Shown here piece after piece: positions 1 through 64,000 of a DNA stretch of 64,000 nucleotides. The stretch's first letter is position 1. The number at the start of each line of letters is the position of its first letter. The position numbers and the translations under genes are program-made. Below the pieces are notes generated by a model. It searched no databases and was not told where the DNA came from. It worked only from the letters and a program-made list of their open reading frames with translations. The stretch covers positions 576,001 to 640,000 of the forward strand of contig OZ244651.1 in the NCBI GenBank assembly GCA_965218695.1. Reading direction: 5' to 3'. The stretch is from Nitrosopumilus sp. GTDB lineage: Archaea; Thermoproteota; Nitrososphaeria; Nitrososphaerales; Nitrosopumilaceae.

Positions 1-434
1 GAGCTTGACTTGCTCCTGTCCAGACACCATAGGTAGATGATCTTCGTGACAGGAACCGGCAGTTTGAATACACCGCCATTGTCCTTCAAGAAAGAATATA
101 GCATCTTCAAGTACATCGAAGATCTACCCTGGTTAGACGCCCCTGGGCCCGCCTTCCAGAATGTCTTGTCTGAATGGAAGGAAACGGTCAAGAGAACCAT
201 CGGCATGTCCGTGCCCACGAACGGATGAGTTCTGATGTCCGAGGTAGAAATACGTTTCAAGGAAATCAGTCCTAGTTTCGATTTACGCGACTACTGCCAC
301 AGGAATCTGCTGTCCAGCATCGTGCCATGCCAGGAATTTCAGGTGCGGAAATCCGACCCGATGAGCTTGCATACCGCAGAATCTTAGCACAACAGTCTAA
401 ACAGCAGCATGCTAGGCTGTTCCCCAGAAGACAC

Positions 435-1675
435 TGGGCCGGACCCCGCTAGAATGAGACCGATCAAATCCGAATGCCTTTTGGAGCAGGGGGTCGAGGG
501 AAGGACATGAGCAAGAGACGTAGTCCCCAGGACAAGGCCAGGATAGTGATGGAGTTTTTTACCACCAATGTGCCAGCTGCCGAATTGTGCCGAAAGCACA
601 ACGTGTCGCCTGCAACCTTCCAAGACTGGAAGGACAAGTTCCTGCAGGGAGGCAGGCAGGCTCTCATAAACAGGGGGGATGCAGCCAAAAACCATTTGGC
701 AGAGGTGGAAAACCTCAAGCGCATAATAGGCGAGATCACCGTAGCCAACGACATTTTAAAAAAAACTTTGGAGGGAACAAAGTGATGAGGATGCAGGCCG
801 TAAGTGACGTAAGCAAGTGCATGAGCCTGAACAGGGCCCTGCAATACTGCGGCATGTCCAAACACTCCTGGTACTACGCCAAGAAGCCAAGAGACGTGGC
901 CATGGACCCGGACGTGGTTGACGTGGTTAGGAAGATAGCCTCCAAGCGCCCCGCGTACGGAACCAGACGCATGGCCGCGCAGGTCGCCAGGGAGACAAAC
1001 GTTCCAACAAATCGCAAGAAAATACAGCGGATATATCACAAAATAGGCTGGATCGAGCCCAAAAAGACTAAAAACGACATCATTCGTGCCTCAAGGCGCA
1101 GGAGGTTCAAGCCCACCGCACCCAACCAGCTGTGGGAGACTGACATAACGTACATCCACTGCGGGGTCGACGGATGGTGCTACTGTTTCAATGTCCTTGA
1201 CGTGTTTACCAGAAAGTGGATGGCGTACATGTTTGACACCACGGCTCCTGCCCACACGGCAGTGCAATCGGTGCTAAAGGCGGTGTCGTCTGCAGGAGAG
1301 ATCTCAAACCTGAGGCTCAGGACCGGCAACGGTTCCCAGTACAGCAGCCGCGAATTCAAAAAGGCCATGCAGGCGCTGGGGATAAAGCACGAGTTCATCT
1401 GGAAGCAGACGCCGGAACAGAACGGACACGTGGAGTCATTCCACGGGACGCTCAAAAGGGAGTACATCTGGCCGCATGAGTTTGCGCGCTTTCAAGATGC
1501 AGAAGTCGTACTTGCAAAGGCCTTTGAGGACTACAACAAGGACAGGATCCACTCGGCTCTGGGGTATCTCACACCCGACGAGTTTATCGGCAAGATGGAG
1601 GTTGGGAATAAATGAGAGGCAGGATCATTCGGAAAAAGATGCAAAAAGTGGTACCAAAAACAAGAGTCCAGATCA
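435..1675 (+). mobile_element. IS3-family insertion sequence (OrfA 507-785 / OrfB to 1615, -1 frameshift); probably inactive
   Basis: TG...CA ends with imperfect IRs (TGGGCCGGACCC / TGATCTGGACTC), near-duplication GACAC/GGCAC. HTH OrfA, A9 slippery tract at 757-765, rve integrase OrfB (WETD...NGSQY...VESFH). The second catalytic Asp reads Gly (LRTGNGSQY). Confidence 0.92.
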
Positions 1676-1892
1676 GGCACCTATAATGGCTGCTGCTATG
1701 GCACCCCATTCTGTGAACTCCAACAACATTAACCCGAATACTGGACTTATGTCCGTTACCAATGGAATGTATTATGCTTCTGCACATGTTGGAAATATTT
1801 ACTCAACGTCTTGTATTACCAATCTAGATCACTGAATTTCTAGGGAAAATCAGGTCCTGCAGGCGGGTTGTCGCCAGACATAATTCTTAATT

Positions 1893-2363
1893 TTATTTTT
1901 TAAATATCTGGAGTATCAAATAGCCAATCCCCAAGGCAATAATTCCCAGCAGTATCATCTCCCACCATTTCAAAGGGCGATCTGGCTTAATGATTTTTGG
2001 CAGACTGCACGTATCTGGAATTGGTGTAATTACAGAGTATTCGATTCCAATTTGTTCCAACAGAACCGGCAATCCATCGTGAGAGGGATAACTGTGTATC
2101 TGATTGGTGTGAGCCCCTGGATACTCAGGGGGAGGTTCTAATTCAGATTCTATTATGCCATTTGGCATAACTTTCAAGTGTATTTGTAACAATTCAAAAA
2201 ATCGATATCGTAATCCAAACACTTGGCCATGGTTTTCTTCTCCAACCGGCTGTTTTTCAAATCCTATTTCTTCCAACCGCGTTCTACAAGTGTCAATGTC
2301 TTCTGGTCTAATCATAAAGCAACGACAATGATGTTCATCAGAACCATTTGTATATTTAGACAA
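1893..2363 (-). CDS. Hypothetical protein with C-terminal membrane anchor
   Basis: 156-aa ORF in AT-richer DNA, hydrophobic C-terminus (WWEMILLGIIALGIGYLILQIF). Confidence 0.7.
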   Translation of the reverse strand: MSKYTNGSDEHHCRCFMIRPEDIDTCRTRLEEIGFEKQPVGEENHGQVFGLRYRFFELLQIHLKVMPNGIIESELEPPPEYPGAHTNQIHSYPSHDGLPVLLEQIGIEYSVITPIPDTCSLPKIIKPDRPLKWWEMILLGIIALGIGYLILQIFKK

Positions 2364-2406
2364 TAGTTAATCGTTTTCATATTGTGTTAATAAATTCACT
2401 GGTTGA

Positions 2407-2578
2407 CCTTGAACACATGCTCAGGCCTCCTTCCAACTCAGGTGTGAATATCCACATAATCATGTATTCTTGTGCCTAAACTGAATTTTAACTTGAGGAT
2501 GTATAACCACGCAGGTTTAGAATGCACATGCTAAATCCCGAAGACGTGAAAAGGTGGGCTAGAAGACTAATCAGTTGA
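2407..2578 (+). pseudogene. Decayed 3' remnant of a dCMP deaminase paralog
   Basis: Frameshifted translation HAGLECT/MLNPEDVKRWARRLI matches the C-terminus AAGIECTMLDPIDVKRWAGLIA of the intact deaminase at 47715-48206. Confidence 0.55.
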
Positions 2579-2812
2579 TCCGCAGTTGAGACATGAGCGA
2601 CGGGGGCTCTTCAAATCGGGTAATCTGGCACGTATTGGTTGGATGGATGTTGGTTGGGATTCACAATTTTGAGTAGAGTCGATTTTCGTCGGTGTATATC
2701 TTGGCATCTTTCGCCTTGTGCTCATCGATATAAGCCCCGTTTTTTGACGAAGATGTGGGCAATGCTTCTTTTTGTACAATATAGCTATATTATACCGTAA
2801 TGTACTGTATGC

Positions 2813-3067
2813 ATGAACTTAGAAATCACGCATGTGCGCAAGGATACCACAAATAGGATATCGCATGTTAAGATTGTTCAGAGAATATTCCCAGTTGGGA
2901 CGGTAGCATCATGGATACGAACAAAACAGCATTATGTTTATACGAAGAAACTTGGAACAGTTGCAACGGTTTATGCTAGAGTACACCCAACAACAAAGAG
3001 AACATTCCTGACTACTGAGCCGGATGGGATTTATGAAAACAACTTAGAGTTCTTGCCTGCATGCTAA
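2813..3067 (+). CDS. DUF3892-like small protein
   Basis: ITHVRKD...ISHVK and C-terminal FLTTEPDGIYENNLEFLPAC match the DUF3892 pattern. Confidence 0.75.
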   Translation: MNLEITHVRKDTTNRISHVKIVQRIFPVGTVASWIRTKQHYVYTKKLGTVATVYARVHPTTKRTFLTTEPDGIYENNLEFLPAC

Positions 3068-3292
3068 ATTTATGGGGCGGGCATAAAAGACAATCTAATC
3101 GGATAGGCAAATTGTGTCCTTTAGTGGTCCGTACCAAGCTTTAGGCGCATTTCCCTTGTAAAATAGGCAACACACACTCGCGGGACGGACCGGCAGTACC
3201 AAGTCCAAGTTGCTAGCGCGTCATGCCCTGTCTATCAGTTTCAGCGCACACCACTTGATCTCAGTAATCCCAGATGTGCCATCTAGCACCTG

Positions 3293-4579
3293 ATGCAAAC
3301 AGATCAATGGGGGCACGCCCAGACGATCCTTATGTACCACCAAAAAGATCGCCTGAGACGCGATATGATGAACAATGGCAAAATATATGAATCTGTTGAG
3401 AAGGTGCTGAGAGAAAGCATCGTGCCGTCCGCCGAGGTCTCCAAAAGGTACAACGCGACATATGGCGCAAGCGACTTTAACGTCGGCATGCTGCATGCCG
3501 CGATGCTTGACACTTCGGTCGGCGGATGCAGCTTCGCCATGAGAGAAATCACGGCGCAGTCCATCGAGAATCCAAGATATTCACGTCATTCTCCAAGCGA
3601 CGAGTGGTTTCGCGATATCCTGTCCAAGACGGACAAGGGTAAGGCGCTTGAGACTTTTAACCAGGCGGTAAGGGCACAGCTGGATGAGCTTTACCTGTTT
3701 GGCAGGCTGCCTGATGTGCTTGATGTGGCCATCGACATGCACCTGATACCGTGCCACAGCAAGAAACTTGGCTCTGACCTGAGAGGCGGAGAGCGCAAGA
3801 GCGGCACCAACAGATTCGAGGCGTACATCACGGCGCAGTGCGTCAACTCCAAATCGCGGCTTATCCTTGCGGCCCTATACGTGGACAAGTCCTCATCCGT
3901 GCACGAATCCCTGCGTGAAATCCTCAATTCGTGCCTAGAAAACGTCTCCGCCGTCGGATCCAGGCTGGGACTGATCCTGGTTGACAGGGGCTTCTTTTCA
4001 GTGAACTCAATATCCGAGATTGAGCGTCTTAGCCTTGAGTACCTGATGCCGTGCACCAGAACCAGTAGGGTGAAAGACTCGCTGCGCAAGTTCGTGGCCA
4101 AAACGCTCGGCCCCATCTCAAAATCCGACATGACGAATTCTGACAAGGCAACGGTTCAGTACCACATGATCATAGCAGAGAAGAAGAGAGTAAGGAAGGA
4201 AAGTGAGGGGGCGAAGAACGGGGACAAGAAGGCAGGTGCGCCGGAAGATCGATACATTGCGTTTGCCACCAATGCCCCGTGGATGGATGTAGAGGAATAT
4301 TCCAAAAGGTGGACCATCGAGACATGCTACAGACTGGTAGAGAATGCCAGGGCAAAATCGTTCGGCAGCAGTAGGCCTGCCCGGCTTTTCTGCTTTCTGT
4401 ACTCGCTGATGCTATTCAATGCGTGGGTGCTGGTAAACGCGCAGCTGGCCAGCTTTCTGAAGCTGCGTGACGGAGTCCTTCCGGTGACGCAGCTGTATAT
4501 GAAAATTGTCACGCTAATAGCAATCTATCGGAATATTACGATTCAGCCCGAGCCACCGCCAGATCCCGTGGCTCCGTGA
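3293..4579 (+). mobile_element. ISH3/IS4-family transposase
   Basis: VAIDMH...VDRGF...RWTIETCYR DDE motifs; a CAGTACC left-end-like motif near 3194. The true start may be about 3365. Confidence 0.88.
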
Positions 4580-4625
4580 GCACATCTGGGATTACTGGAT
4601 CTCCACGTTGCTGTGGTCGTCATAG

Positions 4626-5872
4626 CAGCTAAGCGAAAAGTGCCTCATCTGAGATCAGGTAGGCGGTTTGGACTGGCGTATGAGGAGTGATTCCAACTGC
4701 ACCTTGAACGTGAGCATGGTCATGACACTCTGCCTTTCGGTACCGTCAGAAAGCATTGCCCTGACGATTATCCATTCATTGTACAATGTTAGGGAATAGT
4801 AAAAACACAACATCCGCGATTCCATGTCCGAAATCCGCGTCTTGGCCCTGCACTCCTCGATTTTACCGTACCCGGTCTCTATTCCCCATCTTTTGGCATA
4901 AGCCTCCGTCTTGATTGTGGGGTGGTTTGTTGCAAACCCGATGTACCTCTCTTCTGGAACGTCAGGGTCTTTGGCGTTTTTTCTTTCAGTTATTATCATG
5001 GAATATTCGACGGAGCCCTGGTTGTTCTCAATCACGTTTGTTGAGATCCTTTCCCTCTTTCCTTGTGCAAAATCCTGCAGGGCTTCCACCACGTTGGGCG
5101 TGTTCCTGCACGGCATCAGGTACCTTACGCCGTTTGCCCGCAGCCTGCTTATCGTGTCGACTGAGAAGAATTCCCGGTCAAGCAGCGCCAGGCGGATCCT
5201 GATGCCCATCCCTGCCATGGTCTTGAGGACTGCATCCACGTAATCAGGCACGAATTCGAGCCTTTTGAGGTATGATGCTGCAAGGACCATGCGCATCTTG
5301 TCGTTTACGCACTGGACTGTCATGTAACGCTCAAAATACGTGGTTCCGTTTTTGTATTTGGAACGGGTCAGCTCCCCTCCGGGTGCCCGGTCATAACGCG
5401 GTATGAGGTGCATGTCGATTGCGATGTCCAGTCCTTCTTTTGGGAATTTGCCCAGTTTTTTGAATGTGTCAAGTTGCACTGCCACCATTTCTTCGAATGC
5501 GCGCTGAACCGTGCCCTGCTCCATCCCCTTGATTGCCGATGCATGCCACCTGTCGGAGGGAGCGTCGCAGTGCGTGCGCTTTACCGCGTTTGCGCACCCG
5601 CCTACGGACGAATCCATGGTGGCTCCCCTCAGCATGCCGTGATTTAGATCGTCTGTTCCAAATACCGCATTGTACCTGTTTGACGTGTTGGCGCAGGCAA
5701 GCATGTTTTTCATGCCGCTTGCGACATCTTGATATATTCTTGGATTGTTCAGTAGATCGCGGCCCTGCTTGGTTTTTTGTCTAGACAACAAAAACCATAG
5801 GGCCGTACCCTTATTGATCTGCTTGCATTCTTGTCAGATTTTGCCTAGATCAAAGCACATTTCGCTTAGCTG
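4626..5872 (-). mobile_element. ISH3/IS4-family insertion sequence (transposase 4655-5791)
   Basis: Terminal IRs CAGCTAAGCGAAA(A/T)GTGC at both ends, flanks CATAG/AATAG; AIDMH...LDREF...RWGIETGY motifs. Confidence 0.9.
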
Positions 5873-6024
5873 AATAGGTGCAAACCTATTTCTGTTTATC
5901 ATGGGTTGATCTTCTGTTCCAGAATTAACTTCGATGATCAATCACGTGTGCGCCACGGTGGTTGCACTGTTTATAGGTACAAAACGAGAGATCCTGAAAA
6001 AACCATTCCGTCGCATGGACCTAG

Positions 6025-9000
6025 TCACGATTCTATCTGCGACTTTCCGCCGGTCTTTGACACCCTGTAGATTCGGTCCGCGTACGACTCTAGTTCCGCG
6101 TCGTGGGACACCAGTATCACCTGCGTGGCGCCTGCCTCGTCCAGTACCGTCCGGACCTTCTCCAGCTGCGACTTTGAAAAGCCGTCAGTCGGTTCGTCAA
6201 GCATCAGCGCGCCCGACTCCATGCCGGAGTCCTCCCGCACCATCTTGGCCAGTGTCAAGCGGTACGCCAGCGCTATGCTGGTCTTCTCGCCTCCCGACAG
6301 GTTATACACCGACTGGTCGTGGCCTGATTCCGTGATTATCGGGGTAAAGTCGGCGTCTATGCCGGACTCCTTGGCGGGGTCGTCAAGCAGTATGGAGTAG
6401 AACTCCCCGTACAGGCGGTTGAACCTCGCGCGGATGCTCTCCAGTGAACGCTCCTCCATGATGTTGACGGACGGCACGAATATCTTCTCCATCCATTCCC
6501 GGTATCGTCCCAGGCTGGCATGCTTGGCCTTCCAGGACTTGCGATCTTCTATGGAATCCTTGCACTCTGCTATGGCCTCCTGCGCGTTCTTCAGGTTGGT
6601 TCTGGCAGTGGCCAGATCCACATTGACGCTTGACTCCTTTTGGCGCCACGACGCCAGCGTCTCTTCGATTGACTTCATGGTCTCGTCCAGTTTGTCAAAC
6701 GGGGCAAGCTCGGCCCGCTTTGCGGACAATGCTTCCTCCAGGGAATGGAGCCTTTGTTCGTCTGATTTGATTGATTCGGATGCCTTCACCGCCTGCGACT
6801 CCAGAGACATCATCCGTAATTGGGCATAATCACGAGATTGGACGCATTGCAGGACAAATCTGGCTGACTGCATGGAATTGCATGTCAATTCGAACTTGCC
6901 CGATGATCAAAACTATACGTCAGCCGTGTTTTATTCTGATTGCCAATGTCAAAGCATGTCATTATACGACAAATTAGCAAAAAAGCCCAAACTGTTCATC
7001 CGGTGCACTGGACTGACAGTCTCCGAATTTAATTTGGTGGCAGGGCGGCTGGCAAAAAAATACCCCAAGGCAGAGCAAAAGCGACTCGCCAAAAGAAGCA
7101 GGGTGCGCGGCATTGGTGCCGGACGCAGGTGGAAACTGGATCTGAAAAACAGGTTTCTTCTGGTCCTGTTTTATTACAGGACATACGCTACGCAGGATCT
7201 TCTTGCCATGGTGTTTCAGATGGGCCAGGCTAGCGTGTCCCGCAGCATGGGGGCACTGGAGCCGTCGATCCGGCAGTGCGTTCCGCTTCCGTCAAAGATC
7301 TACGCCAACATCAAGGCCACCAAGACGCTTGACGATCTTGAGGAGATCATTCCGGGCCTGACTGCCCTGATTGATGCCTCAGAGCAGCAGATACAACGTC
7401 CCGGACGCAAGGACATGGAACGGTCCCACTACTCGGGCAAGGCACACAGGCACACGTCCAAGATCCAGTACACGTCGGCCACAGATGGCCTCATCATTCA
7501 CAAGACCCGGCATTCCCCGGGCAGGATCCACGACTTTGCAGTATTCAAAAAGAAACACCCGACATTCCCTGACAACCTTTCACGCAAGGACGGGAGCAAG
7601 GACAAGGAAAGGATCAAAGTCAGAGAGATCCTGGACAACGGATACCAGGGGATCAACAAAGAATTTCCTGACCGGGATGCAGTAGTGCCGTACAAGAAGC
7701 AAAAAGGCGCAGAATTGTCCCCCGAGCAGAAGGAATTCAACAAAAAGCACTCAAAGGCACGGGTGTATGTGGAGCACGCCATCCGCAGGGTCAAACGGTT
7801 TCGCATAATGAGCGGTGTCTACCGAAACCGCCTGAAAAAATACGACACCGTCAATGACATCGTCTGCGGATTTGCCAACCTCAGGGTTCTCCTAGTCCGG
7901 GAAGCAACCTGATAGGAGTCAAAAAACCTACACAGTATAGGAAAATATGTACAATTTCTAATTACGGATTATGTCTCAGGGACTCCAAGGCGGCCTTTGC
8001 ATCCTTCAGGTCATGGATGGCATCCTCGTACTCTGCGACGGAGCGGCGCAATCCATCCAGGTCGCCCAGGCGTGACTTGGCCTTCTGCAGCGGCCTTGCC
8101 TTGGATGCCAGCGATTCAAAATCTGCTGTTTTGGTGCTGATTATATCCCCGGTCTCCTCGGCGTCCCTTGCCGCCTGCAGTTGTTCCCGCGCATCCGAAA
8201 TGGTTGACTCCGTCTTGGATATCAACGCGTTTGCCTCCTTGGCCTGCACGGATATCTCATCCAAGTTTGACTTCAAAGACATGATCCTCTTTCCGACCGT
8301 CTTGGCAGCCTCCTTCCCGTCCGTTCCATGCAGTCCCTGCATGCAAAGGGGGCAGGAGTCGTCATGCTCCAAACTTTCAGCATTCTCTTCTAGCATGCGC
8401 ACCTTGCCACGAAGCACGCTGCCGCGCGCCACGAGGTCGTCCCTTGAAGATTTTGCGTCTTCAAGTTCCGCCTGCATCAGGTCCACGCGGACCTGCAACT
8501 CGCCTACGTCCGCGGCATGGTCGGCAATGCCTGCCTGCAGCGACTTGATCTCCGCGTCCAGTGAATCCATCTTGGCAGTCACACGTATCAATTCGTCTGC
8601 GTCTGGCCGCAGCCGTTCCATGGAAACGTCCAGCTGGCGCAGCGTCATGGTGGAGTGAGGCTTTGGAATCGCGCCGGCGTCCAGTTTCTCCTTCAGCGGT
8701 ACCATCGCTGCACGATACCCATCTGCCTCCCTGGTCGCCTTGCCGATGTTCTCCCGAATGCCCTCAATCTGGGATTCCAGCACGTCTGCCTCGCTTGACG
8801 CCTTGTTTTTCGCGTCCCGTTCCTTTTCGGCCTTTGAGTATGCTGCCTCGCACGACCTTACCTCCACTCCTGCCGCCTTGGCGTCTGCATCCAGCAGCGC
8901 TATGTTACCCTTCAAATCCTTGGCCATGTCCTGGTGCGATGCAAGTTTTTCCTCCAACTGGGGCACGTCCTCGAACCGTATGGAATACTCCTTCATGGTG

Positions 9001-9560
9001 CGCTTTATCTCCGACACCACCTTCTTGGCATTCTCCCTTGCCACTGCAAACCCGTCTATCTTGAACGCCCTGCGTATGGTCTCGGTGCGTTTTTTGGGAT
9101 CTGCCAGCACGGCCTGCATGTCCTCCTGCGGCGTGTACACGGCGTACCGGAATATGCTGGTCTCGGCGCTGGTTCCGGCAGGCTCGTCGGTCCCCAAAAT
9201 CTGTATAACCTTCTGCTTCATCTCGCCCACGCCCAGCGTGTCGTCCTTGACCCCGTCCTCGCTTATCCACGCGCTCTTCGCATTCTGCCCTATCTTGCCG
9301 CCGGACTCCTTGATGGCACGGTATATCTCGTAGGAGCGGCCGTTGGACTCGAATGCCAGCTTGATGGAGCCCGACTGTTTCCCCTTAGACAGGAGGGCGT
9401 CGGACTTTTGCCCGCCGAAGCCGAACAACGCGAACTCTATGGCCATCAATATGGTAGACTTGCCGCATCCGATATCGCCAATCAACAGCGTGGTGCCGGA
9501 GTCAAACTCGATGCGGCATGAATCGTAGCTCCGCACGTTGTCGATTTCCAGGGATGGAAA
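6025..9560 (-). pseudogene. rad50: Second Rad50/SMC-like ATPase, split by an IS and lacking an obvious start
   Basis: N-half (GDIGCGKST Walker A, YTPQE Q-loop, CPLC hook) and C-half (LSGGE signature, LDEPT, VSHD). Removing 6805-7976 plus one CAG copy restores one frame of about 780 aa. Confidence 0.9.
6805..7976 (+). mobile_element. IS5-family (DDE_Tnp_4, ISL2-like) insertion sequence; transposase 6956-7912
   Basis: IRs AGACATCATCCGTAATT / AATTACGGATTATGTCT, 3-bp target duplication CAG; IDASEQ...DNGYQG...RVYVEHAI motifs. Confidence 0.92.
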
Positions 9561-9899
9561 AAGCGGCGGACTTGGCAGAACTGCAGGCCAGAGCCACGAA
9601 GAACGAAATAATCAAAAAACGCCACAAGCTTGGTCGCAGCTAGTCCTCGCACATCTTTATTCCGTGCGCGTATTCCATGGCGTAGAACCCGTAAAACATG
9701 CACTCGAATCCCAGACCAACATTCCTGGCTATTGCTGCATTCTCCAACCTGCCGGCGGCCTTTTCCTTCTTTGCCGCATCATACATGGCCGCAGCCGTGC
9801 GCAGCAATTCCTCGCAGTCCATGATGACATGATGCGCCTGAATGGTAAATGAGTTTTGTGGCAGTAGGATGCGGGTCAAGACGCGCGGTTCCGGCCGCC

Positions 9900-10553
9900 C
9901 TACCACTGGTACGCGAACGCGACTGCAACCACGAAGAACGCTGACACGGCTGCAAACGTTATGAACGGGGGCGCGTATTCGACGTAGTTGCGCGTGGACG
10001 GTCCTGCAAACTCTTGGTTGGCCGACTTGCGCCCCAGTTTCAGTCTCCGTCTGCCGTCCACGGTATTTTCTGCCAGAAAGACGTGCTTGTCAAACCCGCG
10101 TTGCCTGTGCACCAAAAAGAACGCAAGGCACTTGCGCACGCGTCCGTCAGACACGTCGCCAAACAGCCTGCCGCGCGCCGCATCAGACACGTTGAGCAGC
10201 ACGTTCCCGCCAACCGTGAAGGCCACGCCAAACACTATACCGACGATAAACACCATCAGCATGGTAGGCATAAACCCCGCATAGACAGGGTATATGACGG
10301 CGCCGGTAATTATGGCAAACATGTCGGCCGTGCCGAACACCTTGAACCTCCACAGCATGACTGCAGCCGATGCAGAACACAGTACCAACAGCACCGCGTA
10401 GGAGTCCGTGTTTTGCCAGTCAAGCACGTACAGTGCGGCACCGGCGGCGCCGAATACGAGAAACAGCCTGTCGTCCATTTCGCGGGTCCGAAAATCGAAC
10501 CACCCAAGCACGGCAAACATTCCAAGAAACAACGCCATGCGGATCTCTTCCAT
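9900..10553 (-). CDS. A24-family prepilin/preflagellin peptidase (PibD/FlaK-like)
   Basis: Multi-pass membrane protein with WFDFRTREMDD and FGTAD aspartate motifs and a C-terminal YAPPFI motif. Confidence 0.8.
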   Translation of the reverse strand: MEEIRMALFLGMFAVLGWFDFRTREMDDRLFLVFGAAGAALYVLDWQNTDSYAVLLVLCSASAAVMLWRFKVFGTADMFAIITGAVIYPVYAGFMPTMLMVFIVGIVFGVAFTVGGNVLLNVSDAARGRLFGDVSDGRVRKCLAFFLVHRQRGFDKHVFLAENTVDGRRRLKLGRKSANQEFAGPSTRNYVEYAPPFITFAAVSAFFVVAVAFAYQW

Positions 10554-10627
10554 GGGGTGAATTCACGCGTGGCATAAAAGGCCGGCAGCCGGTTTTAGTC
10601 CTTAAATGCCAAAGCATCCTTCAAACC

Positions 10628-12538
10628 ATGGCAAAACGGCGCGGCGTGTTTACCATATTGGGAATGGTTGCCATCATGTTAGTTGTGGTTGCCGGCATAA
10701 TTGCCGTAAGCCAGTCGTTTGTCACGCTTGCCGGGCTGCAGCTGCCCACCATACTTACCGATATGCCGACGTTCTACGAGTATACAGACGATGGGGCGCG
10801 GGTGCTCACTACACCAGAATGCAATGAAAGTGGTGCGCATTTTTCCGGGAAATGCACAGGGGCGTCTGAAATATGCACGGAAGGCGGCGGATCCGGATGC
10901 GAGGCCAAGGAGACCGGGTACCTGAAGTTCTACTGGTTCCTGGCACAGTATTCGCTGGCGATAATGATGTTTGTGATTGGGATATCTGTCATGGAATACA
11001 TCATGTCCGGGACGGGTTTTACCAACGAGTCCAACGCCATAGACAGGGTCAAGAAAGTCATACCGTTCCTGGTCATTATCATGATACTGCCAATCATCTG
11101 GGATCCGGTCGCGATTATAATAGAGGAGATTGCACTGTACCTGATGGCGCCGTTCCCCGAAGACAGGACGGACATCGGGCTGACCGGGCTGACGATAGAC
11201 CAGACCACGCTGGAGGGCCGCGCGTCGGCGCGTTCTGCGTGGCTGTGGATGGAGGCAGGGCACATCATACCGCCAAGCACGTGGGATCCAGAGGCATGGT
11301 CGGTGTTCCTGGTGGATCCGGCAAGATTCATGGAAGAGACGATATCGATTGCGTTCCTGGGCGTCTTCAAGGCGTACGTAGTCATATTGTTAGGAATAGA
11401 GATGTGGGTAACGGGAATACTGCGCGTCGTGCTTACCATGATAATTTTGATTTCCATCCCGATATTCCTTCCGATGACGCTGATTCCAAAGTTCGACAAA
11501 CACGCCAGCGACTACGTCAACGCCATATTTGGTTTGATGATGGCGCCAATATTGTCTGCCATAATATTCACCGCGGGAGTGGCATACCTGCAGTCGTCGT
11601 TTGACCAGCCGGCGTTGATACGCTGGCTGTCCGCGGTATGCGTATGTTTTCTGTGCTCTTCTGCAGTCACGTCTGTCGGCGGCTCGTTGTTGATGACTAC
11701 CAAGGGTGAGGTGATGGGAGCGATGAAGGCCGCATTGATCGCTGCTGCCACGACTGTAAGCGCGGCTGCAACCGGCGGCATGGGTGCAGTAGGTGGCGCG
11801 GGTGCAATAGGTGGCGTTGCCGGTCCAGCAATTGGCGTTGCTAAGGGCGTGGTCGGCGGTACCGTCTCTTCGGCCATCCAGACTGGCATGTTGGGCGGCG
11901 GAGGCGGCGGCGGCGGAGGCATGCAGCCAAATGTTAACGAGGTCCAAATAATGCCGGGTGGCGCTCCAGGCGGAGTACCCGGTGTGGGTGCCAGCACGGG
12001 CAGCGTACCAGGTGGTATTCCTGGAGGCGGACTAGGAGTCATTCCAGGCGTGGCGTCAGGCGACGGCGGCAGCAGTGGCGGTGCGAGGAAAGCCCAGCCC
12101 GGTTTTGACGGTGGGTACTATCCTGGCGGCAGCGGCAGCACTGATGCCGAGGATGGCAGTACCGGCGATGACAGTGGAGAGGAAGAGACGCCAAAAAAGA
12201 AACCGTCATTCTGGCAGAAACACGGCCTTACGGAGCCGGATCCGGAACTGCCAGAAGGGGCAACGAAACCGTCATTCTGGAACAAGGCGACCGCGTTTGG
12301 TCTTGGTGCAATGGCCGGCGCGGCCGGCCCGATAATACAGGGCTCGCTTCCGAAAGAATTCGGGATAGGTGAGGTGACTGAACCGCTTGCAGAACGGGCC
12401 ACGCAATTCAGTGAAAAAATGCAGGAGAGTTATGCAGAAACAGTTGAACCAAAGGAGACAGAATCTACTGGACTCAAAAACGACGTAAAAGTGCAGAAAC
12501 CCGAAGACGACAGAATGCTTGGCCAGATGTACCAATAA
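10628..12538 (+). CDS. VirB6/TrbL-like polytopic membrane protein with Gly-rich tail
   Basis: About 7-8 TM segments (GILRVVLTMIILISIPIFLPM pattern), followed by a long Gly/Ala-rich low-complexity region, as in TrbL/VirB6 proteins. Confidence 0.6.
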   Translation: MAKRRGVFTILGMVAIMLVVVAGIIAVSQSFVTLAGLQLPTILTDMPTFYEYTDDGARVLTTPECNESGAHFSGKCTGASEICTEGGGSGCEAKETGYLKFYWFLAQYSLAIMMFVIGISVMEYIMSGTGFTNESNAIDRVKKVIPFLVIIMILPIIWDPVAIIIEEIALYLMAPFPEDRTDIGLTGLTIDQTTLEGRASARSAWLWMEAGHIIPPSTWDPEAWSVFLVDPARFMEETISIAFLGVFKAYVVILLGIEMWVTGILRVVLTMIILISIPIFLPMTLIPKFDKHASDYVNAIFGLMMAPILSAIIFTAGVAYLQSSFDQPALIRWLSAVCVCFLCSSAVTSVGGSLLMTTKGEVMGAMKAALIAAATTVSAAATGGMGAVGGAGAIGGVAGPAIGVAKGVVGGTVSSAIQTGMLGGGGGGGGGMQPNVNEVQIMPGGAPGGVPGVGASTGSVPGGIPGGGLGVIPGVASGDGGSSGGARKAQPGFDGGYYPGGSGSTDAEDGSTGDDSGEEETPKKKPSFWQKHGLTEPDPELPEGATKPSFWNKATAFGLGAMAGAAGPIIQGSLPKEFGIGEVTEPLAERATQFSEKMQESYAETVEPKETESTGLKNDVKVQKPEDDRMLGQMYQ

Positions 12539-12551
12539 TGATTCAGTACGA

Positions 12552-12797
12552 TTACGGCAGCATAATGTCACGCGGCCTTCTTTTCTCTATTTCAAAAGGA
12601 ACGCTGTTTGCCTTAAGCACGGTGTTGACTGCATCGTCATGTAGTGTTTTTTGGGCCACGGCCGCAAATTCCGACTGCAGATTATCCCAATCAGTCATTG
12701 TTAGCCACCTCTTGGCAAAAAGTTCAGCCCTCTCCTGTAGTGGCAGTTCGGGGTCGTCCTGTATTGCCTTCCATTCCTCGTCGGACATTAGTTCCAT
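12552..12797 (-). CDS. Hypothetical protein
   Basis: 81-aa ORF, TTTAAAT TATA-like box about 25 nt upstream. Confidence 0.55.
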   Translation of the reverse strand: MELMSDEEWKAIQDDPELPLQERAELFAKRWLTMTDWDNLQSEFAAVAQKTLHDDAVNTVLKANSVPFEIEKRRPRDIMLP

Positions 12798-12920
12798 GTT
12801 TGTTAGTGGGTTGGATTCTATTTAAATCCGGGTGAACTTTGGAAAGAACACTGTTTGTTCAGTCGCAGTGATATTCGATTCTGTTTGGTTGACAGTGCGA
12901 GTGGATGCCTGACGTATACT

Positions 12921-13145
12921 TCATTTGTATTTGTCTCGTTGCTGCACCAGACTGGCTATCTTTGTCGTGTAGTCCAGCCACTCATCATAACACGCATCTT
13001 CTTTTCGTTTTGCGCGCTCTAACTTGCTTGCATTGCCTGCGACATTCTCGCATTTTTCGCGGTCACTAGTTGCCTTCTTGAGCCTCTTGTCTGCGGCTGT
13101 TTGTTTTTCTTCGAGGGCTTTGATCATGGAATCATACGACGTCAT
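12921..13145 (-). CDS. Small coiled-coil hypothetical protein
   Basis: 74-aa Lys/Glu-rich ORF, translationally coupled (TAATG overlap) to the ABC ATPase. Confidence 0.6.
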   Translation of the reverse strand: MTSYDSMIKALEEKQTAADKRLKKATSDREKCENVAGNASKLERAKRKEDACYDEWLDYTTKIASLVQQRDKYK

Positions 13146-13885
13146 TATTCCCCGATCCCGTCGCGAACTTTCCGCGCCAACTCCAGCACTTTCTTGTCTT
13201 CCGGGTGGCGCGGATGCGGCAGGTCATTTTTGGTGTCGGATGAAATCTCCCCTGGTCGCTTGGTAAATCGTATTATCCTCGTGCCGAGTACTGCTGCCTC
13301 CACCGGATCATGCGTCACAAATATTATGGTCTTGTTTGTGCGCTGCCAGATCAACTGTAGTTCCATCATAAGGTCGGTTTTCGTGGAATGATCCAACGCG
13401 GAGAACGGCTCGTCCATGAGCAGCATGTCAGGATCCATGGCCAGCGCCCTGGCGATCGACACGCGCTGCTTCATGCCCGTGGACAACTGCTTGACGTACG
13501 TGTCAGCAAACGTGCTCAGATTCATCATATCGAGAAACCTGGCGGAAATCTTGGCACGCTTTTCCTTGGGAATCTTTGCCATCCTCAACCCGAACTCCAC
13601 GTTGTCCCGAACGTCCAGCCACGGGAACAGCGTGTCCTCCTGAAATACCATTATCCTTTCGGGCGACGGTTCGCCTATTTGTTTGTCGTATGACAGTATG
13701 CGGCCTCCGTCGGGTTTTATGAAGCCGCTGATCATCCGCAACAGCGTGGACTTGCCACATCCACTGGGCCCTGTAAGGCAAACGAACTCCCCCTCGCGAA
13801 TTTGCAAGCTCACGTCCTTGAGTGCCAGCAAATCCCTGGCCGTATGGTACGTCTTGCGGACGTTTATGCTTTCGATGGCATGCAT
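13145..13885 (-). CDS. NitT/TauT-family ABC transporter ATP-binding subunit (no permease nearby)
   Basis: GPSGCGKST, VFQEDTLFPW, LSTGMKQR, MDEPFSALD, VTHD motifs. Confidence 0.93.
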   Translation of the reverse strand: MHAIESINVRKTYHTARDLLALKDVSLQIREGEFVCLTGPSGCGKSTLLRMISGFIKPDGGRILSYDKQIGEPSPERIMVFQEDTLFPWLDVRDNVEFGLRMAKIPKEKRAKISARFLDMMNLSTFADTYVKQLSTGMKQRVSIARALAMDPDMLLMDEPFSALDHSTKTDLMMELQLIWQRTNKTIIFVTHDPVEAAVLGTRIIRFTKRPGEISSDTKNDLPHPRHPEDKKVLELARKVRDGIGE

Positions 13886-14166
13886 GATGCATGTTGTGCG
13901 TGCTTTGCTAAAAACGCTTAGTTTCTCTGTGTTTCAAAATAATGGAATAGTCGTGGTGTGTGTGGGAGTAGATCATAATAATGATTAACAGAGTGCCACA
14001 CCATGAGATGTTCGTCAAGCAATCATTATGGCATTTTCTAAACCAAAACCATGTCCAAAACCTGATTGGTTATAGCGCAAACGCTATAATTTTTATGCAA
14101 TTCAACCGTTATACCATCATGATAGAGGAAAAAGGCCCTTTTATGCCGAGGAATGGTGTGGGGTAG

Positions 14167-15294
14167 ATGTTCGGAAGGAAGAAGAAGCAGAGACAGCAGG
14201 AGGTACCAGACGCCAATGTCCGCACCCACGAGTCCGGCTACATCATGCGGACCGGCGAGAACCTAGTACTGGCGCAGGAAGCCACGTCTCCAGAGGGCAA
14301 CGGCTGGCTGCTGGCGACCAACAAATCGCTTTTCTTCATCCATGGCAGCCGTGGTGTTTACCTGTACATTGATCACGGCATGATTAAGTCATTGGGAAAT
14401 GAGAAGGGTAGGATTACCGTCAAATGGTTGGAGAAGGGCCGGCAGTTCGAGTTCCAGATGAGGCTAAAGGACGGGTTTTATACGCCTGACGAGGCAGTCA
14501 ACATGCTCAACATGCGGTTCCAGTACACCGGACCTGCACTTGATCACGTCGAGCCGACTGAGAAGGAGATTGTAGAAGCCAGGAAAGACAGGCTTGAACG
14601 CATCGGGCGGATATTGGGAAACATACGGAAGGAAGTCAACAGGCTCCAAAAGAAGAAAGAACTGGATCAAAAAGAACAGAAGGACCTAAAACGGTTCATT
14701 TACCATCAAACCGTGGCCACCGGGAACGAAAAATGCATGATGTCCATGCCGTTTGTCCGTTCCGCCAAGGTTCCAGCGCGTATTCCACTCACTGCAGTTT
14801 GGAACGATTGCTACTTTGACGACAAGAGGAAGCTGTACGTTACGTTCCGCAAATTCCGCAACGGTTTAGGGCCAAAGACGCTGGCCGACCAAAAGGAGTT
14901 CAATCCTGACGGTGAAGGCACGGTATTTCCCATAGACATGGTAGATTTTCGTTACGGCTATCCTGCTATCGAAGTAAAGACCGAAGACGGGCACTATACT
15001 GCCAGTCTGTTATGCACCATGGCCGAGGAGATGATTACCGAAGAACTTGTCACTGCACTGTTGGGTACACACGTTTCCTGGGACAACAACGAAGAGGTGT
15101 ATATGGGGCGGGTCTGGTACGAAACCGAAGCCACGCGCTGGATAGGCGGCAGTTTCTTCAAGCTGACTGATGCCGAACGCGAAAAAGCGATAAAACACAT
15201 TCCGTGGCTGCGAAACACGAATGATCAGGACATTCCTTGGATCAAGCCGTACAAGATCATTCAGTTCGACAAAGAACAGGCAGTCAAGCCGTAA
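14167..15294 (+). CDS. Hypothetical protein (possible N-terminal PH-like domain plus coiled coil)
   Basis: 375-aa ORF; GWLLATNKSLFF resembles bacterial PH-like domains; a paralogous C-terminal fragment lies at about 43980-44167. Confidence 0.75.
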   Translation: MFGRKKKQRQQEVPDANVRTHESGYIMRTGENLVLAQEATSPEGNGWLLATNKSLFFIHGSRGVYLYIDHGMIKSLGNEKGRITVKWLEKGRQFEFQMRLKDGFYTPDEAVNMLNMRFQYTGPALDHVEPTEKEIVEARKDRLERIGRILGNIRKEVNRLQKKKELDQKEQKDLKRFIYHQTVATGNEKCMMSMPFVRSAKVPARIPLTAVWNDCYFDDKRKLYVTFRKFRNGLGPKTLADQKEFNPDGEGTVFPIDMVDFRYGYPAIEVKTEDGHYTASLLCTMAEEMITEELVTALLGTHVSWDNNEEVYMGRVWYETEATRWIGGSFFKLTDAEREKAIKHIPWLRNTNDQDIPWIKPYKIIQFDKEQAVKP

Positions 15295-15300
15295 CCGGTG

Positions 15301-16074
15301 TCATTCATTCAAAAATATCTCTGTGCTTAGTGCATACTGCGCAAGCGCGTTTACCGCACGCATCTTGTCCTTACCGTTGCCTCCGGCTTGCTGAAACGCA
15401 ATCTCGGCGTTCCTGACGCACTCGGCGTATCCTGGAATCGCCATATATTGTTCGACCATGGGCGGTTCGACCCTTGTGATTACCGGAATGTTGAACCCGT
15501 ACTTCTGGCCGATGGACGAGTAAAACATCAGGAAGATCTCCGGATCGTCATGGTACGCGCGCAGCGCGTTCATGGTTTGCTTGACCGGCACCGTGCGGAG
15601 CATCTGGGTGTGCGAGATGAAATAACCGAGTCCGCCGTTCTGGGCAGGAACCATCATGTATTCGTAATCGTCTTTGCCTCCACTCCATTTGCAGTCCAGG
15701 CGCAAAAAGTTTCTCATGTTTGCTATCGTGCCGGCTATGACGTCCAGCACGTACAGGAGGCATCTCATGTCTGGATGCGAATGGTCCCTGGAAGAAAGCT
15801 TGCCGTTTGCTGCGTTTGTCGCGTTGAACATCCCCGCCACACCGTCAATCATTCCGGTAGTTATTGTAAGTCCAGCATCAGGCTTCTCGTCACCGAGTCC
15901 CTTTTTGTATCTTTGATAGTTGTTGGTTGGAATGTTGTGCCTGATGTGTATGTCGAACCTGGCGTGAAGCTCGTTCTTGGTGATCTTCCCGCCGCAGGCG
16001 CGGCATTTTTTACCAAACACGCCTTGCCGTTTGGTGTCATTTGGGAAAAGGCTTTGTGTCAGGGATTTGATCAT
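15301..16074 (-). CDS. Hypothetical protein with N-terminal CxxC
   Basis: 257-aa ORF converging on 14167-15294; KCRACG motif. Confidence 0.7.
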   Translation of the reverse strand: MIKSLTQSLFPNDTKRQGVFGKKCRACGGKITKNELHARFDIHIRHNIPTNNYQRYKKGLGDEKPDAGLTITTGMIDGVAGMFNATNAANGKLSSRDHSHPDMRCLLYVLDVIAGTIANMRNFLRLDCKWSGGKDDYEYMMVPAQNGGLGYFISHTQMLRTVPVKQTMNALRAYHDDPEIFLMFYSSIGQKYGFNIPVITRVEPPMVEQYMAIPGYAECVRNAEIAFQQAGGNGKDKMRAVNALAQYALSTEIFLNE

Positions 16075-16177
16075 TGGTAGGTTTTGGACAGGCGTTCTGC
16101 ACTAAGTGAAGGACTGACTGTCTGACATGATTATTAGATACGACAAGGATAAGTACCATTTTCTTACTCTCTCTTGC

Positions 16178-16336
16178 ATGAGTTGTTGCATTTGTGGGGC
16201 TAGTGCTCCGTTCCTCGGTCATTGGGCAAAGTGCAGACTTTGCGGGGAAAGGGTGTGTCAGAAAGACGCCTGCCAGTTTAGCTGGCACGGCAAGCCCGCA
16301 TGCAAAAACTGCGTGAAATTAAAGACCGGCCAATAA
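16178..16336 (+). CDS. Cys-rich zinc-finger microprotein
   Basis: MSCCICG...CRLCGERVC...C...CKNC; GATAAGTA box about 25 nt upstream. Confidence 0.65.
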   Translation: MSCCICGASAPFLGHWAKCRLCGERVCQKDACQFSWHGKPACKNCVKLKTGQ

Positions 16337-16387
16337 GATTGGTCCGACGGCCATGTGGGGGTTTTATGCAAACCATGCACGGTGTCC

Positions 16388-17038
16388 ATGAAAATAGATC
16401 CGGACGACGTGGAACGCTACAAGGTGTTGTGGGGGGACGCGTGCCAGGTGTTGGCAACGTTAGTGCCAGGCAAGATAAACAGCATCTATGCCGAGATGTA
16501 TTCTACACCGGATCTGGGCCAAAGTTATGATGAGTTCCAGGCGTACACGCGCCGCTTTTGTGCCGTGTTGTACGACGTGCTTGATGGTTCAGGTTCCCTG
16601 TTTGTCGCGGTTGCGGAGCCGTACGTGGAATGGTATTGGAGCATGATGAAAGAGGCAGGCTGGATCAGGCAACATGATACCATGCCGGTCCTGCATTGCA
16701 CGAAGTCTGATAATTTTTACCGGAAGTTTGACGACATGCCACTGGTGGCGAAAGAAGACCAACATGCAAGGCAAACGCTGGCAGTGCGCGCCAAGGACGG
16801 ATTCTTTGACGCCCGACAGGTCGGCCCGCTTGAAGACATGGTATGCAGTGCATTCACGCCGCCCGGCGGCATCACGTTGGACCCCACCATGGGTTCGGGC
16901 ACGCACCTGGCAGCAGCGCTGCAGCGCGGCCGCCGGGCCATCGGCATAGACTGTGACATGAAGAGCGTCGGGATGACGTCGCGCAGGCTGGCATTGTTGG
17001 GAGGATGGATCCATCCCCAATCTGCAACACGTTCCTAA
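16388..17038 (+). CDS. Degenerate N4/N6 DNA methyltransferase-like protein
   Basis: GDA...INSIY N-terminus and LDPTMGSGT...GRRAIGID SAM-binding motif; the catalytic (D/S)PPY motif is replaced by STPD. Confidence 0.7.
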   Translation: MKIDPDDVERYKVLWGDACQVLATLVPGKINSIYAEMYSTPDLGQSYDEFQAYTRRFCAVLYDVLDGSGSLFVAVAEPYVEWYWSMMKEAGWIRQHDTMPVLHCTKSDNFYRKFDDMPLVAKEDQHARQTLAVRAKDGFFDARQVGPLEDMVCSAFTPPGGITLDPTMGSGTHLAAALQRGRRAIGIDCDMKSVGMTSRRLALLGGWIHPQSATRS

Positions 17039-17074
17039 CGTGGCCCTTATACCGTTTTCGCACACGTATTGTAG

Positions 17075-17188
17075 ATGGCCAAGCATGATTGGATCTATGA
17101 CTTGTCGGCGGACTGGAAATGCAGAAAGTGCGGCCACAACAACGGCAACACGATCCATGAAGAAGACTGGGACGGATGTCCCGGATAA
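17075..17188 (+). CDS. 37-aa zinc-binding microprotein (not in ORF track)
   Basis: MAKHDWIYDLSADWKCRKCGHNNGNTIHEEDWDGCPG; CTTATAC box at 17046-17052. Confidence 0.55.
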   Translation: MAKHDWIYDLSADWKCRKCGHNNGNTIHEEDWDGCPG

Positions 17189-17275
17189 CGCCCCAATACA
17201 AGTTCTGTTCAAAATTAGGGATCTTGGGTAAAACCCACCAACCAATATGTTGGAGTGCCACAATTGAGTAGGGTT

Positions 17276-18124
17276 TTATCGGAACATTCGACTCCGTGTA
17301 ATTACTAATTCCAACACCTTGTCATGGTGGGCGTTCTTCATGCGCACCGACACGGCACAGAACCCGAATTCCCGCACCAGTCCGGCAACCTCTGGGGAAT
17401 AACCGTTCGTCATCAGGAAATCCACGTCTGATTCTGCCAGCATCCCGAAGAACCTTCGGTGGTCGATGTCGCTGTGCCTGTATAGATTGGTGTTGCCTCG
17501 CCTGCCGCCAGCTGCATACGGCGGATCAATGAATACCGCAATCTTGCGGCCGCGTTCCAACGATTCCAGTGCGGCCATCCCGTCAGCCTCGTGGAACGTG
17601 ATCCTGTCTGCGTATTTTGCTATTGTTTGCAGGCGGCGGATCAACGTGTCTGGGTACCAGCGCGAACCTATCCCCTTCCGGTTCTCCCCGTTCTTGATCA
17701 ACGACGCCCGCTGCGTGAGTATGCCAAAGTTTCGCGTCCGGTTTAACACCAGCGTCCGAAATCCGCTGGTCTCTTGTTGTTCAAGCGCAAGCACGTTCTC
17801 GCGTGTCAGATTGAATTGTCGTATTTGGTCTATCATGGAATCTGTATCATGGAGCGCGTCTTTCCAGAACGCGGCCACGTCGTGGTCCAACTCGATCATG
17901 ATGCAGCATTTGGCCATGTCCTCCATGACCGACGTCAACGGCACTATTCCCCCGCCTGCAAACGGGTCCAGCAACACGTCTGGCTTTGCCTTGGAAAGCC
18001 ACTCGCGGATATGCGGAATGAACCACGTCTTTCCACCCGGATAGCGCAGCGGACTGCACTGCGGGATTGTCGAGACATTGACTGCTGGAAACGGTGACGG
18101 TGGAAAGTCCACTTCAAGATTCAT
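17276..18124 (-). CDS. D12-class (Dam-like) DNA adenine methyltransferase
   Basis: SPLRYPGGKT, DPFAGGG, LNRT, FIDPPY motifs. Confidence 0.92.
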   Translation of the reverse strand: MNLEVDFPPSPFPAVNVSTIPQCSPLRYPGGKTWFIPHIREWLSKAKPDVLLDPFAGGGIVPLTSVMEDMAKCCIMIELDHDVAAFWKDALHDTDSMIDQIRQFNLTRENVLALEQQETSGFRTLVLNRTRNFGILTQRASLIKNGENRKGIGSRWYPDTLIRRLQTIAKYADRITFHEADGMAALESLERGRKIAVFIDPPYAAGGRRGNTNLYRHSDIDHRRFFGMLAESDVDFLMTNGYSPEVAGLVREFGFCAVSVRMKNAHHDKVLELVITRSRMFR

Positions 18125-18218
18125 GCATGCATGATTCGTGGCATTTTTAAGCCATGTTCACGACAGCCGGCATGCCGGCAGCATGAAGTCCTTTTACGTA
18201 AGGCTGCACGTGCATGTG

Positions 18219-18338
18219 ATGGGAGCACCGGATTGCGACAAATGCGGGATGGACACGTTTCAGACAGCATGTTGCGGCACCGAAATTTGCGGGTGCACCA
18301 CGCACTGCCCCAAATGCAAGAAGAAAATTATCATGTAA
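18219..18338 (+). CDS. 39-aa Cys-rich microprotein
   Basis: MGAPDCDKCG...CCG...CGCTTHCPKCKKK; CTTTTAC box at 18191-18197. Confidence 0.6.
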   Translation: MGAPDCDKCGMDTFQTACCGTEICGCTTHCPKCKKKIIM

Positions 18339-18416
18339 CCGGCAGCCGTGCGGATGTCGTGAGTTCTGCCAGCCTTAAAAGCCGTACCAGCACCTACAAT
18401 TCATGGAGGCATTTGA

Positions 18417-19667
18417 TTGAGGTTTGCGCACATCTCCGATATCCACCTGGGATTCCAAAAGAACCCGGCGCTGCAGGACATCGAGCAGCATGTGTTCGAG
18501 GACGTGTTAGACAGGTGTATCTCCATGAATGTGGACTTTATCCTCATGCCAGGCGACATATTCCATGTGAATATCCCGCCAATGCGGGTCCAAAAGTACG
18601 CGTTTGCAAAGTTCCGCCAGGTGTATGAGGCCGGGATTCCGGTATACGTGGTGTATGGTAGCCATGACTTTTCCCCCGTGTCTGGCTCGGTAATCGACTT
18701 ACTGGCCTCGATTGGTTACATAACCAAGGTTACCAGGGCTGAAAGCAGCGCTGATGGCACCATATTACTGGACTTCATACGTGACAAGACCGGCGCAAAA
18801 ATAACCGGCCTGTCAGGACTCAAGGCGGGAAACGACCGCACGTACTATGAAAAACTAGACCGGGCGGTGTTGGAGTCCGAACCCGGATTCAAGATATTTC
18901 TGTTCCACGGCGGGATTGCAGAGATGAAGGACAACATGATAAACGAGGGAGAAATGATGCCGCTGTCGTTGCTGCCGAGGGGATTTTCGTATTATGCCGG
19001 CGGGCACATGCACGAGCAGAACGCCCAGAAGTTTGACGGGTACGCGCACGTCGTATACCCGGGCACGCCGTTTGCGGGGTTTCATTCCGACCTGGAAGAC
19101 AACGCCGGCGGGACCAAGAGGGGATTCTATGTAGTCGAATTTGAAGACAACGTCAAGTCAGTCGAGTTCATCCAGGTGGAAAACGCGTCGTACGGCATGA
19201 TTGACGTAAACGCCGAAGGCAAGCCCGCGGAGTCCGTGAATGCCGAACTGCAGCAGAGGACTGCCGACGCTGATCCAGCAGGCAAAATCATGATAATCAG
19301 AATTTCAGGCGAGATGGCAAATGGCAAGACGGCCGACGTGGACGTTTTGGCCGCGCAGGCCGGCCTAACACAAAGGGGCGCGGTGGCCACGCTGATCAAG
19401 AAGAACAAGCTAAAGTCAAAAGAGTACGAGATAACGCCAGTCAAGGGGGCTGACCGCAAGGAGATTGAGGCCGGCATATTTTTTGAGAACATCGGGCAGC
19501 TCCGCCTCGGCAGGGAGGATCTGGCCGGAGAGCGCGGCGTCGGCCTTGCAGTAACACTGCTCCACACCCTAGGGGCCGGACAGCTTGTCAACGAAAAGAA
19601 GGCCGAATACACAGACAGGATAAAGGAAGACGCGCTTGCAGCATTGGGGATGAATAATGATTCTTGA
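18417..19667 (+). CDS. mre11: DNA double-strand break repair nuclease Mre11
   Basis: SDIHLG, GDIFH, GSHD, FHGG, GGHMH, YPG phosphoesterase motifs; overlaps the rad50 start. Confidence 0.96.
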   Translation: MRFAHISDIHLGFQKNPALQDIEQHVFEDVLDRCISMNVDFILMPGDIFHVNIPPMRVQKYAFAKFRQVYEAGIPVYVVYGSHDFSPVSGSVIDLLASIGYITKVTRAESSADGTILLDFIRDKTGAKITGLSGLKAGNDRTYYEKLDRAVLESEPGFKIFLFHGGIAEMKDNMINEGEMMPLSLLPRGFSYYAGGHMHEQNAQKFDGYAHVVYPGTPFAGFHSDLEDNAGGTKRGFYVVEFEDNVKSVEFIQVENASYGMIDVNAEGKPAESVNAELQQRTADADPAGKIMIIRISGEMANGKTADVDVLAAQAGLTQRGAVATLIKKNKLKSKEYEITPVKGADRKEIEAGIFFENIGQLRLGREDLAGERGVGLAVTLLHTLGAGQLVNEKKAEYTDRIKEDALAALGMNNDS

Positions 19668-22077
19668 TTCCATCGTGGTTGAAAACATCCGCAGCTACGC
19701 GCACGAGGAGGTAGAATTTTCAACCGGAACGTCGTTGCTCGAAGGCGACATCGGCTCTGGCAAGTCGACCATACTGATGGCAATAGAGTTCGCGCTGTTC
19801 GGCCTGGGGGCGCAAAAATCAGAATCACTGCTGTCCAAAAAGGAGAGCGCGGGTTACGTGGTGTTGAAGTTCACAGTGGACGGCCACTCGTACGAAGTCA
19901 AGCGTGCGCTGAAAAAGACCACCCATGGAACAAACCAGAACCCAAAGGACTCGTGGTTCAAGCAGGACGGCGTGCACGAGCCCCTGTCGCCGTCGGAGAT
20001 CAAGCAGCGCGTACTGGAGATTCTCGGGTTCAACGAGTCCGCAGACCCCAAGACGGAAAGCAGGATCTACCGATATGCCGTCTTTACGCCGCAGGAGGAG
20101 ATGAAAAAGGTGCTGTCTGACTCCAAAAACCGCCTGGAGACAATAAGGAAGGCGTTCCAGATAGAGGAGTACAGCACTGCATGGGAAAACGCCAAGCTGC
20201 TGTCGTCGGATATCCGGACCAGGATGGCCGTGATGGCAGTAAGGTTTGGCAGTATTCCGGAACTGGAATCGATGATATCCGAAGTTGAAGATGAGATTGA
20301 CGCTGCCGACGCCAAGATCCAAGAAGGACGGGAGAGGCAAAAGAACATCGATGGCAGGATTGACGCTGCCGACGCCGAATTAAACGAGTTGCGAAAAAAA
20401 GACTCCACGAGGATCCGCCTGCAGTCTGAAATCGACGGCCTGAAAGGCAAGATTTCCGAAAGAACCAACATGGTGAAATGGATCAAAAACGGCATTGAGG
20501 AATCCAAAAAAGAGTTAGAAGAACTGGATGCCGACTACGACGAGAAGGCCAAGACAAAGGCGCCGGACACTAAAATGACGAGCTACGAGTTAACAGACGA
20601 AATAAAGAAGTTCCAAAAAATCAGCGAGGCCCGCGTGCAGACAGAGACGAAACTAAAGTCGGTCAAAACAGACCTGGCCGACATACGGGTAGAGCTTGGT
20701 GACATGGATACCAGCCTTGAATCTGCCAACGGTATGCTCGAATCCATGCAGGAGAAGAAAAAGACGTATGACGCGCAAGAGGAAAAAATACGGGCCGGGC
20801 TCGACTCTGCGCGCAGCCAAAAGACCCGCATGCAGACGAAAAAGGAAGGACTGGAAGACGAGATAGGCAGGTTTGCCACACTGGGCAGCAGATGTCCCAT
20901 GTGTGATCAAGATATAGATGAAAAGCACAACCACGCGATGGTCGATGACAAGAAGGCGGCCGTGCTGGAACTGGACAGGGAACTTGCCCAGACAGATTCC
21001 ACCATATCCCGGCTTACCACCGGGTTGGCTGAAAACGTGGAACTGCTGCGCGTGTGTGAGGACAAAATACCGCACATCCGGGAATCTATCAACGACGTCA
21101 AGTGGCGGGACGAACTGCAGTCTGACATTCCCAAGCTTGAAAAAGAGATAAGCGGGTTTGACTGCCAGTATTCTGAATTTCCCGGGGGGAATCCAATCGA
21201 GGTTCTGGGCAAACTCAAAGATGATGTGGCATCGTACGAACAGGTAGGATATGACATGGAGCGCATTGAGATTTCGAGGCGCAAGGTGAGGAACTATATA
21301 CAACGCAACCTTGAGGACATGGAGTCTGCAAAGTCGCAAATCTCAGAATGGCAGGCAGAACTGGCTCAGCATGAATCCAAGTTTGTCGTCATGGAGGACG
21401 TGACCGGTACGATAAAAGAGATTGAAGAAAAGACAGAAGGCCTGCGGGCCGAACTTGCTACCGTGGCTCACGACGTCACGGTGGCCGAAACCACCGTATC
21501 CAACAAGGAGGAAAACGCGGAATACTACAGGGCACAGCTTGCAGAATCCAAAAGACTAAAGGCGCTGCACGGCGAATCCTCCAAAACGCATGAATGGCTT
21601 GACAAGTTTTTCATGCCGGCCGTCAAAGAAATTGAAAAACAGGTGTTGCTGGACATACTGCAGAGATTCAACGCCAAATACCGCGAATGGTATTCGATGC
21701 TGGTCGACGATCCCACCAAGGAGTCAAGGATAGACGAGAACTTTACACCCGTGGTAGAGCAGGACGGGTACGAGCAAAAGGTGGATTTTCTCTCCGGGGG
21801 CGAAAAGACCAGCATAGCGCTTGCGTACAGACTTACACTGAACACGCTGGTCAGGGAGGCCGACTCGATAAAATCCAACCTGCTCATTTTGGACGAGCCC
21901 ACGGACGGCTTTTCCCAGGACCAGCTCGCAAAGGTGCAGGAGATACTGGACACCATCGACTCCGAGCAAATCATACTGGTCTCGCATGACCGCGAACTGG
22001 AGAACTGCGCCGATCACGTGTTCCAAATCTCAAAACACGACGGGATGTCAAGGATCCAGAAGGTCAGTGTTGGGTAA
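19657..22077 (+). CDS. rad50: DNA double-strand break repair ATPase Rad50
   Basis: GDIGSGKST, FTPQE, coiled coil with CPMC zinc hook, LSGGE, LDEPT, VSHD. Confidence 0.96.
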   Translation: MILDSIVVENIRSYAHEEVEFSTGTSLLEGDIGSGKSTILMAIEFALFGLGAQKSESLLSKKESAGYVVLKFTVDGHSYEVKRALKKTTHGTNQNPKDSWFKQDGVHEPLSPSEIKQRVLEILGFNESADPKTESRIYRYAVFTPQEEMKKVLSDSKNRLETIRKAFQIEEYSTAWENAKLLSSDIRTRMAVMAVRFGSIPELESMISEVEDEIDAADAKIQEGRERQKNIDGRIDAADAELNELRKKDSTRIRLQSEIDGLKGKISERTNMVKWIKNGIEESKKELEELDADYDEKAKTKAPDTKMTSYELTDEIKKFQKISEARVQTETKLKSVKTDLADIRVELGDMDTSLESANGMLESMQEKKKTYDAQEEKIRAGLDSARSQKTRMQTKKEGLEDEIGRFATLGSRCPMCDQDIDEKHNHAMVDDKKAAVLELDRELAQTDSTISRLTTGLAENVELLRVCEDKIPHIRESINDVKWRDELQSDIPKLEKEISGFDCQYSEFPGGNPIEVLGKLKDDVASYEQVGYDMERIEISRRKVRNYIQRNLEDMESAKSQISEWQAELAQHESKFVVMEDVTGTIKEIEEKTEGLRAELATVAHDVTVAETTVSNKEENAEYYRAQLAESKRLKALHGESSKTHEWLDKFFMPAVKEIEKQVLLDILQRFNAKYREWYSMLVDDPTKESRIDENFTPVVEQDGYEQKVDFLSGGEKTSIALAYRLTLNTLVREADSIKSNLLILDEPTDGFSQDQLAKVQEILDTIDSEQIILVSHDRELENCADHVFQISKHDGMSRIQKVSVG

Positions 22078-22205
22078 CTCCGGTCATACTGAATATTCAT
22101 AGTCAGTGTAGATAGTCGGTACCGATACTTAGTATGGAATACCAAACAGAGTTCAAAAACCAACAACTGCTTGTGACAGTTAAGTGAAAAACGTAGATGC
22201 CAATT

Positions 22206-22280
22206 AGATCAGTAGCACAGTCTGGACAGTGCAGGCGCCTTCTGAGTGCCAGGTCGCCGGTTCGAATCCGGCCGGGCCCG
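22206..22280 (+). tRNA. tRNA-Arg(TCT)-like gene with mispaired acceptor stem (possible pseudo-tRNA)
   Basis: D stem GCAC/GTGC, anticodon stem GGCGC/GTGCC with loop CTTCTGA, T arm GCCGG-TTCGAAT-CCGGC. The 3' strand CGGGCCC faces 5' AGATCAG (3 mismatches). Confidence 0.8.
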
Positions 22281-22312
22281 TCTCCTTTTATGTGAACCCA
22301 GCCATGTGGGTA

Positions 22313-23050
22313 TTGGTATTTTCGGCAAAAACCCACGGATCAGAGGACACCAAGGCCATAATAACATCAATCTCAACATTAGTCGAGGAGGCTACGTTCG
22401 TGGCAACCCCCGAAGGCATCACGTTTCGTGGAATGGATCCGTCGCATGTGGCGCTGGTTGACGTGAACTGGCCAAATTCGGCGTTTGAGCAGTATGACTG
22501 CAAAGACGAGGTAAAGTTCGGCGTCAGGATAGACGAACTGGCAAAGATCATCAAGCGGGTCGACAAGAAAGACGACATCGAGATCAGCATAGATAACAAC
22601 GTGTTGCTTTTGACTGTAGGCAGGAGCAAGAAATACAAGATTCGCCTGATAGAGAGCTCTACAAACGACACGCCGTTGCCAAAAATCCCATACGATTCCA
22701 AGATAGTTCTGAGGCACGGCAAGTTCGAGAAGATTCTTGGCGACGTGAACGTGGTGTCGGAATACATTGCAACGTATGCCGAAGGGTCAAAATGTTCGTT
22801 TTCAGGCAAGGGTGACAGTGGCGAGGTCGTGATCGAGGTGGATGCAGACGAGACAGAAGAAATAAGCGCCAAGAATCCAGGCGAGGGAACGTACAGCCTG
22901 GAATACCTTACGCCGATGGTAAAGGCGGTTGGCGGTGCGGGTGATAATGTGGTGTGCGAGTTTTCGGAGGCAAAGCCGCTGCGCGTGGAATTTCCAATAG
23001 CAGGAACCGGAAGAATACACTTCTACCTGGCTCCCAAAGTCAAGACCTGA
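22313..23050 (+). CDS. pcn: DNA polymerase sliding clamp PCNA
   Basis: LVEEATF...GMDPSHVALV...YSLEYL...KPLRVEF...HFYLAP, close to thaumarchaeal PCNA. TTG start chosen from the TTTTATG box at 22287-22293 (ATG 22304 is an alternative). Confidence 0.95.
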   Translation: MVFSAKTHGSEDTKAIITSISTLVEEATFVATPEGITFRGMDPSHVALVDVNWPNSAFEQYDCKDEVKFGVRIDELAKIIKRVDKKDDIEISIDNNVLLLTVGRSKKYKIRLIESSTNDTPLPKIPYDSKIVLRHGKFEKILGDVNVVSEYIATYAEGSKCSFSGKGDSGEVVIEVDADETEEISAKNPGEGTYSLEYLTPMVKAVGGAGDNVVCEFSEAKPLRVEFPIAGTGRIHFYLAPKVKT

Positions 23051-23081
23051 CCGGCTTTTATGTGCATGGCAGCCATAATGC

Positions 23082-23402
23082 ATGGCGTGGGAAATTCCTG
23101 CAGCAGTAGTAGGATTGATGATGATTGTGCACGTACTGTATTTTGAAAAACGGTACGCGGCGTCGTGGAGGTTTTTCGGTTCTGTTGACGCAAAGACCAG
23201 CGTGAACAATTCCGCGCTGGCAGGCGCGCTGCTGAAAAAAGGGCTGGTCCGGGACGGCCTGTACGCAAACAGGGTGGCCGTAGTCGTCGATGGTATCTGC
23301 ATGGTTGGGATTCTGTCGTTTATGGACTCCGTGTCGGTATTGTTTGCATGCAGCATCATCCCGACGTACCTGTTTTTCAGGTGTTTTGTGGACACGGTGT
23401 GA
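23082..23402 (+). CDS. Small membrane protein
   Basis: 106 aa, three hydrophobic segments, TTTTATG box upstream. Confidence 0.6.
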   Translation: MAWEIPAAVVGLMMIVHVLYFEKRYAASWRFFGSVDAKTSVNNSALAGALLKKGLVRDGLYANRVAVVVDGICMVGILSFMDSVSVLFACSIIPTYLFFRCFVDTV

Positions 23403-23695
23403 GCCTGGTATTGCATTGAAAGGTAAAAATTTTTACTTTTCAATGCAATATTTTTGCCCGGTCGTGGTGCTGGCTGGCGGTTCGCGGCCATGCATGATTG
23501 GCACGACGTCTGCAGTCACCGGCGGCGGCGGCGGCGGCGGCGGCAACGATGCCAAGTCACCAGATTTCATCGCCTGATCAGACAGTGCTTGCACTGCGTG
23601 CCGTAGTTGACCCGCCTGTGCTTGCCGCAGTCGGCGCAAGCCTGGCGTCGCATTGAAAGGGAAAAATTTTTACTTTTCAATGCGACATTTTTGTC
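23402..23695. repeat. Two about 57-bp direct repeats, each containing a 40-42 bp near-perfect palindrome (23409-23450, 23647-23686)
   Basis: TATTGCATTGAAAGGTAAAAA|TTTTTACTTTTCAATGCAATA and GTCGCATTGAAAGGGAAAAA|TTTTTACTTTTCAATGCGAC; the spacer contains (GGC)8. Confidence 0.9.
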
Positions 23696-23770
23696 GGCCT
23701 GCATGAATTTAGTACGGTCTAGCAACGTACGGCACAAAATTTCCTTTTATGCAGATTGGTTCTTCACCGC

Positions 23771-24106
23771 ATGAGCGTGCCATGTGACCAGATCATTGCA
23801 GGCTACAAGGTCGTGCTTTGCGACATCTGCGAGCGCGAGCTGGAAGACGAGACAAGCGCGCACGAGTCATGCGAGGCAAGGTATGACATACTCGTCGAAC
23901 AAAACCGCTGCATCAAGTGCGGGGGGGAAGTAAAAGGGAAGATGACTACGCATTATGAATGCCTCGGCATGCCGTACCTGGGATATGGGAACCCCAATGA
24001 GGAAACGGCCGTCGTGCTGTACAAGGGCGTGGCGCCTGAAACCCAACATGCTTCCGGTCGACAAACGCATGCCGCGCTGTTGCAGGATTTGCCGATTACC
24101 GGTTAA
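23771..24106 (+). CDS. Cys/His zinc-binding small protein (paralog of 61596-61769)
   Basis: CxxC...HxxC...CxxCG...HxxC...GY pattern; CTTTTATG box at 23744-23751. Confidence 0.65.
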   Translation: MSVPCDQIIAGYKVVLCDICERELEDETSAHESCEARYDILVEQNRCIKCGGEVKGKMTTHYECLGMPYLGYGNPNEETAVVLYKGVAPETQHASGRQTHAALLQDLPITG

Positions 24107-24364
24107 ACGAATCGGCGTTTTCCTTTAATCGGCGGCTTTCGGATTATACTACAGTATAACAACGACACTCATAATTATCCGAATCCAGAGTATCGTATAA
24201 TGTCTGAACCACCAGTTGTACTTTGATATAATGGAATTCGGCCTGATGGGTGCGTGCGCAACATGCGGCCGCAGCACGGGCAGCATGGTTTGGGTGTATT
24301 GACCGAGCGCTCGCGGTTTGCGCATTTTTTGATGTCGGATTTGGCATGCGCCTGCAAAAGCGCC

Positions 24365-24724
24365 TCAGGTCCCGCATTGCAACGGTTCTCTTGCGTCCGC
24401 CCATACGGCGCCGCCGTTCAGGTATACCGCACCGTTGGCAAGCAACCTTTCCAGGTATTTGCTTGCGAGCCTGTGCGACATGCCGTGCGTTTTGGCGCCA
24501 TCGGTTATGGCTTCTGCATACAATACAGTCCCGCAGTCCATTATCCGGCCAAGCAGCCAGTCCTTGTATGCAGGATAGCGCGGCGGGCGCTCCTCTATTA
24601 TCCTTGTCGCATCGCACTTGCTGCATACCTCGGCGTACTGCATGTCGCCGCACACGGCATCAGCGTCATGCGTCCATGCGTGGCAGCAGCAGCAGCCAAC
24701 GTCGTCTTGCATTGGTCTTGACAT
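24365..24724 (-). CDS. Hypothetical protein, Cys-rich N-terminus and winged-helix-like C-terminus
   Basis: C/H...CSKC, then LASKYLERLLANGAVY (MCM C-terminal wHTH-like). Confidence 0.55.
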   Translation of the reverse strand: MSRPMQDDVGCCCCHAWTHDADAVCGDMQYAEVCSKCDATRIIEERPPRYPAYKDWLLGRIMDCGTVLYAEAITDGAKTHGMSHRLASKYLERLLANGAVYLNGGAVWADAREPLQCGT

Positions 24725-24763
24725 GTGTGGCAGGCGTGCGTGGCATAAAAAGACCGAATCCGA

Positions 24764-24979
24764 TCAGAGTTCGGTGCCGAACAGCAACGATGCCCCGAAT
24801 CCTGCCACAAACACGGCCACAGGCAAGACCATGCCAAGCCATATCGAATGAATCAGGTGCCTGCGCGCGGCCTCTTGGTTTTTGTCCTTCCACAGGACAT
24901 AGCAGACCAGGCCGGTGATTACCCAAAAGAACACGTGGCCGACGTACCATATCTTGGACGGCGTGGGTGATTGTTCCAT
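24764..24979 (-). CDS. Small two-TM membrane protein
   Basis: WYVGHVFFWVITGLVCYVLWKDKN...A pattern typical of small archaeal membrane proteins. Confidence 0.65.
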   Translation of the reverse strand: MEQSPTPSKIWYVGHVFFWVITGLVCYVLWKDKNQEAARRHLIHSIWLGMVLPVAVFVAGFGASLLFGTEL

Positions 24980-25036
24980 GTCCCACGGATCCGGCCAGCA
25001 TAAAAGCCCTTTTTAACAAATGCCGTCTCTGCCGGT

Positions 25037-25711
25037 ATGCTGCAGGAACTGGTATTCTTCAAGAACACGTCCACATTGGACGAAACGCTGTACACCAGCC
25101 CGGCAGGAAAACTGTCAATACGGCAGACAATGATCCTCGGGATCGGGTGCGGCCTGGTCCTGATGGCCGCCATGTCTGCATACGAGGCAGACAACGATTT
25201 CATGGACGCGGTGTATTACCTGCCGTTTCTGGTGATCCCGCTGGCAATCGGCCTGTACAAGCCCAAGGTCCTGACGACAGACGAGTTGCTTTATTCAATC
25301 ATCATGTTTTTCATAAACGGATCCTCGGTCAAGCAGATTTCCAAGCCGAAAAAAACCAAAGGCAGGGGCGGATCCAGGGCGGCCAAAAACCCCAGCAGGC
25401 GCATGGGCTACCATTCATTGGAGCGGGAATACGTGCAAAAGGAGAAGACCAGGGTCGTCCCGGTGGCCGACTTGGGCAAGCCGACCAGGCTCAAGCTCAT
25501 GATACAAAAGCCCGGCGGCGGGGCCTTCAAGAACCATTTCGTCTCGATATACCTGGACGGAGTGCGCGTGACTGCAATGACAACAGACAGCGCAGGAGAA
25601 GTCGTGGCACTCGTGACGCCTGGAACTGAAGGCAATCATTCACTAAAAGTCATGGCGAAAGGATACGACGAACCCGTCATAGACGGCGACATCAGATTCA
25701 GGCGAGGATAG
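25037..25711 (+). CDS. PrgI/VirB3-like membrane protein with C-terminal Ig-like domain
   Basis: KLSIRQ followed by two TM helices ending IPLAIGLYKP, as in PrgI-type conjugation proteins; beta-rich C-terminus (TTDSAGEV). Confidence 0.5.
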   Translation: MLQELVFFKNTSTLDETLYTSPAGKLSIRQTMILGIGCGLVLMAAMSAYEADNDFMDAVYYLPFLVIPLAIGLYKPKVLTTDELLYSIIMFFINGSSVKQISKPKKTKGRGGSRAAKNPSRRMGYHSLEREYVQKEKTRVVPVADLGKPTRLKLMIQKPGGGAFKNHFVSIYLDGVRVTAMTTDSAGEVVALVTPGTEGNHSLKVMAKGYDEPVIDGDIRFRRG

Positions 25712-25735
25712 CATGCGTAATGACTGTAACTAATT

Positions 25736-25773
25736 ATAATGTTTATATATATTATAACCGTATTATAATTATG
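25736..25773 (+). promoter_or_regulatory. Conserved 38-bp promoter module (TTTATA box plus ACCGTAT element, ending at ATG)
   Basis: 31/38 identical to the reverse complement of 43054-43091. Confidence 0.7.
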
Positions 25774-25915
25774 GAAGATATGGCTGTTGTAGAATGGAGA
25801 TGGATCTGATGAGCCTGTCCAACCTGTATGCGGACATGTACGATCCTTATCATAGAAAGGATCTCGGACTCGTGTTCGTGCCCCCCGGCCGCGTCGACAT
25901 GCAGGAGATTGTGAC

Positions 25916-26591
25916 ATGATGTCTGAATATGAACGATACAAAGAACGAAAAGCGGAGATAGAGGCCGTGCTGGGATTTTTTAAAGCCCATAAATCCAAAT
26001 TCTGTTTTTGCCACAAAAACCCCGTGCATGGCACGCCGATGGGGGAGGCGTTGGCCGACTTTGAGATCCGTGGTCTCGTGTACGATATGTACGACATAGA
26101 CTTTGAGATGGTGCAGGACGACATGGATGCCATAGTGCGGAATGCAGGAAGGGTTGCCTGATGTCGGAGCCGGTTGAGAAATGCACTGGAAAGCAGGGAA
26201 TAGATTCGCTGCATGATTGGGTTGTGCAAGACAAACTGAATGAAAAAACGACACTCAAGTCAGGCACAATCAAGCACACGCGCCATCTCCTGTGTTCCAC
26301 ATGCAAAGGCCGGATGATTGAGACCATATGGACCGTAAAAGACAAAATAGTAAACTCAAAACTGCAATGGAAGGGCATCGTCAGGAAGGTAGCGGACTGA
26401 TGGGGGCCAGAAAGGATCCGTCCACCAAGACACGTTCGTTTGATTCGAACAAAATAGGCGGCCTTCTTGAAGTTATAGCCTGGGAGGTCGACAAGATCGG
26501 CGTGGACGTAAAGTCCATCGTCATACACAGGGAGGCAGCAAATGCCTGGTTCGGCACAATCACGTACGATCCGCGCAGGAGGAAACGCTGA
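25916..26591 (+). CDS. Cluster of three translationally coupled small ORFans (25916-26161, 26161-26400, 26400-26591)
   Basis: Stop and start codons overlap (TGATG); no recognisable motifs. Confidence 0.6.
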
Positions 26592-26834
26592 TGAATGAAT
26601 CAAAATTTGCCGCATTGACAGACATAATGAAGGGATTGTTGGACGATGCCACGGCCATCTAGGGCAAGGCCGGACGACTGTTGTTTCATTCTGGATTCAC
26701 CGATCCGGAATTTGTCCGGGGCGCACAGATGTTCCTGGCAAAACATGAAAGTGGATTCATCCGGGAAGACATGGAACAACGGACCGCCAAACTGTGGGAA
26801 TCCATCAAGGCGACGCGGCCCAAAAAACTGGCTA

Positions 26835-27922
26835 TAGTGTCAATCAAAAGTCTTCTACGTCAGTCTGAGCGTAACATTTTTTGATCACTCCGCACTACCG
26901 CCCACATGGATGAAAAAAGCAAAAAGCTGTTAATCCAGGCCTACAAGAAAGAGAAGAGGGGAACCATAAAGGACAGGATCCACGCCGTCTGCATGGTCAA
27001 GATCAGGGGGCTGGGCGTATCCGAGGTGGCATCACTGTGCTTTTGCGACCCGCACACTGTCACAAGCTGGGTCCGGCATTTTGATAGCGAGGGTCTTGCA
27101 GGCCTGGAAGACAGGCCCCGCCCGGGCAGGCCGCCCAAGGTCGGGCTTGAGAAGATTGCGGGGCTTGCAGCAAGGACTGGCAGCATCACAACTCCAAAGC
27201 AGCTCAAAGAAAACATACGCAAAGAATTCAAGGTGACATACCACATTTCAAACGTCACAAAGATAATGCACAGGCTTGGCCTGTCTGCCAAGACGGTCCA
27301 GCGCATCCACGTCAACAGGCCAGAGATCAAAAAGATCAGGCAGTGGCAGCGCAACGCCAAAAGGCGGATTTCACGCCTGCAAGAGAAGGGTTTTCTCCCA
27401 GTCGTCTTTGACGAGGCCATATTTGTAGACGATCCGGCATCGGGCGTAAAGTATTGGTCGCCAGAAGGCGAGCCGATTGTCACGACATACAAGGGACGGC
27501 ACGGAAAGGTGGTGGCATACGGTTCCATTGTAACAGACGGCAGGCAGTTCTTCAGGACGCATGAAAAATTTGACAAGGAGACGGTCCTGCAGTATCTCAA
27601 GGATCTGGTCAGGCATTTTGGAAAGGTGGTCGTAATCATGGATAATGCGCCACAACACAAGTCAAGGATCGTGATGAAATTTCTAAAGGAAAATCCCGAC
27701 ATCAAGGTCATGTGGCTTCCAGCTGCAACGCCCGAGCTTAGCGGCGTGGAGGAGTACTGGCACCAGGCAAAACGTAACGTGCTGGTGTCCGAGTACTATG
27801 CCACGATAGTGCAGATGCGCAACGCGATGTCGGAGTATTTCAGGACCGCGCGTCCAAGGATTGACGTAATGGAGTTCATCTGTAGAAAGTCCCTAAATGT
27901 AAAAAACTTTTGATCGACACTA
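26835..27922 (+). mobile_element. IS630-family insertion sequence (transposase 26906-27913)
   Basis: IRs TAGTGTCAATCAAAAGT / ACTTTTGATCGACACTA flanked by TA; HTH, FDEA...MDNA...PELSGVEEYW motifs. Confidence 0.93.
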
Positions 27923-27924
27923 TA

Positions 27925-28810
27925 CGATTCGAGCATAACTACTGAGGTTGCAGACGACTATGCATGTCGCATGCCGTTTAGGATGATCGCAGACCGCATG
28001 TCGCGGTACGGAATTACACTCTCCTCGGGCACGACGCACAACATAATGCGCAGGCTGGGAGCGTCGCCGGGTACCCCGGCAGCAGCCATTGCCGCCATGA
28101 TACGCAAGGCTAGGATACTGCACGCCGACGAGACATCGATTCACCTAAACGGCCGCAACGTCTGGGTGTGGATACTGCACGATCCGCTGACCGGGCACGC
28201 GCTGTACGTGATACGGGACAGCCGGGGGGCAAAGGTTCTGAAAGAAGCGCTTGGGGGTTGGGACGGCACGTTAGTGTGCGACGGCTGGACGGCGTACGGA
28301 AAATACCGCGTCCAGCGTGTTGCTGGTCGCACATAATACGCGAGGCCAGGGACATCTGCAACCGCAATCCGGACTGCCCAGGCGCGCGCAACGTCCTGAA
28401 GCACCTGCGCATAATCTATGACTATGCCAGAAGGGCAAGCAGGAAACGCTCGCGCTCTCTCCGGGACAACGCGTCTGCCATGCTGACGTCATGCATCGAA
28501 AAGATCGTTGCAAGGTACGCCGACGATCCAATATTGGAAAAATTCATGGTCAAGATCAGCAATGCTGGCAGCGACCTGTTCCGGTTCGTGCTGAACCCAA
28601 AGATCCCGCCTACAAACAATGCTGCAGAACGCGGGTTGCGCGAGATAGTCGTGCACAGAAAGATACGGGGCAGCATAAGGGCAGAGGAGACGATGACGTG
28701 GATGGCGAATTTCTTTTCATGCGTAATGACATGGAAAAACAAGAAATTGGATTACTTGGCGGAGATTGCAAAATACGCCTAAAAATGAGTTAAACCACGT
28801 GAACACTTAC
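27925..28810 (+). pseudogene. 5'-truncated, frameshifted IS66-family transposase with right end
   Basis: HADET, VCDGW, CWSHIIR, TNNAAERGLR motifs in two frames; right end GAACACTTAC (GTAA-type IR) at 28801-28810. Confidence 0.88.
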
Positions 28811-29686
28811 AATTATTCTAATGCGCGTGCTGCACACTAGGCAAGTAGCTGTGCCTGAGATCACGATCAGAAAAGTATGGAATTGTACAGGATTGATACG
28901 CGTGCACTGTCTTGCAGTGTATACGCGTTTGCTAAATACTCAAAAAACACGGATAAGCATGGAACAAGGTGATGTGATAGACTAACACCTGATTACGAAT
29001 GACTGCAAAGGCCTCTGGTGAATGGAGCTATCCAAGCTGCCAAGTTACCGTAGGCCGAGTCAAAGGATTCTAGTCCCATGGACGCAGATTCCTTACGTAT
29101 TTCACGAAAAACGACGGCAAAAGGCCTCTGGGAGGGACCCCTACAATACCCCTCCCTCTTTTTTCATGAGTGAATGTCTGGCTAATTCCAACGTAGCCAG
29201 TCATTCATTTTGTTCCCCCCCCGTGACCTTTTCCGGTTCCGGCGGCCGGATCCCTCGTGGTTGCAACCATCACATGCCACAACGGCTTTGAATCTTGAAC
29301 GTTGGGCAACCGAATTGTGACAAGGTGCTTGATGCGGCGTGACCGTCACGACAATATCTGCCCAAAACATTCCTTGACGGCCAAAATCATACTCCCCTGC
29401 AGGAACCGGTGTCAGCAGATCATCGAGAACACAACACCGGAGCAGCTTGGCTGCGTGCTAGAGGCGCTAAAAGCGCCGGCAAGACAGGTTAGGCAGCCAC
29501 AGGTCGTGGCAGACGACGCGCGCGCAGAGACCCTGACAGGATCGGAATGCCGGTTCGTGGGCAACCTGCCAAGCGGCAAGGTCGTGCCGGAGAGAAACGC
29601 GGACTGACAAGAGTGGACCGATCCTCCGGCATCCCTACATCGGGGAGCCAAAAAGGATCGGAAACTACAGTGGAAGCGGGTCTAAA

Positions 29687-29723
29687 GGGATTCGGCCTGT
29701 ATTGTTACCTTTTTTAGGTTCCA
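29687..29723. repeat. 37-bp dispersed repeat, second copy at 36684-36720 (probable IS end)
   Basis: GGGATTCGGCCTGTA(T/A)TGTTACCTTTTTTAGGTTCCA, 36/37 identical. Confidence 0.8.
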
Positions 29724-30004
29724 TTGTGCATGTAAAACCATCTGTGGTTAGTCACCGACTCGTTCCGCCCATTCACTTCGACAGAGCATTCTTCGCCAAG
29801 GCAATTAGGCTGCTCAGGATGCTTGGAAGCAACCGCAGCAGGAAGGCGGAGCCACTACAGTAAATTTCCTAATAGATGCTGCAAGAAAGCACCTTGCGAG
29901 CTCCGGCCAATTCCGGCAGGAACCACACCAAGTACATGATCCTGTTGAAAGGCAGCACCATGGACGTGTACTCATATGCATGCCATAGCAGGCGCCCAGA
30001 CCAT

Positions 30005-31114
30005 AGAACTGATTCGTAATTAGCCCATTCGTCGTAGGCGGCAACCTGGGGAAGACAGTAAGATCAAAATATCGTCCGATCCAGCAGATTGCATGTTATC
30101 GTATGCCAAACTGTCAGGAAACGCCAGGCGTTTCAAGACCATCATGGGAATGTCACTCCAGGAATTCGATTTGTTGCTCGCAAAAGTGGAGAAGACACAC
30201 CCCGAGACGGAGAGGGATAGGCTCTCCAAGAGGCCCCGAAAGCGCGCAATCGGGGCCGGGCGCAGGTTCGCGCTTGACCTGCACGGCCGCGTGATGCTCC
30301 TCCTGTTCTACTACCGGACGTATGTCACACAGGACGTGGCAGCCGAGGTCTTCGGAGTCGGCCAGGCCACGGTGTCGCGCTCCATAGACCAGATCGCCCC
30401 CGTGGTCAGGCAGTGCATCCCGCTACCAGCCAGGATCCACGACAGGGCAAAGAGGGCCTCGACTATTGAGGAGCTTGAGGAGATCCTTCCCGGCCTCCGG
30501 TGCCTCATTGACGCCTCCGAGCAGCAGGTACAGAGGCCCAAGCGGAAGGACATGGAAAAGTCCCACTATTCTGGCAAGGCCGGGAGGCACACGGCCAAGG
30601 TACAGTACGCCGTGAACGCAAACGGCCTGATCGTCCACAACACGAGGCACTCCCCGGGACGAGTCCACGACGTCAGGGTGTACCGGATGAAGCACCCGAC
30701 GTTTCCATCCGGCCTGCCGTCCCGGGACGGGCCTGACGGCAAGGGGGAGAAGGCAAGGGTGCGGGCCTATGTGGACAGGGGTTACCCCGGGGCGCAGAAG
30801 ATGTACGAAGGGGTGGAAGTGCTGGCGCCGATCAGGAAAAAGCCCGGAAAAAAGCTCACTGACGCAGAAAAGGCATCCAACAAGGCGCACTCCCGGATCC
30901 GCGTCTACGTGGAGCACGCCATCCGAAAAGTCAAGACGTGGCGGATAATGGGTGACAGGTACCGGAACCCGCTGAAAAAGTACGACCGGATCAACGATGT
31001 CGTCTGCGGGCTGGTAAACCAAAGGCTGCTGTGGCTGGCAGAACGGGCAGCCTGACGGAAATGGGCCTGAAAAGTAGGGCGAACAGGCTTGGAAAATAAT
31101 AACGGATCAGGTCT
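30005..31114 (+). mobile_element. IS5-family (DDE_Tnp_4) insertion sequence; transposase 30093-31055
   Basis: IRs AGAACTGATTCGTAATT / AATAACGGATCAGGTCT, target duplication CAT; paralog of the 6805-7976 element. Confidence 0.92.
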
Positions 31115-31579
31115 CATGCGTTGCCAGATTTGCCCACATTACCGCAATTGATAAAACCAATTGCCACCGTTCCATGCTCTACAACAGTTTGCACCTATTG
31201 ATGGCCGAGAACCTGAAACGCGTGGCCGGCGGGGTGAGAAAAAGACGCTGATGCCGACTGCCTGCTAGCGTTGGCCCACAGCCACGCGTGTCACGCGTGC
31301 AACATAATGGCCAACAGCACCGATTACGATGATGGCACAAGGGGAGGAGAATGTCCTTAGCAGCTCAATATGTCAGCAACGGCACGTGTGATTGGGGGAG
31401 CGCGTCGGGCACCGGTCCCGGCATGCTCAAGATCCAAACCATCCGGGCACAAAGATGGCTTCTGACTATGGATCGCTACATTTGAGCAGAGTGTCCCTTT
31501 GCATCCAAACGTACGCGACATGGTGAAACATTCTTGCCGTAGCAACATGGCTGCCCGGACATCTTCTTAGACTTCGAAA

Positions 31580-32047
31580 TTACTTGATAACCTTCACGTA
31601 TCCGAACCTCTCGCTTTTGCTAGGCCGTTCCAGACATTTGCACTGATTGTCGAGTATGCTGTCATCTAGTGGCTTCGGCCGGTTTTTGTTCTGCTCATAC
31701 GCACGCTCTACATTGTCGAAAAACACCGCGTTTACTTTGGCATCATATAACCATCCACGACTTACATGCGCATGGCGTATCTTACGGGTCAGGTTGGTGT
31801 CATCCACCACCACGTCCTTGCCACCTTCCAGCGCTTCTGTTATCAAAATTTTCTCGATCTTCCTCTCCATTTTGGGCGAGTCTATACTTGGGCTAGAATA
31901 TCTGTCAAGTATCTCCTGACGATACACGCTGTCCCACGTCCTGATATCGTCCAAAGACACGTGGACATGGTTCGGGAATTCTTGTTTTGCCAACGTGGAC
32001 TTGCCGCTTCCGGATATGCCCACCATGAGTACTATTTCCACATACAT
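31580..32047 (-). CDS. P-loop kinase, polynucleotide-kinase/AAA_33 type
   Basis: GISGSGKST, SLDDIR, VVDDTN motifs. Confidence 0.85.
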   Translation of the reverse strand: MYVEIVLMVGISGSGKSTLAKQEFPNHVHVSLDDIRTWDSVYRQEILDRYSSPSIDSPKMERKIEKILITEALEGGKDVVVDDTNLTRKIRHAHVSRGWLYDAKVNAVFFDNVERAYEQNKNRPKPLDDSILDNQCKCLERPSKSERFGYVKVIK

Positions 32048-32426
32048 AACGAGTCTTTCAGATCGTAAATTTCTTACGCTGTTTCAACCTTCCTTGAACC
32101 TATATCGGCACACAAAAGTTCGTGTGCAAATAATCGAAAAGTTTGCAGATCAGATTTCACTTCATGGGTGCATGGACTACTATCTGCGGCAACACTTGAC
32201 TCCAAACTGGTTCGTGTCAACCTCATGGATGGTATGTCTATATGTCATGATTACGAATCCTTGTTGTGCTTGATTTTTGTAATGGTTTTCTTGGAAAATG
32301 AGCGGATCTTTATGGCTTCAACTATGCGTCACTTGGGGCAACAACGCTTGCTGCTGTACAGACTTGACTTTTTATCCAGCATGAGTAGGAAACATGTCTA
32401 ATACTGTCCCTTCGAGTCGCTATCGA

Positions 32427-34250
32427 TCAGAGACCCTTGGCCGAGACCTTCCCGATCATGTCGGTAAGCTCGTTCTCAAAGTCGATTGTCATGTCTTTGG
32501 CCCCACTAAGCGCATGGACCGCCTCATGCAGTAGCGTTCCTGCATACGATTCAACCGAGTTCAGCACGGTGCGCTTGATGATGATTCTTCCCGTACCGGG
32601 TTCCCATATGCCGCCCGCATCCGTCCCATAGCCCTCCCGCATGGTCTCAGATACCAAGACATCTCGCACGTTTTCTGGCCTGCCTCCGGCCAACCTGAAT
32701 ATGCTCTCAGTCTTGTCATAGACGAAACGTTCACTTGCGCTCAGCCTGCTTGGTTCTACAAACTCAAACTCGAAGCTCTCGTTGAATTCCATTACGTACT
32801 GATCCATGTTTCGTAATGGGCTGCCTGAACTGTCCATCACTCCGCGTATCTTTTGCTCTACTGCACTTGGCACCACCACAACTGATAGTCCATCCCGCCT
32901 TGCATGGTCTACCAAGTTTACGTCATGTTGCAAATTATCTGATGTCACGTAGATGACGTCTTTGGACGCGCTCAGTACTGAGCACGCATGTTCCGATACG
33001 TCTTGCCACTTTATCTCATCGTGCTGTGTTCCAGCGCCGTAGTTCTGAAGATCATCAGTTATGGATCGGAGTACTTCCCCACTCTTGCTTGAGATGAGTA
33101 TGCTCTTCACTCTTCCCGTGTACGCGCCCCGTCCGACGTGCGTCCTCTCCCGGTTCAAGGATTTTTTCATTGCATCCGTCAGTGAGGTGATGTTGTATGA
33201 GAACAGGAAGTTGTCTTCTTCGGCGACCAAGACCCCGTTTATGTAAATTCGCGAGGACCTGCTCGGCTTTCTCTCCAAGACCTCACCGTACTTTGTGGCA
33301 TCCAGCCTCCTCTCATCGGAAAACCTCAGGAAGAGGCTCATTGCCTTTTCCAGATCGGGGCCGGTGCATCCGGTCAGGACCACCACTGTGCCAGGCATTC
33401 CGGGATTGGATGCCGGGCTTACTACCGCGTGAAGCGTAATGACATCGTCAAACTCATGTTTGGATGATCTGCTGATCGTTATGTCGCCGTGCCTAGATCT
33501 TATCATGATGCCGATCCCATGCCTGTCAAACGTGGCCAGTGCGTCCTTCAGCCCGACACCGAACTTTCCCACGATCTGCTTCTCGCTAGAGATCTTTTCC
33601 GTATTCTCGTTTTGGGTCAAGTGCTCGTACCTGATGCCGCGCCCAAAGTCCCTTACCGTGATTTTCCCTCCGTCCATCTGGATTTCAACATCTCTTGTGC
33701 CGGTCAGGACTTGCTCATCGATGGCATTTGCAATGATCTCTCGTATGGCGTGGTGCACCTCCCAGTCTTCAAGAACCCTTTCAATGTTAAGATCAAACCT
33801 ACGGTCGCCCCACGTTCCATCCGTAGTGGGCATCGTTCTATGCTCATCGATCCCCTCATGTGCGACGGGTGCAGGCAGCTCGTTGTGGTTATGTGGCTGT
33901 ACCACTCCTGCTTGCATCCCTGGCGATGCGTCGGACATGGACGCTGGTGTGTTGGATGAAGTGTTTGTATGTTTTTTAGAAACCGGAGGTGTTTCGGTGC
34001 CCGGTTTTTTGCTAGGCGGTTCCATGTCATATTTTTTGATATTGGTGTCCACCTCCTCATAGTGACGTCGTACATGCCGCGGATTGTAGAACGTGACGCT
34101 TGTGATGCCATGTCTGGACTCCAGTACATTCGGTAGTGGAATTGGAGATCTGTCGTGTGAATCGGGCGGTACGGTGCCGGACTCGTAGCAGTCAGATAGA
34201 CTCGGGAACGTTCCGCGGGTTCCGTCCTTTATCTTAACGCGTCTTGTCAT
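32427..34250 (-). CDS. GHKL-type ATPase fused to a C-terminal HExxH metallopeptidase-like domain
   Basis: REIIANAIDE, DFGRGI, GKFGVGLK, GT Bergerat-fold motifs; TLLHEAVH near the C-terminus. The conserved part begins about 33830. Confidence 0.85.
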   Translation of the reverse strand: MTRRVKIKDGTRGTFPSLSDCYESGTVPPDSHDRSPIPLPNVLESRHGITSVTFYNPRHVRRHYEEVDTNIKKYDMEPPSKKPGTETPPVSKKHTNTSSNTPASMSDASPGMQAGVVQPHNHNELPAPVAHEGIDEHRTMPTTDGTWGDRRFDLNIERVLEDWEVHHAIREIIANAIDEQVLTGTRDVEIQMDGGKITVRDFGRGIRYEHLTQNENTEKISSEKQIVGKFGVGLKDALATFDRHGIGIMIRSRHGDITISRSSKHEFDDVITLHAVVSPASNPGMPGTVVVLTGCTGPDLEKAMSLFLRFSDERRLDATKYGEVLERKPSRSSRIYINGVLVAEEDNFLFSYNITSLTDAMKKSLNRERTHVGRGAYTGRVKSILISSKSGEVLRSITDDLQNYGAGTQHDEIKWQDVSEHACSVLSASKDVIYVTSDNLQHDVNLVDHARRDGLSVVVVPSAVEQKIRGVMDSSGSPLRNMDQYVMEFNESFEFEFVEPSRLSASERFVYDKTESIFRLAGGRPENVRDVLVSETMREGYGTDAGGIWEPGTGRIIIKRTVLNSVESYAGTLLHEAVHALSGAKDMTIDFENELTDMIGKVSAKGL

Positions 34251-34340
34251 GATATTCTAGTGGATACTGCATGTGCTAGTAAATGTTCCCAAGACGCTAG
34301 CGTGTTGCATAATTCAACCCAGTCACCCAAGACTTGCACT

Positions 34341-34744
34341 GGATTCGCCTATCCGACTCTACATTACCCTTGCTCCCATGTCTATCAGCTTGTTGTAGGC
34401 GGCCACCTTGAGATTGACCTCCTGAATCATGTTCTTCCATTTCAATGAGTACAGGTGCTCTCCAAACATTCTCTTGAAGGCAGAAAATACAATCTCCACT
34501 ATCCATCTCTTGCCATATCCGACTCGAGCCTTCCACTCCTTTTGGTTGCTTTTCTTCTCCTCATCAGGCAGCCATTTCACCCGATTGGGATCAGAGCCGC
34601 CAAACTGATCCCGGACTGCCATGCCCCACACGTCGCCTGCACCTTTTCCCTTTGGGGTGGAGCTTACCTTGAGTTTGATGAGTGGGGTCACGTTGCGGTC
34701 CCTGCATGCCTTTAGGTTGTCCCTGAAGGCGCGAAAATCCATCT
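34341..34744 (-). pseudogene. 3' fragment of an IS5-family (IS903-like) transposase
   Basis: WKARVGYGKRWIVEIVFSAFKRMFGE motif. Confidence 0.8.
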
Positions 34745-35115
34745 CATCTAAGAGTTATACCGCGTGCGTGCTCATGTGCCGCAAGATTCTCATGAATGTC
34801 GCAGTAGAAAAGGGGGCTTCTCAAGGAGAAGCGTTTACGGAATACATTGATTACATGATCAAGACAGGACATATCACGGTCACAATGAAGGAGTGGGTCG
34901 ACAAAATAAGAGATAACGGAAACGATGCGACACACGAAATCCCATCACCAGATTCCGAAAAAGCCAACACCACCTTGGCGTTTACGGCACTTCTCCTGAA
35001 GAACGTGTACGAAGCCGAGTGCCACATGAATTTAGCCAACCAACGTGGTTCCCCGACTTCTATCACGGATTTGATCATAAAAACATACAACCCCTCCAAA
35101 TCGGGACGGGAATAG
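34745..35115 (+). pseudogene. 5'-truncated DUF4145 (HEPN-like) domain protein
   Basis: YTACVLMCRKIL...IRDNGNDATH matches the DUF4145 RxxGNxxxH pattern; abuts the IS5 fragment. Confidence 0.75.
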
Positions 35116-35350
35116 AATGTGATACTTTTATGAACATGATGGCGGTTCTATTGCATCTTCTGGACTTGTCCATAAGACCGGCCTGGCAAGTACTGCCATA
35201 TCGAACCGTGTCGTTGTTGGTTATGCTCCTTGACACGAATGCACGGTGCCACGATCAACAGACGTGTTCTGTCATCCAGAAATAACACCCATCTTGACTG
35301 CCATCTGTGGAGAGCGGTATATTAGCCACGCATGACGCATCAAATGGCGA

Positions 35351-36676
35351 TTGAGCATTTTCACAGTGTCAAGGCAGGATGTGTATGACTACCTAAAGTG
35401 CCCCAAGATCGTAGCATTCAAAACATACATGAACCTACGCGAAAGGCCGTCCGCATCCAGACGCGCTGGTGGCCTGAGGCATGAAACCGGCGTGATAGGC
35501 GAGATAACCGCGAGGCGCATGCTGGCTGAGGATGTTCCCGAATACACTCCATCTGGGCTAGAGGGCGACAAGCCCGGCGGCCATGACATACAGGAAGATT
35601 ATGCGCAAAGGATAGCCCTGATGAAGAAGGACTTGGGGGAGCACAGAATAGCACTGGACGAAACCATAGGGGGCATATTCAAGGAAACCCTCAAGGGCTT
35701 GGAAGTGATCAAGAGGCAGATCAACGACCGGTACGGGAAGATCAACGTCATAGGGCGCGGCGAGTCCCGCAACGGATTGTTGTCAAGCACTTCTAGGCCG
35801 GACTTTGTAGCAGTGCTAGGCGATCGAAGAAAGCTTGTCATGGTTGAGATCAAGAACGCCAAGACGGCAGGCACCAAACCGGACAAGTTTCAGGCCACGT
35901 TTTACAACACTGTGGGGGCAAAGTTCGGCATAACGGTAATGGAGGAATACAGGGAGCTCTCGTCACTTAAGATCGCGCCAATGACGACGCGCCAGCGGAT
36001 CTCAGAGACCATACTGGTCTACCCGATGCGCGGAGAGTTTGAAGTGATCAAGGACAGGGTGGACATAGGCAGAAAAATGGTGCATGGCATATGGATGGCA
36101 AAGCAGCTCGGGATGAAGGGCAAGGCACCAGAGACGGACTGCGACAGCAGCTGCCCGCACCACCGACGTAAGAGGTTTCCCGAGGGAAATGCTGATGTCG
36201 CCATCCCGCTCCCACTGGTATATTCAAAGGGCAGAGCGGAACAGGATGTCGACCTTGATGCAGTGTACTGGGAGCACTTCCTCAAAAAGAAAAAAATTAC
36301 GGGTATTATGCAGAGATTCAGACAAGATTGGATCTCGGAAAAGATAAGAATTGACAGGATCAAGAATCCCGTAGCGCGCAAGGAAGAATTGGATCGTCTG
36401 AACAATGAAAGGCTGGACTTTGCCAAGACTGTTTCACGCAAGACAGGATTAGAGTTGAAATGGCTCTCAAACAGAGCACGCGTACATTATGATGCCAAAA
36501 TGGACAAAAACCTAGAAAGAGATATGGCAGACGAGATCGAAGCATGGAAAAAAATATTGGGAGCAAGACGATTCAAGCAAAGCAAGGATAGTGCAAAGGG
36601 GCAAGGAACGCGGATATACGCGCTTCCAAAAAACAGCGTGCGTTTTGTAGAAAAGTCTTGGAACGAGTGGGATTGA
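35351..36676 (+). CDS. Solo Cas4/RecB-like PD-(D/E)XK nuclease
   Basis: N-terminal DYLKCPK, RPDFV...VEIK, QATFY, and CDSSCPH; no CRISPR array in the window. Confidence 0.7.
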   Translation: MSIFTVSRQDVYDYLKCPKIVAFKTYMNLRERPSASRRAGGLRHETGVIGEITARRMLAEDVPEYTPSGLEGDKPGGHDIQEDYAQRIALMKKDLGEHRIALDETIGGIFKETLKGLEVIKRQINDRYGKINVIGRGESRNGLLSSTSRPDFVAVLGDRRKLVMVEIKNAKTAGTKPDKFQATFYNTVGAKFGITVMEEYRELSSLKIAPMTTRQRISETILVYPMRGEFEVIKDRVDIGRKMVHGIWMAKQLGMKGKAPETDCDSSCPHHRRKRFPEGNADVAIPLPLVYSKGRAEQDVDLDAVYWEHFLKKKKITGIMQRFRQDWISEKIRIDRIKNPVARKEELDRLNNERLDFAKTVSRKTGLELKWLSNRARVHYDAKMDKNLERDMADEIEAWKKILGARRFKQSKDSAKGQGTRIYALPKNSVRFVEKSWNEWD

Positions 36677-36860
36677 CTTGAGGGGGATTCGGCCTGTAAT
36701 GTTACCTTTTTTAGGTTCCACACATAGGATGTTTTTGTATTCATATGTATATGAAAGCATAATTGTATCAATTATCATCATCCATGCTGGGGTTTACAGG
36801 CGTCTCTATGCATTGTAAAAAATTGATTTTTTGGGTACCGGCATGATCCCTGACATCATT

Positions 36861-37124
36861 CTACGAGTACAATAAAGTGTTGATCAGCATGTACGAAGAT
36901 TTTGTGTTTATGTCATAGATTCCACACTGAGGTAAGTTTCCGATGACATCAAAGTCTTCATTGGCGCAGTGTCGCCACTGCCGATTCAGTTTAAGCGCCA
37001 AACCAAGATCGGCGGTTTCATTCACGGATGCGTTTCGTACACGAACCATGCACGCCATGATTCGAACCTTGTAGCTCTTCTTTTTGCACGCTTTTCCAAT
37101 TTTTTTTTGTTGGGCATTACCCAC
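36861..37124 (-). pseudogene. Degenerate IS630 transposase N-terminal remnant
   Basis: KKKSYKVRIMACMVRVRNASVNETA resembles the start of 26906-27913. Confidence 0.55.
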
Positions 37125-37193
37125 ACCTTAAGAATAGAAGTATTAATCTATGTTTTTTGGAATTTAGATTATTTGTCCACAAACTTTAGCGCG

Positions 37194-37759
37194 TCATAGT
37201 TCCCAAACTTCTCTTGCCTTATCAATAAAATATTCGTCTCGATCGTCAATAGTTTTTTGGGTCCACTCATCTCCCTTCAAATCACTATTTATATTCAGGA
37301 GCAAATCGTTATAGCCAGGCTTTCCTCCCTCTCCATTTTTCTTTTTTTCAAACGATTTATTTTGAAGTTCTGAATTAAGTTTTTGCGGCAGCAGTCCCAT
37401 GTTGCCCAAATGGTTCCGATATTGTTTCATTTTTGTCTCACAACTTTTGGCAATTTCAGGACCCTTGAGGTTAAAAAAGTCCTTGATGGACCACTCATCC
37501 TCAGTGTAATTGTCTGGAAGCACATGTTCAAGTGTAATACAAGGTGCGGGATTAACATCCGGGTGCACGCCAAAATGCTTCTCGAATTCTAGTAAAATAT
37601 AAGTAGCAATGTTAGATTCGGGTTTTTTCACATATTTTTCAAACTTTTCTTCGAACTCAGATCTATCAATATCCATTTCTTTTAACAAATTAATAGCACC
37701 TTGAACATTACCGTCTTTAATTTTTTGAACAATCTCAAATGTTACATCAGCAATGACAC
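37194..37759 (-). pseudogene. C-terminal DUF1524/HNH fragment of a GmrSD-like restriction protein, truncated by IS630
   Basis: TLEHVLP...LGNMGLLP..LNSELQNKSF..KK...WT...I..R motif; AT-rich; the frame runs open to the IS end. Confidence 0.8.
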
Positions 37760-37761
37760 TA

Positions 37762-38860
37762 TAGTGGCGATCAAAAGTTCCTGCAAAATAATTCGGCTTT
37801 TCTGTTAAAGAATTTGATTAAATCCAGATTGAATCTCGCAGTTCGATAGTACTGGGAGACGGCACTGTGCATGTCCAAGAAGGTTTTGTAGTATTCTGAG
37901 ACAAGCAGGTTCCGTTTTCCTTGGTGCCAGCATTCTTCCACGGCGTTGAGATACGGCGAGCCTTTTGGCAGGTATATGATCCTGATGTCCTTGTTCTCGC
38001 GCAGCAGCGTCCGGACGGCTTTTGCGCGGTGCGGGGACGCCCGATCCACCATGACGGCCACCTTCCCAAAATGCCTCTGCATGGCCTTGAGATACGCAAC
38101 AAAAGTGGGCGCGTTAAATCCGCTGGCAGTCCTGAAGAACTGCCTGCCATCCATTGTAATTGAACCGTACGCGGCGATTCTTTTGTGGCTTCCCGTGTAT
38201 GGCACGGTTATTGGCACCCCCACGGGGGACCAATACTTGCGACCTGATTTTACGTCGTGTATGAAGAACGCCTCGTCCTCCATGGCTATGACAAAACCGT
38301 CTTTTTCTAGGCGTGAAATTCTCTTTTTGAGGCGATATTGCCAACTTTTTACGGCCGTTTTGGTGGCCCTGTTGATGTGGATTTTTTGCGACTCCTTGGG
38401 AGACAGGCCGTATTTTTGCATGATTTTCCTGACATTCGTCCTGTGCATCCTTGTTCCCGTTTCCTTGTGTATGACCTGTTGCAGTTCGGCAGGAGTGGTC
38501 TTGAACCGGTCTACCTTGCCCAGTATGCCGTCCATCGCTTCCGGCGAAATCTTGGGCGGTCTGCCGGATCTGGGAAGATCCCGGAGGCCTTCAAGGCCTC
38601 CCTTCTCGAAGCGTTCCAGCCAGTTGCGCACCCATCGCGGGCATCGCAGAAGGCTGACGGCTGCATCATCCATGCTCACTTTGCGAAAATGTACCATGTG
38701 TACTGCAAGCATTCTGACTACCACTCTGGATCCTTCTCTTTTTTGTATGCTGCCTCGAGTTCTTCCCGTGTTACTTTGCTCATGCCGCGTTAGGCGACCG
38801 GCTGATCTACATAGCTTTCGGTGAGGTGCTGAACTTGGAACGAACTTTCGCTTTTCACTA
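37762..38860 (-). mobile_element. IS630-family insertion sequence; transposase frameshifted near its 5' end (start 38783)
   Basis: IR TAGTGGCGATCAAAAGT and a degenerate counterpart ending TTCACTA, both flanked by TA; EDEA...VDRA...PYLNAVEECW. Confidence 0.88.
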
Positions 38861-38862
38861 TA

Positions 38863-39164
38863 GGCATTGACGTTGCCGTGTATGATCTGAGATGGGGAAT
38901 AGAGACCGGCTACAAGATGCCCGGGGCGATGAGGTCCAGGACGTACAGCCAAAACATCGCTACGAGGGATTTTTGTTTTCTGCACGTGGTGGTAATATTC
39001 AATGCATGGGCGCTGGCAAACGCAATGCTTGCCACTTGCCAAACTGGGAGGAACAGACGGACGCAGCAATCACCCAGACCCATTTCAAATTCATGATAGA
39101 AAGTATGCTTCTTTTACAAAGCATCATACCGCCCGAGCCACCGCCCGATCCTGTCGCGCCGTGA
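38863..39164 (+). pseudogene. 3' fragment of an ISH3-family transposase
   Basis: RWGIETGY...FNAW and the terminal PEPPPDPVAP, identical to the end of 3293-4579; frameshifted. Confidence 0.85.
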
Positions 39165-39819
39165 CCACATCTGGGTTATCTGATACGCCTCACAAGGTTT
39201 ACATGAATTCGGAAACAAGACCAGTTAGCGCAAATGTGCTCCAAGTGAACCTACATGACAGTCCCGCATACGGTCCGGCACCAGATGAATGCCGTTTTCG
39301 TACGTAAAATCATTGGGCAGGCACAGGATGCAGAGTAAAACACGTCCGAACCCAAACCGGCTCCATGGTTGGACGGGCACATTTGCGTTAACTGAAGACA
39401 ACCCATGGCCTATAGCAAAGAGAAGGTATGCGTATACCAACAATGAAAAATTCATGTCAAAATCGCTCATAAATTTTTGATGCGACAGCCATCCCTGGAA
39501 ATTACGAGGTGCGTTGAATGCCCAAACAACAAGAAAAAACGTCCCGGGCATTAGGCATTGCATGCTCTGATGCGCCGTGCATGGCGCACGCTAGGTTGCA
39601 TGGATCCGGTGCGGCTTGATGTTGTTCTAGATGGCCCTGTACATGAAATCCTTGACTACCAGATTTGGTCATCATAAATTACGTTGGTTTGACTACAGAC
39701 ATTCCAGACTGCGTGCATTCTGCACGATTTGGATCGAATGCCGGGGGATGGCATCAGTCTGATCATTTAGTGTGGCGGCCATTCTGTCCCGGTATGAACC
39801 AGGCAGGCCTGCTTTTGTC

Positions 39820-41010
39820 TCAGCTGTATTCGGCGGGTGCTGCTGTCTGACTGTCTTTTCTGTATGTGAATCCGCATTCGCCTAAGCGGTTGCGGATGTC
39901 CAGCGGAATCACTGCAATCTTTTCCTTCTTAAAGACAGGCGGATCGTCGATGGGGTACCACGCACGCACGTTCTTGCGCATCCCGACGAACAAAAGGCCC
40001 CTGCACCGTAGGGAGCCGATTGTGGACAATGGCCCACCCTTGAGCAGTCGTTTTATGGTATCGTCTGTGCCAAATTTCTTTTGCAGGCCGGCATGCCCTG
40101 CAACCCATCCGTTCCTGACTACGAACAGCAGGCAGTCCCTCTCAGATTCAGAAAGGCCGCCCACCACTTTTTGCAGCCTCTCAGACCGGAGTACCGATGA
40201 GATCACCCTTGCCTTCTCCCTTTTGGTGCTGCACTGCTCCTCAATTTCCAGGTTCTTCCATACGAGATTTATCATTGCCGCCGGAAGCCTGTTGAGTTCG
40301 GCAAGGATCTTGGCGTCAGGCGAGATTGGCGGTGTCGTGACGCGCCTTTTGGGTTTCATCTTGGGTCCGCCGGACATTTTGCCGTACCCTGCGTACTCCC
40401 GGAGAAGATCGTCCATCCCAAGTATTCGGTGGGTGGAATCGGTCACTGCAGTTCCATGAAGAGAGTAGGGACCGCCATCAAAACGGTACAGCATTCCTAC
40501 AAAGGATCTTGCAACCCTGAGCCTTTCGGCCGTGGTTTGGTCGGGGTGGATGCGATAAATGGTGCCGTCGCTGCGCGATCTTGCCATGATCTCCTCGCCG
40601 TTCCACTCCGTCAGATCAAACTCGTCAAGGATTCCCCTCTTCATCATGAGGATCATGGATGTCAGTAAGTCGCCGTGCACGTAGCGTTCAACAAAGTCGT
40701 CAATAGGAGATTTTCCACTGACAGGATCTGCAGTAATGCTGAACCACAAGACGATCATCTCGTTGTTGAACCTGTCTAGATCCACGTCTGTCCTGTACGG
40801 GTACCGACTGCGGGCCGCCTCTAGGTCATCGATCCGCTCATTTAGCACATACTCCCGAAAGACATCCGGGAAATTCTCTGTCGTGACATCGCGACCCATA
40901 CAGCTGGATGGGTGTATGCACATAATATGTTTTGAGGTAATTGAGGGGTTGTCGCGAAAATAGGTTTCAGGCATCTGCCTCGTCTCCCAGTTTCGTCTGG
41001 CGTATTGCAT
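39820..41010 (-). CDS. Hypothetical protein
   Basis: 396-aa open frame; start uncertain; C-terminal helical/wHTH-like region (LSESERDCL...GLLFVG). Confidence 0.7.
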   Translation of the reverse strand: MQYARRNWETRQMPETYFRDNPSITSKHIMCIHPSSCMGRDVTTENFPDVFREYVLNERIDDLEAARSRYPYRTDVDLDRFNNEMIVLWFSITADPVSGKSPIDDFVERYVHGDLLTSMILMMKRGILDEFDLTEWNGEEIMARSRSDGTIYRIHPDQTTAERLRVARSFVGMLYRFDGGPYSLHGTAVTDSTHRILGMDDLLREYAGYGKMSGGPKMKPKRRVTTPPISPDAKILAELNRLPAAMINLVWKNLEIEEQCSTKREKARVISSVLRSERLQKVVGGLSESERDCLLFVVRNGWVAGHAGLQKKFGTDDTIKRLLKGGPLSTIGSLRCRGLLFVGMRKNVRAWYPIDDPPVFKKEKIAVIPLDIRNRLGECGFTYRKDSQTAAPAEYS

Positions 41011-41246
41011 TCATCAGGGTTTTTTTGAAGTGTCAGGCATAGGCTACCTTGACTTCCAGATCCGTGGCATGCTCCAGCCTGTTGAGAACCTCGAGATTCC
41101 AACCTATCGCCTTTAGCAACCAAACTTTCTCTGGTTTACGCCTTTGCGGAACCTGCAGTACAGCTGGTGGTGTTCTGTCTCCTCGGCTCCGAATATTCCC
41201 TCGATCATCCCGCGCTACTTGTAGGCGGTAACATGTCTGGTCGTCA

Positions 41247-41822
41247 TTACCGGTCGCTCCTGCCGGCGGCCTCAAGCTCTTCACGTATCATGTCTGAAAT
41301 CGTGTATGAGCCTGAAAACTGGTCCGGTTCCAGGCCGGACTCCATGCAGACAGTCACGTCTGCCTCCGCCTTGTCAATGACAGGTTTCCAGGCAGGCTCC
41401 CACGGCCCGGCCACATCAACGCGCTTGAAGAACAGGTCATGTTTTCCTATCGCGTTCAGGATCGCGTTTACGCCGACCATGTCCGGAACACCAGGTCCGG
41501 CGTGCGGCCATTGGTTGCCGCGCACCCGTATGCGGCTCTTTTCCACGGTGGCCGTGAACACGCCAATCGGCGCGTCGGTCTTTTTTAGCTCTGAGGCAAA
41601 CGACTCCCCCTCCCTGGTGACTTTCCCGGGCAGGCGCTTGTCCCACTCTTTTGCCTCGTACACGTTTAGCCGCACGACGCGCTTGTCGGTTCCGTCCGGC
41701 AGCACGCAGGCCCGCAACGAGTCAAATGCGGCATAGTACGGATCCCTGGAGGCCACCGTTTCAACCCACACCGTGTTGTCTTTCTTTGTCCCAACCACGT
41801 GGAAACTATTCATGGCCGTCAA
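41247..41822 (-). CDS. Hypothetical protein
   Basis: About 190-aa ORF overlapping the upstream gene; virus/plasmid-like ORFan. Confidence 0.65.
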   Translation of the reverse strand: MTAMNSFHVVGTKKDNTVWVETVASRDPYYAAFDSLRACVLPDGTDKRVVRLNVYEAKEWDKRLPGKVTREGESFASELKKTDAPIGVFTATVEKSRIRVRGNQWPHAGPGVPDMVGVNAILNAIGKHDLFFKRVDVAGPWEPAWKPVIDKAEADVTVCMESGLEPDQFSGSYTISDMIREELEAAGRSDR

Positions 41823-42369
41823 TCCTCGCGTCGTGTTCGTTGATCATCCTGTCAATTGTGCCGTCGGCGTCTTCGTATTCGGTTTTGCTCAAAGGCAGCA
41901 ACATGGAATTGCAGTCGACCTCGTGTCCGTCTTCTACCCTGCCGGCCAGCTCCCACACGCCGCATCCTTGGCGTCTCATCACCAGGTCGTGGCTCCCGCA
42001 CGCATCCTTGATTACGTCCGGCGTCAGCGCGCCTTCAAACTGGCCGTGATGGGTCTTGATAACATTCAGGGAGTTCCTACACGTGACGTCAAACGCCGCA
42101 TAGAACCTGTGCTTCCCGCCGTACATTTTTTCGGCAAACTCTTTTTCTTCTGCAGGATGATGTCCGTCATGATACATGTCGCCGTCCTGAAATTCAAATA
42201 CAAGCACGTTCATGTCTATGGCGTCGTCCTGGTTCAGGCCGAGCGTCTGGATAAGGTTCAGTACAGCATGGAACGGTTTGCCTGCTTCTGTCGTGCGAAC
42301 GCCCCTGACGTGTTTGCGCCGAATCGTGCCGGAATAGGCCGCGTGATAGTACGGCATCAGGCCACCCAC
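41806..42369 (-). CDS. Hypothetical acidic protein
   Basis: 187-aa ORF, same strand and cluster as 42622-43056. Confidence 0.65.
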   Translation of the reverse strand: MGGLMPYYHAAYSGTIRRKHVRGVRTTEAGKPFHAVLNLIQTLGLNQDDAIDMNVLVFEFQDGDMYHDGHHPAEEKEFAEKMYGGKHRFYAAFDVTCRNSLNVIKTHHGQFEGALTPDVIKDACGSHDLVMRRQGCGVWELAGRVEDGHEVDCNSMLLPLSKTEYEDADGTIDRMINEHDARIDGHE

Positions 42370-42445
42370 CCCTCTTGAATCAATTCCAATCCCACTTCAC
42401 AATACAACTGCCATTACAATAAAAGCCACAAATTTCCCTCGAATA

Positions 42446-42580
42446 TGCACCATCAGCGTGCACCATCAATGTCGGCGCTCATGCGCAACATAGTTGTGCA
42501 GCATAGATGTTCAACATGGCGTTAACCTTGGTGTTCAACATGGTTGTTCAACACGGTTGTTCAACACGGTTGTGCTACAA
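42446..42580. repeat. 13-bp period tandem repeat array (iteron-like)
   Basis: TGCACCATCAGCG/TGCACCATCAATG, then about 8 degenerate units of TGTTCAACA(C/T)GGT; the core TGTTCAACA is palindromic; intergenic. Confidence 0.85.
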
Positions 42581-42621
42581 CTCCCGCCATGGCGCCAATA
42601 AAAAATAGAAAAAATGGGGTG

Positions 42622-43056
42622 TTAGTCTGCCTGGTTCTTGCGCTCGTAATCGCTGATGCAGTCGTCCAATTCGTCCCAGAGCTGCGATATCAACGAGTCC
42701 TTGTCTGACTTGGTGTATTTCTTGAATACGGCCTCGACTTCTTCCCTGGTCGGCTCCTCTTTGCCCCGGTTAAAGTACGCCTGGGCCACGTCTTCCCATG
42801 AAAGCCACATGATTGCTTCCATGGCCGGCATCCCAATCCATTCGGGCATGTCGTCTGCCATCCTCATTTTGAGATACTCGCCGTCGCGCACGATCTGCCC
42901 GAAACCTTCTGCCATACCGTCTATGATTTTCTTGGCGTCGTCGTAGCTGGTGCCGGTGGCCTCTGCCGCATGCACCGCTGCCACATACCACTTGATGAAT
43001 TTTTTTTCCTTGATCTCAGTGATAACATGGTTTTGGAATTCGGCTATCTGTTTCAT
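42622..43056 (-). CDS. Hypothetical protein
   Basis: 144-aa ORF starting at the conserved 38-bp promoter; T-rich terminator-like run downstream. Confidence 0.75.
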   Translation of the reverse strand: MKQIAEFQNHVITEIKEKKFIKWYVAAVHAAEATGTSYDDAKKIIDGMAEGFGQIVRDGEYLKMRMADDMPEWIGMPAMEAIMWLSWEDVAQAYFNRGKEEPTREEVEAVFKKYTKSDKDSLISQLWDELDDCISDYERKNQAD

Positions 43057-43091
43057 AGTTATTATACGGTGTTAGTACATATAAATATTAT
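43054..43091 (-). promoter_or_regulatory. Conserved 38-bp promoter module, second copy
   Basis: ATAATATTTATATGTACTAACACCGTATAATAACTATG versus ATAATGTTTATATATATTATAACCGTATTATAATTATG at 25736. Confidence 0.7.
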
Positions 43092-43423
43092 GAATACATA
43101 TACTATGTATGGTTCAAACCAAACAAGAACTTCTGACTGTCAATCAGGTGCGTAGTACTGTCCACTGCTATCCGCTCACTTTGACGTAAAAATACGGCAA
43201 AAATCCAATCCCTACGTGGCATTATTGTTGATGTTTTGCAGTCTTTCCAAACGCGACGCGGGGGTAGGTGGGTGGGGTTATCGTGTGTTCAATCACTACA
43301 ACCGTGACTATGACAGCAGACGCCACAGGTAAGCCGTAAACCATGGCCAAAAGAACTCCATCGGCCAGTGTAATCCAACCCGGTTCCTGTTTTTGATGGG
43401 ATTTTGCAAGTGTGTCATGTCAG

Positions 43424-43914
43424 TCAAGGCACGGGCATGGGACTTGAAATGCTCAGATCACCAAACTCCAATACGAGTCCATCCACCTCGCATCTCTCGT
43501 ACCCGAGCTGGTTCTGGAGGTCGCATATGTGGAAGCGGTAAGAGAGCGTGGCCGACTCCTCTTGGGCCGGCAAAAAGTCTGCGACGTACAGGTACACGTA
43601 CGTCATGTACGAGAAGAACACTATCCCAGATACCAGCACAGCGATGACTGCCAACCAGAACAGCGTCCTCATGGAGAGATCCTCCCTGACTCGTCCAGAT
43701 TCTTGACCTGGACAAATTCGCCATCAATGAAGCACGCAGGGTAACCCAGATCCCGCTCCAGATCGCAAATCTGCCATTCGTACTCGAGTCTTTTTTCCTC
43801 GGAGAGATGTGGTTTGTCCCCGATTAAACTGAAGGAGAGTGCGGCGAGCACAAACGTGACCAACATCGTTGCTGCTAAAGCAATCGTGATCTTCTTGTAG
43901 GGGAATGCGGTCAT
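43424..43914 (-). CDS. Tandem paralogous small membrane-anchored proteins (43669-43914, 43424-43672)
   Basis: Each has an N-terminal TM and the motif ICDLxxxLGYxxCxxDG; ATGA overlap. Confidence 0.75.
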
Positions 43915-43979
43915 ATTTAAAAAAGAAAGGAAGGTATCGAGGTAAAGTTCTTTGCGAAACTATGTAGTTTTTTGACATA

Positions 43980-44167
43980 AAACCAGGCCCTCGCGCCGGA
44001 TAGGCGGCAAGTTCTTCAAGATGACTGAGAAAGAGCGCGAGGTTGGATTGAAGTACATGCCATGGCTTGCATACACCAACAACCCGGACATTACCTGGAT
44101 CAAGCCGTATAAGATTATTCCATTGGATGAAGAACAGGCAGCCAAGCCCCAAGCCGATCACTTGTAA
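43980..44167 (+). pseudogene. 3' remnant of a paralog of the 14167-15294 protein
   Basis: RIGGKFFKMTEKERE...PWL...DITWIKPYKII versus WIGGSFFKLTDAERE...PWL...DIPWIKPYKII. Confidence 0.8.
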
Positions 44168-44210
44168 CGAGTTCTGCCGCGCTTAAATCAAATGCGGCCC
44201 ATAATTACAC

Positions 44211-45560
44211 ATGTACAAGACGGTCCGCGTGCCAATATACTATGATTCAAGATTCGAGGAGTCCTTCGAGGAGCAGCTGAAAAATTACGATACCGCGTAC
44301 AAGCACGCGATAGCCTGGTATTACGACGAGGCCGAAGCCGTGCGGGAGTTTTTGGAGGAACAGGGCGCGGAGCCGGATTCCATACCCGGACTGGTATGGA
44401 CGAGCCTGCCCGGAACGTACCATGCGTACTACAGGCTTACCGAATTCAGGCGCGGCAAAAACCTGGGACCCGCGCGCCTGCAAAGGGCCGCGTGCTGCCG
44501 CGCGCGTGAGGCGGTTTCCAAGTTCCTGCATTCCAACATGAAGAAGCGATGGTCCAGAGACAGACTGGCCAAAGACGGCCGCAAGCCCAGATGCAAAAAA
44601 CCAGAAACGCTTCTAAAAAACCAACACACCGTGCTATCGCAGGCCGCACCCATAGCCAAAAAAGGTGGCATGTTGTACCTGCCTGGCGTTGGCCAAATCC
44701 AACTGGCCCGCAAGATACCCAACATGGATATGCGGTCGTACTCATTAACAAGGAAGAGCGGATACATTGAACTGCATGTCTACATACGTGAACCAGATCC
44801 CCCTCTGAAGAGGAATGCGGGCGAGCCGATAATCTGCATAGACGCAGGAGTAAAGCACGCGCTGGCAGTATCGCTCCAGCAGGACGGAACCAACCACGTC
44901 TGGTTCATGGATCCGCCAGAAAATGCAAGAAGGCACAAGGACGATGATATCTCCTGGCTGTACTCCAAGCGTTCCAAGAAGAAGCGCGGCTCCCGCGACT
45001 ACAAGGCAATAACCAGACGGATCCAGGCCAAAGCCAAAAAGATTGCAAACCGCGCCCAAAACTGGGAGCGCCAGGCTGCGAGCTTTTTGTCCGGACTTGC
45101 CGGCAAGATAGTCGTGGAGGATCTGAACCTTCAGGCAATGGCCAAGCGAAAATACGACACGCCAGGCAACCGCGGTTTGAACCGCAGCATGGCATATTCT
45201 CGGATCGGCTCCCTTCTGGATACGATAGAATGGGGTTGCAAAAAGGGCGGCACCATACATGAAACCGTGCCCGCAGCATACACGTCCCAAACGTGCTGCA
45301 TGTGCGGGACCACAGATTCCAGATCCAGGGAAAACCAGGCAGACTTTCACTGCACGTGTTGCAGGTCCGCAATGAACGCGGACGAAAACGCCTCCGTGAG
45401 CATATCGGTTCGGGGAGGCGCGGCGGCAGGTATGGCCGTCGTCAAGCAGGAGGACGGTGCCCGTTTGTTCGGGCTTCCAAGGAAGGAACCGCCGACGCGC
45501 GGCCATTCCATGATAGCTCAAATTGCTCGGAGCCGCCGGACTGTCGGCAGACCCCGATAA
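44211..45560 (+). CDS. tnpB: IS200/IS605-family TnpB RNA-guided nuclease (no TnpA)
   Basis: RuvC I CIDAG, RuvC II VVEDL, YTSQTCCMCG...FHCTCC zinc ribbon, RuvC III NADENA. Confidence 0.93.
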   Translation: MYKTVRVPIYYDSRFEESFEEQLKNYDTAYKHAIAWYYDEAEAVREFLEEQGAEPDSIPGLVWTSLPGTYHAYYRLTEFRRGKNLGPARLQRAACCRAREAVSKFLHSNMKKRWSRDRLAKDGRKPRCKKPETLLKNQHTVLSQAAPIAKKGGMLYLPGVGQIQLARKIPNMDMRSYSLTRKSGYIELHVYIREPDPPLKRNAGEPIICIDAGVKHALAVSLQQDGTNHVWFMDPPENARRHKDDDISWLYSKRSKKKRGSRDYKAITRRIQAKAKKIANRAQNWERQAASFLSGLAGKIVVEDLNLQAMAKRKYDTPGNRGLNRSMAYSRIGSLLDTIEWGCKKGGTIHETVPAAYTSQTCCMCGTTDSRSRENQADFHCTCCRSAMNADENASVSISVRGGAAAGMAVVKQEDGARLFGLPRKEPPTRGHSMIAQIARSRRTVGRPR

Positions 45561-45767
45561 GTTAACAATACCTCGTACGCCCTGACCAGCCTGCGCTTGT
45601 CCGGATACGTCTCTGTCAGGTACTGCATTGCCGACTTTAGCGCAGATCTCTGATTGCTTGCCGATATGTCAGACCACTTGTGCTCGGACATGGGTTGGCC
45701 AGGACTGCCGGCGGTTGGAAACTGCATGACGTTTTGCCCCTTTTAACGAAAGCAGCCACGATCCAGC

Positions 45768-46037
45768 ATGGCAAAGGATTTCCAGGTCAAATACGACGGG
45801 CATGATGCCGTGCTGGCCGTGGGCGACTCCGTAACGTGCAAGACAGACGACAACAAGCAGCACGCGTTCTTTGACGTGCAGCTGGACCGCGTGTGTTTGG
45901 CGGCGCTGTCGGACAAAAAGTCAGTCAGGCTCAACTGGTTCGTGCAGGACGGCGTGGAGACGGCGTCGTTCAAGTCCAAGTACGCGGCTAGAATAGTGGA
46001 AGAGATACGCGCCGGGGGTGCTGCGCTGCATGGATGA
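45768..46037 (+). CDS. Hypothetical protein
   Basis: 89-aa ORF, TTTTAA box upstream, overlaps the next gene. Confidence 0.6.
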   Translation: MAKDFQVKYDGHDAVLAVGDSVTCKTDDNKQHAFFDVQLDRVCLAALSDKKSVRLNWFVQDGVETASFKSKYAARIVEEIRAGGAALHG

Positions 46038-47442
46038 TGATAATGACGGCATAGACAACATGTATGACGTGGACAGGCCTGCAGAAGGTGCCGGCCAGGC
46101 AGAGGCCCAAGAACCGGCCGGAAGCCGGAAGTCCGCAGAAGGCCCGGAACCGGCCGGAAGCCGGCCTGCAGGCGGGCCCGCAGAAACAAAGGAGTCTGAC
46201 AAGGATGCTGCGAATTCGGACGGCAAGAAATACTCGTCCACCGTCGAGCAGGGCACGGAGTTTGAAAAGCAGGTGGCCGATCTCATGAAATCATACGGCT
46301 ACAATGTGACGCACGACGTCACGTTGGTTGGGACTTCAGGAAACACGCACCAGATAGACGTGTATGCCGAGTACAAGTGCCCGATGCACACCAGCAAGAT
46401 GATAGTCGAGACCAAGTCGTACAAACACAATCTGAGCAAGGACATAGTGATGAAGCTGATGCGCCAGATGGAGGATCTCGGCATAGACAGGACGGTGCTG
46501 GCAACAACCAGCGACTTTTCCATCGGCGCCAAAAAAGAGGCAGCCGCGTACGGCACCATAGAACTGTGGAACGGCGACAAGATCAAGGAATTCATGGCAA
46601 ACAAGGGAATTGACACAAGCGACGCGGGACTGCTCGGTGCTGCCAAGCGATTCATACGGGCCAAGGTCAACGGCAAGCGGATCCGCAAGAACGCGTCCAA
46701 ATCCGCAAAAAGCAGGTCCGGCGGCGCCATATTCGGCAGGGGCAAACCGAAGGAAAGCGTCACCCAGGTCGAGATGGTATCGTACCCGTATCTGGACGTC
46801 AGCGTCCAGACCAACATAACCAGGATGGAAAAGACCGGCTGGAGGAAGCGCGAATCCGTGACCCGCACGGTGGTGGAACACGTCACGCTGGACGGCCGCA
46901 CGGGCGTGCTGGCGGATTTTGCGAAAAACGGCCCGTCGTACAAGTATGCGTATCTTGATTCCATGCTTGACGACGAGATGGCGATCCTGCACGAAGTCGC
47001 CGGAAAGCAGTCGTTCGGGCGTGAAGAGATCAGCAAGACCGGCCTGTCGTCGGGTGCCGCAAACACAGCCTTGCTGAAGATGGCCGGCATCGGCATCGTC
47101 AAACAAATGGGCACAAAACCAGTCAAGTACGTCTCGAAAGCGCCGTTTCCGGCGGCTCCGGCCGCGTTGAGGGGCATAGGGAAACTGTTCGGCAAGGGCA
47201 TGATTGACCGGGATCCCGGGAACCGAATAATAGACATCCGCGCCAGGATCGGCGACATGGAAAAGAGCCTTGGCAGATATTGGAATGGATGCAAGGTCAT
47301 TTCAGTCGAGCAGGTATATTACCCGTACTATGACGTGCGCTACGAATCCACCGACGACAGCAAGCGCAACGAGATGATAGACGGCATCACCGGCAGGCCG
47401 CAAAAGTACCTGGCAAAAGTCATGGCAGCCGACGATGATTGA
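46030..47442 (+). CDS. Mrr-like restriction endonuclease (PD-(D/E)XK) with C-terminal extension
   Basis: GTEFEKQVADL...HQIDVYA...IVETK...FSIGA...IELW Mrr_cat motifs; low-complexity N-terminal repeat (EPAGSR x2). Confidence 0.85.
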   Translation: MDDDNDGIDNMYDVDRPAEGAGQAEAQEPAGSRKSAEGPEPAGSRPAGGPAETKESDKDAANSDGKKYSSTVEQGTEFEKQVADLMKSYGYNVTHDVTLVGTSGNTHQIDVYAEYKCPMHTSKMIVETKSYKHNLSKDIVMKLMRQMEDLGIDRTVLATTSDFSIGAKKEAAAYGTIELWNGDKIKEFMANKGIDTSDAGLLGAAKRFIRAKVNGKRIRKNASKSAKSRSGGAIFGRGKPKESVTQVEMVSYPYLDVSVQTNITRMEKTGWRKRESVTRTVVEHVTLDGRTGVLADFAKNGPSYKYAYLDSMLDDEMAILHEVAGKQSFGREEISKTGLSSGAANTALLKMAGIGIVKQMGTKPVKYVSKAPFPAAPAALRGIGKLFGKGMIDRDPGNRIIDIRARIGDMEKSLGRYWNGCKVISVEQVYYPYYDVRYESTDDSKRNEMIDGITGRPQKYLAKVMAADDD

Positions 47443-47472
47443 TTCTTATACAGTTTTGGACCATTCTGTTCC

Positions 47473-47601
47473 ATGGAATTGATATTCCATTGTCCTGGTT
47501 GCGGCCATTGCATGTCATACGCGAGCCATGAATACGACAGGTTGGAGCGCGACTGCGAGGATTGGGACGTTGGCGGATGTCCGTCATGCGGCAAAAAATA
47601 A
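47473..47601 (+). CDS. 42-aa zinc-ribbon microprotein (not in ORF track)
   Basis: MELIFHCPGCGH...WDVGGCPSCGKK; CTTATAC box at 47445-47451. Confidence 0.65.
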   Translation: MELIFHCPGCGHCMSYASHEYDRLERDCEDWDVGGCPSCGKK

Positions 47602-47714
47602 TTTGGCGCGTAGTGCTTTTACCATTTTCCCCGCATCATTACGTGAAAAAAACCTGTGATATCTGCTGGTATCAATATGACCGCAGGACGCGTAATTCTT
47701 GTCCCAACTGCGGG

Positions 47715-48206
47715 TCAAGCGATTAACCCGGCCCACCTTTTCACGTCTATCGGGTCCAGCATGGTGCATTCTATGCCAGCCGCCTTCAGCAGTTTGTCGT
47801 CATTTTCAGCATACGTCCCAATGCAGACAATCCTCCTGATTCCTGCCGTGATTAACATTTTGGTGCACTCCAAACATGGAACCAGCGTCGTGTACATTGT
47901 GGAGCCGCCGACTGCCACGCCCAGCGTGGCGCAGTGCACTATGGCGTTGGATTCTGCGTGGCTGCAAAGGCAGCGTTCAAGTGATTCGCCCGATCTTATC
48001 TTGCCTGCCTTTCGTTTTGCGCACCTGTCGCACCCGCCCTCGTAACAGTTGGCTAGCCCGGACGGCGTGCCGTTGTATCCCGCAGAAAGCTGTATGTGGT
48101 CACGTACAATCACGGCCCCGATCTTGCGCGTGAGGCAGTTGGAGCGCAATTTGACCAGCTCGGCCTGCAGCATGAAGTACGTGTCCCAGTCCGGCCTTGC
48201 GTCCAT
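47715..48206 (-). CDS. dCMP deaminase (ComEB family)
   Basis: RPDWDTYFM, RSNC, GYNG, HAESNA, PCLEC motifs. Confidence 0.94.
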   Translation of the reverse strand: MDARPDWDTYFMLQAELVKLRSNCLTRKIGAVIVRDHIQLSAGYNGTPSGLANCYEGGCDRCAKRKAGKIRSGESLERCLCSHAESNAIVHCATLGVAVGGSTMYTTLVPCLECTKMLITAGIRRIVCIGTYAENDDKLLKAAGIECTMLDPIDVKRWAGLIA

Positions 48207-48279
48207 GCATTGAATGGACGGTTTTGTTTTAAGGAGAACTTCAAGTTGGTTCCTTTTATCCAAACACGCCCTTTATTCC

Positions 48280-48424
48280 ATGCCGCCTGTAGTAATACGG
48301 ATAACCGAGTTGAGCTGCGAGCATTGCGGCCATTCATTTTTACGGGCACGGCGAGTTTTACCGGATGGTTCAGGATGCCAACGCCTGGGGGAAGAACGGC
48401 TGTCCGCAATGCGGCAGACGCTAG
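48280..48424 (+). pseudogene. Frameshifted paralog of the 47473-47601 zinc ribbon
   Basis: CEHCGHSF, then in a shifted frame YGHGEFYRMVQDANAWGKNGCPQCGRR; frameshift within a T5 run near 48337. Confidence 0.6.
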
Positions 48425-48517
48425 GCCGTAATTTTCCGTTCTGCATGATGCGCCCTAGTGTGTAAAGACAGGCGTTAATGAGATGAACTCCTTTTATCTG
48501 ATTCAAATCTGCCCTGC

Positions 48518-51500
48518 ATGCCAGAGATTAGTCGGTTCAAAAAGCGAAGCGGCACGGTCGTGGATTTTGACTCTGACAAGATAAAGAACGTCATACAGCG
48601 GGCGCTGTCGGCAGACGGCGGCGACGAGTCTTTGGCAGAATCGCTTACCGCCCAGGTGGTAGAACGGCTCGGCAAGGAGGGACAGGAGATGCAGTCCTCC
48701 GAGCACGTCCAGGACTTGGTCGAACTGGTGCTTATCGACAACGGCCACAGCAGCGTCGCAAAGTCGCTCATCATTCACCGCCACGAGAACCGCAAACTCA
48801 AGGACGAGAAGAAGGCGCTGCTGAACGTAAAGGTGCTGGATCCGGTGGCCAAGAAATTCGGGATCAACAGCCTGCGCGTGCTGGCCTCGCGCTGCCTGGC
48901 AAAGAACCCGGACGGCGAGATTATCGAGACGCCCACGCAGTGCCTTGAAAGGGTGGCAGTCGGAGTCGGCCTGGCCGGCATACTGTACGGACGCGAAGTG
49001 TTTGACCGCGACGGCGGGCACGCGCAGGACAGGTCCGAGGCGATAGCATACCTGGAAAAACTCGACGCGTTTGACAACAAGTTCTACATTGGCAAATATT
49101 ACCTGAACAAGTGGCATTTTCGCTCCCTGATAAACCAGTACGTGCGGCTTTGCGACGCCGGCTGCATGAAGGCGTCGTTCAAGACCGTGCTTACCATGCT
49201 GGCCAAGAACCGGTTCGCGTGCCTGGAGACGACAATCCAGCACTATTATGCCATGATGGAGGCACAGGATTTCCTGCCCAATTCCCCGACGCTGATGAAC
49301 GCCGGGGGCCGGCTGGGCCAACTGTCAGCGTGCTTCGTGCTGGACATGGAAGACAATCTGGATGACATCATGAAGACTACCAGCCAGACGGCCGTAATAT
49401 TCCAGAGCGGGGGCGGGGTCGGAATCAACTATTCAAAAATAAGGCCGGAAGGCGAGATGGTCGCCTCGACATTCGGCGTCGCGTCCGGCCCGGTATCGTT
49501 CATGAATATCATCAACGAGGTGACTGAAGTAGTCAAGCAGGGTGGAAAGAGGCGCGGCGCCAACATGGGGATCATGGAGGTCTGGCACCCGGACATCGAG
49601 AAGTTCATCACCAAAAAGATGGAGCCCGGCGAGCTGGAGAACTTCAACGTCAGCGTCGGCGTGTGGGAGGACTTTTGGGATGCCCTGGAAAAGGGTGAGG
49701 AATACTACGTGTTGCACGACCCGCGGAACCAGAAGGTCGTCGGCAGGATAAACCTGCACCATTTGGTTGATGTCATAGCGCACTCCGCGTGGGAAAGCGG
49801 CGAGCCTGGCATGCTGTTCTTTGACCGCATCAACCAGTACAACGTGTTTGCCAAGGCGAGGAACGGGCCGCTGAGGGCTACAAACCCGTGCGTGACTGCA
49901 GACACGCTGGTATTCACGAAGTTCGGCCTGCAGAAGATTGGCGACATGTGGGACACGCAGGAGGACGTCATACCGGCCATAGATGGCAGGATGGGTGCCG
50001 AGCCATTCAGGTGCGGCTCAGCTGTCAAGGCAAGCGGCGTGAAACCAGTGTACAGGTTGGTAACCCGCGAAGGCTACGAGGTCAGGCTTACCGCGGATCA
50101 CAAGGTCATGACGGAACGGGGCTGGGTAAGGGCAATTGATCTTAAGGGGTCTGACCAGATATATCTGACGAACCGTCCTGGCGGGTTTGGCGATCAGGGG
50201 GATGCCAAACTCGGGAAGGTATTGGGCTGGCTTGTCGGGGACGGGACGCTTTACGGCAAGAGGGCAGTACTGCCGTTCTTTGGCGAAAAGCAGGAATTGG
50301 CAACAGAGTTTGCCGGCATGATGGAGGCGTGCGTGCCCGCGCCGGTCGGTACCAGAAAACACTATTCCATCGGGGCCTCAAAGATCAAGGACCGGGACGA
50401 GACGCGCGTGGGATCGATGAGGTTTTACAGGGTGGCTTCCGCTCATGGGTTGACGCCCGGGCACAAGCTCGTGGTGCCTGAGAGCGTGTTCCTCGGGACC
50501 AAGGCCATGCAGGCAGGATTCTTGAGTGCGCTGTTTACCGCCGACGGGCACGTGGAAGGCGGCAGACACCGTGGCACAGCTATTATACTCTCGTCAATCT
50601 CGCACGAATTGCTGTCCGGCGTGCAAAAACTGTTACTCAATTTTGGCATAGCCAGCAGGATATACAGGGACAGGTGGAACGAACGAGTCAAGATGATGCC
50701 GGATGGCAGGGGCGACAAAAAGGAATACAGGTGCAAGCCGTGCCACCAGATACAGATAAGCAAGGACAACGTACTCAGATTCAAATCCGAAATAGGTTTC
50801 ATGCTAAAATCAAAAAATAACAGAATTGAATTAAATTTGTCATGCAACAAGAACGGCCCCAAATCTGAACTCTTCCTGGCTAGGTTCAAGGAGATAGTTC
50901 CAGAAGGAAATGAGCAGGTGTTTGACATTACCGAGCCCAACACACATTCGTTTGCCGCAAACGGCATAATCGTATCAAATTGCGCCGAACAAAGCATGTA
51001 TCCCTATGAATCCTGCAACCTCGGCTCCATAAACCTGTCCAACATGACAAGGGACGGCAAGTTCGACTGGGAAAGATACGAGGCAGCGATACGCGTCTGC
51101 ACCAGGTTCCTGGATTCCATCATAGACGTCACGAACTATCCGATACCGGAGATTGAAAAGGCCAGCATAGAAAGCAGGCGCACCGGGCTGGGGGTAATGG
51201 GCGTGGCCGACCTGCTGTACAAGCTCGGCATACCGTACAACTCCAAGAAGGGATACGAACTGCAGGACAGGCTGGCCGAGGCGCTGTCATACTATTCCAT
51301 GGACGAGAGCGTCGCGCTTGCAAAAGAACGCGGCGAGTTCGCGCTGTGCCCAAAATCCGAATACCCTGACGGCAAGATCCCGATTGCCGGATACTATGAA
51401 AAGGCCGCAAGGCACGACTGGGACGGCCTCATCGAACGGATCAAGGAGCACGGCATACGAAACGTCCTCACCACCACGATAGCCCCCACAGGCTCGCTGG

Positions 51501-52210
51501 CCATGATAGCAGAATGCTCAAACGGCATGGAGCCGGTATTTGCCATATCGTATGAAAAGCGCGTCGCGGTGGGCAAGTTTGTATACACGAACAGCGTGGT
51601 GCGCCGGATCTTGGAGGAAGAGGGCATATACAGCGACGAGCTGGCGCAAAAGATATCCGACAGCGGCGGCTCGCTGCGCGGGATTGCCGAGATTCCGGCC
51701 AAGTACCGCAACCTGTTTGTCACGGCCATGGACATACACTGGGCGGACCACGTCATGGCGCAGGCGACGTGGCAGAACTGGATAGGAAACGCCATCAGCA
51801 AGACGATAAACATGCCGCACGACGCCTCCCCTGAGTCGGTAAAGTCGGCGTACCTGCTGGCCCACGAGCTTGGCGTGAAGGGGATTACCATTTACCGCGA
51901 CGGCTCCAGGCACGCGCAGGTGCTGCACAAGTCGGGCGGGGGGAAGGACTCGTGCACCGCACCGGTCATGCCGCCCAGCAAACACGTCATGGAATACGTG
52001 CAAAACGGCATCACCAACGCCTACGTGCGGAAGAACATGAGCGGCCTGGACGGCACGGTGCAGATAAGCGTGGAGCGGCCCCACAGGGAACCTACAGTCC
52101 AGGACAAGCAGGAACGCGACATCTGCCCTAACTGCAAGAGCCGCTTGACGTTTGCCGAAGGCTGCTCGATGTGCGTCGAGTGCGGGTACAGTGGCTGCTC
52201 GTCTGGATGA
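48518..52210 (+). CDS. nrdJ: Class II (adenosylcobalamin-dependent) ribonucleotide reductase with ATP cone and intein
   Basis: KRSG ATP cone, PNSPTLMNAG, LSACFV, GGGVG, TNPC/AEQ split by an intein, TTIAPTG, ISKTIN, KGITIYRDGSR, C-terminal CxxC zinc ribbon. Confidence 0.96.
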   Translation: MPEISRFKKRSGTVVDFDSDKIKNVIQRALSADGGDESLAESLTAQVVERLGKEGQEMQSSEHVQDLVELVLIDNGHSSVAKSLIIHRHENRKLKDEKKALLNVKVLDPVAKKFGINSLRVLASRCLAKNPDGEIIETPTQCLERVAVGVGLAGILYGREVFDRDGGHAQDRSEAIAYLEKLDAFDNKFYIGKYYLNKWHFRSLINQYVRLCDAGCMKASFKTVLTMLAKNRFACLETTIQHYYAMMEAQDFLPNSPTLMNAGGRLGQLSACFVLDMEDNLDDIMKTTSQTAVIFQSGGGVGINYSKIRPEGEMVASTFGVASGPVSFMNIINEVTEVVKQGGKRRGANMGIMEVWHPDIEKFITKKMEPGELENFNVSVGVWEDFWDALEKGEEYYVLHDPRNQKVVGRINLHHLVDVIAHSAWESGEPGMLFFDRINQYNVFAKARNGPLRATNPCVTADTLVFTKFGLQKIGDMWDTQEDVIPAIDGRMGAEPFRCGSAVKASGVKPVYRLVTREGYEVRLTADHKVMTERGWVRAIDLKGSDQIYLTNRPGGFGDQGDAKLGKVLGWLVGDGTLYGKRAVLPFFGEKQELATEFAGMMEACVPAPVGTRKHYSIGASKIKDRDETRVGSMRFYRVASAHGLTPGHKLVVPESVFLGTKAMQAGFLSALFTADGHVEGGRHRGTAIILSSISHELLSGVQKLLLNFGIASRIYRDRWNERVKMMPDGRGDKKEYRCKPCHQIQISKDNVLRFKSEIGFMLKSKNNRIELNLSCNKNGPKSELFLARFKEIVPEGNEQVFDITEPNTHSFAANGIIVSNCAEQSMYPYESCNLGSINLSNMTRDGKFDWERYEAAIRVCTRFLDSIIDVTNYPIPEIEKASIESRRTGLGVMGVADLLYKLGIPYNSKKGYELQDRLAEALSYYSMDESVALAKERGEFALCPKSEYPDGKIPIAGYYEKAARHDWDGLIERIKEHGIRNVLTTTIAPTGSLAMIAECSNGMEPVFAISYEKRVAVGKFVYTNSVVRRILEEEGIYSDELAQKISDSGGSLRGIAEIPAKYRNLFVTAMDIHWADHVMAQATWQNWIGNAISKTINMPHDASPESVKSAYLLAHELGVKGITIYRDGSRHAQVLHKSGGGKDSCTAPVMPPSKHVMEYVQNGITNAYVRKNMSGLDGTVQISVERPHREPTVQDKQERDICPNCKSRLTFAEGCSMCVECGYSGCSSG
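49889..50980 (+). mobile_element. Intein with LAGLIDADG homing endonuclease in RNR (364 aa)
   Basis: TNP|CVTADT...LTADHKV...LGWLVGDG...FLSALFTADG...ANGIIVSN|CAEQ; inserted at the catalytic thiyl cysteine. Confidence 0.95.
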
Positions 52211-52258
52211 GTCCAGTCCGCATCAGACTGCCTTTTTAGCAAACCACGCAATGCTTGC

Positions 52259-52627
52259 ATGGTAACGACCGTGCGCCTGATGTACGCGCTGCTGGGAGGC
52301 GGTTCCATGAAGACCGACGGGGCAAAGGCCGGATGGCTGGCCGGGTTCGTCAGGAACATGCCCGACGGGAACGCGGCAATCGTGTACGGCATGTGCGCCG
52401 CGTGCGCGTACATCGGACGCGAAAACAAGGCATACAAGGAGTTGGAAATCGGCCATGCTGCAAATTACAGGGATTCAATATTGCGTGCAATCGACGTGTC
52501 GATGCGGTCCAGAACAGACGGCGGCCTGCGGTGCGCAAAATGCAAGGACGGCATCGACATCACCGACGAGATAATCCAGAACTACAGGAACGGCAAGATA
52601 TTCTGTGCCGCGTGCGCGAAGCGCTGA
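52259..52627 (+). CDS. Hypothetical Cys-rich protein
   Basis: CAAC...CAKC...FCAAC motifs. Confidence 0.6.
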   Translation: MVTTVRLMYALLGGGSMKTDGAKAGWLAGFVRNMPDGNAAIVYGMCAACAYIGRENKAYKELEIGHAANYRDSILRAIDVSMRSRTDGGLRCAKCKDGIDITDEIIQNYRNGKIFCAACAKR

Positions 52628-52689
52628 CATGAAGCGGGTGCCAGAACGCGGCTAACAACAATTTTATAAAATCCATACCATTGCACGGT

Positions 52690-53034
52690 ATGGCATACAC
52701 GTGTCCGGCCTGCCAGAGGGCCGAACCCGGACGGACAAAGGAACAATATTGGAAGTGGGTTGACAGGGGCACGAAGAGGTATCTGTGCGACGACTGTACC
52801 AAGGAGATGAACCGTGATCTTAAATCCGGGGAACACAAAAAATACGTCAGAAAGACCCAGCTTGGCACGCCGCACCCGCCTTCTTGGCAGCGGGCATGGA
52901 CAGACGGCGACATCAAACGGCTCGGCGAGCCTGACTTTTTTGGCGCAAACATGTCACCCGGGGGCGGGAAGCATCCAAGTCGGATATACATGGTGGCAAG
53001 GATAAGGAAGGCCGAAGAGTGCTTTCTCTCATAG
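52690..53034 (+). CDS. Zinc-finger protein
   Basis: YTCPAC...LCDDC; TTTTATAA box at 52662-52669. Confidence 0.6.
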   Translation: MAYTCPACQRAEPGRTKEQYWKWVDRGTKRYLCDDCTKEMNRDLKSGEHKKYVRKTQLGTPHPPSWQRAWTDGDIKRLGEPDFFGANMSPGGGKHPSRIYMVARIRKAEECFLS

Positions 53035-53301
53035 CACGTCATCTGATGATGCCGTCAATTGACGCGTATACGTGCATCCAATCCAAACCACGGATTGCAT
53101 CACATGCAGCGTCTGCAGTAACGAGTAGCGGGCAAAGAATAGCGGCCGGTGCAATTATGCCTACTCCGTACTTCACCTGATTTCAGGTTTGATGATGCAA
53201 TAGAAGAGGCATGGCCTGATGGCGTTGACCCCAATGCGGTTTTTTATTTTGGGAAGAGTCCAGCACACTAATGATGCCCCACGGCCAGATCCGGCTACCA
53301 A

Positions 53302-53730
53302 TCATGAATCAAGTTTCTGTATGATGTCTGTCGTATGGGTGTCTGTCAGAAACGTGTCAGGGCCGGACGCAAACTCCAGTGCAAAATCGAGTCCGTCTGA
53401 GGGATTCACGTGCTTCCCTATGATGGTGCCACAATACTCCGCCCGGTCGCAACGAATCTCAAGTATAAAGTCGGCCGAACCGCCGGCCTTGATGAAAGAT
53501 TCAGTCGTCATGCCACCACCGGCCGAATCGCTCGTGCCTGCCGAAAAACCCACGGATTTGGTCAGCATCTTGTTGCATGAATACGCGCTGTGGCAATACT
53601 CGGCACGCGCTCCGTCCCTTTCCAGCACCACGAGCCCGTATTCATCCTGGGTTATCGTGATGTTGCCTGCCGTGATCCGGTGTATGAATAGAAAATATGC
53701 GTAATCCATCCATTTTGCCAGTCCGGCCAT
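53302..53730 (-). CDS. Hypothetical protein
   Basis: 142-aa ORF, no clear motif. Confidence 0.45.
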   Translation of the reverse strand: MAGLAKWMDYAYFLFIHRITAGNITITQDEYGLVVLERDGARAEYCHSAYSCNKMLTKSVGFSAGTSDSAGGGMTTESFIKAGGSADFILEIRCDRAEYCGTIIGKHVNPSDGLDFALEFASGPDTFLTDTHTTDIIQKLDS

Positions 53731-53829
53731 AAAAAACCGGAAAAATACGGCCCAAAACTACTCGTGTCGGGCATGTGGCAAGTCCGCTCGCCTCAAAATC
53801 CAAAACAACATGCGCAGCCTTGCAGCACT

Positions 53830-54369
53830 TCATCGTGCCCTGAATTCTACTAAACCGGAGCTTTGGAGCAGGCCCTGTCCCAGTCGACTGACGTCTTCCA
53901 CTGCACCGGCGGCGGCGGACCCTTTTCCATAAAGTCCCACAATGTTCAGGTTTACCAGTCCGGTGATCACGTTAAACTCCCGGTTGAACTGTGCCGCGGT
54001 CCCGTCATACGGGTCGGCAAGACGCGCGTAGCGCTTGAGCCTGCCTATGGTGTGCTCGACTAGCACGCGTTCGGAGTGGATCCTGCGGTTGTGCTCCCTT
54101 TGCTCTGGAGTCAGGGGCGTCTTTTTGGTCTTCTTGTGCGGGATCTCCGGGGTTGTGCCGGGCAGGTGGTCTGCGACTCCCTGGTAGCCGCGGTCGACGA
54201 CGGGGTGGCACCTGTCTGATTCTGGCAGGTCCGGATCGTGCATCGCCTCCTCCCACCTTCCAAACGGCATGGGGCGTTCCTTGAGAAGCGTGATGTCGCC
54301 GACTGACCCGACGGTGCTTTTTGATATGCCAATCACCGCCCCGTTCTGGTTGGTGTACACGTTGGTGTT
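53830..54369 (-). pseudogene. 5'-truncated IS5-family (DDE_Tnp_4) transposase
   Basis: DRGYQG...ERVLVEHTIGRLK...GLVNL motifs. Confidence 0.85.
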
Positions 54370-54526
54370 ATTGAATACATGATAACCCCACCCACCCACT
54401 ACCTGTGGCGGGCTGACCCCTAAATTCACCTGGTCACAAAGACCTATACCAGCAAACAAAATTTCATGTGATTATCAAATATCTTTTTCACGTGCAGGGT
54501 TATACTCATCCCAAATGGAATAGTCA

Positions 54527-55508
54527 ATGAAGACCAAGACGATGCTGAAAAGATACGCCGCTGAGAAGGACTGCAATGTCAAGGACCGCATGATGCTGAT
54601 CATCAGAATCCAACGTGACGGGATAACCATGAGGGATTCTGCAAAGTCCCTGGGAAAGTCAGGCTCGTGGGGCTACAAGTGGTATAAGCGCTACCTGGCA
54701 GACGGATTTGACAGGCTGACTGACATGCCGCGCTCCGGCAGGCCGACCAAGGCGGGCAAGGCAGACATGAAGAAGATCAGAAAGGACGCATGCAGGAAAC
54801 CTGTCTGGATGGGCAAGGAGATGCAGGAACGCATCCAACAGAAGACGGGGATAAAGTACAACATCATGCACGTACGCTACCTGCTGCGCGGGTGGGGCTA
54901 TTCCCAAAAGGTTCCCGTAGGAAAACATGCAAGAAGGGCGCCTGACGAGGAGATCAGGAAATTCCAAAAAGAGATGCCAGAGCTTATAAAAAAAAGAACA
55001 GTGAAGGAACAGTCGTAGCGATACAGGACGAGTCCATAGTAATCTCCGATGCGCGGCCGCGAAGACGCGGCTACACCAGGAAGGGAATACGGGCGTTTTT
55101 CACGTACACCGGCTCACACTCCAAGACGATAATCCATGGACTAATCACCACGGACGGCAGGGGCATGTTCCGGCAGTACGATGCGTTTACCAAGGACACC
55201 TTTGAAGACTTTCTAAAGCAGGCAGTATACAGGTTCAAGAAGATCTGCCTGATCATGGACAAGGCCTCCCAGCACAGGGCATCAAACATACGCAAACTAC
55301 TCGAAGGCACGGACGGCCTGGAGATAGTCTTCCTGCCGACTGCGACCCCGGACCTGAGTGCCATAGAGACGTACCGGGGGATCTCAAGAGGGCAGTCCTT
55401 GACGTGCCGTACACCAGCCTGCGCATGCTTCGCGAGGCGATCACCAGGTACACGAGGTACAAAAAACCAAACCTCGTCGTTGAAAACTTTCTGTACAGGG
55501 CCATCTGA
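54527..55508 (+). mobile_element. IS630-family transposase in split frames (A-tract at about 54988, further frameshift about 55376)
   Basis: HTH with RSGRP, QDES, MDKA, PDLSAIE motifs. Confidence 0.85.
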
Positions 55509-55863
55509 GAGCAGCAGCATCAAACCGCATGGGACACGCAGTCAGCGTATGCCATGCACGATGCTTCAAGTGCCCACGATTCCAGGCGTCCAAGGGACGT
55601 TCACCACTTATTTGGACATTAACATGCGTCATAATTCCCAGATGCAGTTGCCGTATCAGGCATTTATGGAAAATTTTGATATGAATTTTTCATTGTCGGT
55701 ATACATGCATAATTCGCGGTACCAATCCACCAACTAATGACGATCCTGTGCGGTGTGACGAATGTGGATTTCAGTGTACTGGTACTGGCCATGAGAACTG
55801 TCATCCAGGCTGATCACAATTCCATTTTTAATTCCCTTTATACCATTTTGGACCAATGCGTAC

Positions 55864-56094
55864 ATGGTAAATTGTGCTATATGCAATAATGCTGTTCAAG
55901 GACGGGACTGGCTGATGTGCAACGATTGCGCTCTCTCGAACAATGTCTGCGTCCTGTGCAAGAACACTATACAGTGGCGCGACGGGCTAGTATGCGACAA
56001 CTGCGCGCGTTCGAAGAACGTCTGTAGTAATTGCGGGAATCATTGGGACGGGGCAAATATTACTGGTAGCCTGGTGTGCGACGACTGCGACTGA
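55864..56094 (+). CDS. 76-aa protein of three CxxC-x-CxxC repeats
   Basis: Six CxxC pairs (CNDCALSNNVCVLC / CDNCARSKNVCSNC); CTTTTATAC box at 55835-55843. Confidence 0.75.
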   Translation: MVNCAICNNAVQGRDWLMCNDCALSNNVCVLCKNTIQWRDGLVCDNCARSKNVCSNCGNHWDGANITGSLVCDDCD

Positions 56095-56407
56095 GCATTA
56101 CCTGTGCAGTGCTATAATGTGAACGTCGCACCTACTGCAATCCGAGGACAACCTGTCTTCCGGCCTGCCGCAACTGTGGACTGCGTCGAACCATTGATTT
56201 CTGGGACAACAAGACCAAACGGTACGCCCCAGCAGGAATCTTCTCATACGAAGTATCAGCCAATGATCCAGGACAGTGCGGCGAGATGCTGCGGGATCTG
56301 AACCGGCGCCTGAAGAACAAGACACAGAAGTAGTCTCACTCAGTTCAAACACACGGAACAAAAACGGCGAGACTCCTCTTAAAAGGAAAATAATCGGTAA
56401 AGATAAC

Positions 56408-57121
56408 ATGGTAGGTAAACGCATCCTCATAATACCAGACATACACAACGTCTGGCACGTAGCTGAAAAAATAATCAGAAAAGAAAAACCAGACAGGACT
56501 GTATTCCTTGGAGACTATTTTGACGACTTTGGCGATGACTGGCGCGTGGCAAAGAACACCGCAAAATGGCTCGCAGAATCCTTAAGGGATGAAACCAGGA
56601 CGCATCTGATTGGAAACCACGATCTCGGCTACATGGCAAAAAATCCCTATCTGAGATGTTCAGGATACGACGGGGAGAAACACATCGAGATACAAAAAGT
56701 CGGCATTGACTGGAACCTGTTGCAGATGTATTGTTGGGTGGACGGCTGGTTGTGCACGCACGCGGGGCTATCTGACAGTTTTCTGTCGCTGATCAGGAAG
56801 AATCCTGATGATTCCGTGAAAAAGGTATTGGGGTATTCGTGGAACGGTCTTGGCAAAACGTTGACGGACGTCGGATACGACCATCCGTTCTTTCATGTAG
56901 GATACACGCGCAGAGGCGACTTTCCGGTCGGAGGGCCATTGTGGTGCGACTATGATGAATTTGTTGACGTACCTGGAGTGAGACAGATATTCGGACACAC
57001 TAGGAGGCCTTTTGTCAGGCATCATGAAATGGGCAGTGCGGAGCATTATTGCATTGACACGGGACTTGCGCACTATGCCATTGTGGACGGCGGCACCATC
57101 AGCATACTGACTAGGCCTTGA
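56408..57121 (+). CDS. Calcineurin-like metallophosphoesterase
   Basis: PDIH, GDYFD, GNHD, THAG, FGHT motifs. Confidence 0.92.
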   Translation: MVGKRILIIPDIHNVWHVAEKIIRKEKPDRTVFLGDYFDDFGDDWRVAKNTAKWLAESLRDETRTHLIGNHDLGYMAKNPYLRCSGYDGEKHIEIQKVGIDWNLLQMYCWVDGWLCTHAGLSDSFLSLIRKNPDDSVKKVLGYSWNGLGKTLTDVGYDHPFFHVGYTRRGDFPVGGPLWCDYDEFVDVPGVRQIFGHTRRPFVRHHEMGSAEHYCIDTGLAHYAIVDGGTISILTRP

Positions 57122-57195
57122 ATGCCGCCGACATTACCAGAAACGGATTTGAATACGAATGAAAATATTTTATGCTGTGCCTGCTACACGATAGC

Positions 57196-57306
57196 ATGAG
57201 ATGTATATGTAGTGCCAAACAAGGCGGCGGCTTGGAACCCACCCCGGTAATCGTTTCCGGTGAGATGAGTTGTAAAGCATGTGGCGTCGTGTTGACACCA
57301 ACCTAA
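57196..57306 (+). CDS. 36-aa TFB/TFIIB zinc-ribbon-like microprotein (not in ORF track)
   Basis: MRCIC...SGEMSCKACGVVL; TTTTATG box at about 57168-57174. Confidence 0.5.
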   Translation: MRCICSAKQGGGLEPTPVIVSGEMSCKACGVVLTPT

Positions 57307-57393
57307 ACCAAATCATGGTCTTGTCAGGCAGGGCACATTTTTCAAATGCGGTCACGAATTCTGTCCTTATACGGCTCTGTATCATGCAAAACA

Positions 57394-57936
57394 ATGTCCG
57401 AGACGACTGAACAATATATCACGCCGGCCGGCTTGAAGGGCAAGCGCGGCTGGACGGACCAGATGATACGCAAACTGTTAGGTGGGCCAGACAAGGTCGC
57501 GCCCAACCCGCACTACAGGACGGCCGCTCCGATGAGACTGTATCTAGTCGGACGCGTGGAGCAGGCAGAGAAATCAGGGTTGTTTGTAAGGCACGAGCCA
57601 GATCCAAGGAGGCAGAAGGCGGCCGCAAAGGCAGTACAGACCAAGATGCGCAACCTCATGAGGTGGGCCAAATACGTCAGGATCAAGTACGATTTTCCCG
57701 AGTCCGGCAAACTCCGCGGCGACGACAGGCAGAAGGTCAACTACCTGAGGCACGAGTGCACCGCGTACGACGACACGCTGGCCTCCATGTACGGCGTGAC
57801 CGGCCGGCGCGTGGCGTATCCTGTAATCAAGGGCCGCATGCTGGAAAAGATTGCCGGGGAGTTTCCCGAACTGGCAGGCGAGGCGCGCTTGCAGTCTGCA
57901 GGACATCTGGCCGGCTTATATGAAATGCCGGCCTGA
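57394..57936 (+). CDS. Hypothetical phage-like protein upstream of polB
   Basis: RGWT...PD...NPHY..AAPMRLY...VNYLRHE..YD motif; CTTATAC box upstream. Confidence 0.75.
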   Translation: MSETTEQYITPAGLKGKRGWTDQMIRKLLGGPDKVAPNPHYRTAAPMRLYLVGRVEQAEKSGLFVRHEPDPRRQKAAAKAVQTKMRNLMRWAKYVRIKYDFPESGKLRGDDRQKVNYLRHECTAYDDTLASMYGVTGRRVAYPVIKGRMLEKIAGEFPELAGEARLQSAGHLAGLYEMPA

Positions 57937-57965
57937 CATTCCATGACACCCCGGAACGCACGCCC

Positions 57966-60900
57966 ATGACCGGGCCGCTCATGCTGGTCTCGGCGTCGTA
58001 CGACAGCGCCGACAAGCGCGTCGTGCTCAAGTTCTATGATCCCGCATCGCACAAGATTGTTCTCTGGAAGGACAACACCGGGCACAGACCGTATTGCTAT
58101 TCCAAGCTGTCCGCAGACGAACTGCGCGAAATCAGGAGCATGGACCGCGTGACCGGCATAAGCCGCGTGGTGCTGCATGACCTGGCAAAGGACAAACCCG
58201 TGGGCATGTCAAAGATAACGGCCGCGGATCCGTTTGCCATCATCGGGACGTACGACCAGCCCGGCGTGAAAAACAAGATAGAGGCGTGGGAGGCCGACAT
58301 CCGTTACCACGAGTCGTACCTGTACGACAGGAACCTCATCGTCGGCCGGTATTACAGGATAGAGGACGGGTGCGTCGTGCCGCACTCCATGGAGATATCC
58401 GGCGACGTGCAATCTGCGCTGAAGACGCTGCTGTGGGACAAAATGGACGACGGCAGCGTGGTGGATGCAGACGAGTTCAGGGAGTTCGTCACGTCGTGGG
58501 CCGACCTGCTGAACCAGCCCATCCCGGACATCAGGAGGCTGGCAGTCGACATAGAGGTGGAGTCAGAAGGCGGCAGGATTCCGGATCCCATTATAGCAGA
58601 CAAGAAGATCACCGCCGTCGGGCTCAAGGGAACCGGGCTTGACCGCGTGTTCGTTCTCAGGACGGAAGGCGTGCCGGAGGGCGAAGACGGCCTTGCAGGT
58701 AACGTCGGGGTGGCGTTTTACGACAGCGAAAAAGACATGATACGCGACGCGCTCAGGGTAATGGAATCGTTCCCGTTCGTGCTGACGTACAACGGCGACG
58801 AGTTTGACATGCCGTTTTTGTACAACCGGGCCAAGAGGCTCGGCATCGACGACAAGCAAAACCCGCTGTACATGATGAGGAACTCGGCCACGCTGAAAAA
58901 AGGGGTGCACCTGGACCTGTACCGGGTCATGTCCAACCGCTCGTTTCAGGTGTACGCGTTCAGCCAGGCGTACTCGGACTTTTCGCTTAACAGCGTGTCC
59001 AAGGCGCTTTTGGGCAAGGAGAAAATAGATTACGGGCTGAATTTCGACCAGATGTCACTCTGCCAGACCGCGAACTATTGCTACAACGACTCGCTGCTCA
59101 CGTACGAGCTTACCAGTTTCAACGGCGACATACTGATGAACCTGCTGGTAATCATATCCAGGATCGGCCGCATGCCGATTGACGGCATAGCCCGGATGGG
59201 GGTGTCGCAGTGGATCAAGAGCCTGCTGTATTACGAGCACCGGGTGCGCGGCTGCCTCATACCGAACCGGAAGGACCTGGACGCGCGCTCGCAGGGCGTG
59301 ATATCCGATGCCGTGATCAAGGACAAGAAGTACAAGGGCGGCCTGGTCGTGCAGCCCAAGGAAGGGGTGCATTTCGACGTCGTGGTGATGGACTTTGCCA
59401 GCCTGTATCCGAGCATAATCAAGGTAAGGAACCTGTCGTACGAGACCGTCAGGTGCCCGCACCCGGAGTGCCGCGCCAACGCCATACCGCTGACCAACCA
59501 CTGGGCATGCAAGAAGAGGAACGGCCTGACTGCCATGATAATCGGCTCGCTGCGCGACCTGAGGGTGAACTACTACAAGAGCCTGTCAAGGAACGAGTCG
59601 TTCACCGAAAAGCAGCGGGACCAGTATACCGTGGTGACGCAGGCACTCAAGGTCATACTGAATGCCAGTTACGGCGTGATGGGCGCCGACATATTCCCGC
59701 TGTATTTCCTGCCTGCGGCCGAGGCCACTACTGCCATAGGAAGGCATACCATCCAGGGCAGCATCGAGATTTGCAAGGCACAGGGAGTCGACGTGCTGTA
59801 TGGGGATAGTACGCCCGGGGACACGCCGGTAACATGCGAAAGAAACGGCATTAGGCAAATCATACCGATACGATCTCTGGCACCCAGCACGGTAACACAC
59901 GGCAGGCAGTCACACGCAGCGCTAAAGGTGCTGTCTGATACGGGGTTTGTTGATGTGGCGTATTCATACGTGCACACCGTGAAAAAAACAGGATACAGAA
60001 TAGGGACGAGAAAATCATACGTCGAGGTTACCGATGATCACAGCTTGATAATTGACGGGAAAGAGACGAAACCCAGCCAACTACGAATTGGGGACACAAT
60101 TGACATTTTACCGAACAACATTCGGGTGTTTGACAATGACCGCGTGCTATCAGACGACATGGCATGGCTGTTCGGGTTCTACATATCTGATGGCACGCTT
60201 GTTTGCGAGCGGGGGACCAATATATGGAGAATAGTGAAAAACGATAAGACCAAACTGGAGAAGGCGCAAAAAATAATAGCCAAACACCTAGGGTTCAAAA
60301 CCAAGGTATCACTCTGTCCATCGAGGGACAAACTGCATATGATAACATCTATGGACAAGTCCGTATCTACCATCGCCAAATATTTTGCATACCATTGTTA
60401 TTCCGGCAAGACCAAAATAATACCCGGGTGCATTCTGAATGGCACGAACCGAGTCAAGAACGCGTTTTTGCAGGGGGTGATAGACGGCGACGGACACGTG
60501 GACAAGAAAGACAAGTCAATCACGTTTGGACAAATACACAAGTCCGTGCTGGCAGGATACATCTCAATCATCACTGATTTGGGGCATGATTACTCCTTGA
60601 AGTTCAGGCGCGACAAGCCGAATTTCATATCCGTCCGGATAATCAGGAACAAGCATGACGTCAGGATCAGGCGCGCCAACGCCATAACACTTCTGGAAAA
60701 ATTCATCATAGACGAACCGGTGTATGATTTCTCTACTGCCAATGAGCATTTCCGAGGCGGCCTTGGCAACATTCTACTACACAACACCGACAGCGTCTTT
60801 TTACTGTCTCCGGATGACACACAGGTAAAATCCATAATATCGCAGGCCAAGGCAAAGTTCAAGGTTGATTTGGAGGCCGACAAGGAATACCGCTACTGCG

Positions 60901-61454
60901 TGTTCAGCAACCGCAAGAAGAACTATTTCGGCGTGACGAGGTCAGGAAAGCTGGACGTCAAGGGCCTGACTGGCAAAAAGTCTCACACCCCGCCTTTCAT
61001 CAAACAGGCGTTCAAGGAAATACTCGGCATACTGTCCGGGATCCACACGCCCGACGACTTTGAGGAGGCAAAGAAGAAGATATCGACAAGGATCGCCGAC
61101 TACGGCGGCCGCGTGGTGGCGCGGGAGATACCGCTGCAGGACCTGGCGTTTACTGTCCGGCTGAGCAAGCCGCCTGCCGAATACACCAAGACAATCCCCC
61201 AGCACATCAAGGCCGCGAAACAACTTGACAATGCCGACATGGTGAGGAGCGGCGACCGCATATCGTTTGTCAAGGTCATAGGCAAGATCGGCGTGCGGCC
61301 TGTCGAGAAGGCCAGGCGCGACGAGATCGACACCAGGAAATACATGGCGTTCATGGAGTCCACGCTGGAGCAGATCACGTCGTCGATGGGGCTGGATTTT
61401 GACACCATGCTGCAGAAGCCGAAACAATCAGGCATGGACGAATTTTTCTGGTAA
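57966..61454 (+). CDS. polB: Family B DNA polymerase (PolB1-type) with intein and C-terminal PIP box
   Basis: DIEV, YNGDEFD exonuclease motifs; DFASLYPS, KVILNASYG, YGD|TDS, KKNYFG; QSGMDEFF PIP box. Confidence 0.97.
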   Translation: MTGPLMLVSASYDSADKRVVLKFYDPASHKIVLWKDNTGHRPYCYSKLSADELREIRSMDRVTGISRVVLHDLAKDKPVGMSKITAADPFAIIGTYDQPGVKNKIEAWEADIRYHESYLYDRNLIVGRYYRIEDGCVVPHSMEISGDVQSALKTLLWDKMDDGSVVDADEFREFVTSWADLLNQPIPDIRRLAVDIEVESEGGRIPDPIIADKKITAVGLKGTGLDRVFVLRTEGVPEGEDGLAGNVGVAFYDSEKDMIRDALRVMESFPFVLTYNGDEFDMPFLYNRAKRLGIDDKQNPLYMMRNSATLKKGVHLDLYRVMSNRSFQVYAFSQAYSDFSLNSVSKALLGKEKIDYGLNFDQMSLCQTANYCYNDSLLTYELTSFNGDILMNLLVIISRIGRMPIDGIARMGVSQWIKSLLYYEHRVRGCLIPNRKDLDARSQGVISDAVIKDKKYKGGLVVQPKEGVHFDVVVMDFASLYPSIIKVRNLSYETVRCPHPECRANAIPLTNHWACKKRNGLTAMIIGSLRDLRVNYYKSLSRNESFTEKQRDQYTVVTQALKVILNASYGVMGADIFPLYFLPAAEATTAIGRHTIQGSIEICKAQGVDVLYGDSTPGDTPVTCERNGIRQIIPIRSLAPSTVTHGRQSHAALKVLSDTGFVDVAYSYVHTVKKTGYRIGTRKSYVEVTDDHSLIIDGKETKPSQLRIGDTIDILPNNIRVFDNDRVLSDDMAWLFGFYISDGTLVCERGTNIWRIVKNDKTKLEKAQKIIAKHLGFKTKVSLCPSRDKLHMITSMDKSVSTIAKYFAYHCYSGKTKIIPGCILNGTNRVKNAFLQGVIDGDGHVDKKDKSITFGQIHKSVLAGYISIITDLGHDYSLKFRRDKPNFISVRIIRNKHDVRIRRANAITLLEKFIIDEPVYDFSTANEHFRGGLGNILLHNTDSVFLLSPDDTQVKSIISQAKAKFKVDLEADKEYRYCVFSNRKKNYFGVTRSGKLDVKGLTGKKSHTPPFIKQAFKEILGILSGIHTPDDFEEAKKKISTRIADYGGRVVAREIPLQDLAFTVRLSKPPAEYTKTIPQHIKAAKQLDNADMVRSGDRISFVKVIGKIGVRPVEKARRDEIDTRKYMAFMESTLEQITSSMGLDFDTMLQKPKQSGMDEFFW
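59808..60785 (+). mobile_element. Intein with LAGLIDADG endonuclease in PolB motif C (326 aa)
   Basis: YGD|STPGDT...VTDDHSL...LFGFYISDG...FLQGVIDGDG...ILLHN|TDS. Confidence 0.95.
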
Positions 61455-61595
61455 CGTGTGCACAAGGCTCAGCATCTGTTATCAGTCCAAATCTGTTGTT
61501 CTTGTACAGGCATGAAAACCCCCTGGACTGCTGTCAGTCCAAACAGCCGATGCGAAAAATACATGGTGCTTTTATCATCATGGATCCTTCACCCC

Positions 61596-61769
61596 ATGAG
61601 CCTCTGCCAGTACTGCCGTAACGATACAGACAAGACGCATTTCGGCTGCCGCAGGGAGGCCAACCGGCGCGCCTACAATCCGAACGTCTGCTCGTGCTGC
61701 GGCGGCAACCATAACGACGGCAAGGATCATACAAAATGCATGAAGTGGGCGAATTTTCCGGGCTACTGA
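61596..61769 (+). CDS. 57-aa Cys/His zinc-binding microprotein
   Basis: CQYC...HFGC...CSCCG...HTKC...PGY; CTTTTATC box at 61569-61576. Confidence 0.7.
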   Translation: MSLCQYCRNDTDKTHFGCRREANRRAYNPNVCSCCGGNHNDGKDHTKCMKWANFPGY

Positions 61770-61816
61770 TCCTGGTCGCAAGTATGCCCTTTTTATCAAT
61801 CAGATCCAATCATTCC

Positions 61817-61891
61817 AGCGGGGTGGGGAAGTCAGGTCATCCCGGGGGGCCCATAACCCCCAGGTCGGCGGTTCGAATCCGTCTCCCGCTA
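61817..61891 (+). tRNA. Initiator tRNA-Met(CAT)
   Basis: A1-T72 pair, AGCGGGG/TCCCGCT acceptor stem, GGGGG/CCCCC anticodon stem, loop CCCATAA, GGTTCGAATCC T arm; no intron, no encoded CCA. Confidence 0.95.
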
Positions 61892-62332
61892 CTCCCACAT
61901 TATGTCAGGCTCTGGCCATTCTTCAACCACGCTGGGCATCCTTTTCATCTCTTTATCCAGGTAATCAAACCAAGACACCTTCAGCTCCTTGAGATCCGTG
62001 ATATCTATCACGATGAATGGTATCTTGGCAAGTTTGTAATCGGCGTTCCGCTTGGCCGTCCTTTTCGCGCCAGGCTTGGTGTGGTGGATCGAGCCGTCCA
62101 GCTCTATGACGTACTTGAGGCTGCCGTGCATGTCACGCACCATTATGTCCGGATGGTGCTGCACCGTGCCTTTCAGGTCTGGTTTTGACAGATCCTTGTA
62201 CACGCCGGTTACGGAATAGTCCCACCTTGAGATCAGGATGAAATGCTCCTTGAGTATCTGCTCGCCTGGTATGTTGTGGACGCCTTTGATGTAGGATATC
62301 AGTGAATGCAGCTGCGCGTCGTCTGTCTCCAT
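61889..62332 (-). CDS. Vsr/DUF559-like PD-(D/E)XK endonuclease
   Basis: HPDI...VIELDGSIH...RNADY motif; the stop codon overlaps the tRNA 3' end. Confidence 0.75.
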   Translation of the reverse strand: METDDAQLHSLISYIKGVHNIPGEQILKEHFILISRWDYSVTGVYKDLSKPDLKGTVQHHPDIMVRDMHGSLKYVIELDGSIHHTKPGAKRTAKRNADYKLAKIPFIVIDITDLKELKVSWFDYLDKEMKRMPSVVEEWPEPDIMWE

Positions 62333-62368
62333 GACGTGGCTGATTGGTTTGCTATTAAGGAAATGCTG

Positions 62369-62680
62369 TTACCGGCCTAACTTCGCAAGTTCCCGGCCGC
62401 CCAGTATCCTGCACCTGATTCCGCAGTATTTCGCGCCGAACTTGCGGCCGACGATCTCGTCCCCGCACTGCGCACAACGCGTCGGCGCCTCCCCGTGCTT
62501 GTGTTTTCCGCCCTTGTGGCGTGCATAGCACACCGGACCGCAAAACCTGGCGTTGGTCCTCTTGCCATCCAACATGTTCCTGCAGTACTCGCACCTGGGC
62601 TTCAGGCCCTGGCGCAGATCCTCCAAGAATGCTTCGGCGTCGTCTGTGACCATGCCGTTCTTGGCAAACACCTGGCTCAT
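62369..62680 (-). CDS. Double treble-clef zinc-finger protein
   Basis: Two CxxC...(F/Y)CxxxC units; AT-rich promoter at 62700-62750. Confidence 0.7.
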   Translation of the reverse strand: MSQVFAKNGMVTDDAEAFLEDLRQGLKPRCEYCRNMLDGKRTNARFCGPVCYARHKGGKHKHGEAPTRCAQCGDEIVGRKFGAKYCGIRCRILGGRELAKLGR

Positions 62681-63088
62681 GCAGGCACCTTCCACACATA
62701 TCTTTTATGCATACTTATAATAAATATTTATAATATTTAAAGATATTGAATATCTGCGACATGAACAGCGGAATATTGCACTCGGAATGTCATCTATCCA
62801 CCAGCGTGGCCATGTCGGCCGACGTTTTCCTCCTGGCATGGCCGCCTAGTTCATGCCCTTATACGCTCCCGGGTTTTTCACTCCATGTCCAAGTGTTATC
62901 TGTGCAGCAGGACCGATGCCAGCAAAAAATGTGACTCGTGTGGCGCAATCGCATGTCCAGACCATTCCAAAACATGCGGCGGCAAGCCTCGCTGCAGTCA
63001 CTGTATCACGATCCATGGCAGCGGCAAGCTGGCCGGCTAGTCCCACCAACCCTTTTTTCTCTTTTTATGCTGAGCGTTGTTTCGTCAC

Positions 63089-63277
63089 ATGGAAAAGTGC
63101 CACATATGCCAAAAAGACGCCGCAGACGACGTGGGATGCACCAAGTGCGGGAAATACACGTGCAGGCGCCACAGGGTAGGATGCGACTCGTGCTGGGACA
63201 TGTTCTGTACGAACCATGGCCGGAAATGCGGCGGTGCCTGGTACTGCACGTACCACGCAGACAAGCACGGCAAGTAG
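63089..63277 (+). CDS. 62-aa Cys/His-rich microprotein
   Basis: CHIC, CTKC, CRRH, CDSC, CTNH, CTYH; TTTTTATG box at 63062-63069. Confidence 0.75.
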   Translation: MEKCHICQKDAADDVGCTKCGKYTCRRHRVGCDSCWDMFCTNHGRKCGGAWYCTYHADKHGK

Positions 63278-63344
63278 GATGCCGCCATATCCCATGCATT
63301 TTTTGACGCGCAATGCAGATAAGGTATCCAGACCAATACAACCC

Positions 63345-63488
63345 ATGGCAGAATGCGGACATTGTGGCAAAGAGGCTGCAACCGGACGCGCCTGCGATCA
63401 GTGTTTCCGGGACGGCTGGTACCACGGCTGCGGCAAGTCCAAGCGTGCTGCCGGCAAGATGTTCTGTGATCCATGTCTGGGAAAATAA
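63345..63488 (+). CDS. 47-aa zinc-finger microprotein (array paralog 1)
   Basis: MAECGHC...CDQC...GWYHGC...FCDPC. Confidence 0.7.
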   Translation: MAECGHCGKEAATGRACDQCFRDGWYHGCGKSKRAAGKMFCDPCLGK

Positions 63489-63519
63489 CCGCTTATATCA
63501 TATCCAAATCCAGACTCGC

Positions 63520-63666
63520 ATGGAGAAATGTGTCCGCTGCAAGAAAAAACGCCAGGGCGGCGTGCTGAAGGTATGTGATGGTTGCAGGGCCGCCGGATGG
63601 TGTGCTGACTGCGGGCAAACCAAGGCACCGAGCCAAGGCACGTTCTGCGACACATGTGCTCCATAG
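63520..63666 (+). CDS. 48-aa zinc-finger microprotein (array paralog 2)
   Basis: MEKCVRC...CDGC...GWCADC...FCDTC; CTTATATC box at 63492-63499. Confidence 0.75.
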   Translation: MEKCVRCKKKRQGGVLKVCDGCRAAGWCADCGQTKAPSQGTFCDTCAP

Positions 63667-63723
63667 GCTATTCGTAGGCTATTTGTAGATCTGGTGTTTT
63701 TACGATTTTTGAGTTTTGGGTGC

Positions 63724-63864
63724 ATGAGTTTATGTTGGCACTGCCACAAATACCAATACAGCGGCAACAAGCTCTGCAGGAACTGCCGCAAAGAGGGCTG
63801 GTGTGAGTGCTGCGGGCACGAACGCGCCATACGCGGCACGAAGTGGTGCGTAAAGTGCGCGTGA
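63724..63864 (+). CDS. 46-aa zinc-finger microprotein (array paralog 3; not in ORF track)
   Basis: MSLCWHC...CRNC...GWCECC...WCVKC; TTTTTAC box at about 63697. Confidence 0.75.
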   Translation: MSLCWHCHKYQYSGNKLCRNCRKEGWCECCGHERAIRGTKWCVKCA

Positions 63865-63956
63865 ACCAACTTTCCTCCAAAGATCAGGATTTCAAGCCGT
63901 GAAGCAAGTCTGGATGGACGGATTTGCCTTATACGGTTAGCGTACAATGCCATGTG

Positions 63957-64000
63957 ATGGGGGAAATCGGATGTGTTAGATGCGGCGGGCCAATCGGCAC
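63957..64000 (+). CDS. Start of another CxxC microprotein, cut by the window end
   Basis: MGEIGCVRCGGPIG; CTTATAC box at 63928-63934. Confidence 0.5.
   Translation, partial: MGEIGCVRCGGPIG

What the first reader, a model, noticed from the sequence alone, without database searches (positions are those of the whole stretch)
1..64000. Probable large extrachromosomal element of an ammonia-oxidising archaeon with its own replication, repair and dNTP toolkit
Seen: in 64 kb the only recognisable core genes are polB (with PIP box), PCNA, mre11-rad50, nrdJ, dCMP deaminase and two tRNAs, dispersed among ORFans, methylases, nucleases and IS elements. There are no ribosomal, amo, energy or biosynthetic genes, and mre11-rad50 lacks the herA/nurA partners that usually accompany it in archaeal chromosomes. 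Established: this selective set is typical of large viruses, megaplasmids and Borg-like elements. Inference: a giant plasmid or virus of Nitrosopumilaceae that captured host-type replication genes. I do not recognise a described thaumarchaeal element with this gene set.
Basis: partly seen in the sequence, partly recalled or inferred. Interest (0 to 1): 0.9.

Follow-up and report, generated by a model that had tools for sequence, protein, structure and literature searches.

The report
Integrated conjugative-type island with spare replication genes
The window is not a free plasmid or virus but part of a roughly 175 kb island sitting in the chromosome of an ammonia-oxidising archaeon, built on a broken conjugative-element backbone and carrying fast-evolving second copies of the host's own DNA replication, repair and nucleotide-supply genes.

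Summary
But the window is C1:576001-640000 of a 2.46 Mb contig that also holds 16S rRNA and amoA, so in this assembly it is chromosomal. It lies inside a 175 kb block (C1 479.2-654.1 kb) that is missing at this position in the two closest complete relatives. A second, related 66 kb block lies 45 kb away. Both share a backbone like thaumarchaeal integrative-conjugative elements: a VirB4/TraG-type ATPase (IS-split in both), a TadC/T2SSF protein, TFIIB homologues, a VirB6-like protein, and an integrase-like gene at one border. Every "core" gene in the window is a second, diverged copy (54-73% identical) of a chromosomal gene. PolB and RNR carry inteins that the native copies lack. The extra PolB, RNR and PCNA each group with metagenome or G002 proteins rather than with host orthologues. 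The extra RNR is under purifying selection (dN/dS 0.16) and is 4-6 times more diverged at synonymous sites between G000 and G002 than host genes are. No terminase, Orc1/Cdc6 or MCM was found in the block. Verdict: an integrated, decaying mobile element; a new variant of a known kind.

The parts
587..5791 (.). Three IS transposase genes: IS3-type rve at 587-1615 (+); DDE_Tnp_1 at 3293-4579 (+) and 4655-5791 (-)
   Evidence: Pfam. Multi-copy in the genome.
6025..9536 (-). Third Rad50/SbcC-like ATPase gene, split by an inserted DDE_Tnp_4 IS (6872-7912, +). C-terminal part 6025-6888, N-terminal part 7962-9536.
   Evidence: Pfam AAA_23/SMC_N/SbcC_Walker_B. 30-44% identical to both Rad50 copies.
10370..12538 (+). 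orf722, a polytopic membrane protein that is probably VirB6/TrbL-like (a lead, not shown). Backbone gene with a paralogue in block B.
   Evidence: No Pfam hit. Atlas hits to TrbL/VirB6 clusters at 0.88-0.90. At least 6 hydrophobic segments. 40-48% paralogue at C1 744.6 kb.
13145..15294 (.). ABC-type ATPase (13145-13885, -) and backbone ORF orf375 (14167-15294, +)
   Evidence: Pfam. orf375 is 49% identical to C1 751919-753025 in block B. The G002 island ORF is 49% identical to orf375 and 68% to the block B copy.
16355..18124 (.). Two DNA methyltransferases: N6_N4_Mtase part (16355-17038, +) and D12/Dam-type (17276-18124, -)
   Evidence: Pfam
18417..22077 (+). Extra mre11-rad50 pair, without herA/nurA
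   Evidence: Pfam. 70% (Mre11) and 54% (Rad50) identical to the native pair at C1 52.5-56.2 kb. That native pair lies beside the only NurA match.
22206..22280 (+). tRNA-like fragment, tRNA-Arg(TCT)-like, with an unpaired 5' acceptor strand
   Evidence: Rfam 42.7 bits. Not called by ARAGORN. Its 3' part is 92% identical over 26 nt to a tRNA-Arg of G018.
22313..23050 (+). Extra PCNA (the ORF can start at 22229)
   Evidence: Pfam. 70% identical to the native copy, which is 84-98% identical to congeners. Long branch inside the genus clade. 93% relative P0241.
25037..25711 (+). PrgI/VirB3-like small membrane protein (weak). Backbone gene.
   Evidence: Pfam PrgI E 8e-4, below cut-off. 2 N-terminal TM-like segments. 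68% paralogue in block B.
26906..31055 (+). IS cluster: DDE_3 (26906-27913), IS66 fragment (28168-28782), DDE_Tnp_4 (30093-31055)
   Evidence: Pfam
31580..39069 (.). Defence-like and unknown genes: AAA_33/zeta-like kinase; 607-aa HATPase_c protein; DUF4145; orf441; GmrSD_C nuclease fragment; then an IS630-type DDE_3 transposase (37771-39069)
   Evidence: Pfam
44211..47442 (+). TnpB/Cas12f-like ORF (44211-45560) and Mrr_cat nuclease (46018-47442). The nuclease is a backbone gene.
   Evidence: Pfam. The Mrr-like ORF is 59% identical to C1 758582-759898 in block B.
47715..48263 (-). Extra dCMP deaminase
   Evidence: Pfam. 70% identical to the native copy, which lies directly upstream of the native PolB.
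48518..52210 (+). Extra class II ribonucleotide reductase with ATP-cone and a LAGLIDADG intein
   Evidence: Pfam. 60-62% identical to the native intein-less copy. Clade with G002's P0121, P0122 and P0123. dN/dS 0.16.
53830..55737 (.). IS fragments: DDE_Tnp_4 fragment and a split IS630-type transposase
   Evidence: Pfam. Very high contig depth in all four runs.
56276..57936 (+). Metallophosphoesterase (56276-57121) and a 196-aa ORF conserved in G002's island
   Evidence: Pfam. The 196-aa ORF is 65% identical to G002 1113802-1114488.
57966..61454 (+). Extra family B DNA polymerase with a LAGLIDADG intein inside YGD|TDS and a C-terminal PIP box
   Evidence: Pfam. Extein 72.7% identical to the native copy. 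Clade with P0002 and P0003, which share the intein site. Motifs.
61817..61892 (+). Extra initiator-type tRNA-Met(CAT)
   Evidence: 78% identical to a second one at C1 502300. Each of 12 congeners has one match, and the likely native gene is at C1 355971-356060. The initiator assignment rests on recalled features.

Best explanation
The window is the middle of a large mobile element integrated in the chromosome of a high-GC Nitrosopumilus-like ammonia oxidiser. The element is block A, C1 479.2-654.1 kb. It probably once formed one composite of about 240 kb with block B, C1 698.8-764.5 kb.

Its backbone is of the thaumarchaeal integrative-conjugative (ICE) type. Onto this backbone the element lineage has collected copies of host informational genes: PolB, PCNA, RNase HII, Mre11-Rad50, class II RNR, dCMP deaminase, thymidylate kinase, initiator-type tRNA, eIF-1A and L15e. 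It has also collected methylases and nucleases.

Shown:
- Chromosomal location in this assembly.
- Absence at this site in the closest relatives.
- Paralogy with the native genes.
- Separate element-type clades for PolB, RNR and PCNA.
- Purifying selection on the RNR.
- IS disruption of the conjugation ATPase in both blocks.

Inferred:
- During transfer or episomal phases the element would boost or privatise DNA synthesis: its own PolB tethered to its own PCNA through the PIP box, a dNTP supply from RNR, dCMP deaminase and thymidylate kinase, and end processing by Mre11-Rad50. It would still depend on the host's Orc1/Cdc6 and MCM.
- In this genome it is now immobilised and decaying under IS bombardment.
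- One insertion at the X|Y site followed by one inversion produced the present two-block layout.
For: Location:
- The window is C1:576001-640000 of a 2.46 Mb contig that also holds 16S rRNA and amoA.

Synteny with G002 and G018:
- W ends at 479,185. X is 654.1-698.8 kb and is inverted. Y starts at 764.5 kb.
- In G018, X and Y are 47 bp apart.
- In G002, a roughly 7 kb relic 83-88% identical to block B genes sits at that site.

Backbone:
- AAA_10/TraG/DUF87 ATPase, found only in blocks A and B.
- T2SSF protein (E 1.3e-11).
- TFIIB homologues (E 8.8e-24).
- VirB6-like orf722.
- An integrase-like ORF at block B's right border.
- This matches the ICE hallmarks in Krupovic 2019 (passages).

Paralogy: native copies exist for PolB, dCMP deaminase, PCNA, Mre11, Rad50 and RNR. 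L15e, eIF-1A, RNase HII and thymidylate kinase are also duplicated in the block.

Orthology:
- The native PCNA is 84-98% identical to 19 congeners; the window copy is 67-72%.
- No close second full-length PolB was found in 40 congeners. None of the 21 of 24 congeners with a PCNA match shows a second full-length PCNA.

Trees:
- PCNA is inside the genus clade on a 0.51 branch, against a median of 0.022.
- PolB + P0002 + P0003 form a clade with support 100 and share an intein site.
- RNR + P0121 (G002) + P0122 + P0123 form a clade with support 100; PCNA + P0241 has support 99.

Selection and age:
- Element RNR extein, G000 vs G002: dS 0.90, dN/dS 0.16.
- Host PCNA and PolB: dS 0.14 and 0.21.

G002's related island lies at a different chromosomal site. 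Run X7, from another study, holds pieces about 89-91% identical to the dCMP deaminase, RNR and PolB regions. No terminase match was found genome-wide.
Against: - No integrase was found in block A. The only integrase-like hit in either block is weak: 19.3 bits, below the Pfam cut-off.
- No att repeats were found at the four junctions.
- Only one conjugation ATPase type was found, not the VirB4 + VirD4 pair. It is IS-split in both blocks.
- The VirB6 and VirB3 assignments are leads only.
- No ParB was recognised next to the TFIIB genes. The 907-aa neighbour has no Pfam hit, and the 904-aa neighbour was not scanned.
- No Orc1/Cdc6 or MCM lies in the block, so 'own replication' is partial.
- The whole genome is IS-rich, with 417 of 2,597 ORFs IS-like. 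IS-mediated duplication and rearrangement could therefore create such a region without transfer. The 93% identical L15e copy beside an IS looks like exactly that.
- Block A's two borders lie within about 0.25-2 kb of multi-copy IS elements, and I could not check spanning reads. An IS-mediated misjoin of an episome is not excluded.
Confidence: 0.7

Rival explanations
1. A non-mobile plasticity zone. In an IS-saturated genome, IS-mediated segmental duplications copied host genes into one region. The copies then drifted under relaxed constraint. The conjugation genes are unrelated old debris.
For: - IS-like ORFs make up 417 of 2,597 genome-wide.
- The L15e copy is 93% identical to the native gene and abuts an IS.
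- Block A has no integrase and no att repeats were found.
- The conjugation ATPase is disrupted.
Against: - The extra PolB, RNR and PCNA group with proteins from other assemblies, not with their own genome's copies.
- G002 carries the element-type RNR and backbone relatives at a different chromosomal site.
- Element RNR dS (0.90) is 4-6 times host dS (0.14-0.21), with dN/dS 0.16. That indicates selection, not drift.
- Inteins occur only in the extra copies.
- G018 has an empty site.
Confidence: 0.12
2. One reading: a true extrachromosomal giant plasmid, or one present in both episomal and integrated states. The assembler threaded it into the chromosome through shared IS copies.
For: - Both borders of block A are close to multi-copy IS: ORFs 479421-480827 and 652109-653557.
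- The gene complement resembles that of large autonomous elements.
- Near-identical or related sequence occurs in runs from four studies.
Against: - The B|Y junction has no IS. An integrase-like gene abuts the chromosomal flank, and G002 has a relic at the same site.
- No small contig duplicates block A.
- No Orc1/Cdc6, MCM or other initiator was recognised in the block.
- The X1 contig record 8 runs from window position 55400 for 4.3 kb beyond the window's end with 0 differences. This agrees with the assembly there but does not reach a junction.
Confidence: 0.1
3. A large tailed provirus, or its remnant. PolB, clamp, Mre11/Rad50, RNR and dCMP deaminase together form the classic replication and nucleotide module of big tailed viruses (recalled).
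For: - The gene set itself.
- PHROGs matches to phage SbcC, DNA polymerase, RNR, dCMP deaminase and methyltransferase families.
- A DUF5131 hit somewhere in block A (member not identified).
Against: - No match to terminase families PF03237 or PF03354 anywhere in the genome.
- No capsid, portal or tail family among the 25 PHROGs families shown of 102 matched. This is not exhaustive.
- Conjugation-type genes are present instead.
- The extra genes are of host (Nitrosopumilus-like) type, not viral type.
Confidence: 0.04

Closest known systems
Thaumarchaeal integrative-conjugative elements (Krupovic et al. 2019, PMC6563490; passages read)
   Same: Integrated in AOA chromosomes. Carries a VirB4/TraG-type ATPase, a TadC/T2SSF protein, VirB6/VirB3-like membrane proteins and TFIIB homologues, has IS insertions, and shows an empty site in a close relative.
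   Different: Much larger: 175 kb, or about 240 kb for both blocks, against a reported median of 64 kb. It carries cellular-type PolB, PCNA, Mre11-Rad50, RNR, dCMP deaminase and translation genes. In that paper only NitEve-E6 has a PolB, of casposon type, and PCNA, Rad50 and ribonucleotide reductase have no occurrences in the main text. Here only one ATPase type was found, no ParB was recognised, and the conjugation module is IS-broken.
'Shell' copies of archaeal replication genes (Raymann et al. 2014, PMC3914693; abstract and passages read)
   Same: Extra, fast-evolving, non-syntenic copies of replication genes that sit in integrated elements beside a conserved core copy.
   Different: In the passages I read, that study names extra copies in other lineages (Cdc6/Orc1, MCM, RPA, PolB, PCNA) and none in Thaumarchaeota. 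Here a whole module (PolB + PCNA + RNase HII + repair + dNTP genes) is co-located, derived from within the host's own genus and family, and intein-bearing.
Borgs and jumbo extrachromosomal elements of Methanoperedens (PMC13444090; search listing and start of abstract only; Borg features recalled)
   Same: Very large archaeal elements that accumulate host-like genes. One jumbo element is reported integrated in some chromosomes.
   Different: No evidence here of a free replicon. Only 3 small tandem repeat arrays in 64 kb. A conjugative-type backbone. A different host phylum.
Replication and nucleotide modules of large tailed viruses, T4-like and haloarchaeal (recalled, not tested)
   Same: The same functional set: family B polymerase, clamp, Mre11/Rad50-type nuclease, RNR and dCMP deaminase.
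   Different: No terminase was found. The genes are host-type by sequence.

Membership tests
Thaumarchaeal ICE (features as listed in Krupovic 2019) | [quoted passage not shown] | tested here: inconclusive
   One ATPase per block matches AAA_10, P-loop_TraG and DUF87. It occurs only in blocks A and B and is IS-split in both. No second ATPase type was found.
Thaumarchaeal ICE (features as listed in Krupovic 2019) | Membrane components TadC, VirB6 and VirB3 | tested here: inconclusive
   T2SSF/TadC is met (E 1.3e-11, above cut-off). VirB6-like rests on an atlas lead of 0.88-0.90 plus at least 6 hydrophobic segments. The PrgI/VirB3-like hit is below the Pfam cut-off.
Thaumarchaeal ICE (features as listed in Krupovic 2019) | TFIIB homologue, usually upstream of ParB | tested here: inconclusive
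   TFIIB is met: C1 553809-554630 at E 8.8e-24 and C1 536495-538531. Paralogy indicates a further copy at C1 645399, not scanned against Pfam. ParB was not recognised: the 907-aa neighbour has no Pfam hit and the 904-aa neighbour was not scanned.
Thaumarchaeal ICE (features as listed in Krupovic 2019) | Integrase and att sites; empty site in a relative | tested here: inconclusive
   The empty site is met: in G018, X and Y are 47 bp apart. The integrase-like ORF at block B's border scores 19.3 bits, below cut-off, though its paralogues pass. None is in block A. No att repeats were found.
Extrachromosomal replicon (plasmid, megaplasmid, Borg-like) | Separate molecule with its own contig, ends or circle | tested here: not met
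   The window is inside a 2.46 Mb contig with 16S rRNA and amoA. No small contig duplicates block A. Spanning reads could not be checked.
Extrachromosomal replicon (plasmid, megaplasmid, Borg-like) | Own replication initiator or helicase | tested here: not met
   Cdc6_C has a single match at 1.9997 Mb. MCM has a single strong match at 1.685 Mb. Neither is in the blocks. Other initiator types were not tested.
Tailed provirus (Caudoviricetes) | Terminase large subunit, portal and major capsid protein | tested here: not met
   PF03237 and PF03354 give 0 matches in the genome. No virion family appears among the 25 PHROGs families shown of 102 matched by the 117 ORFs. Capsid and portal were not searched exhaustively.
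'Shell' replication-gene copies (Raymann 2014) | Extra, fast-evolving copy outside the syntenic region, beside a slowly evolving core copy | tested here: met
   The block is absent at this site in G002 and G018.

The most novel reading that the evidence does not exclude
This is the integrated state of a still-circulating lineage of giant (175-240 kb) conjugative-type elements of high-GC Nitrosopumilus-like ammonia oxidisers. Under selection, the lineage keeps a private, host-derived DNA-synthesis kit (PolB-PCNA-RNase HII, Mre11-Rad50, RNR-dCMP deaminase-thymidylate kinase) together with translation-start parts (initiator-type tRNA, eIF-1A). That would make it an ammonia-oxidiser counterpart of Borgs and jumbo elements, moving between hosts and also existing as an episome.
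Probability: 0.2. Interest if true: 0.8.

Novelty: new variant of a known kind. Interest (0 to 1): 0.55.

Why it matters
Ammonia-oxidising archaea drive nitrification, yet their mobile elements are poorly known. The described thaumarchaeal ICEs are smaller and, in the text I could read, are not reported to carry cellular-type polymerase, clamp, Mre11-Rad50 or RNR genes.

An island that gathers a co-located, selected, intein-bearing second set of host-derived replication and dNTP genes does two things. It shows how 'shell' replication genes arise and travel within a lineage. It also offers a natural pair of diverged PolB-PCNA sets in one cell for testing partner specificity.

There is a practical point too. 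Second copies of marker-like genes (PolB, PCNA, L15e, eIF-1A, tRNA) in such islands can mislead binning, contamination estimates and single-gene phylogenies of these archaea.

Tried and rejected
- **att sites.** Short-word BLAST among the four junction regions found no shared repeat.
- **Remote homology of backbone ORFs.** phmmer against PDB sequences gave nothing for the 1000-aa and 1652-aa ORFs and one chance-level hit (E 0.78) for orf722. The atlas gave nothing usable for the 1000-aa ORF, with scores of 0.79 or below.
- **Provirus.** Terminase families PF03237 and PF03354 gave no match. The PHROGs summary shows only 25 of 102 matched families, so it cannot exclude virion genes.
- **Own initiator or helicase.** No extra Cdc6_C or MCM was found.
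- **Borg-like repeats.** There are 3 small arrays in 64 kb.
- **Expression.** No RNA holder was listed.
- **Copy number.** All four runs laid are contigs, so depth cannot be turned into a ratio of element to chromosome, and no contig reached a block junction. Parts of the stretch without cover in X5-X7 carry no weight.
- **Literature.** The search for ammonia-oxidizing archaea + integrative conjugative + PCNA + ribonucleotide reductase (at least 3 of 4 terms) returned 0 papers. Searches listed nothing describing such an element in AOA. Supplementary tables of Krupovic 2019, which hold the per-gene annotation of the ICEs, were closed and may list such genes.
- **Whole-genome copy of G002.** I used targeted stretches instead.
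- **Inversion history.** The two breakpoints do not carry the same IS family today, so the one-insertion-plus-one-inversion model stays an inference.

Full report
**1. What is in the window**

- Family B polymerase at 57966-61454.
- PCNA at 22313-23050.
- Mre11 at 18417-19667 and Rad50 at 19657-22077.
- Ribonucleotide reductase with ATP-cone at 48518-52210.
- dCMP deaminase at 47715-48263.
- Two DNA methylases, Mrr- and GmrSD-type nuclease domains, a TnpB-like ORF, and 12 transposase-type ORFs at about 11 IS loci.

The polymerase keeps DFASLYPS, YGD|TDS and KKNY, and ends in QSGMDEFFW, a PIP-type box.

- Both the polymerase and the reductase carry LAGLIDADG inteins. In the polymerase the intein sits exactly inside YGD|TDS.
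- A third Rad50/SbcC-like gene is split by an IS (6025-9536).

One tRNA-Met(CAT) is solid. The second 'tRNA' (22206-22280) is called by Rfam only and has an unpaired acceptor stem.

**2. Where the window lies**

The window is C1:576001-640000 of a 2,459,686 bp contig in a 2.63 Mb, 9-contig genome with 52.8% GC. The same contig holds the 16S rRNA gene at 1.477 Mb and amoA at 112 kb. The nearest named proteins come from Nitrosopumilus/Nitrosopumilaceae.

So the host assignment holds, but 'extrachromosomal' does not hold in this assembly. None of the eight small contigs duplicates the region. IS load is not special to the window: 417 of 2,597 ORFs genome-wide are IS-like.

**3. The genes are second copies**

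tblastn of the window's proteins against the genome finds a second copy of each:

| Gene | Identity to native copy | Native location and note |
|---|---|---|
| PolB | 73% / 66% over two segments | 1.546 Mb; no intein |
| dCMP deaminase | 70% | directly upstream of native PolB |
| PCNA | 69% | 1.949 Mb |
| Mre11 | 70% | 52.5-56.2 kb |
| Rad50 | 54% | 52.5-56.2 kb |
| RNR | 60-62% | 2.153 Mb; no intein |

The native mre11-rad50 lies beside the genome's only NurA match and a 522-aa ORF in the HerA position.

The native copies are the orthologues:
- Native PCNA is 84-98% identical to 19 congeners, 98% to G002 and 96% to G018. The window copy is 67-72% identical to all of them.
- 21 of 24 congeners had a PCNA match. 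The only two-match row among them (G023) is two fragments at contig ends.
- 38 of 40 congeners had a PolB match. The rows with two matches are contig-end fragments (G020, G024) or 25-30% distant polymerases (G006, G042).
- So no congener searched shows a close second copy.

**4. The island and its borders**

DNA comparison with the two closest complete relatives gives this layout in G000:
- W runs up to 479,185.
- Block A runs 479.2-654.1 kb (175 kb) and contains the whole window.
- X runs 654.1-698.8 kb and is inverted.
- Block B runs 698.8-764.5 kb (66 kb).
- Y starts at 764.5 kb.

In G002 and G018 the order is W-X-Y. In G018, X and Y are 47 bp apart. In G002 about 7 kb lies between them, holding relics 83-88% identical to block B genes plus an integrase-like piece.

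One insertion at the X|Y site followed by one inversion, with breakpoints at W|X and inside the element, explains all four junctions. This is an inference: the breakpoints do not share an IS today, and no att repeats were found.

**5. What kind of element**

Blocks A and B share a collinear, diverged set of genes:
- A conjugation-type ATPase matching AAA_10, P-loop_TraG and DUF87. It is present only in these two blocks and split by an IS in each. Intact homologues in the family have open frames of 596-726 aa, against 508 and 425+243 aa here.
- A T2SSF/TadC protein and TFIIB homologues.
- Large secreted or anchored proteins of 1652 and 1000 aa.
- Inside the window: orf722 (VirB6/TrbL-like by atlas lead, at least 6 hydrophobic segments), orf375, a weak PrgI/VirB3-like ORF, and the Mrr-type nuclease.

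Block B ends, next to Y, in a 608-aa ORF with a weak tyrosine-recombinase match.

These are the hallmarks that Krupovic et al. list for thaumarchaeal ICEs, including 'all encode TFIIB'. The ATPase family occurs in 46 of 151 family genomes and 13 of 24 genera.

No terminase family matched anywhere. No virion family appeared among the PHROGs families shown.

**6. Cargo beyond the window**

A screen of 117 non-IS ORFs across 496-654 kb, followed by individual scans, adds more host-type duplicates in block A:

| Gene | Relation to native copy |
|---|---|
| Ribosomal protein L15e | 93% identical to the native gene |
| eIF-1A | second match elsewhere on C1 |
| RNase HII (part) | 36% to its paralogue |
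| Thymidylate kinase | 54% |
| Prephenate dehydratase fragment | 41% |
| Second initiator-type tRNA-Met at 502,300 | 78% to the window's tRNA |

Each of 12 congeners has a single match to this tRNA. G000's likely native gene is the oddly called one at 355,971.

Orc1/Cdc6 and MCM are single-copy and lie outside the blocks. The kit is therefore partial.

**7. Are the extra genes a travelling lineage?**

- **PolB.** Two metagenome proteins (P0002 at 77%, P0003 at 75%) are closer than any host-type protein. They share the intein site and form a clade with the window copy (SH-aLRT 100). That clade is sister to the host subclade's polymerases.
- **RNR.** P0121 (80%, with intein) is encoded in G002's chromosome at 1.106 Mb. 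P0122 and P0123 are 76% identical, and host types are 60-64%. The four form a clade with support 100.
- **G002's island.** It lies at a different chromosomal site, next to orthologues of G000 222-257 kb. It holds backbone relatives but no extra PolB or PCNA.
- **PCNA.** P0241 is 93% identical and pairs with the window copy at support 99. In the first tree the window PCNA sits inside the genus clade (100/100) on a 0.51 branch, against a median of 0.022.
- **Synonymous divergence.** Between G000 and G002, dS is 0.14 (PCNA) and 0.21 (PolB) for host genes. It is 0.90 for the element RNR extein, with dN/dS 0.16, and 0.5-1.4 for six other shared island genes. The islands are older than the host split, and the reductase is kept by selection.
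- **Other samples.** Contigs of a run from another study (X7) carry pieces about 89-91% identical to the dCMP deaminase, RNR and PolB regions. Two further studies (X5, X6) hold near-identical short contigs at low depth.

**8. Mechanism**

Shown:
- An integrated island on an ICE-type backbone.
- Host-derived, diverged extra genes, at least one of which is under selection.
- Conjugation ATPases broken by IS.

Inferred:
- In its active state the element would supply its own polymerase-clamp pair (PIP box retained), RNase HII, end-processing nuclease and a dNTP pathway (RNR, then dCMP deaminase, then thymidylate kinase), while relying on the host initiator and helicase.
- Its methylases and nucleases would serve in defence or counter-defence.
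- In this genome it is probably immobile and decaying.

**9. Caveats**

- Block A's borders are close to multi-copy IS and I could not inspect spanning reads, so a misjoin or a mixed episomal state remains possible.
- Gene calls come from my own ORF script.
- Several backbone assignments are leads only.

**10. Comparison and verdict**

The closest described systems are the thaumarchaeal ICEs and the 'shell' of extra replication genes from integrative elements. This case differs in three ways:
- Its size.
- A co-located module of cellular-type polymerase, clamp, Mre11-Rad50 and dNTP genes that derives from the host's own lineage.
- Inteins confined to the extra copies.

I rate it a new variant of a known kind.

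Noticed in passing
window 48518-52210 and 57966-61454: Both extra genes (RNR and PolB) carry LAGLIDADG inteins, while the native copies at C1 2.153 Mb and 1.546 Mb have none. G002's element-type RNR also has the intein, but P0122 and P0123 (871 aa) do not. Intein dS between G000 and G002 is 1.64 against 0.90 for the extein.
   Followed up: partly
C1 355971-356060 (outside the window): ARAGORN calls a 90-nt 'tRNA-???' with a four-base anticodon. Part of it is 80% identical to the window's initiator-type tRNA, and G018 and G006 match over the same part. It is probably the native initiator tRNA, with an intron.
   Followed up: partly
window 22206-22280: A tRNA-Arg(TCT)-like sequence between rad50 and PCNA whose 5' acceptor strand cannot pair. 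It is possibly the 3' remnant of a tRNA used as an old attachment site inside the island.
   Followed up: partly
C1 480.9-501.4 kb, 658.0-662.9 kb, 706.4-712.1 kb; G002 1049.8-1062.5 kb: A family of very large ORFs (up to 1,734 aa) with no Pfam hit recurs at the edges of the islands in both genomes, at 46-81% identity. One of them interrupts the otherwise syntenic X segment at 657,977-662,860.
   Followed up: no
C1 567197-568555 (block A, left of the window): eIF-1A and an N-terminally truncated L15e copy (93% identical to the native gene) lie side by side next to an IS. This looks like a recent capture of host translation genes.
   Followed up: partly
Contig C9 5211-5645 and contig C5: The best tyrosine-recombinase match in the genome is on the 39 kb contig C9. 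C5 carries 58-61% paralogues of the first two genes of segment Y. The small contigs may be other mobile elements.
   Followed up: no
window 6025-9536: A third, more distant Rad50/SbcC-like ATPase (30-44% identical to both Rad50s), interrupted by a DDE_Tnp_4 IS, lies just upstream of the VirB6-like gene. No Mre11/SbcD-type partner was recognised among the adjacent ORFs scanned.
   Followed up: no
whole genome: GC is 52.8% in a Nitrosopumilus-like genome, against about 33-34% as I recall for cultured Nitrosopumilus. About 16% of ORFs are IS-like. The closest relatives, G002 and G018, share many of the IS families at 79-100% identity.
   Followed up: no

Follow-up and report, generated by a model that had tools for sequence, protein, structure and literature searches.

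The window, by which we mean the whole 64-kb stretch of DNA analysed here, carries in its last 1.1 kb six consecutive plus-strand, Cys-rich ORFs detected by ORF scan, and this array of at least six genes extends past the window end at 64000. The first two encode B-box-like microproteins: B1 (62885-63040, +), a 51-aa Cys/His protein recognised as an ORF paralogous to its neighbour, and B2 (63089-63277, +; 62 aa), recognised by alignment and codon score. They are followed by three GW-type double fingers, namely G1 (63345-63488, +; 47 aa), whose fifth ligand is Tyr, G2 (63520-63666, +; 48 aa, eight Cys) and G3 (63724-63864, +; 46 aa), and by the start of a sixth Cys ORF (63957-64000, +), which has CxxC at residues 6-9, is cut by the window end and could equally begin at a GTG at 63954. 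The initial annotation of this DNA had described at least five consecutive genes of 46-62 aa starting at 63089, 63345, 63520, 63724 and 63957; all five are confirmed as plus-strand ATG ORFs, while B1 (z 4.2 against B2) was a sixth gene that it had overlooked. Its remark that the ORF list was overextended is also correct, the first-start list being too long for all five (63077, 63216, 63313, 63694 and 63924).

The array ORFs are coding and non-random. Between 62850 and 64000 there are five complete one-strand ORFs of 40-70 aa with at least three CxxC/H motifs, while among 2000 first-order Markov resamplings 1975 contained no such ORF, 25 contained one and none contained more. Synonymous codon use, scored against 12 long non-IS genes of the window, gave a pooled 21.4 bits for the five complete ORFs versus -44.6 +/- 11.7 for a null of random recodings, and 0 of 5000 recodings reached the observed value. 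Singly, the codon score was clear and in frame for B2 (15.8) and G3 (9.9), weak for B1 (0.7) and G2 (-0.1), and for G1 (-4.9) no better than in that gene's other frames. The six ORFs occupy three different frames, and each of the five complete ones opens with Met-x-x-Cys and stops shortly after its last ligand. The complete proteins have 7-10 Cys in 46-62 aa and three to six CxxC/H motifs each, and all array proteins are basic (net +3 to +6). All five complete ORFs fall within the broad class of archaeal zinc-finger microproteins (<70 aa, at least two CxxC-type motifs), and their products are small, probably metal-binding proteins. A census picked by hand counts 20 small CxxC ORFs across the window, five of them the array genes, so the trait is general to the window and reaches its highest density in the array.

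A library with a fixed scaffold had been proposed, but the proteins divide in two. Against shuffled sequences in which only the Cys kept their positions, z was 4.3-5.0 for the three G-G pairs and 4.2 for the B1-B2 pair, whereas none of the six B-versus-G pairs exceeded z 2.3; judged by this similarity of sequence, the array is made up of two unrelated paralogue families, the B pair and the GW-type trio. B1 and B2 both start with CxxC-x8-9-CxxC-x4-CxxH, and in the alignment B2 resembles B1 plus one extra CxxC-x4-CxxH unit of 15-16 aa. Their start pattern matches that of B-box domains (PF22586), although both have extra C-terminal ligands, and they score 13.2 and 10.4 bits against the Pfam ANCHR-like B-box cut-off of 27 (E 0.1 for B1). 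The top Atlas match of B2 is 'putative B box-type' (0.89), a lead only, with recognition below threshold. All array proteins stay below the Pfam cut-offs, with DZR_2, DZR and the ANCHR-like B-box as best matches (E 0.08-0.8), none of the five matches PHROGs or PADLOC at E<=0.01, and the G and B profiles found nothing meaningful among PDB sequences. Pizza matches in that search were discarded as summed repeat noise. Neither family carries a library name.

The GW-type proteins share the scaffold CxxC-x9-11-CxxC-x3-GW-CxxC-x11-CxxC, that is, two tandem CxxC-x9-11-CxxC fingers. The initial annotation had recognised this scaffold in the same three proteins, together with the Cys-to-Tyr change in the first of them (63345), and needs correction only in the last spacer, which is x11 and not x10 in all three. 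Cys occupies the position of the G1 Tyr in the homologues P0001 and P0004. The accompanying statement that nearly all non-Cys positions differ was too strong: identities at these positions are 10/38, 8/36 and 10/37 in the G pairs (22-27%), and G-type proteins have an invariant Trp and a conserved Gly. Identity by codon position in four paralogue pairs was 0.49-0.57, 0.49-0.54 and 0.37-0.41 for the first, second and third positions, lowest at the third in each pair, and third positions are near saturation between paralogues. Because the third codon position is the least conserved in all four pairs, the duplications are old and constrained at the protein level.

Relatives of the G family are few. 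A G profile compared with 1.84 billion representatives gave nine matches at E<=0.001. Among these, P0001 is a stand-alone 54-aa homologue with the whole GW scaffold (E 1.2e-7), to which G1 is 50% identical, as against 37% to G2 and 33% to G3, while P0004, which has no first finger, agrees almost fully with the second half of G1. Six longer proteins of repeated four-Cys fingers (P0003, P0005-P0009), one of which also bears an HNH domain, match the G profile finger by finger only; they have basic spacers between fingers, where G proteins have a five-residue x3-GW link instead. P0002, a spurious repeat protein, was dropped from the G relatives. A profile of 24 repeats from the six longer proteins ranks G1, G3 and G2 first of 1727 window ORFs, a ranking that is partly circular in that the six source proteins came from the G profile. 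In the GTDB species genomes a scan with two patterns gave one confirmed locus of 80 matches, an eight-residue chance match without the CxxC scaffold. One of these patterns was an exact match to G1, and therefore G1 itself appears to be absent from the GTDB species genomes. Searches for homologues by word index, run with the G alignment and with G1, returned no candidate and are insensitive here, since even P0004 was missed; tblastn yielded nothing better than E>=2, whether G1 was compared with phages or G2 with plasmids. The divergence at third positions and the closer relation of G1 to an outside homologue than to its neighbours therefore indicate old duplicates and not a fast-varying library.

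Structure prediction had also been recommended, and succeeded in part. AlphaFold2, run on G1 with a four-sequence alignment, gave one model of pLDDT 79.9 (pTM 0.55); the other four reached only pLDDT 56-62, and the model of B2 (pLDDT 40) is unusable for the B-box cross-braced two-metal fold. The best G1 model has two units, in each of which a short helix comes after a short pair of strands. In treble-clef zinc fingers a hairpin knuckle precedes a helix and each provides two ligands; the two units of the G1 model may have this arrangement, which would imply two metal sites of four sequential Cys each. Foldseek with the G1 model gave no match at E<=0.001 in the PDB or BFVD, the best PDB rows covering 22-27 columns of small ribosomal chains and TtuA, and VIA-align placed 0 of 48161 chains at Z>=2.

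Most array genes have promoters of their own. A TATA matrix derived from 20 non-array genes ranks five of the six array starts in the top 0.5-2.9% of 2579 window ATGs, and in five of six the box lies at -28 to -30. These are the TATA boxes of B1 (62857-62866, +; score 10.6, top 0.7% of the ATGs), B2 (63061-63070, +; score 11.2, fused to a T-rich tract), G2 (63491-63500, +; score 9.3) and the sixth ORF (63927-63936, +; score 8.9), and a moderate TATA-like box for G3 (63696-63705, +; score 5.3, top 2.9%). This spacing in five of six therefore indicates leaderless-type promoters for five array genes. G1 has no detectable TATA box; its score of -0.6 is at background, and 20.5% of ATGs score as high. 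The boxes initially reported for 63089, 63520, 63724 and 63957 accordingly hold, all within the top 0.5-2.9%, but not the 'weaker' one assigned to 63345. The absent box, the lost ligand and the weakest codon signal may be three signs of decay in G1, which is possibly degenerating or possibly read through from upstream. The T-rich tract fused to the B2 box may also end the B1 transcript, and a T6 tract after B2 (63299-63304, +) looks terminator-like in sequence.

Such promoters are widespread in the window. TATA-like motifs peak 25-29 nt before ATGs window-wide (at -27, 20 motifs among 1021 CATG sites versus about two at other distances), and the RNR and deaminase genes, a tRNA and most other window genes likewise carry leaderless-type promoters. 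Among Thaumarchaeota, 11 of 11 genomes belong to a group with prevalent leaderless transcription, with the box about 26 nt from the start (PMC6028130). Individual promoters are the norm both in the window and in Thaumarchaeota. Once the TATA box is set aside, the five promoters of the array resemble one another no more than do random fives from 22 other window promoters (identity upstream 0.24 versus 0.27 +/- 0.03, downstream 0.33 versus 0.32 +/- 0.05), and their upstream purine fraction is lower (0.44 versus 0.55). Array spacers measure 31-92 nt and have 39-48% GC, the ORFs 56-59%. A sigma-70 promoter scan gave one hit where 2.4 were expected and was set aside as irrelevant. A strongly AT-rich, partly palindromic stretch (62695-62760), a possible divergent promoter or operator, separates the array from a divergent 103-aa two-finger gene (62369-62680, -); a hairpin at 62755-62865 was not significant (z -1.3).

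The initial annotation had pictured the array as a cassette-like library with a variable surface, and this view is not sustained. No repeats common to the array spacers were found, spacer folding is ordinary (z-scores 0.63, -0.04, -0.16, 0.48 and -1.79), and Rfam finds only a tRNA in 61400-64000. No integrase occurs among the scanned window ORFs (36 with NCBIfam, 28 with Pfam), although a distal recombinase is conceivable because the array runs beyond the window, and no recombination site (repeat or hairpin) of the kind that an integron-like array would have was found between array genes. A diversity-generating retroelement was considered and rejected, with no reverse transcriptase among the scanned ORFs and no template-like DNA repeat. 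With spacers free of repeats and hairpins, no promoter motif specific to the array and divergence of the old-duplicate type, there is no supporting evidence for a cassette library with a hypervariable surface.

The surrounding genes are concentrated on DNA metabolism. In NCBIfam comparisons, 36 long window ORFs include PolB1, a B12-dependent RNR (NrdJ), PCNA, Mre11, two Rad50, a dCMP-deaminase-like gene and methylases, as well as eight transposase-like ORFs and TnpB, and include no ribosomal, tRNA-synthetase or energy genes; a kinase is also present, and two tRNA matches occur in the window. PolB1 scores 1080.9 against a cut-off of 780 for the cellular family PRK05761.1-3, and the TnpB-family RNA-guided nuclease (44211-45560, +) is likewise above its cut-off. 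An intact Mre11-Rad50 pair lies at 18525-22077 (NCBIfam), while the second Rad50 copy (6025-9446, -) is interrupted by an IS5-family transposase (6872-7912). Pfam comparison of 28 ORFs found intein or homing-endonuclease domains in RNR and PolB and Mrr and GmrSD nuclease domains, together with below-cut-off matches to PrgI (E 0.0008) and Peptidase_A24 (prepilin peptidase; E 0.00089). VirB4, VirD4, TFIIB, ParB and capsid genes were not seen among the scanned window ORFs, nor element ends within the 64 kb. The N-extein of PolB shows 22.5-26.5% identity to phage and plasmid proteins among the matches listed.

PCNA (22304-23050) is of a divergent lineage whose named relatives are from Nitrosopumilus, Nitrosopumilaceae or Nitrosopumilales. 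It is 66-69% identical to nine PCNAs on long contigs, which are themselves 81-93% identical. In a tree of the window PCNA and 26 of 120 listed matches (long-contig, named or top-scoring), rooted at the midpoint only, it falls outside a 23-row main clade that holds the long-contig PCNAs, and groups with P0011 (93%) and, at the midpoint root, with P0013 and P0032 (on a 292-kb contig); these three may mark related elements. The gene content of this one 64-kb window, on which the reading rests, suggests part of a large mobile element, ICE- or plasmid-like, with a Nitrosopumilaceae host and a cellular-type replisome; a divergent chromosome is a possible carrier. As in thaumarchaeal ICEs, there are IS insertions and a tRNA neighbourhood, and the below-cut-off matches are candidates for the prepilin peptidase and the VirB3-like membrane protein of such elements, but the window differs from those surveyed in having a cellular-type, intein-bearing PolB1, PCNA, RNR and Mre11/Rad50, and in the survey only one ICE, casposon-like, has PolB (PMC6563490).

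Several further features of the window were recorded. A tRNA found by Rfam and not by ARAGORN (22206-22280, +), with an anticodon loop reading Arg(TCT), lies directly before the PCNA promoter; it seems 5'-truncated, because the 5' and 3' strands of its acceptor stem are unpaired, and looks like a pseudo-tRNA or attachment-site relic. Two near-identical 34-nt palindromes (23413-23446 and 23650-23683), 237 nt apart, flank a short run of GGC and a single-finger ORF (23567-23704, -); they might be operators, the end of a miniature transposon or what is left of a repeat. Small Cys-rich ORFs are scattered at 61596-61769, 17075-17188, 18219-18338, 47473-47601, 47577-47726 and 57196-57306, several with a good TATA box, and none of the six matched the G or B profiles. 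A TATA-bearing gene for a 147-aa protein (61889-62332, -) overlaps the 3' end of tRNA-Met and has no Pfam, NCBIfam, PHROG or PADLOC match; its acidic motifs presumably resemble those of a PD-(D/E)xK nuclease. A 76-aa tandem four-Cys finger protein (55864-56094, +), stand-alone and TATA-bearing, passes the Pfam CRIPT cut-off (28.3 versus 25.5) and has CRIPT (7dvq; E 0.017) as its best PDB match, which may reflect convergence of the Cys pattern. CRIPT (PF10235) has the same kind of CxxC-x9-10-CxxC tandem as the G proteins, but 0 of 5 array proteins match it at E<=1, only the non-array ORF at 55864 passing, and the similarity of array proteins to that ORF is not significant (best z 2.0).

Archaea are already known to have small zinc fingers that are individually promoted. 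For example, Haloferax has 49 zinc-finger microproteins (PMC11241148), and 12 of 16 deletions of such genes show phenotypes (PMC6562870). Of the Haloferax C(P)XCG proteins that were purified, 9 of 14 bound zinc and 5 were zinc-free (PMC11241148), and zinc in the array proteins is therefore not assured. Haloarchaeal C(P)XCG microproteins (HVO_2753, HVO_0758) are, like those of the array, single-domain proteins of <70 aa with two to four CxxC, and an HVO_2753-like cluster is the rank 3 Atlas match of G2 (0.88; a lead only, with recognition below threshold). The array differs from them in spacing, GW linker, tandem clustering and Nitrosopumilaceae-type context, and no array protein matches the Pfam HVO_2753 family at E<=1. 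Similarly, double zinc ribbons (DZR PF12773, DZR_2 PF18912) have two successive CxxC-x9-11-CxxC units as the G proteins do, but all G members miss their cut-off (12.3-13.3 bits versus 27, E 0.078-0.15). Thaumarchaea have a large share of dark-matter genes (PMC6393860), the cited part of PMC13444090 does not mention zinc, and full-text searches, mainly of openly accessible articles, showed no report of the array or of its two families.

The explanation we favour, with somewhat better than an even chance, is a genuine cluster of monocistronic microproteins in two families, formed by old local duplications on a large Nitrosopumilaceae mobile element and serving as non-enzymatic, presumably zinc-stabilised binding or regulatory modules. 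Each gene would be read by host TBP, TFB and RNA polymerase into a leaderless mRNA. The G proteins are predicted to form two head-to-tail four-Cys fingers, each a hairpin knuckle with a short helix, holding two metal ions, and the B proteins may form B-box-like Cys/His clusters. As rigid binding modules, the products would regulate processes of the host or of the element, and would do so non-enzymatically, because they are too small to have room for a catalytic site. The paralogues would persist since each binds a different target, while G1 may be losing its function. Nucleic acid seems a slightly likelier target than protein, because the repeats link to an HNH-bearing protein and the charge is basic; protein binding is nearly as likely, given that the basic inter-finger helices are lost and the Trp is invariant. 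Location on a probable mobile element makes a role in host interaction plausible.

Of the alternatives, an early anti-defence or host-takeover bank, in which every paralogue would block a separate defence protein of the host upon entry, fares best and is still unlikely. Archaeal viruses carry small monocistronic paralogues in clusters that are established as anti-defence genes, with a shared regulatory sequence as a defining trait (PMC11065993, whose main text contains the word 'zinc' 0 times). The array, clustered on a probable mobile element, resembles the SIRV2 anti-defence genes and duplicated AcrID1 paralogues in being small, monocistronic and paralogous, and five of its six genes have their own TATA promoter, but no regulatory sequence is shared around the core promoters in the manner described there (PMC11065993). 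Homologues are few, as for fast-evolving conflict genes, with only two of the nine matches among the 1.84 billion representatives being short proteins across the GW region, but the divergence looks old and not positively selected, and PADLOC and PHROGs recognise no array protein. From the small metal-binding effectors initially envisaged there thus remain real, probably metal-binding tandem paralogues, mostly with their own leaderless promoters, while an anti-defence role is possible at most (0/5 in PADLOC and PHROGs). A bolder version, which we regard as speculative and hold at a low probability, is an undescribed large element of ammonia-oxidising archaea that replicates itself, can be transferred and brings along a replisome of cellular type, and whose approximately 20 separately promoted zinc-finger microproteins, with the array as core, form a host-control or anti-defence arsenal that duplicates and sheds members such as G1.

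It is also improbable that the window is an IS-rich accessory chromosomal region of a divergent Nitrosopumilaceae and that these are ordinary cellular zinc-finger microproteins regulating stress or lifestyle. The PolB1 score above the cellular cut-off (1080.9 versus 780), the two tRNA matches, promoters of normal cellular type and the Haloferax precedent of 49 such proteins and 12/16 deletion phenotypes (PMC11241148, PMC6562870) would fit a chromosome. However, neither translation nor energy metabolism is represented among the 36 and 28 ORFs scanned, the window is dense in DNA-metabolism genes and has two copies of Rad50, PCNA lies outside the 23-row clade of long-contig PCNAs, and the two patterns brought up no true relative from the GTDB species genomes. 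Metallothionein-like metal or redox buffers, with gene number serving as dosage, are very unlikely: 7-10 Cys in 46-62 aa and the many further small Cys-rich ORFs of the window agree with buffering, but fixed CxxC spacing, the invariant Trp, the conserved Gly, an ordered model and two architectures suit folded fingers, near-identical copies would be expected if dosage mattered, and none of the genes beside the array was identified as a metal transporter. Least credible of all is debris of one decayed multi-finger gene, or spurious ORFs, an outcome that the initial annotation had named as fatal to its proposal and that is now largely refuted: longer proteins of the same finger repeat exist (P0003, P0005-P0009), G1 lacks a ligand and a TATA box and its relative P0004 a first finger, but the five complete ORFs begin with Met-x-x-Cys and end soon after the last ligand, the six lie in three frames, the spacers are AT-richer and hold TATA boxes, P0001 stands alone as a homologue, and matches to the long proteins are confined to single fingers.

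As far as the evidence now goes, the array as such is a structure of an unremarkable kind, and the carrier element may merit more attention than the array. The two families, which are easily missed or mis-started by ORF callers, nevertheless enlarge the set of small proteins of ammonia-oxidising archaea that go unannotated. Should the carrier prove to be a large replicon that encodes its own PolB1 and PCNA, the thaumarchaeal mobilome would extend beyond the ICEs surveyed in PMC6563490, and the array would supply small, easily expressed candidates for host-control factors.
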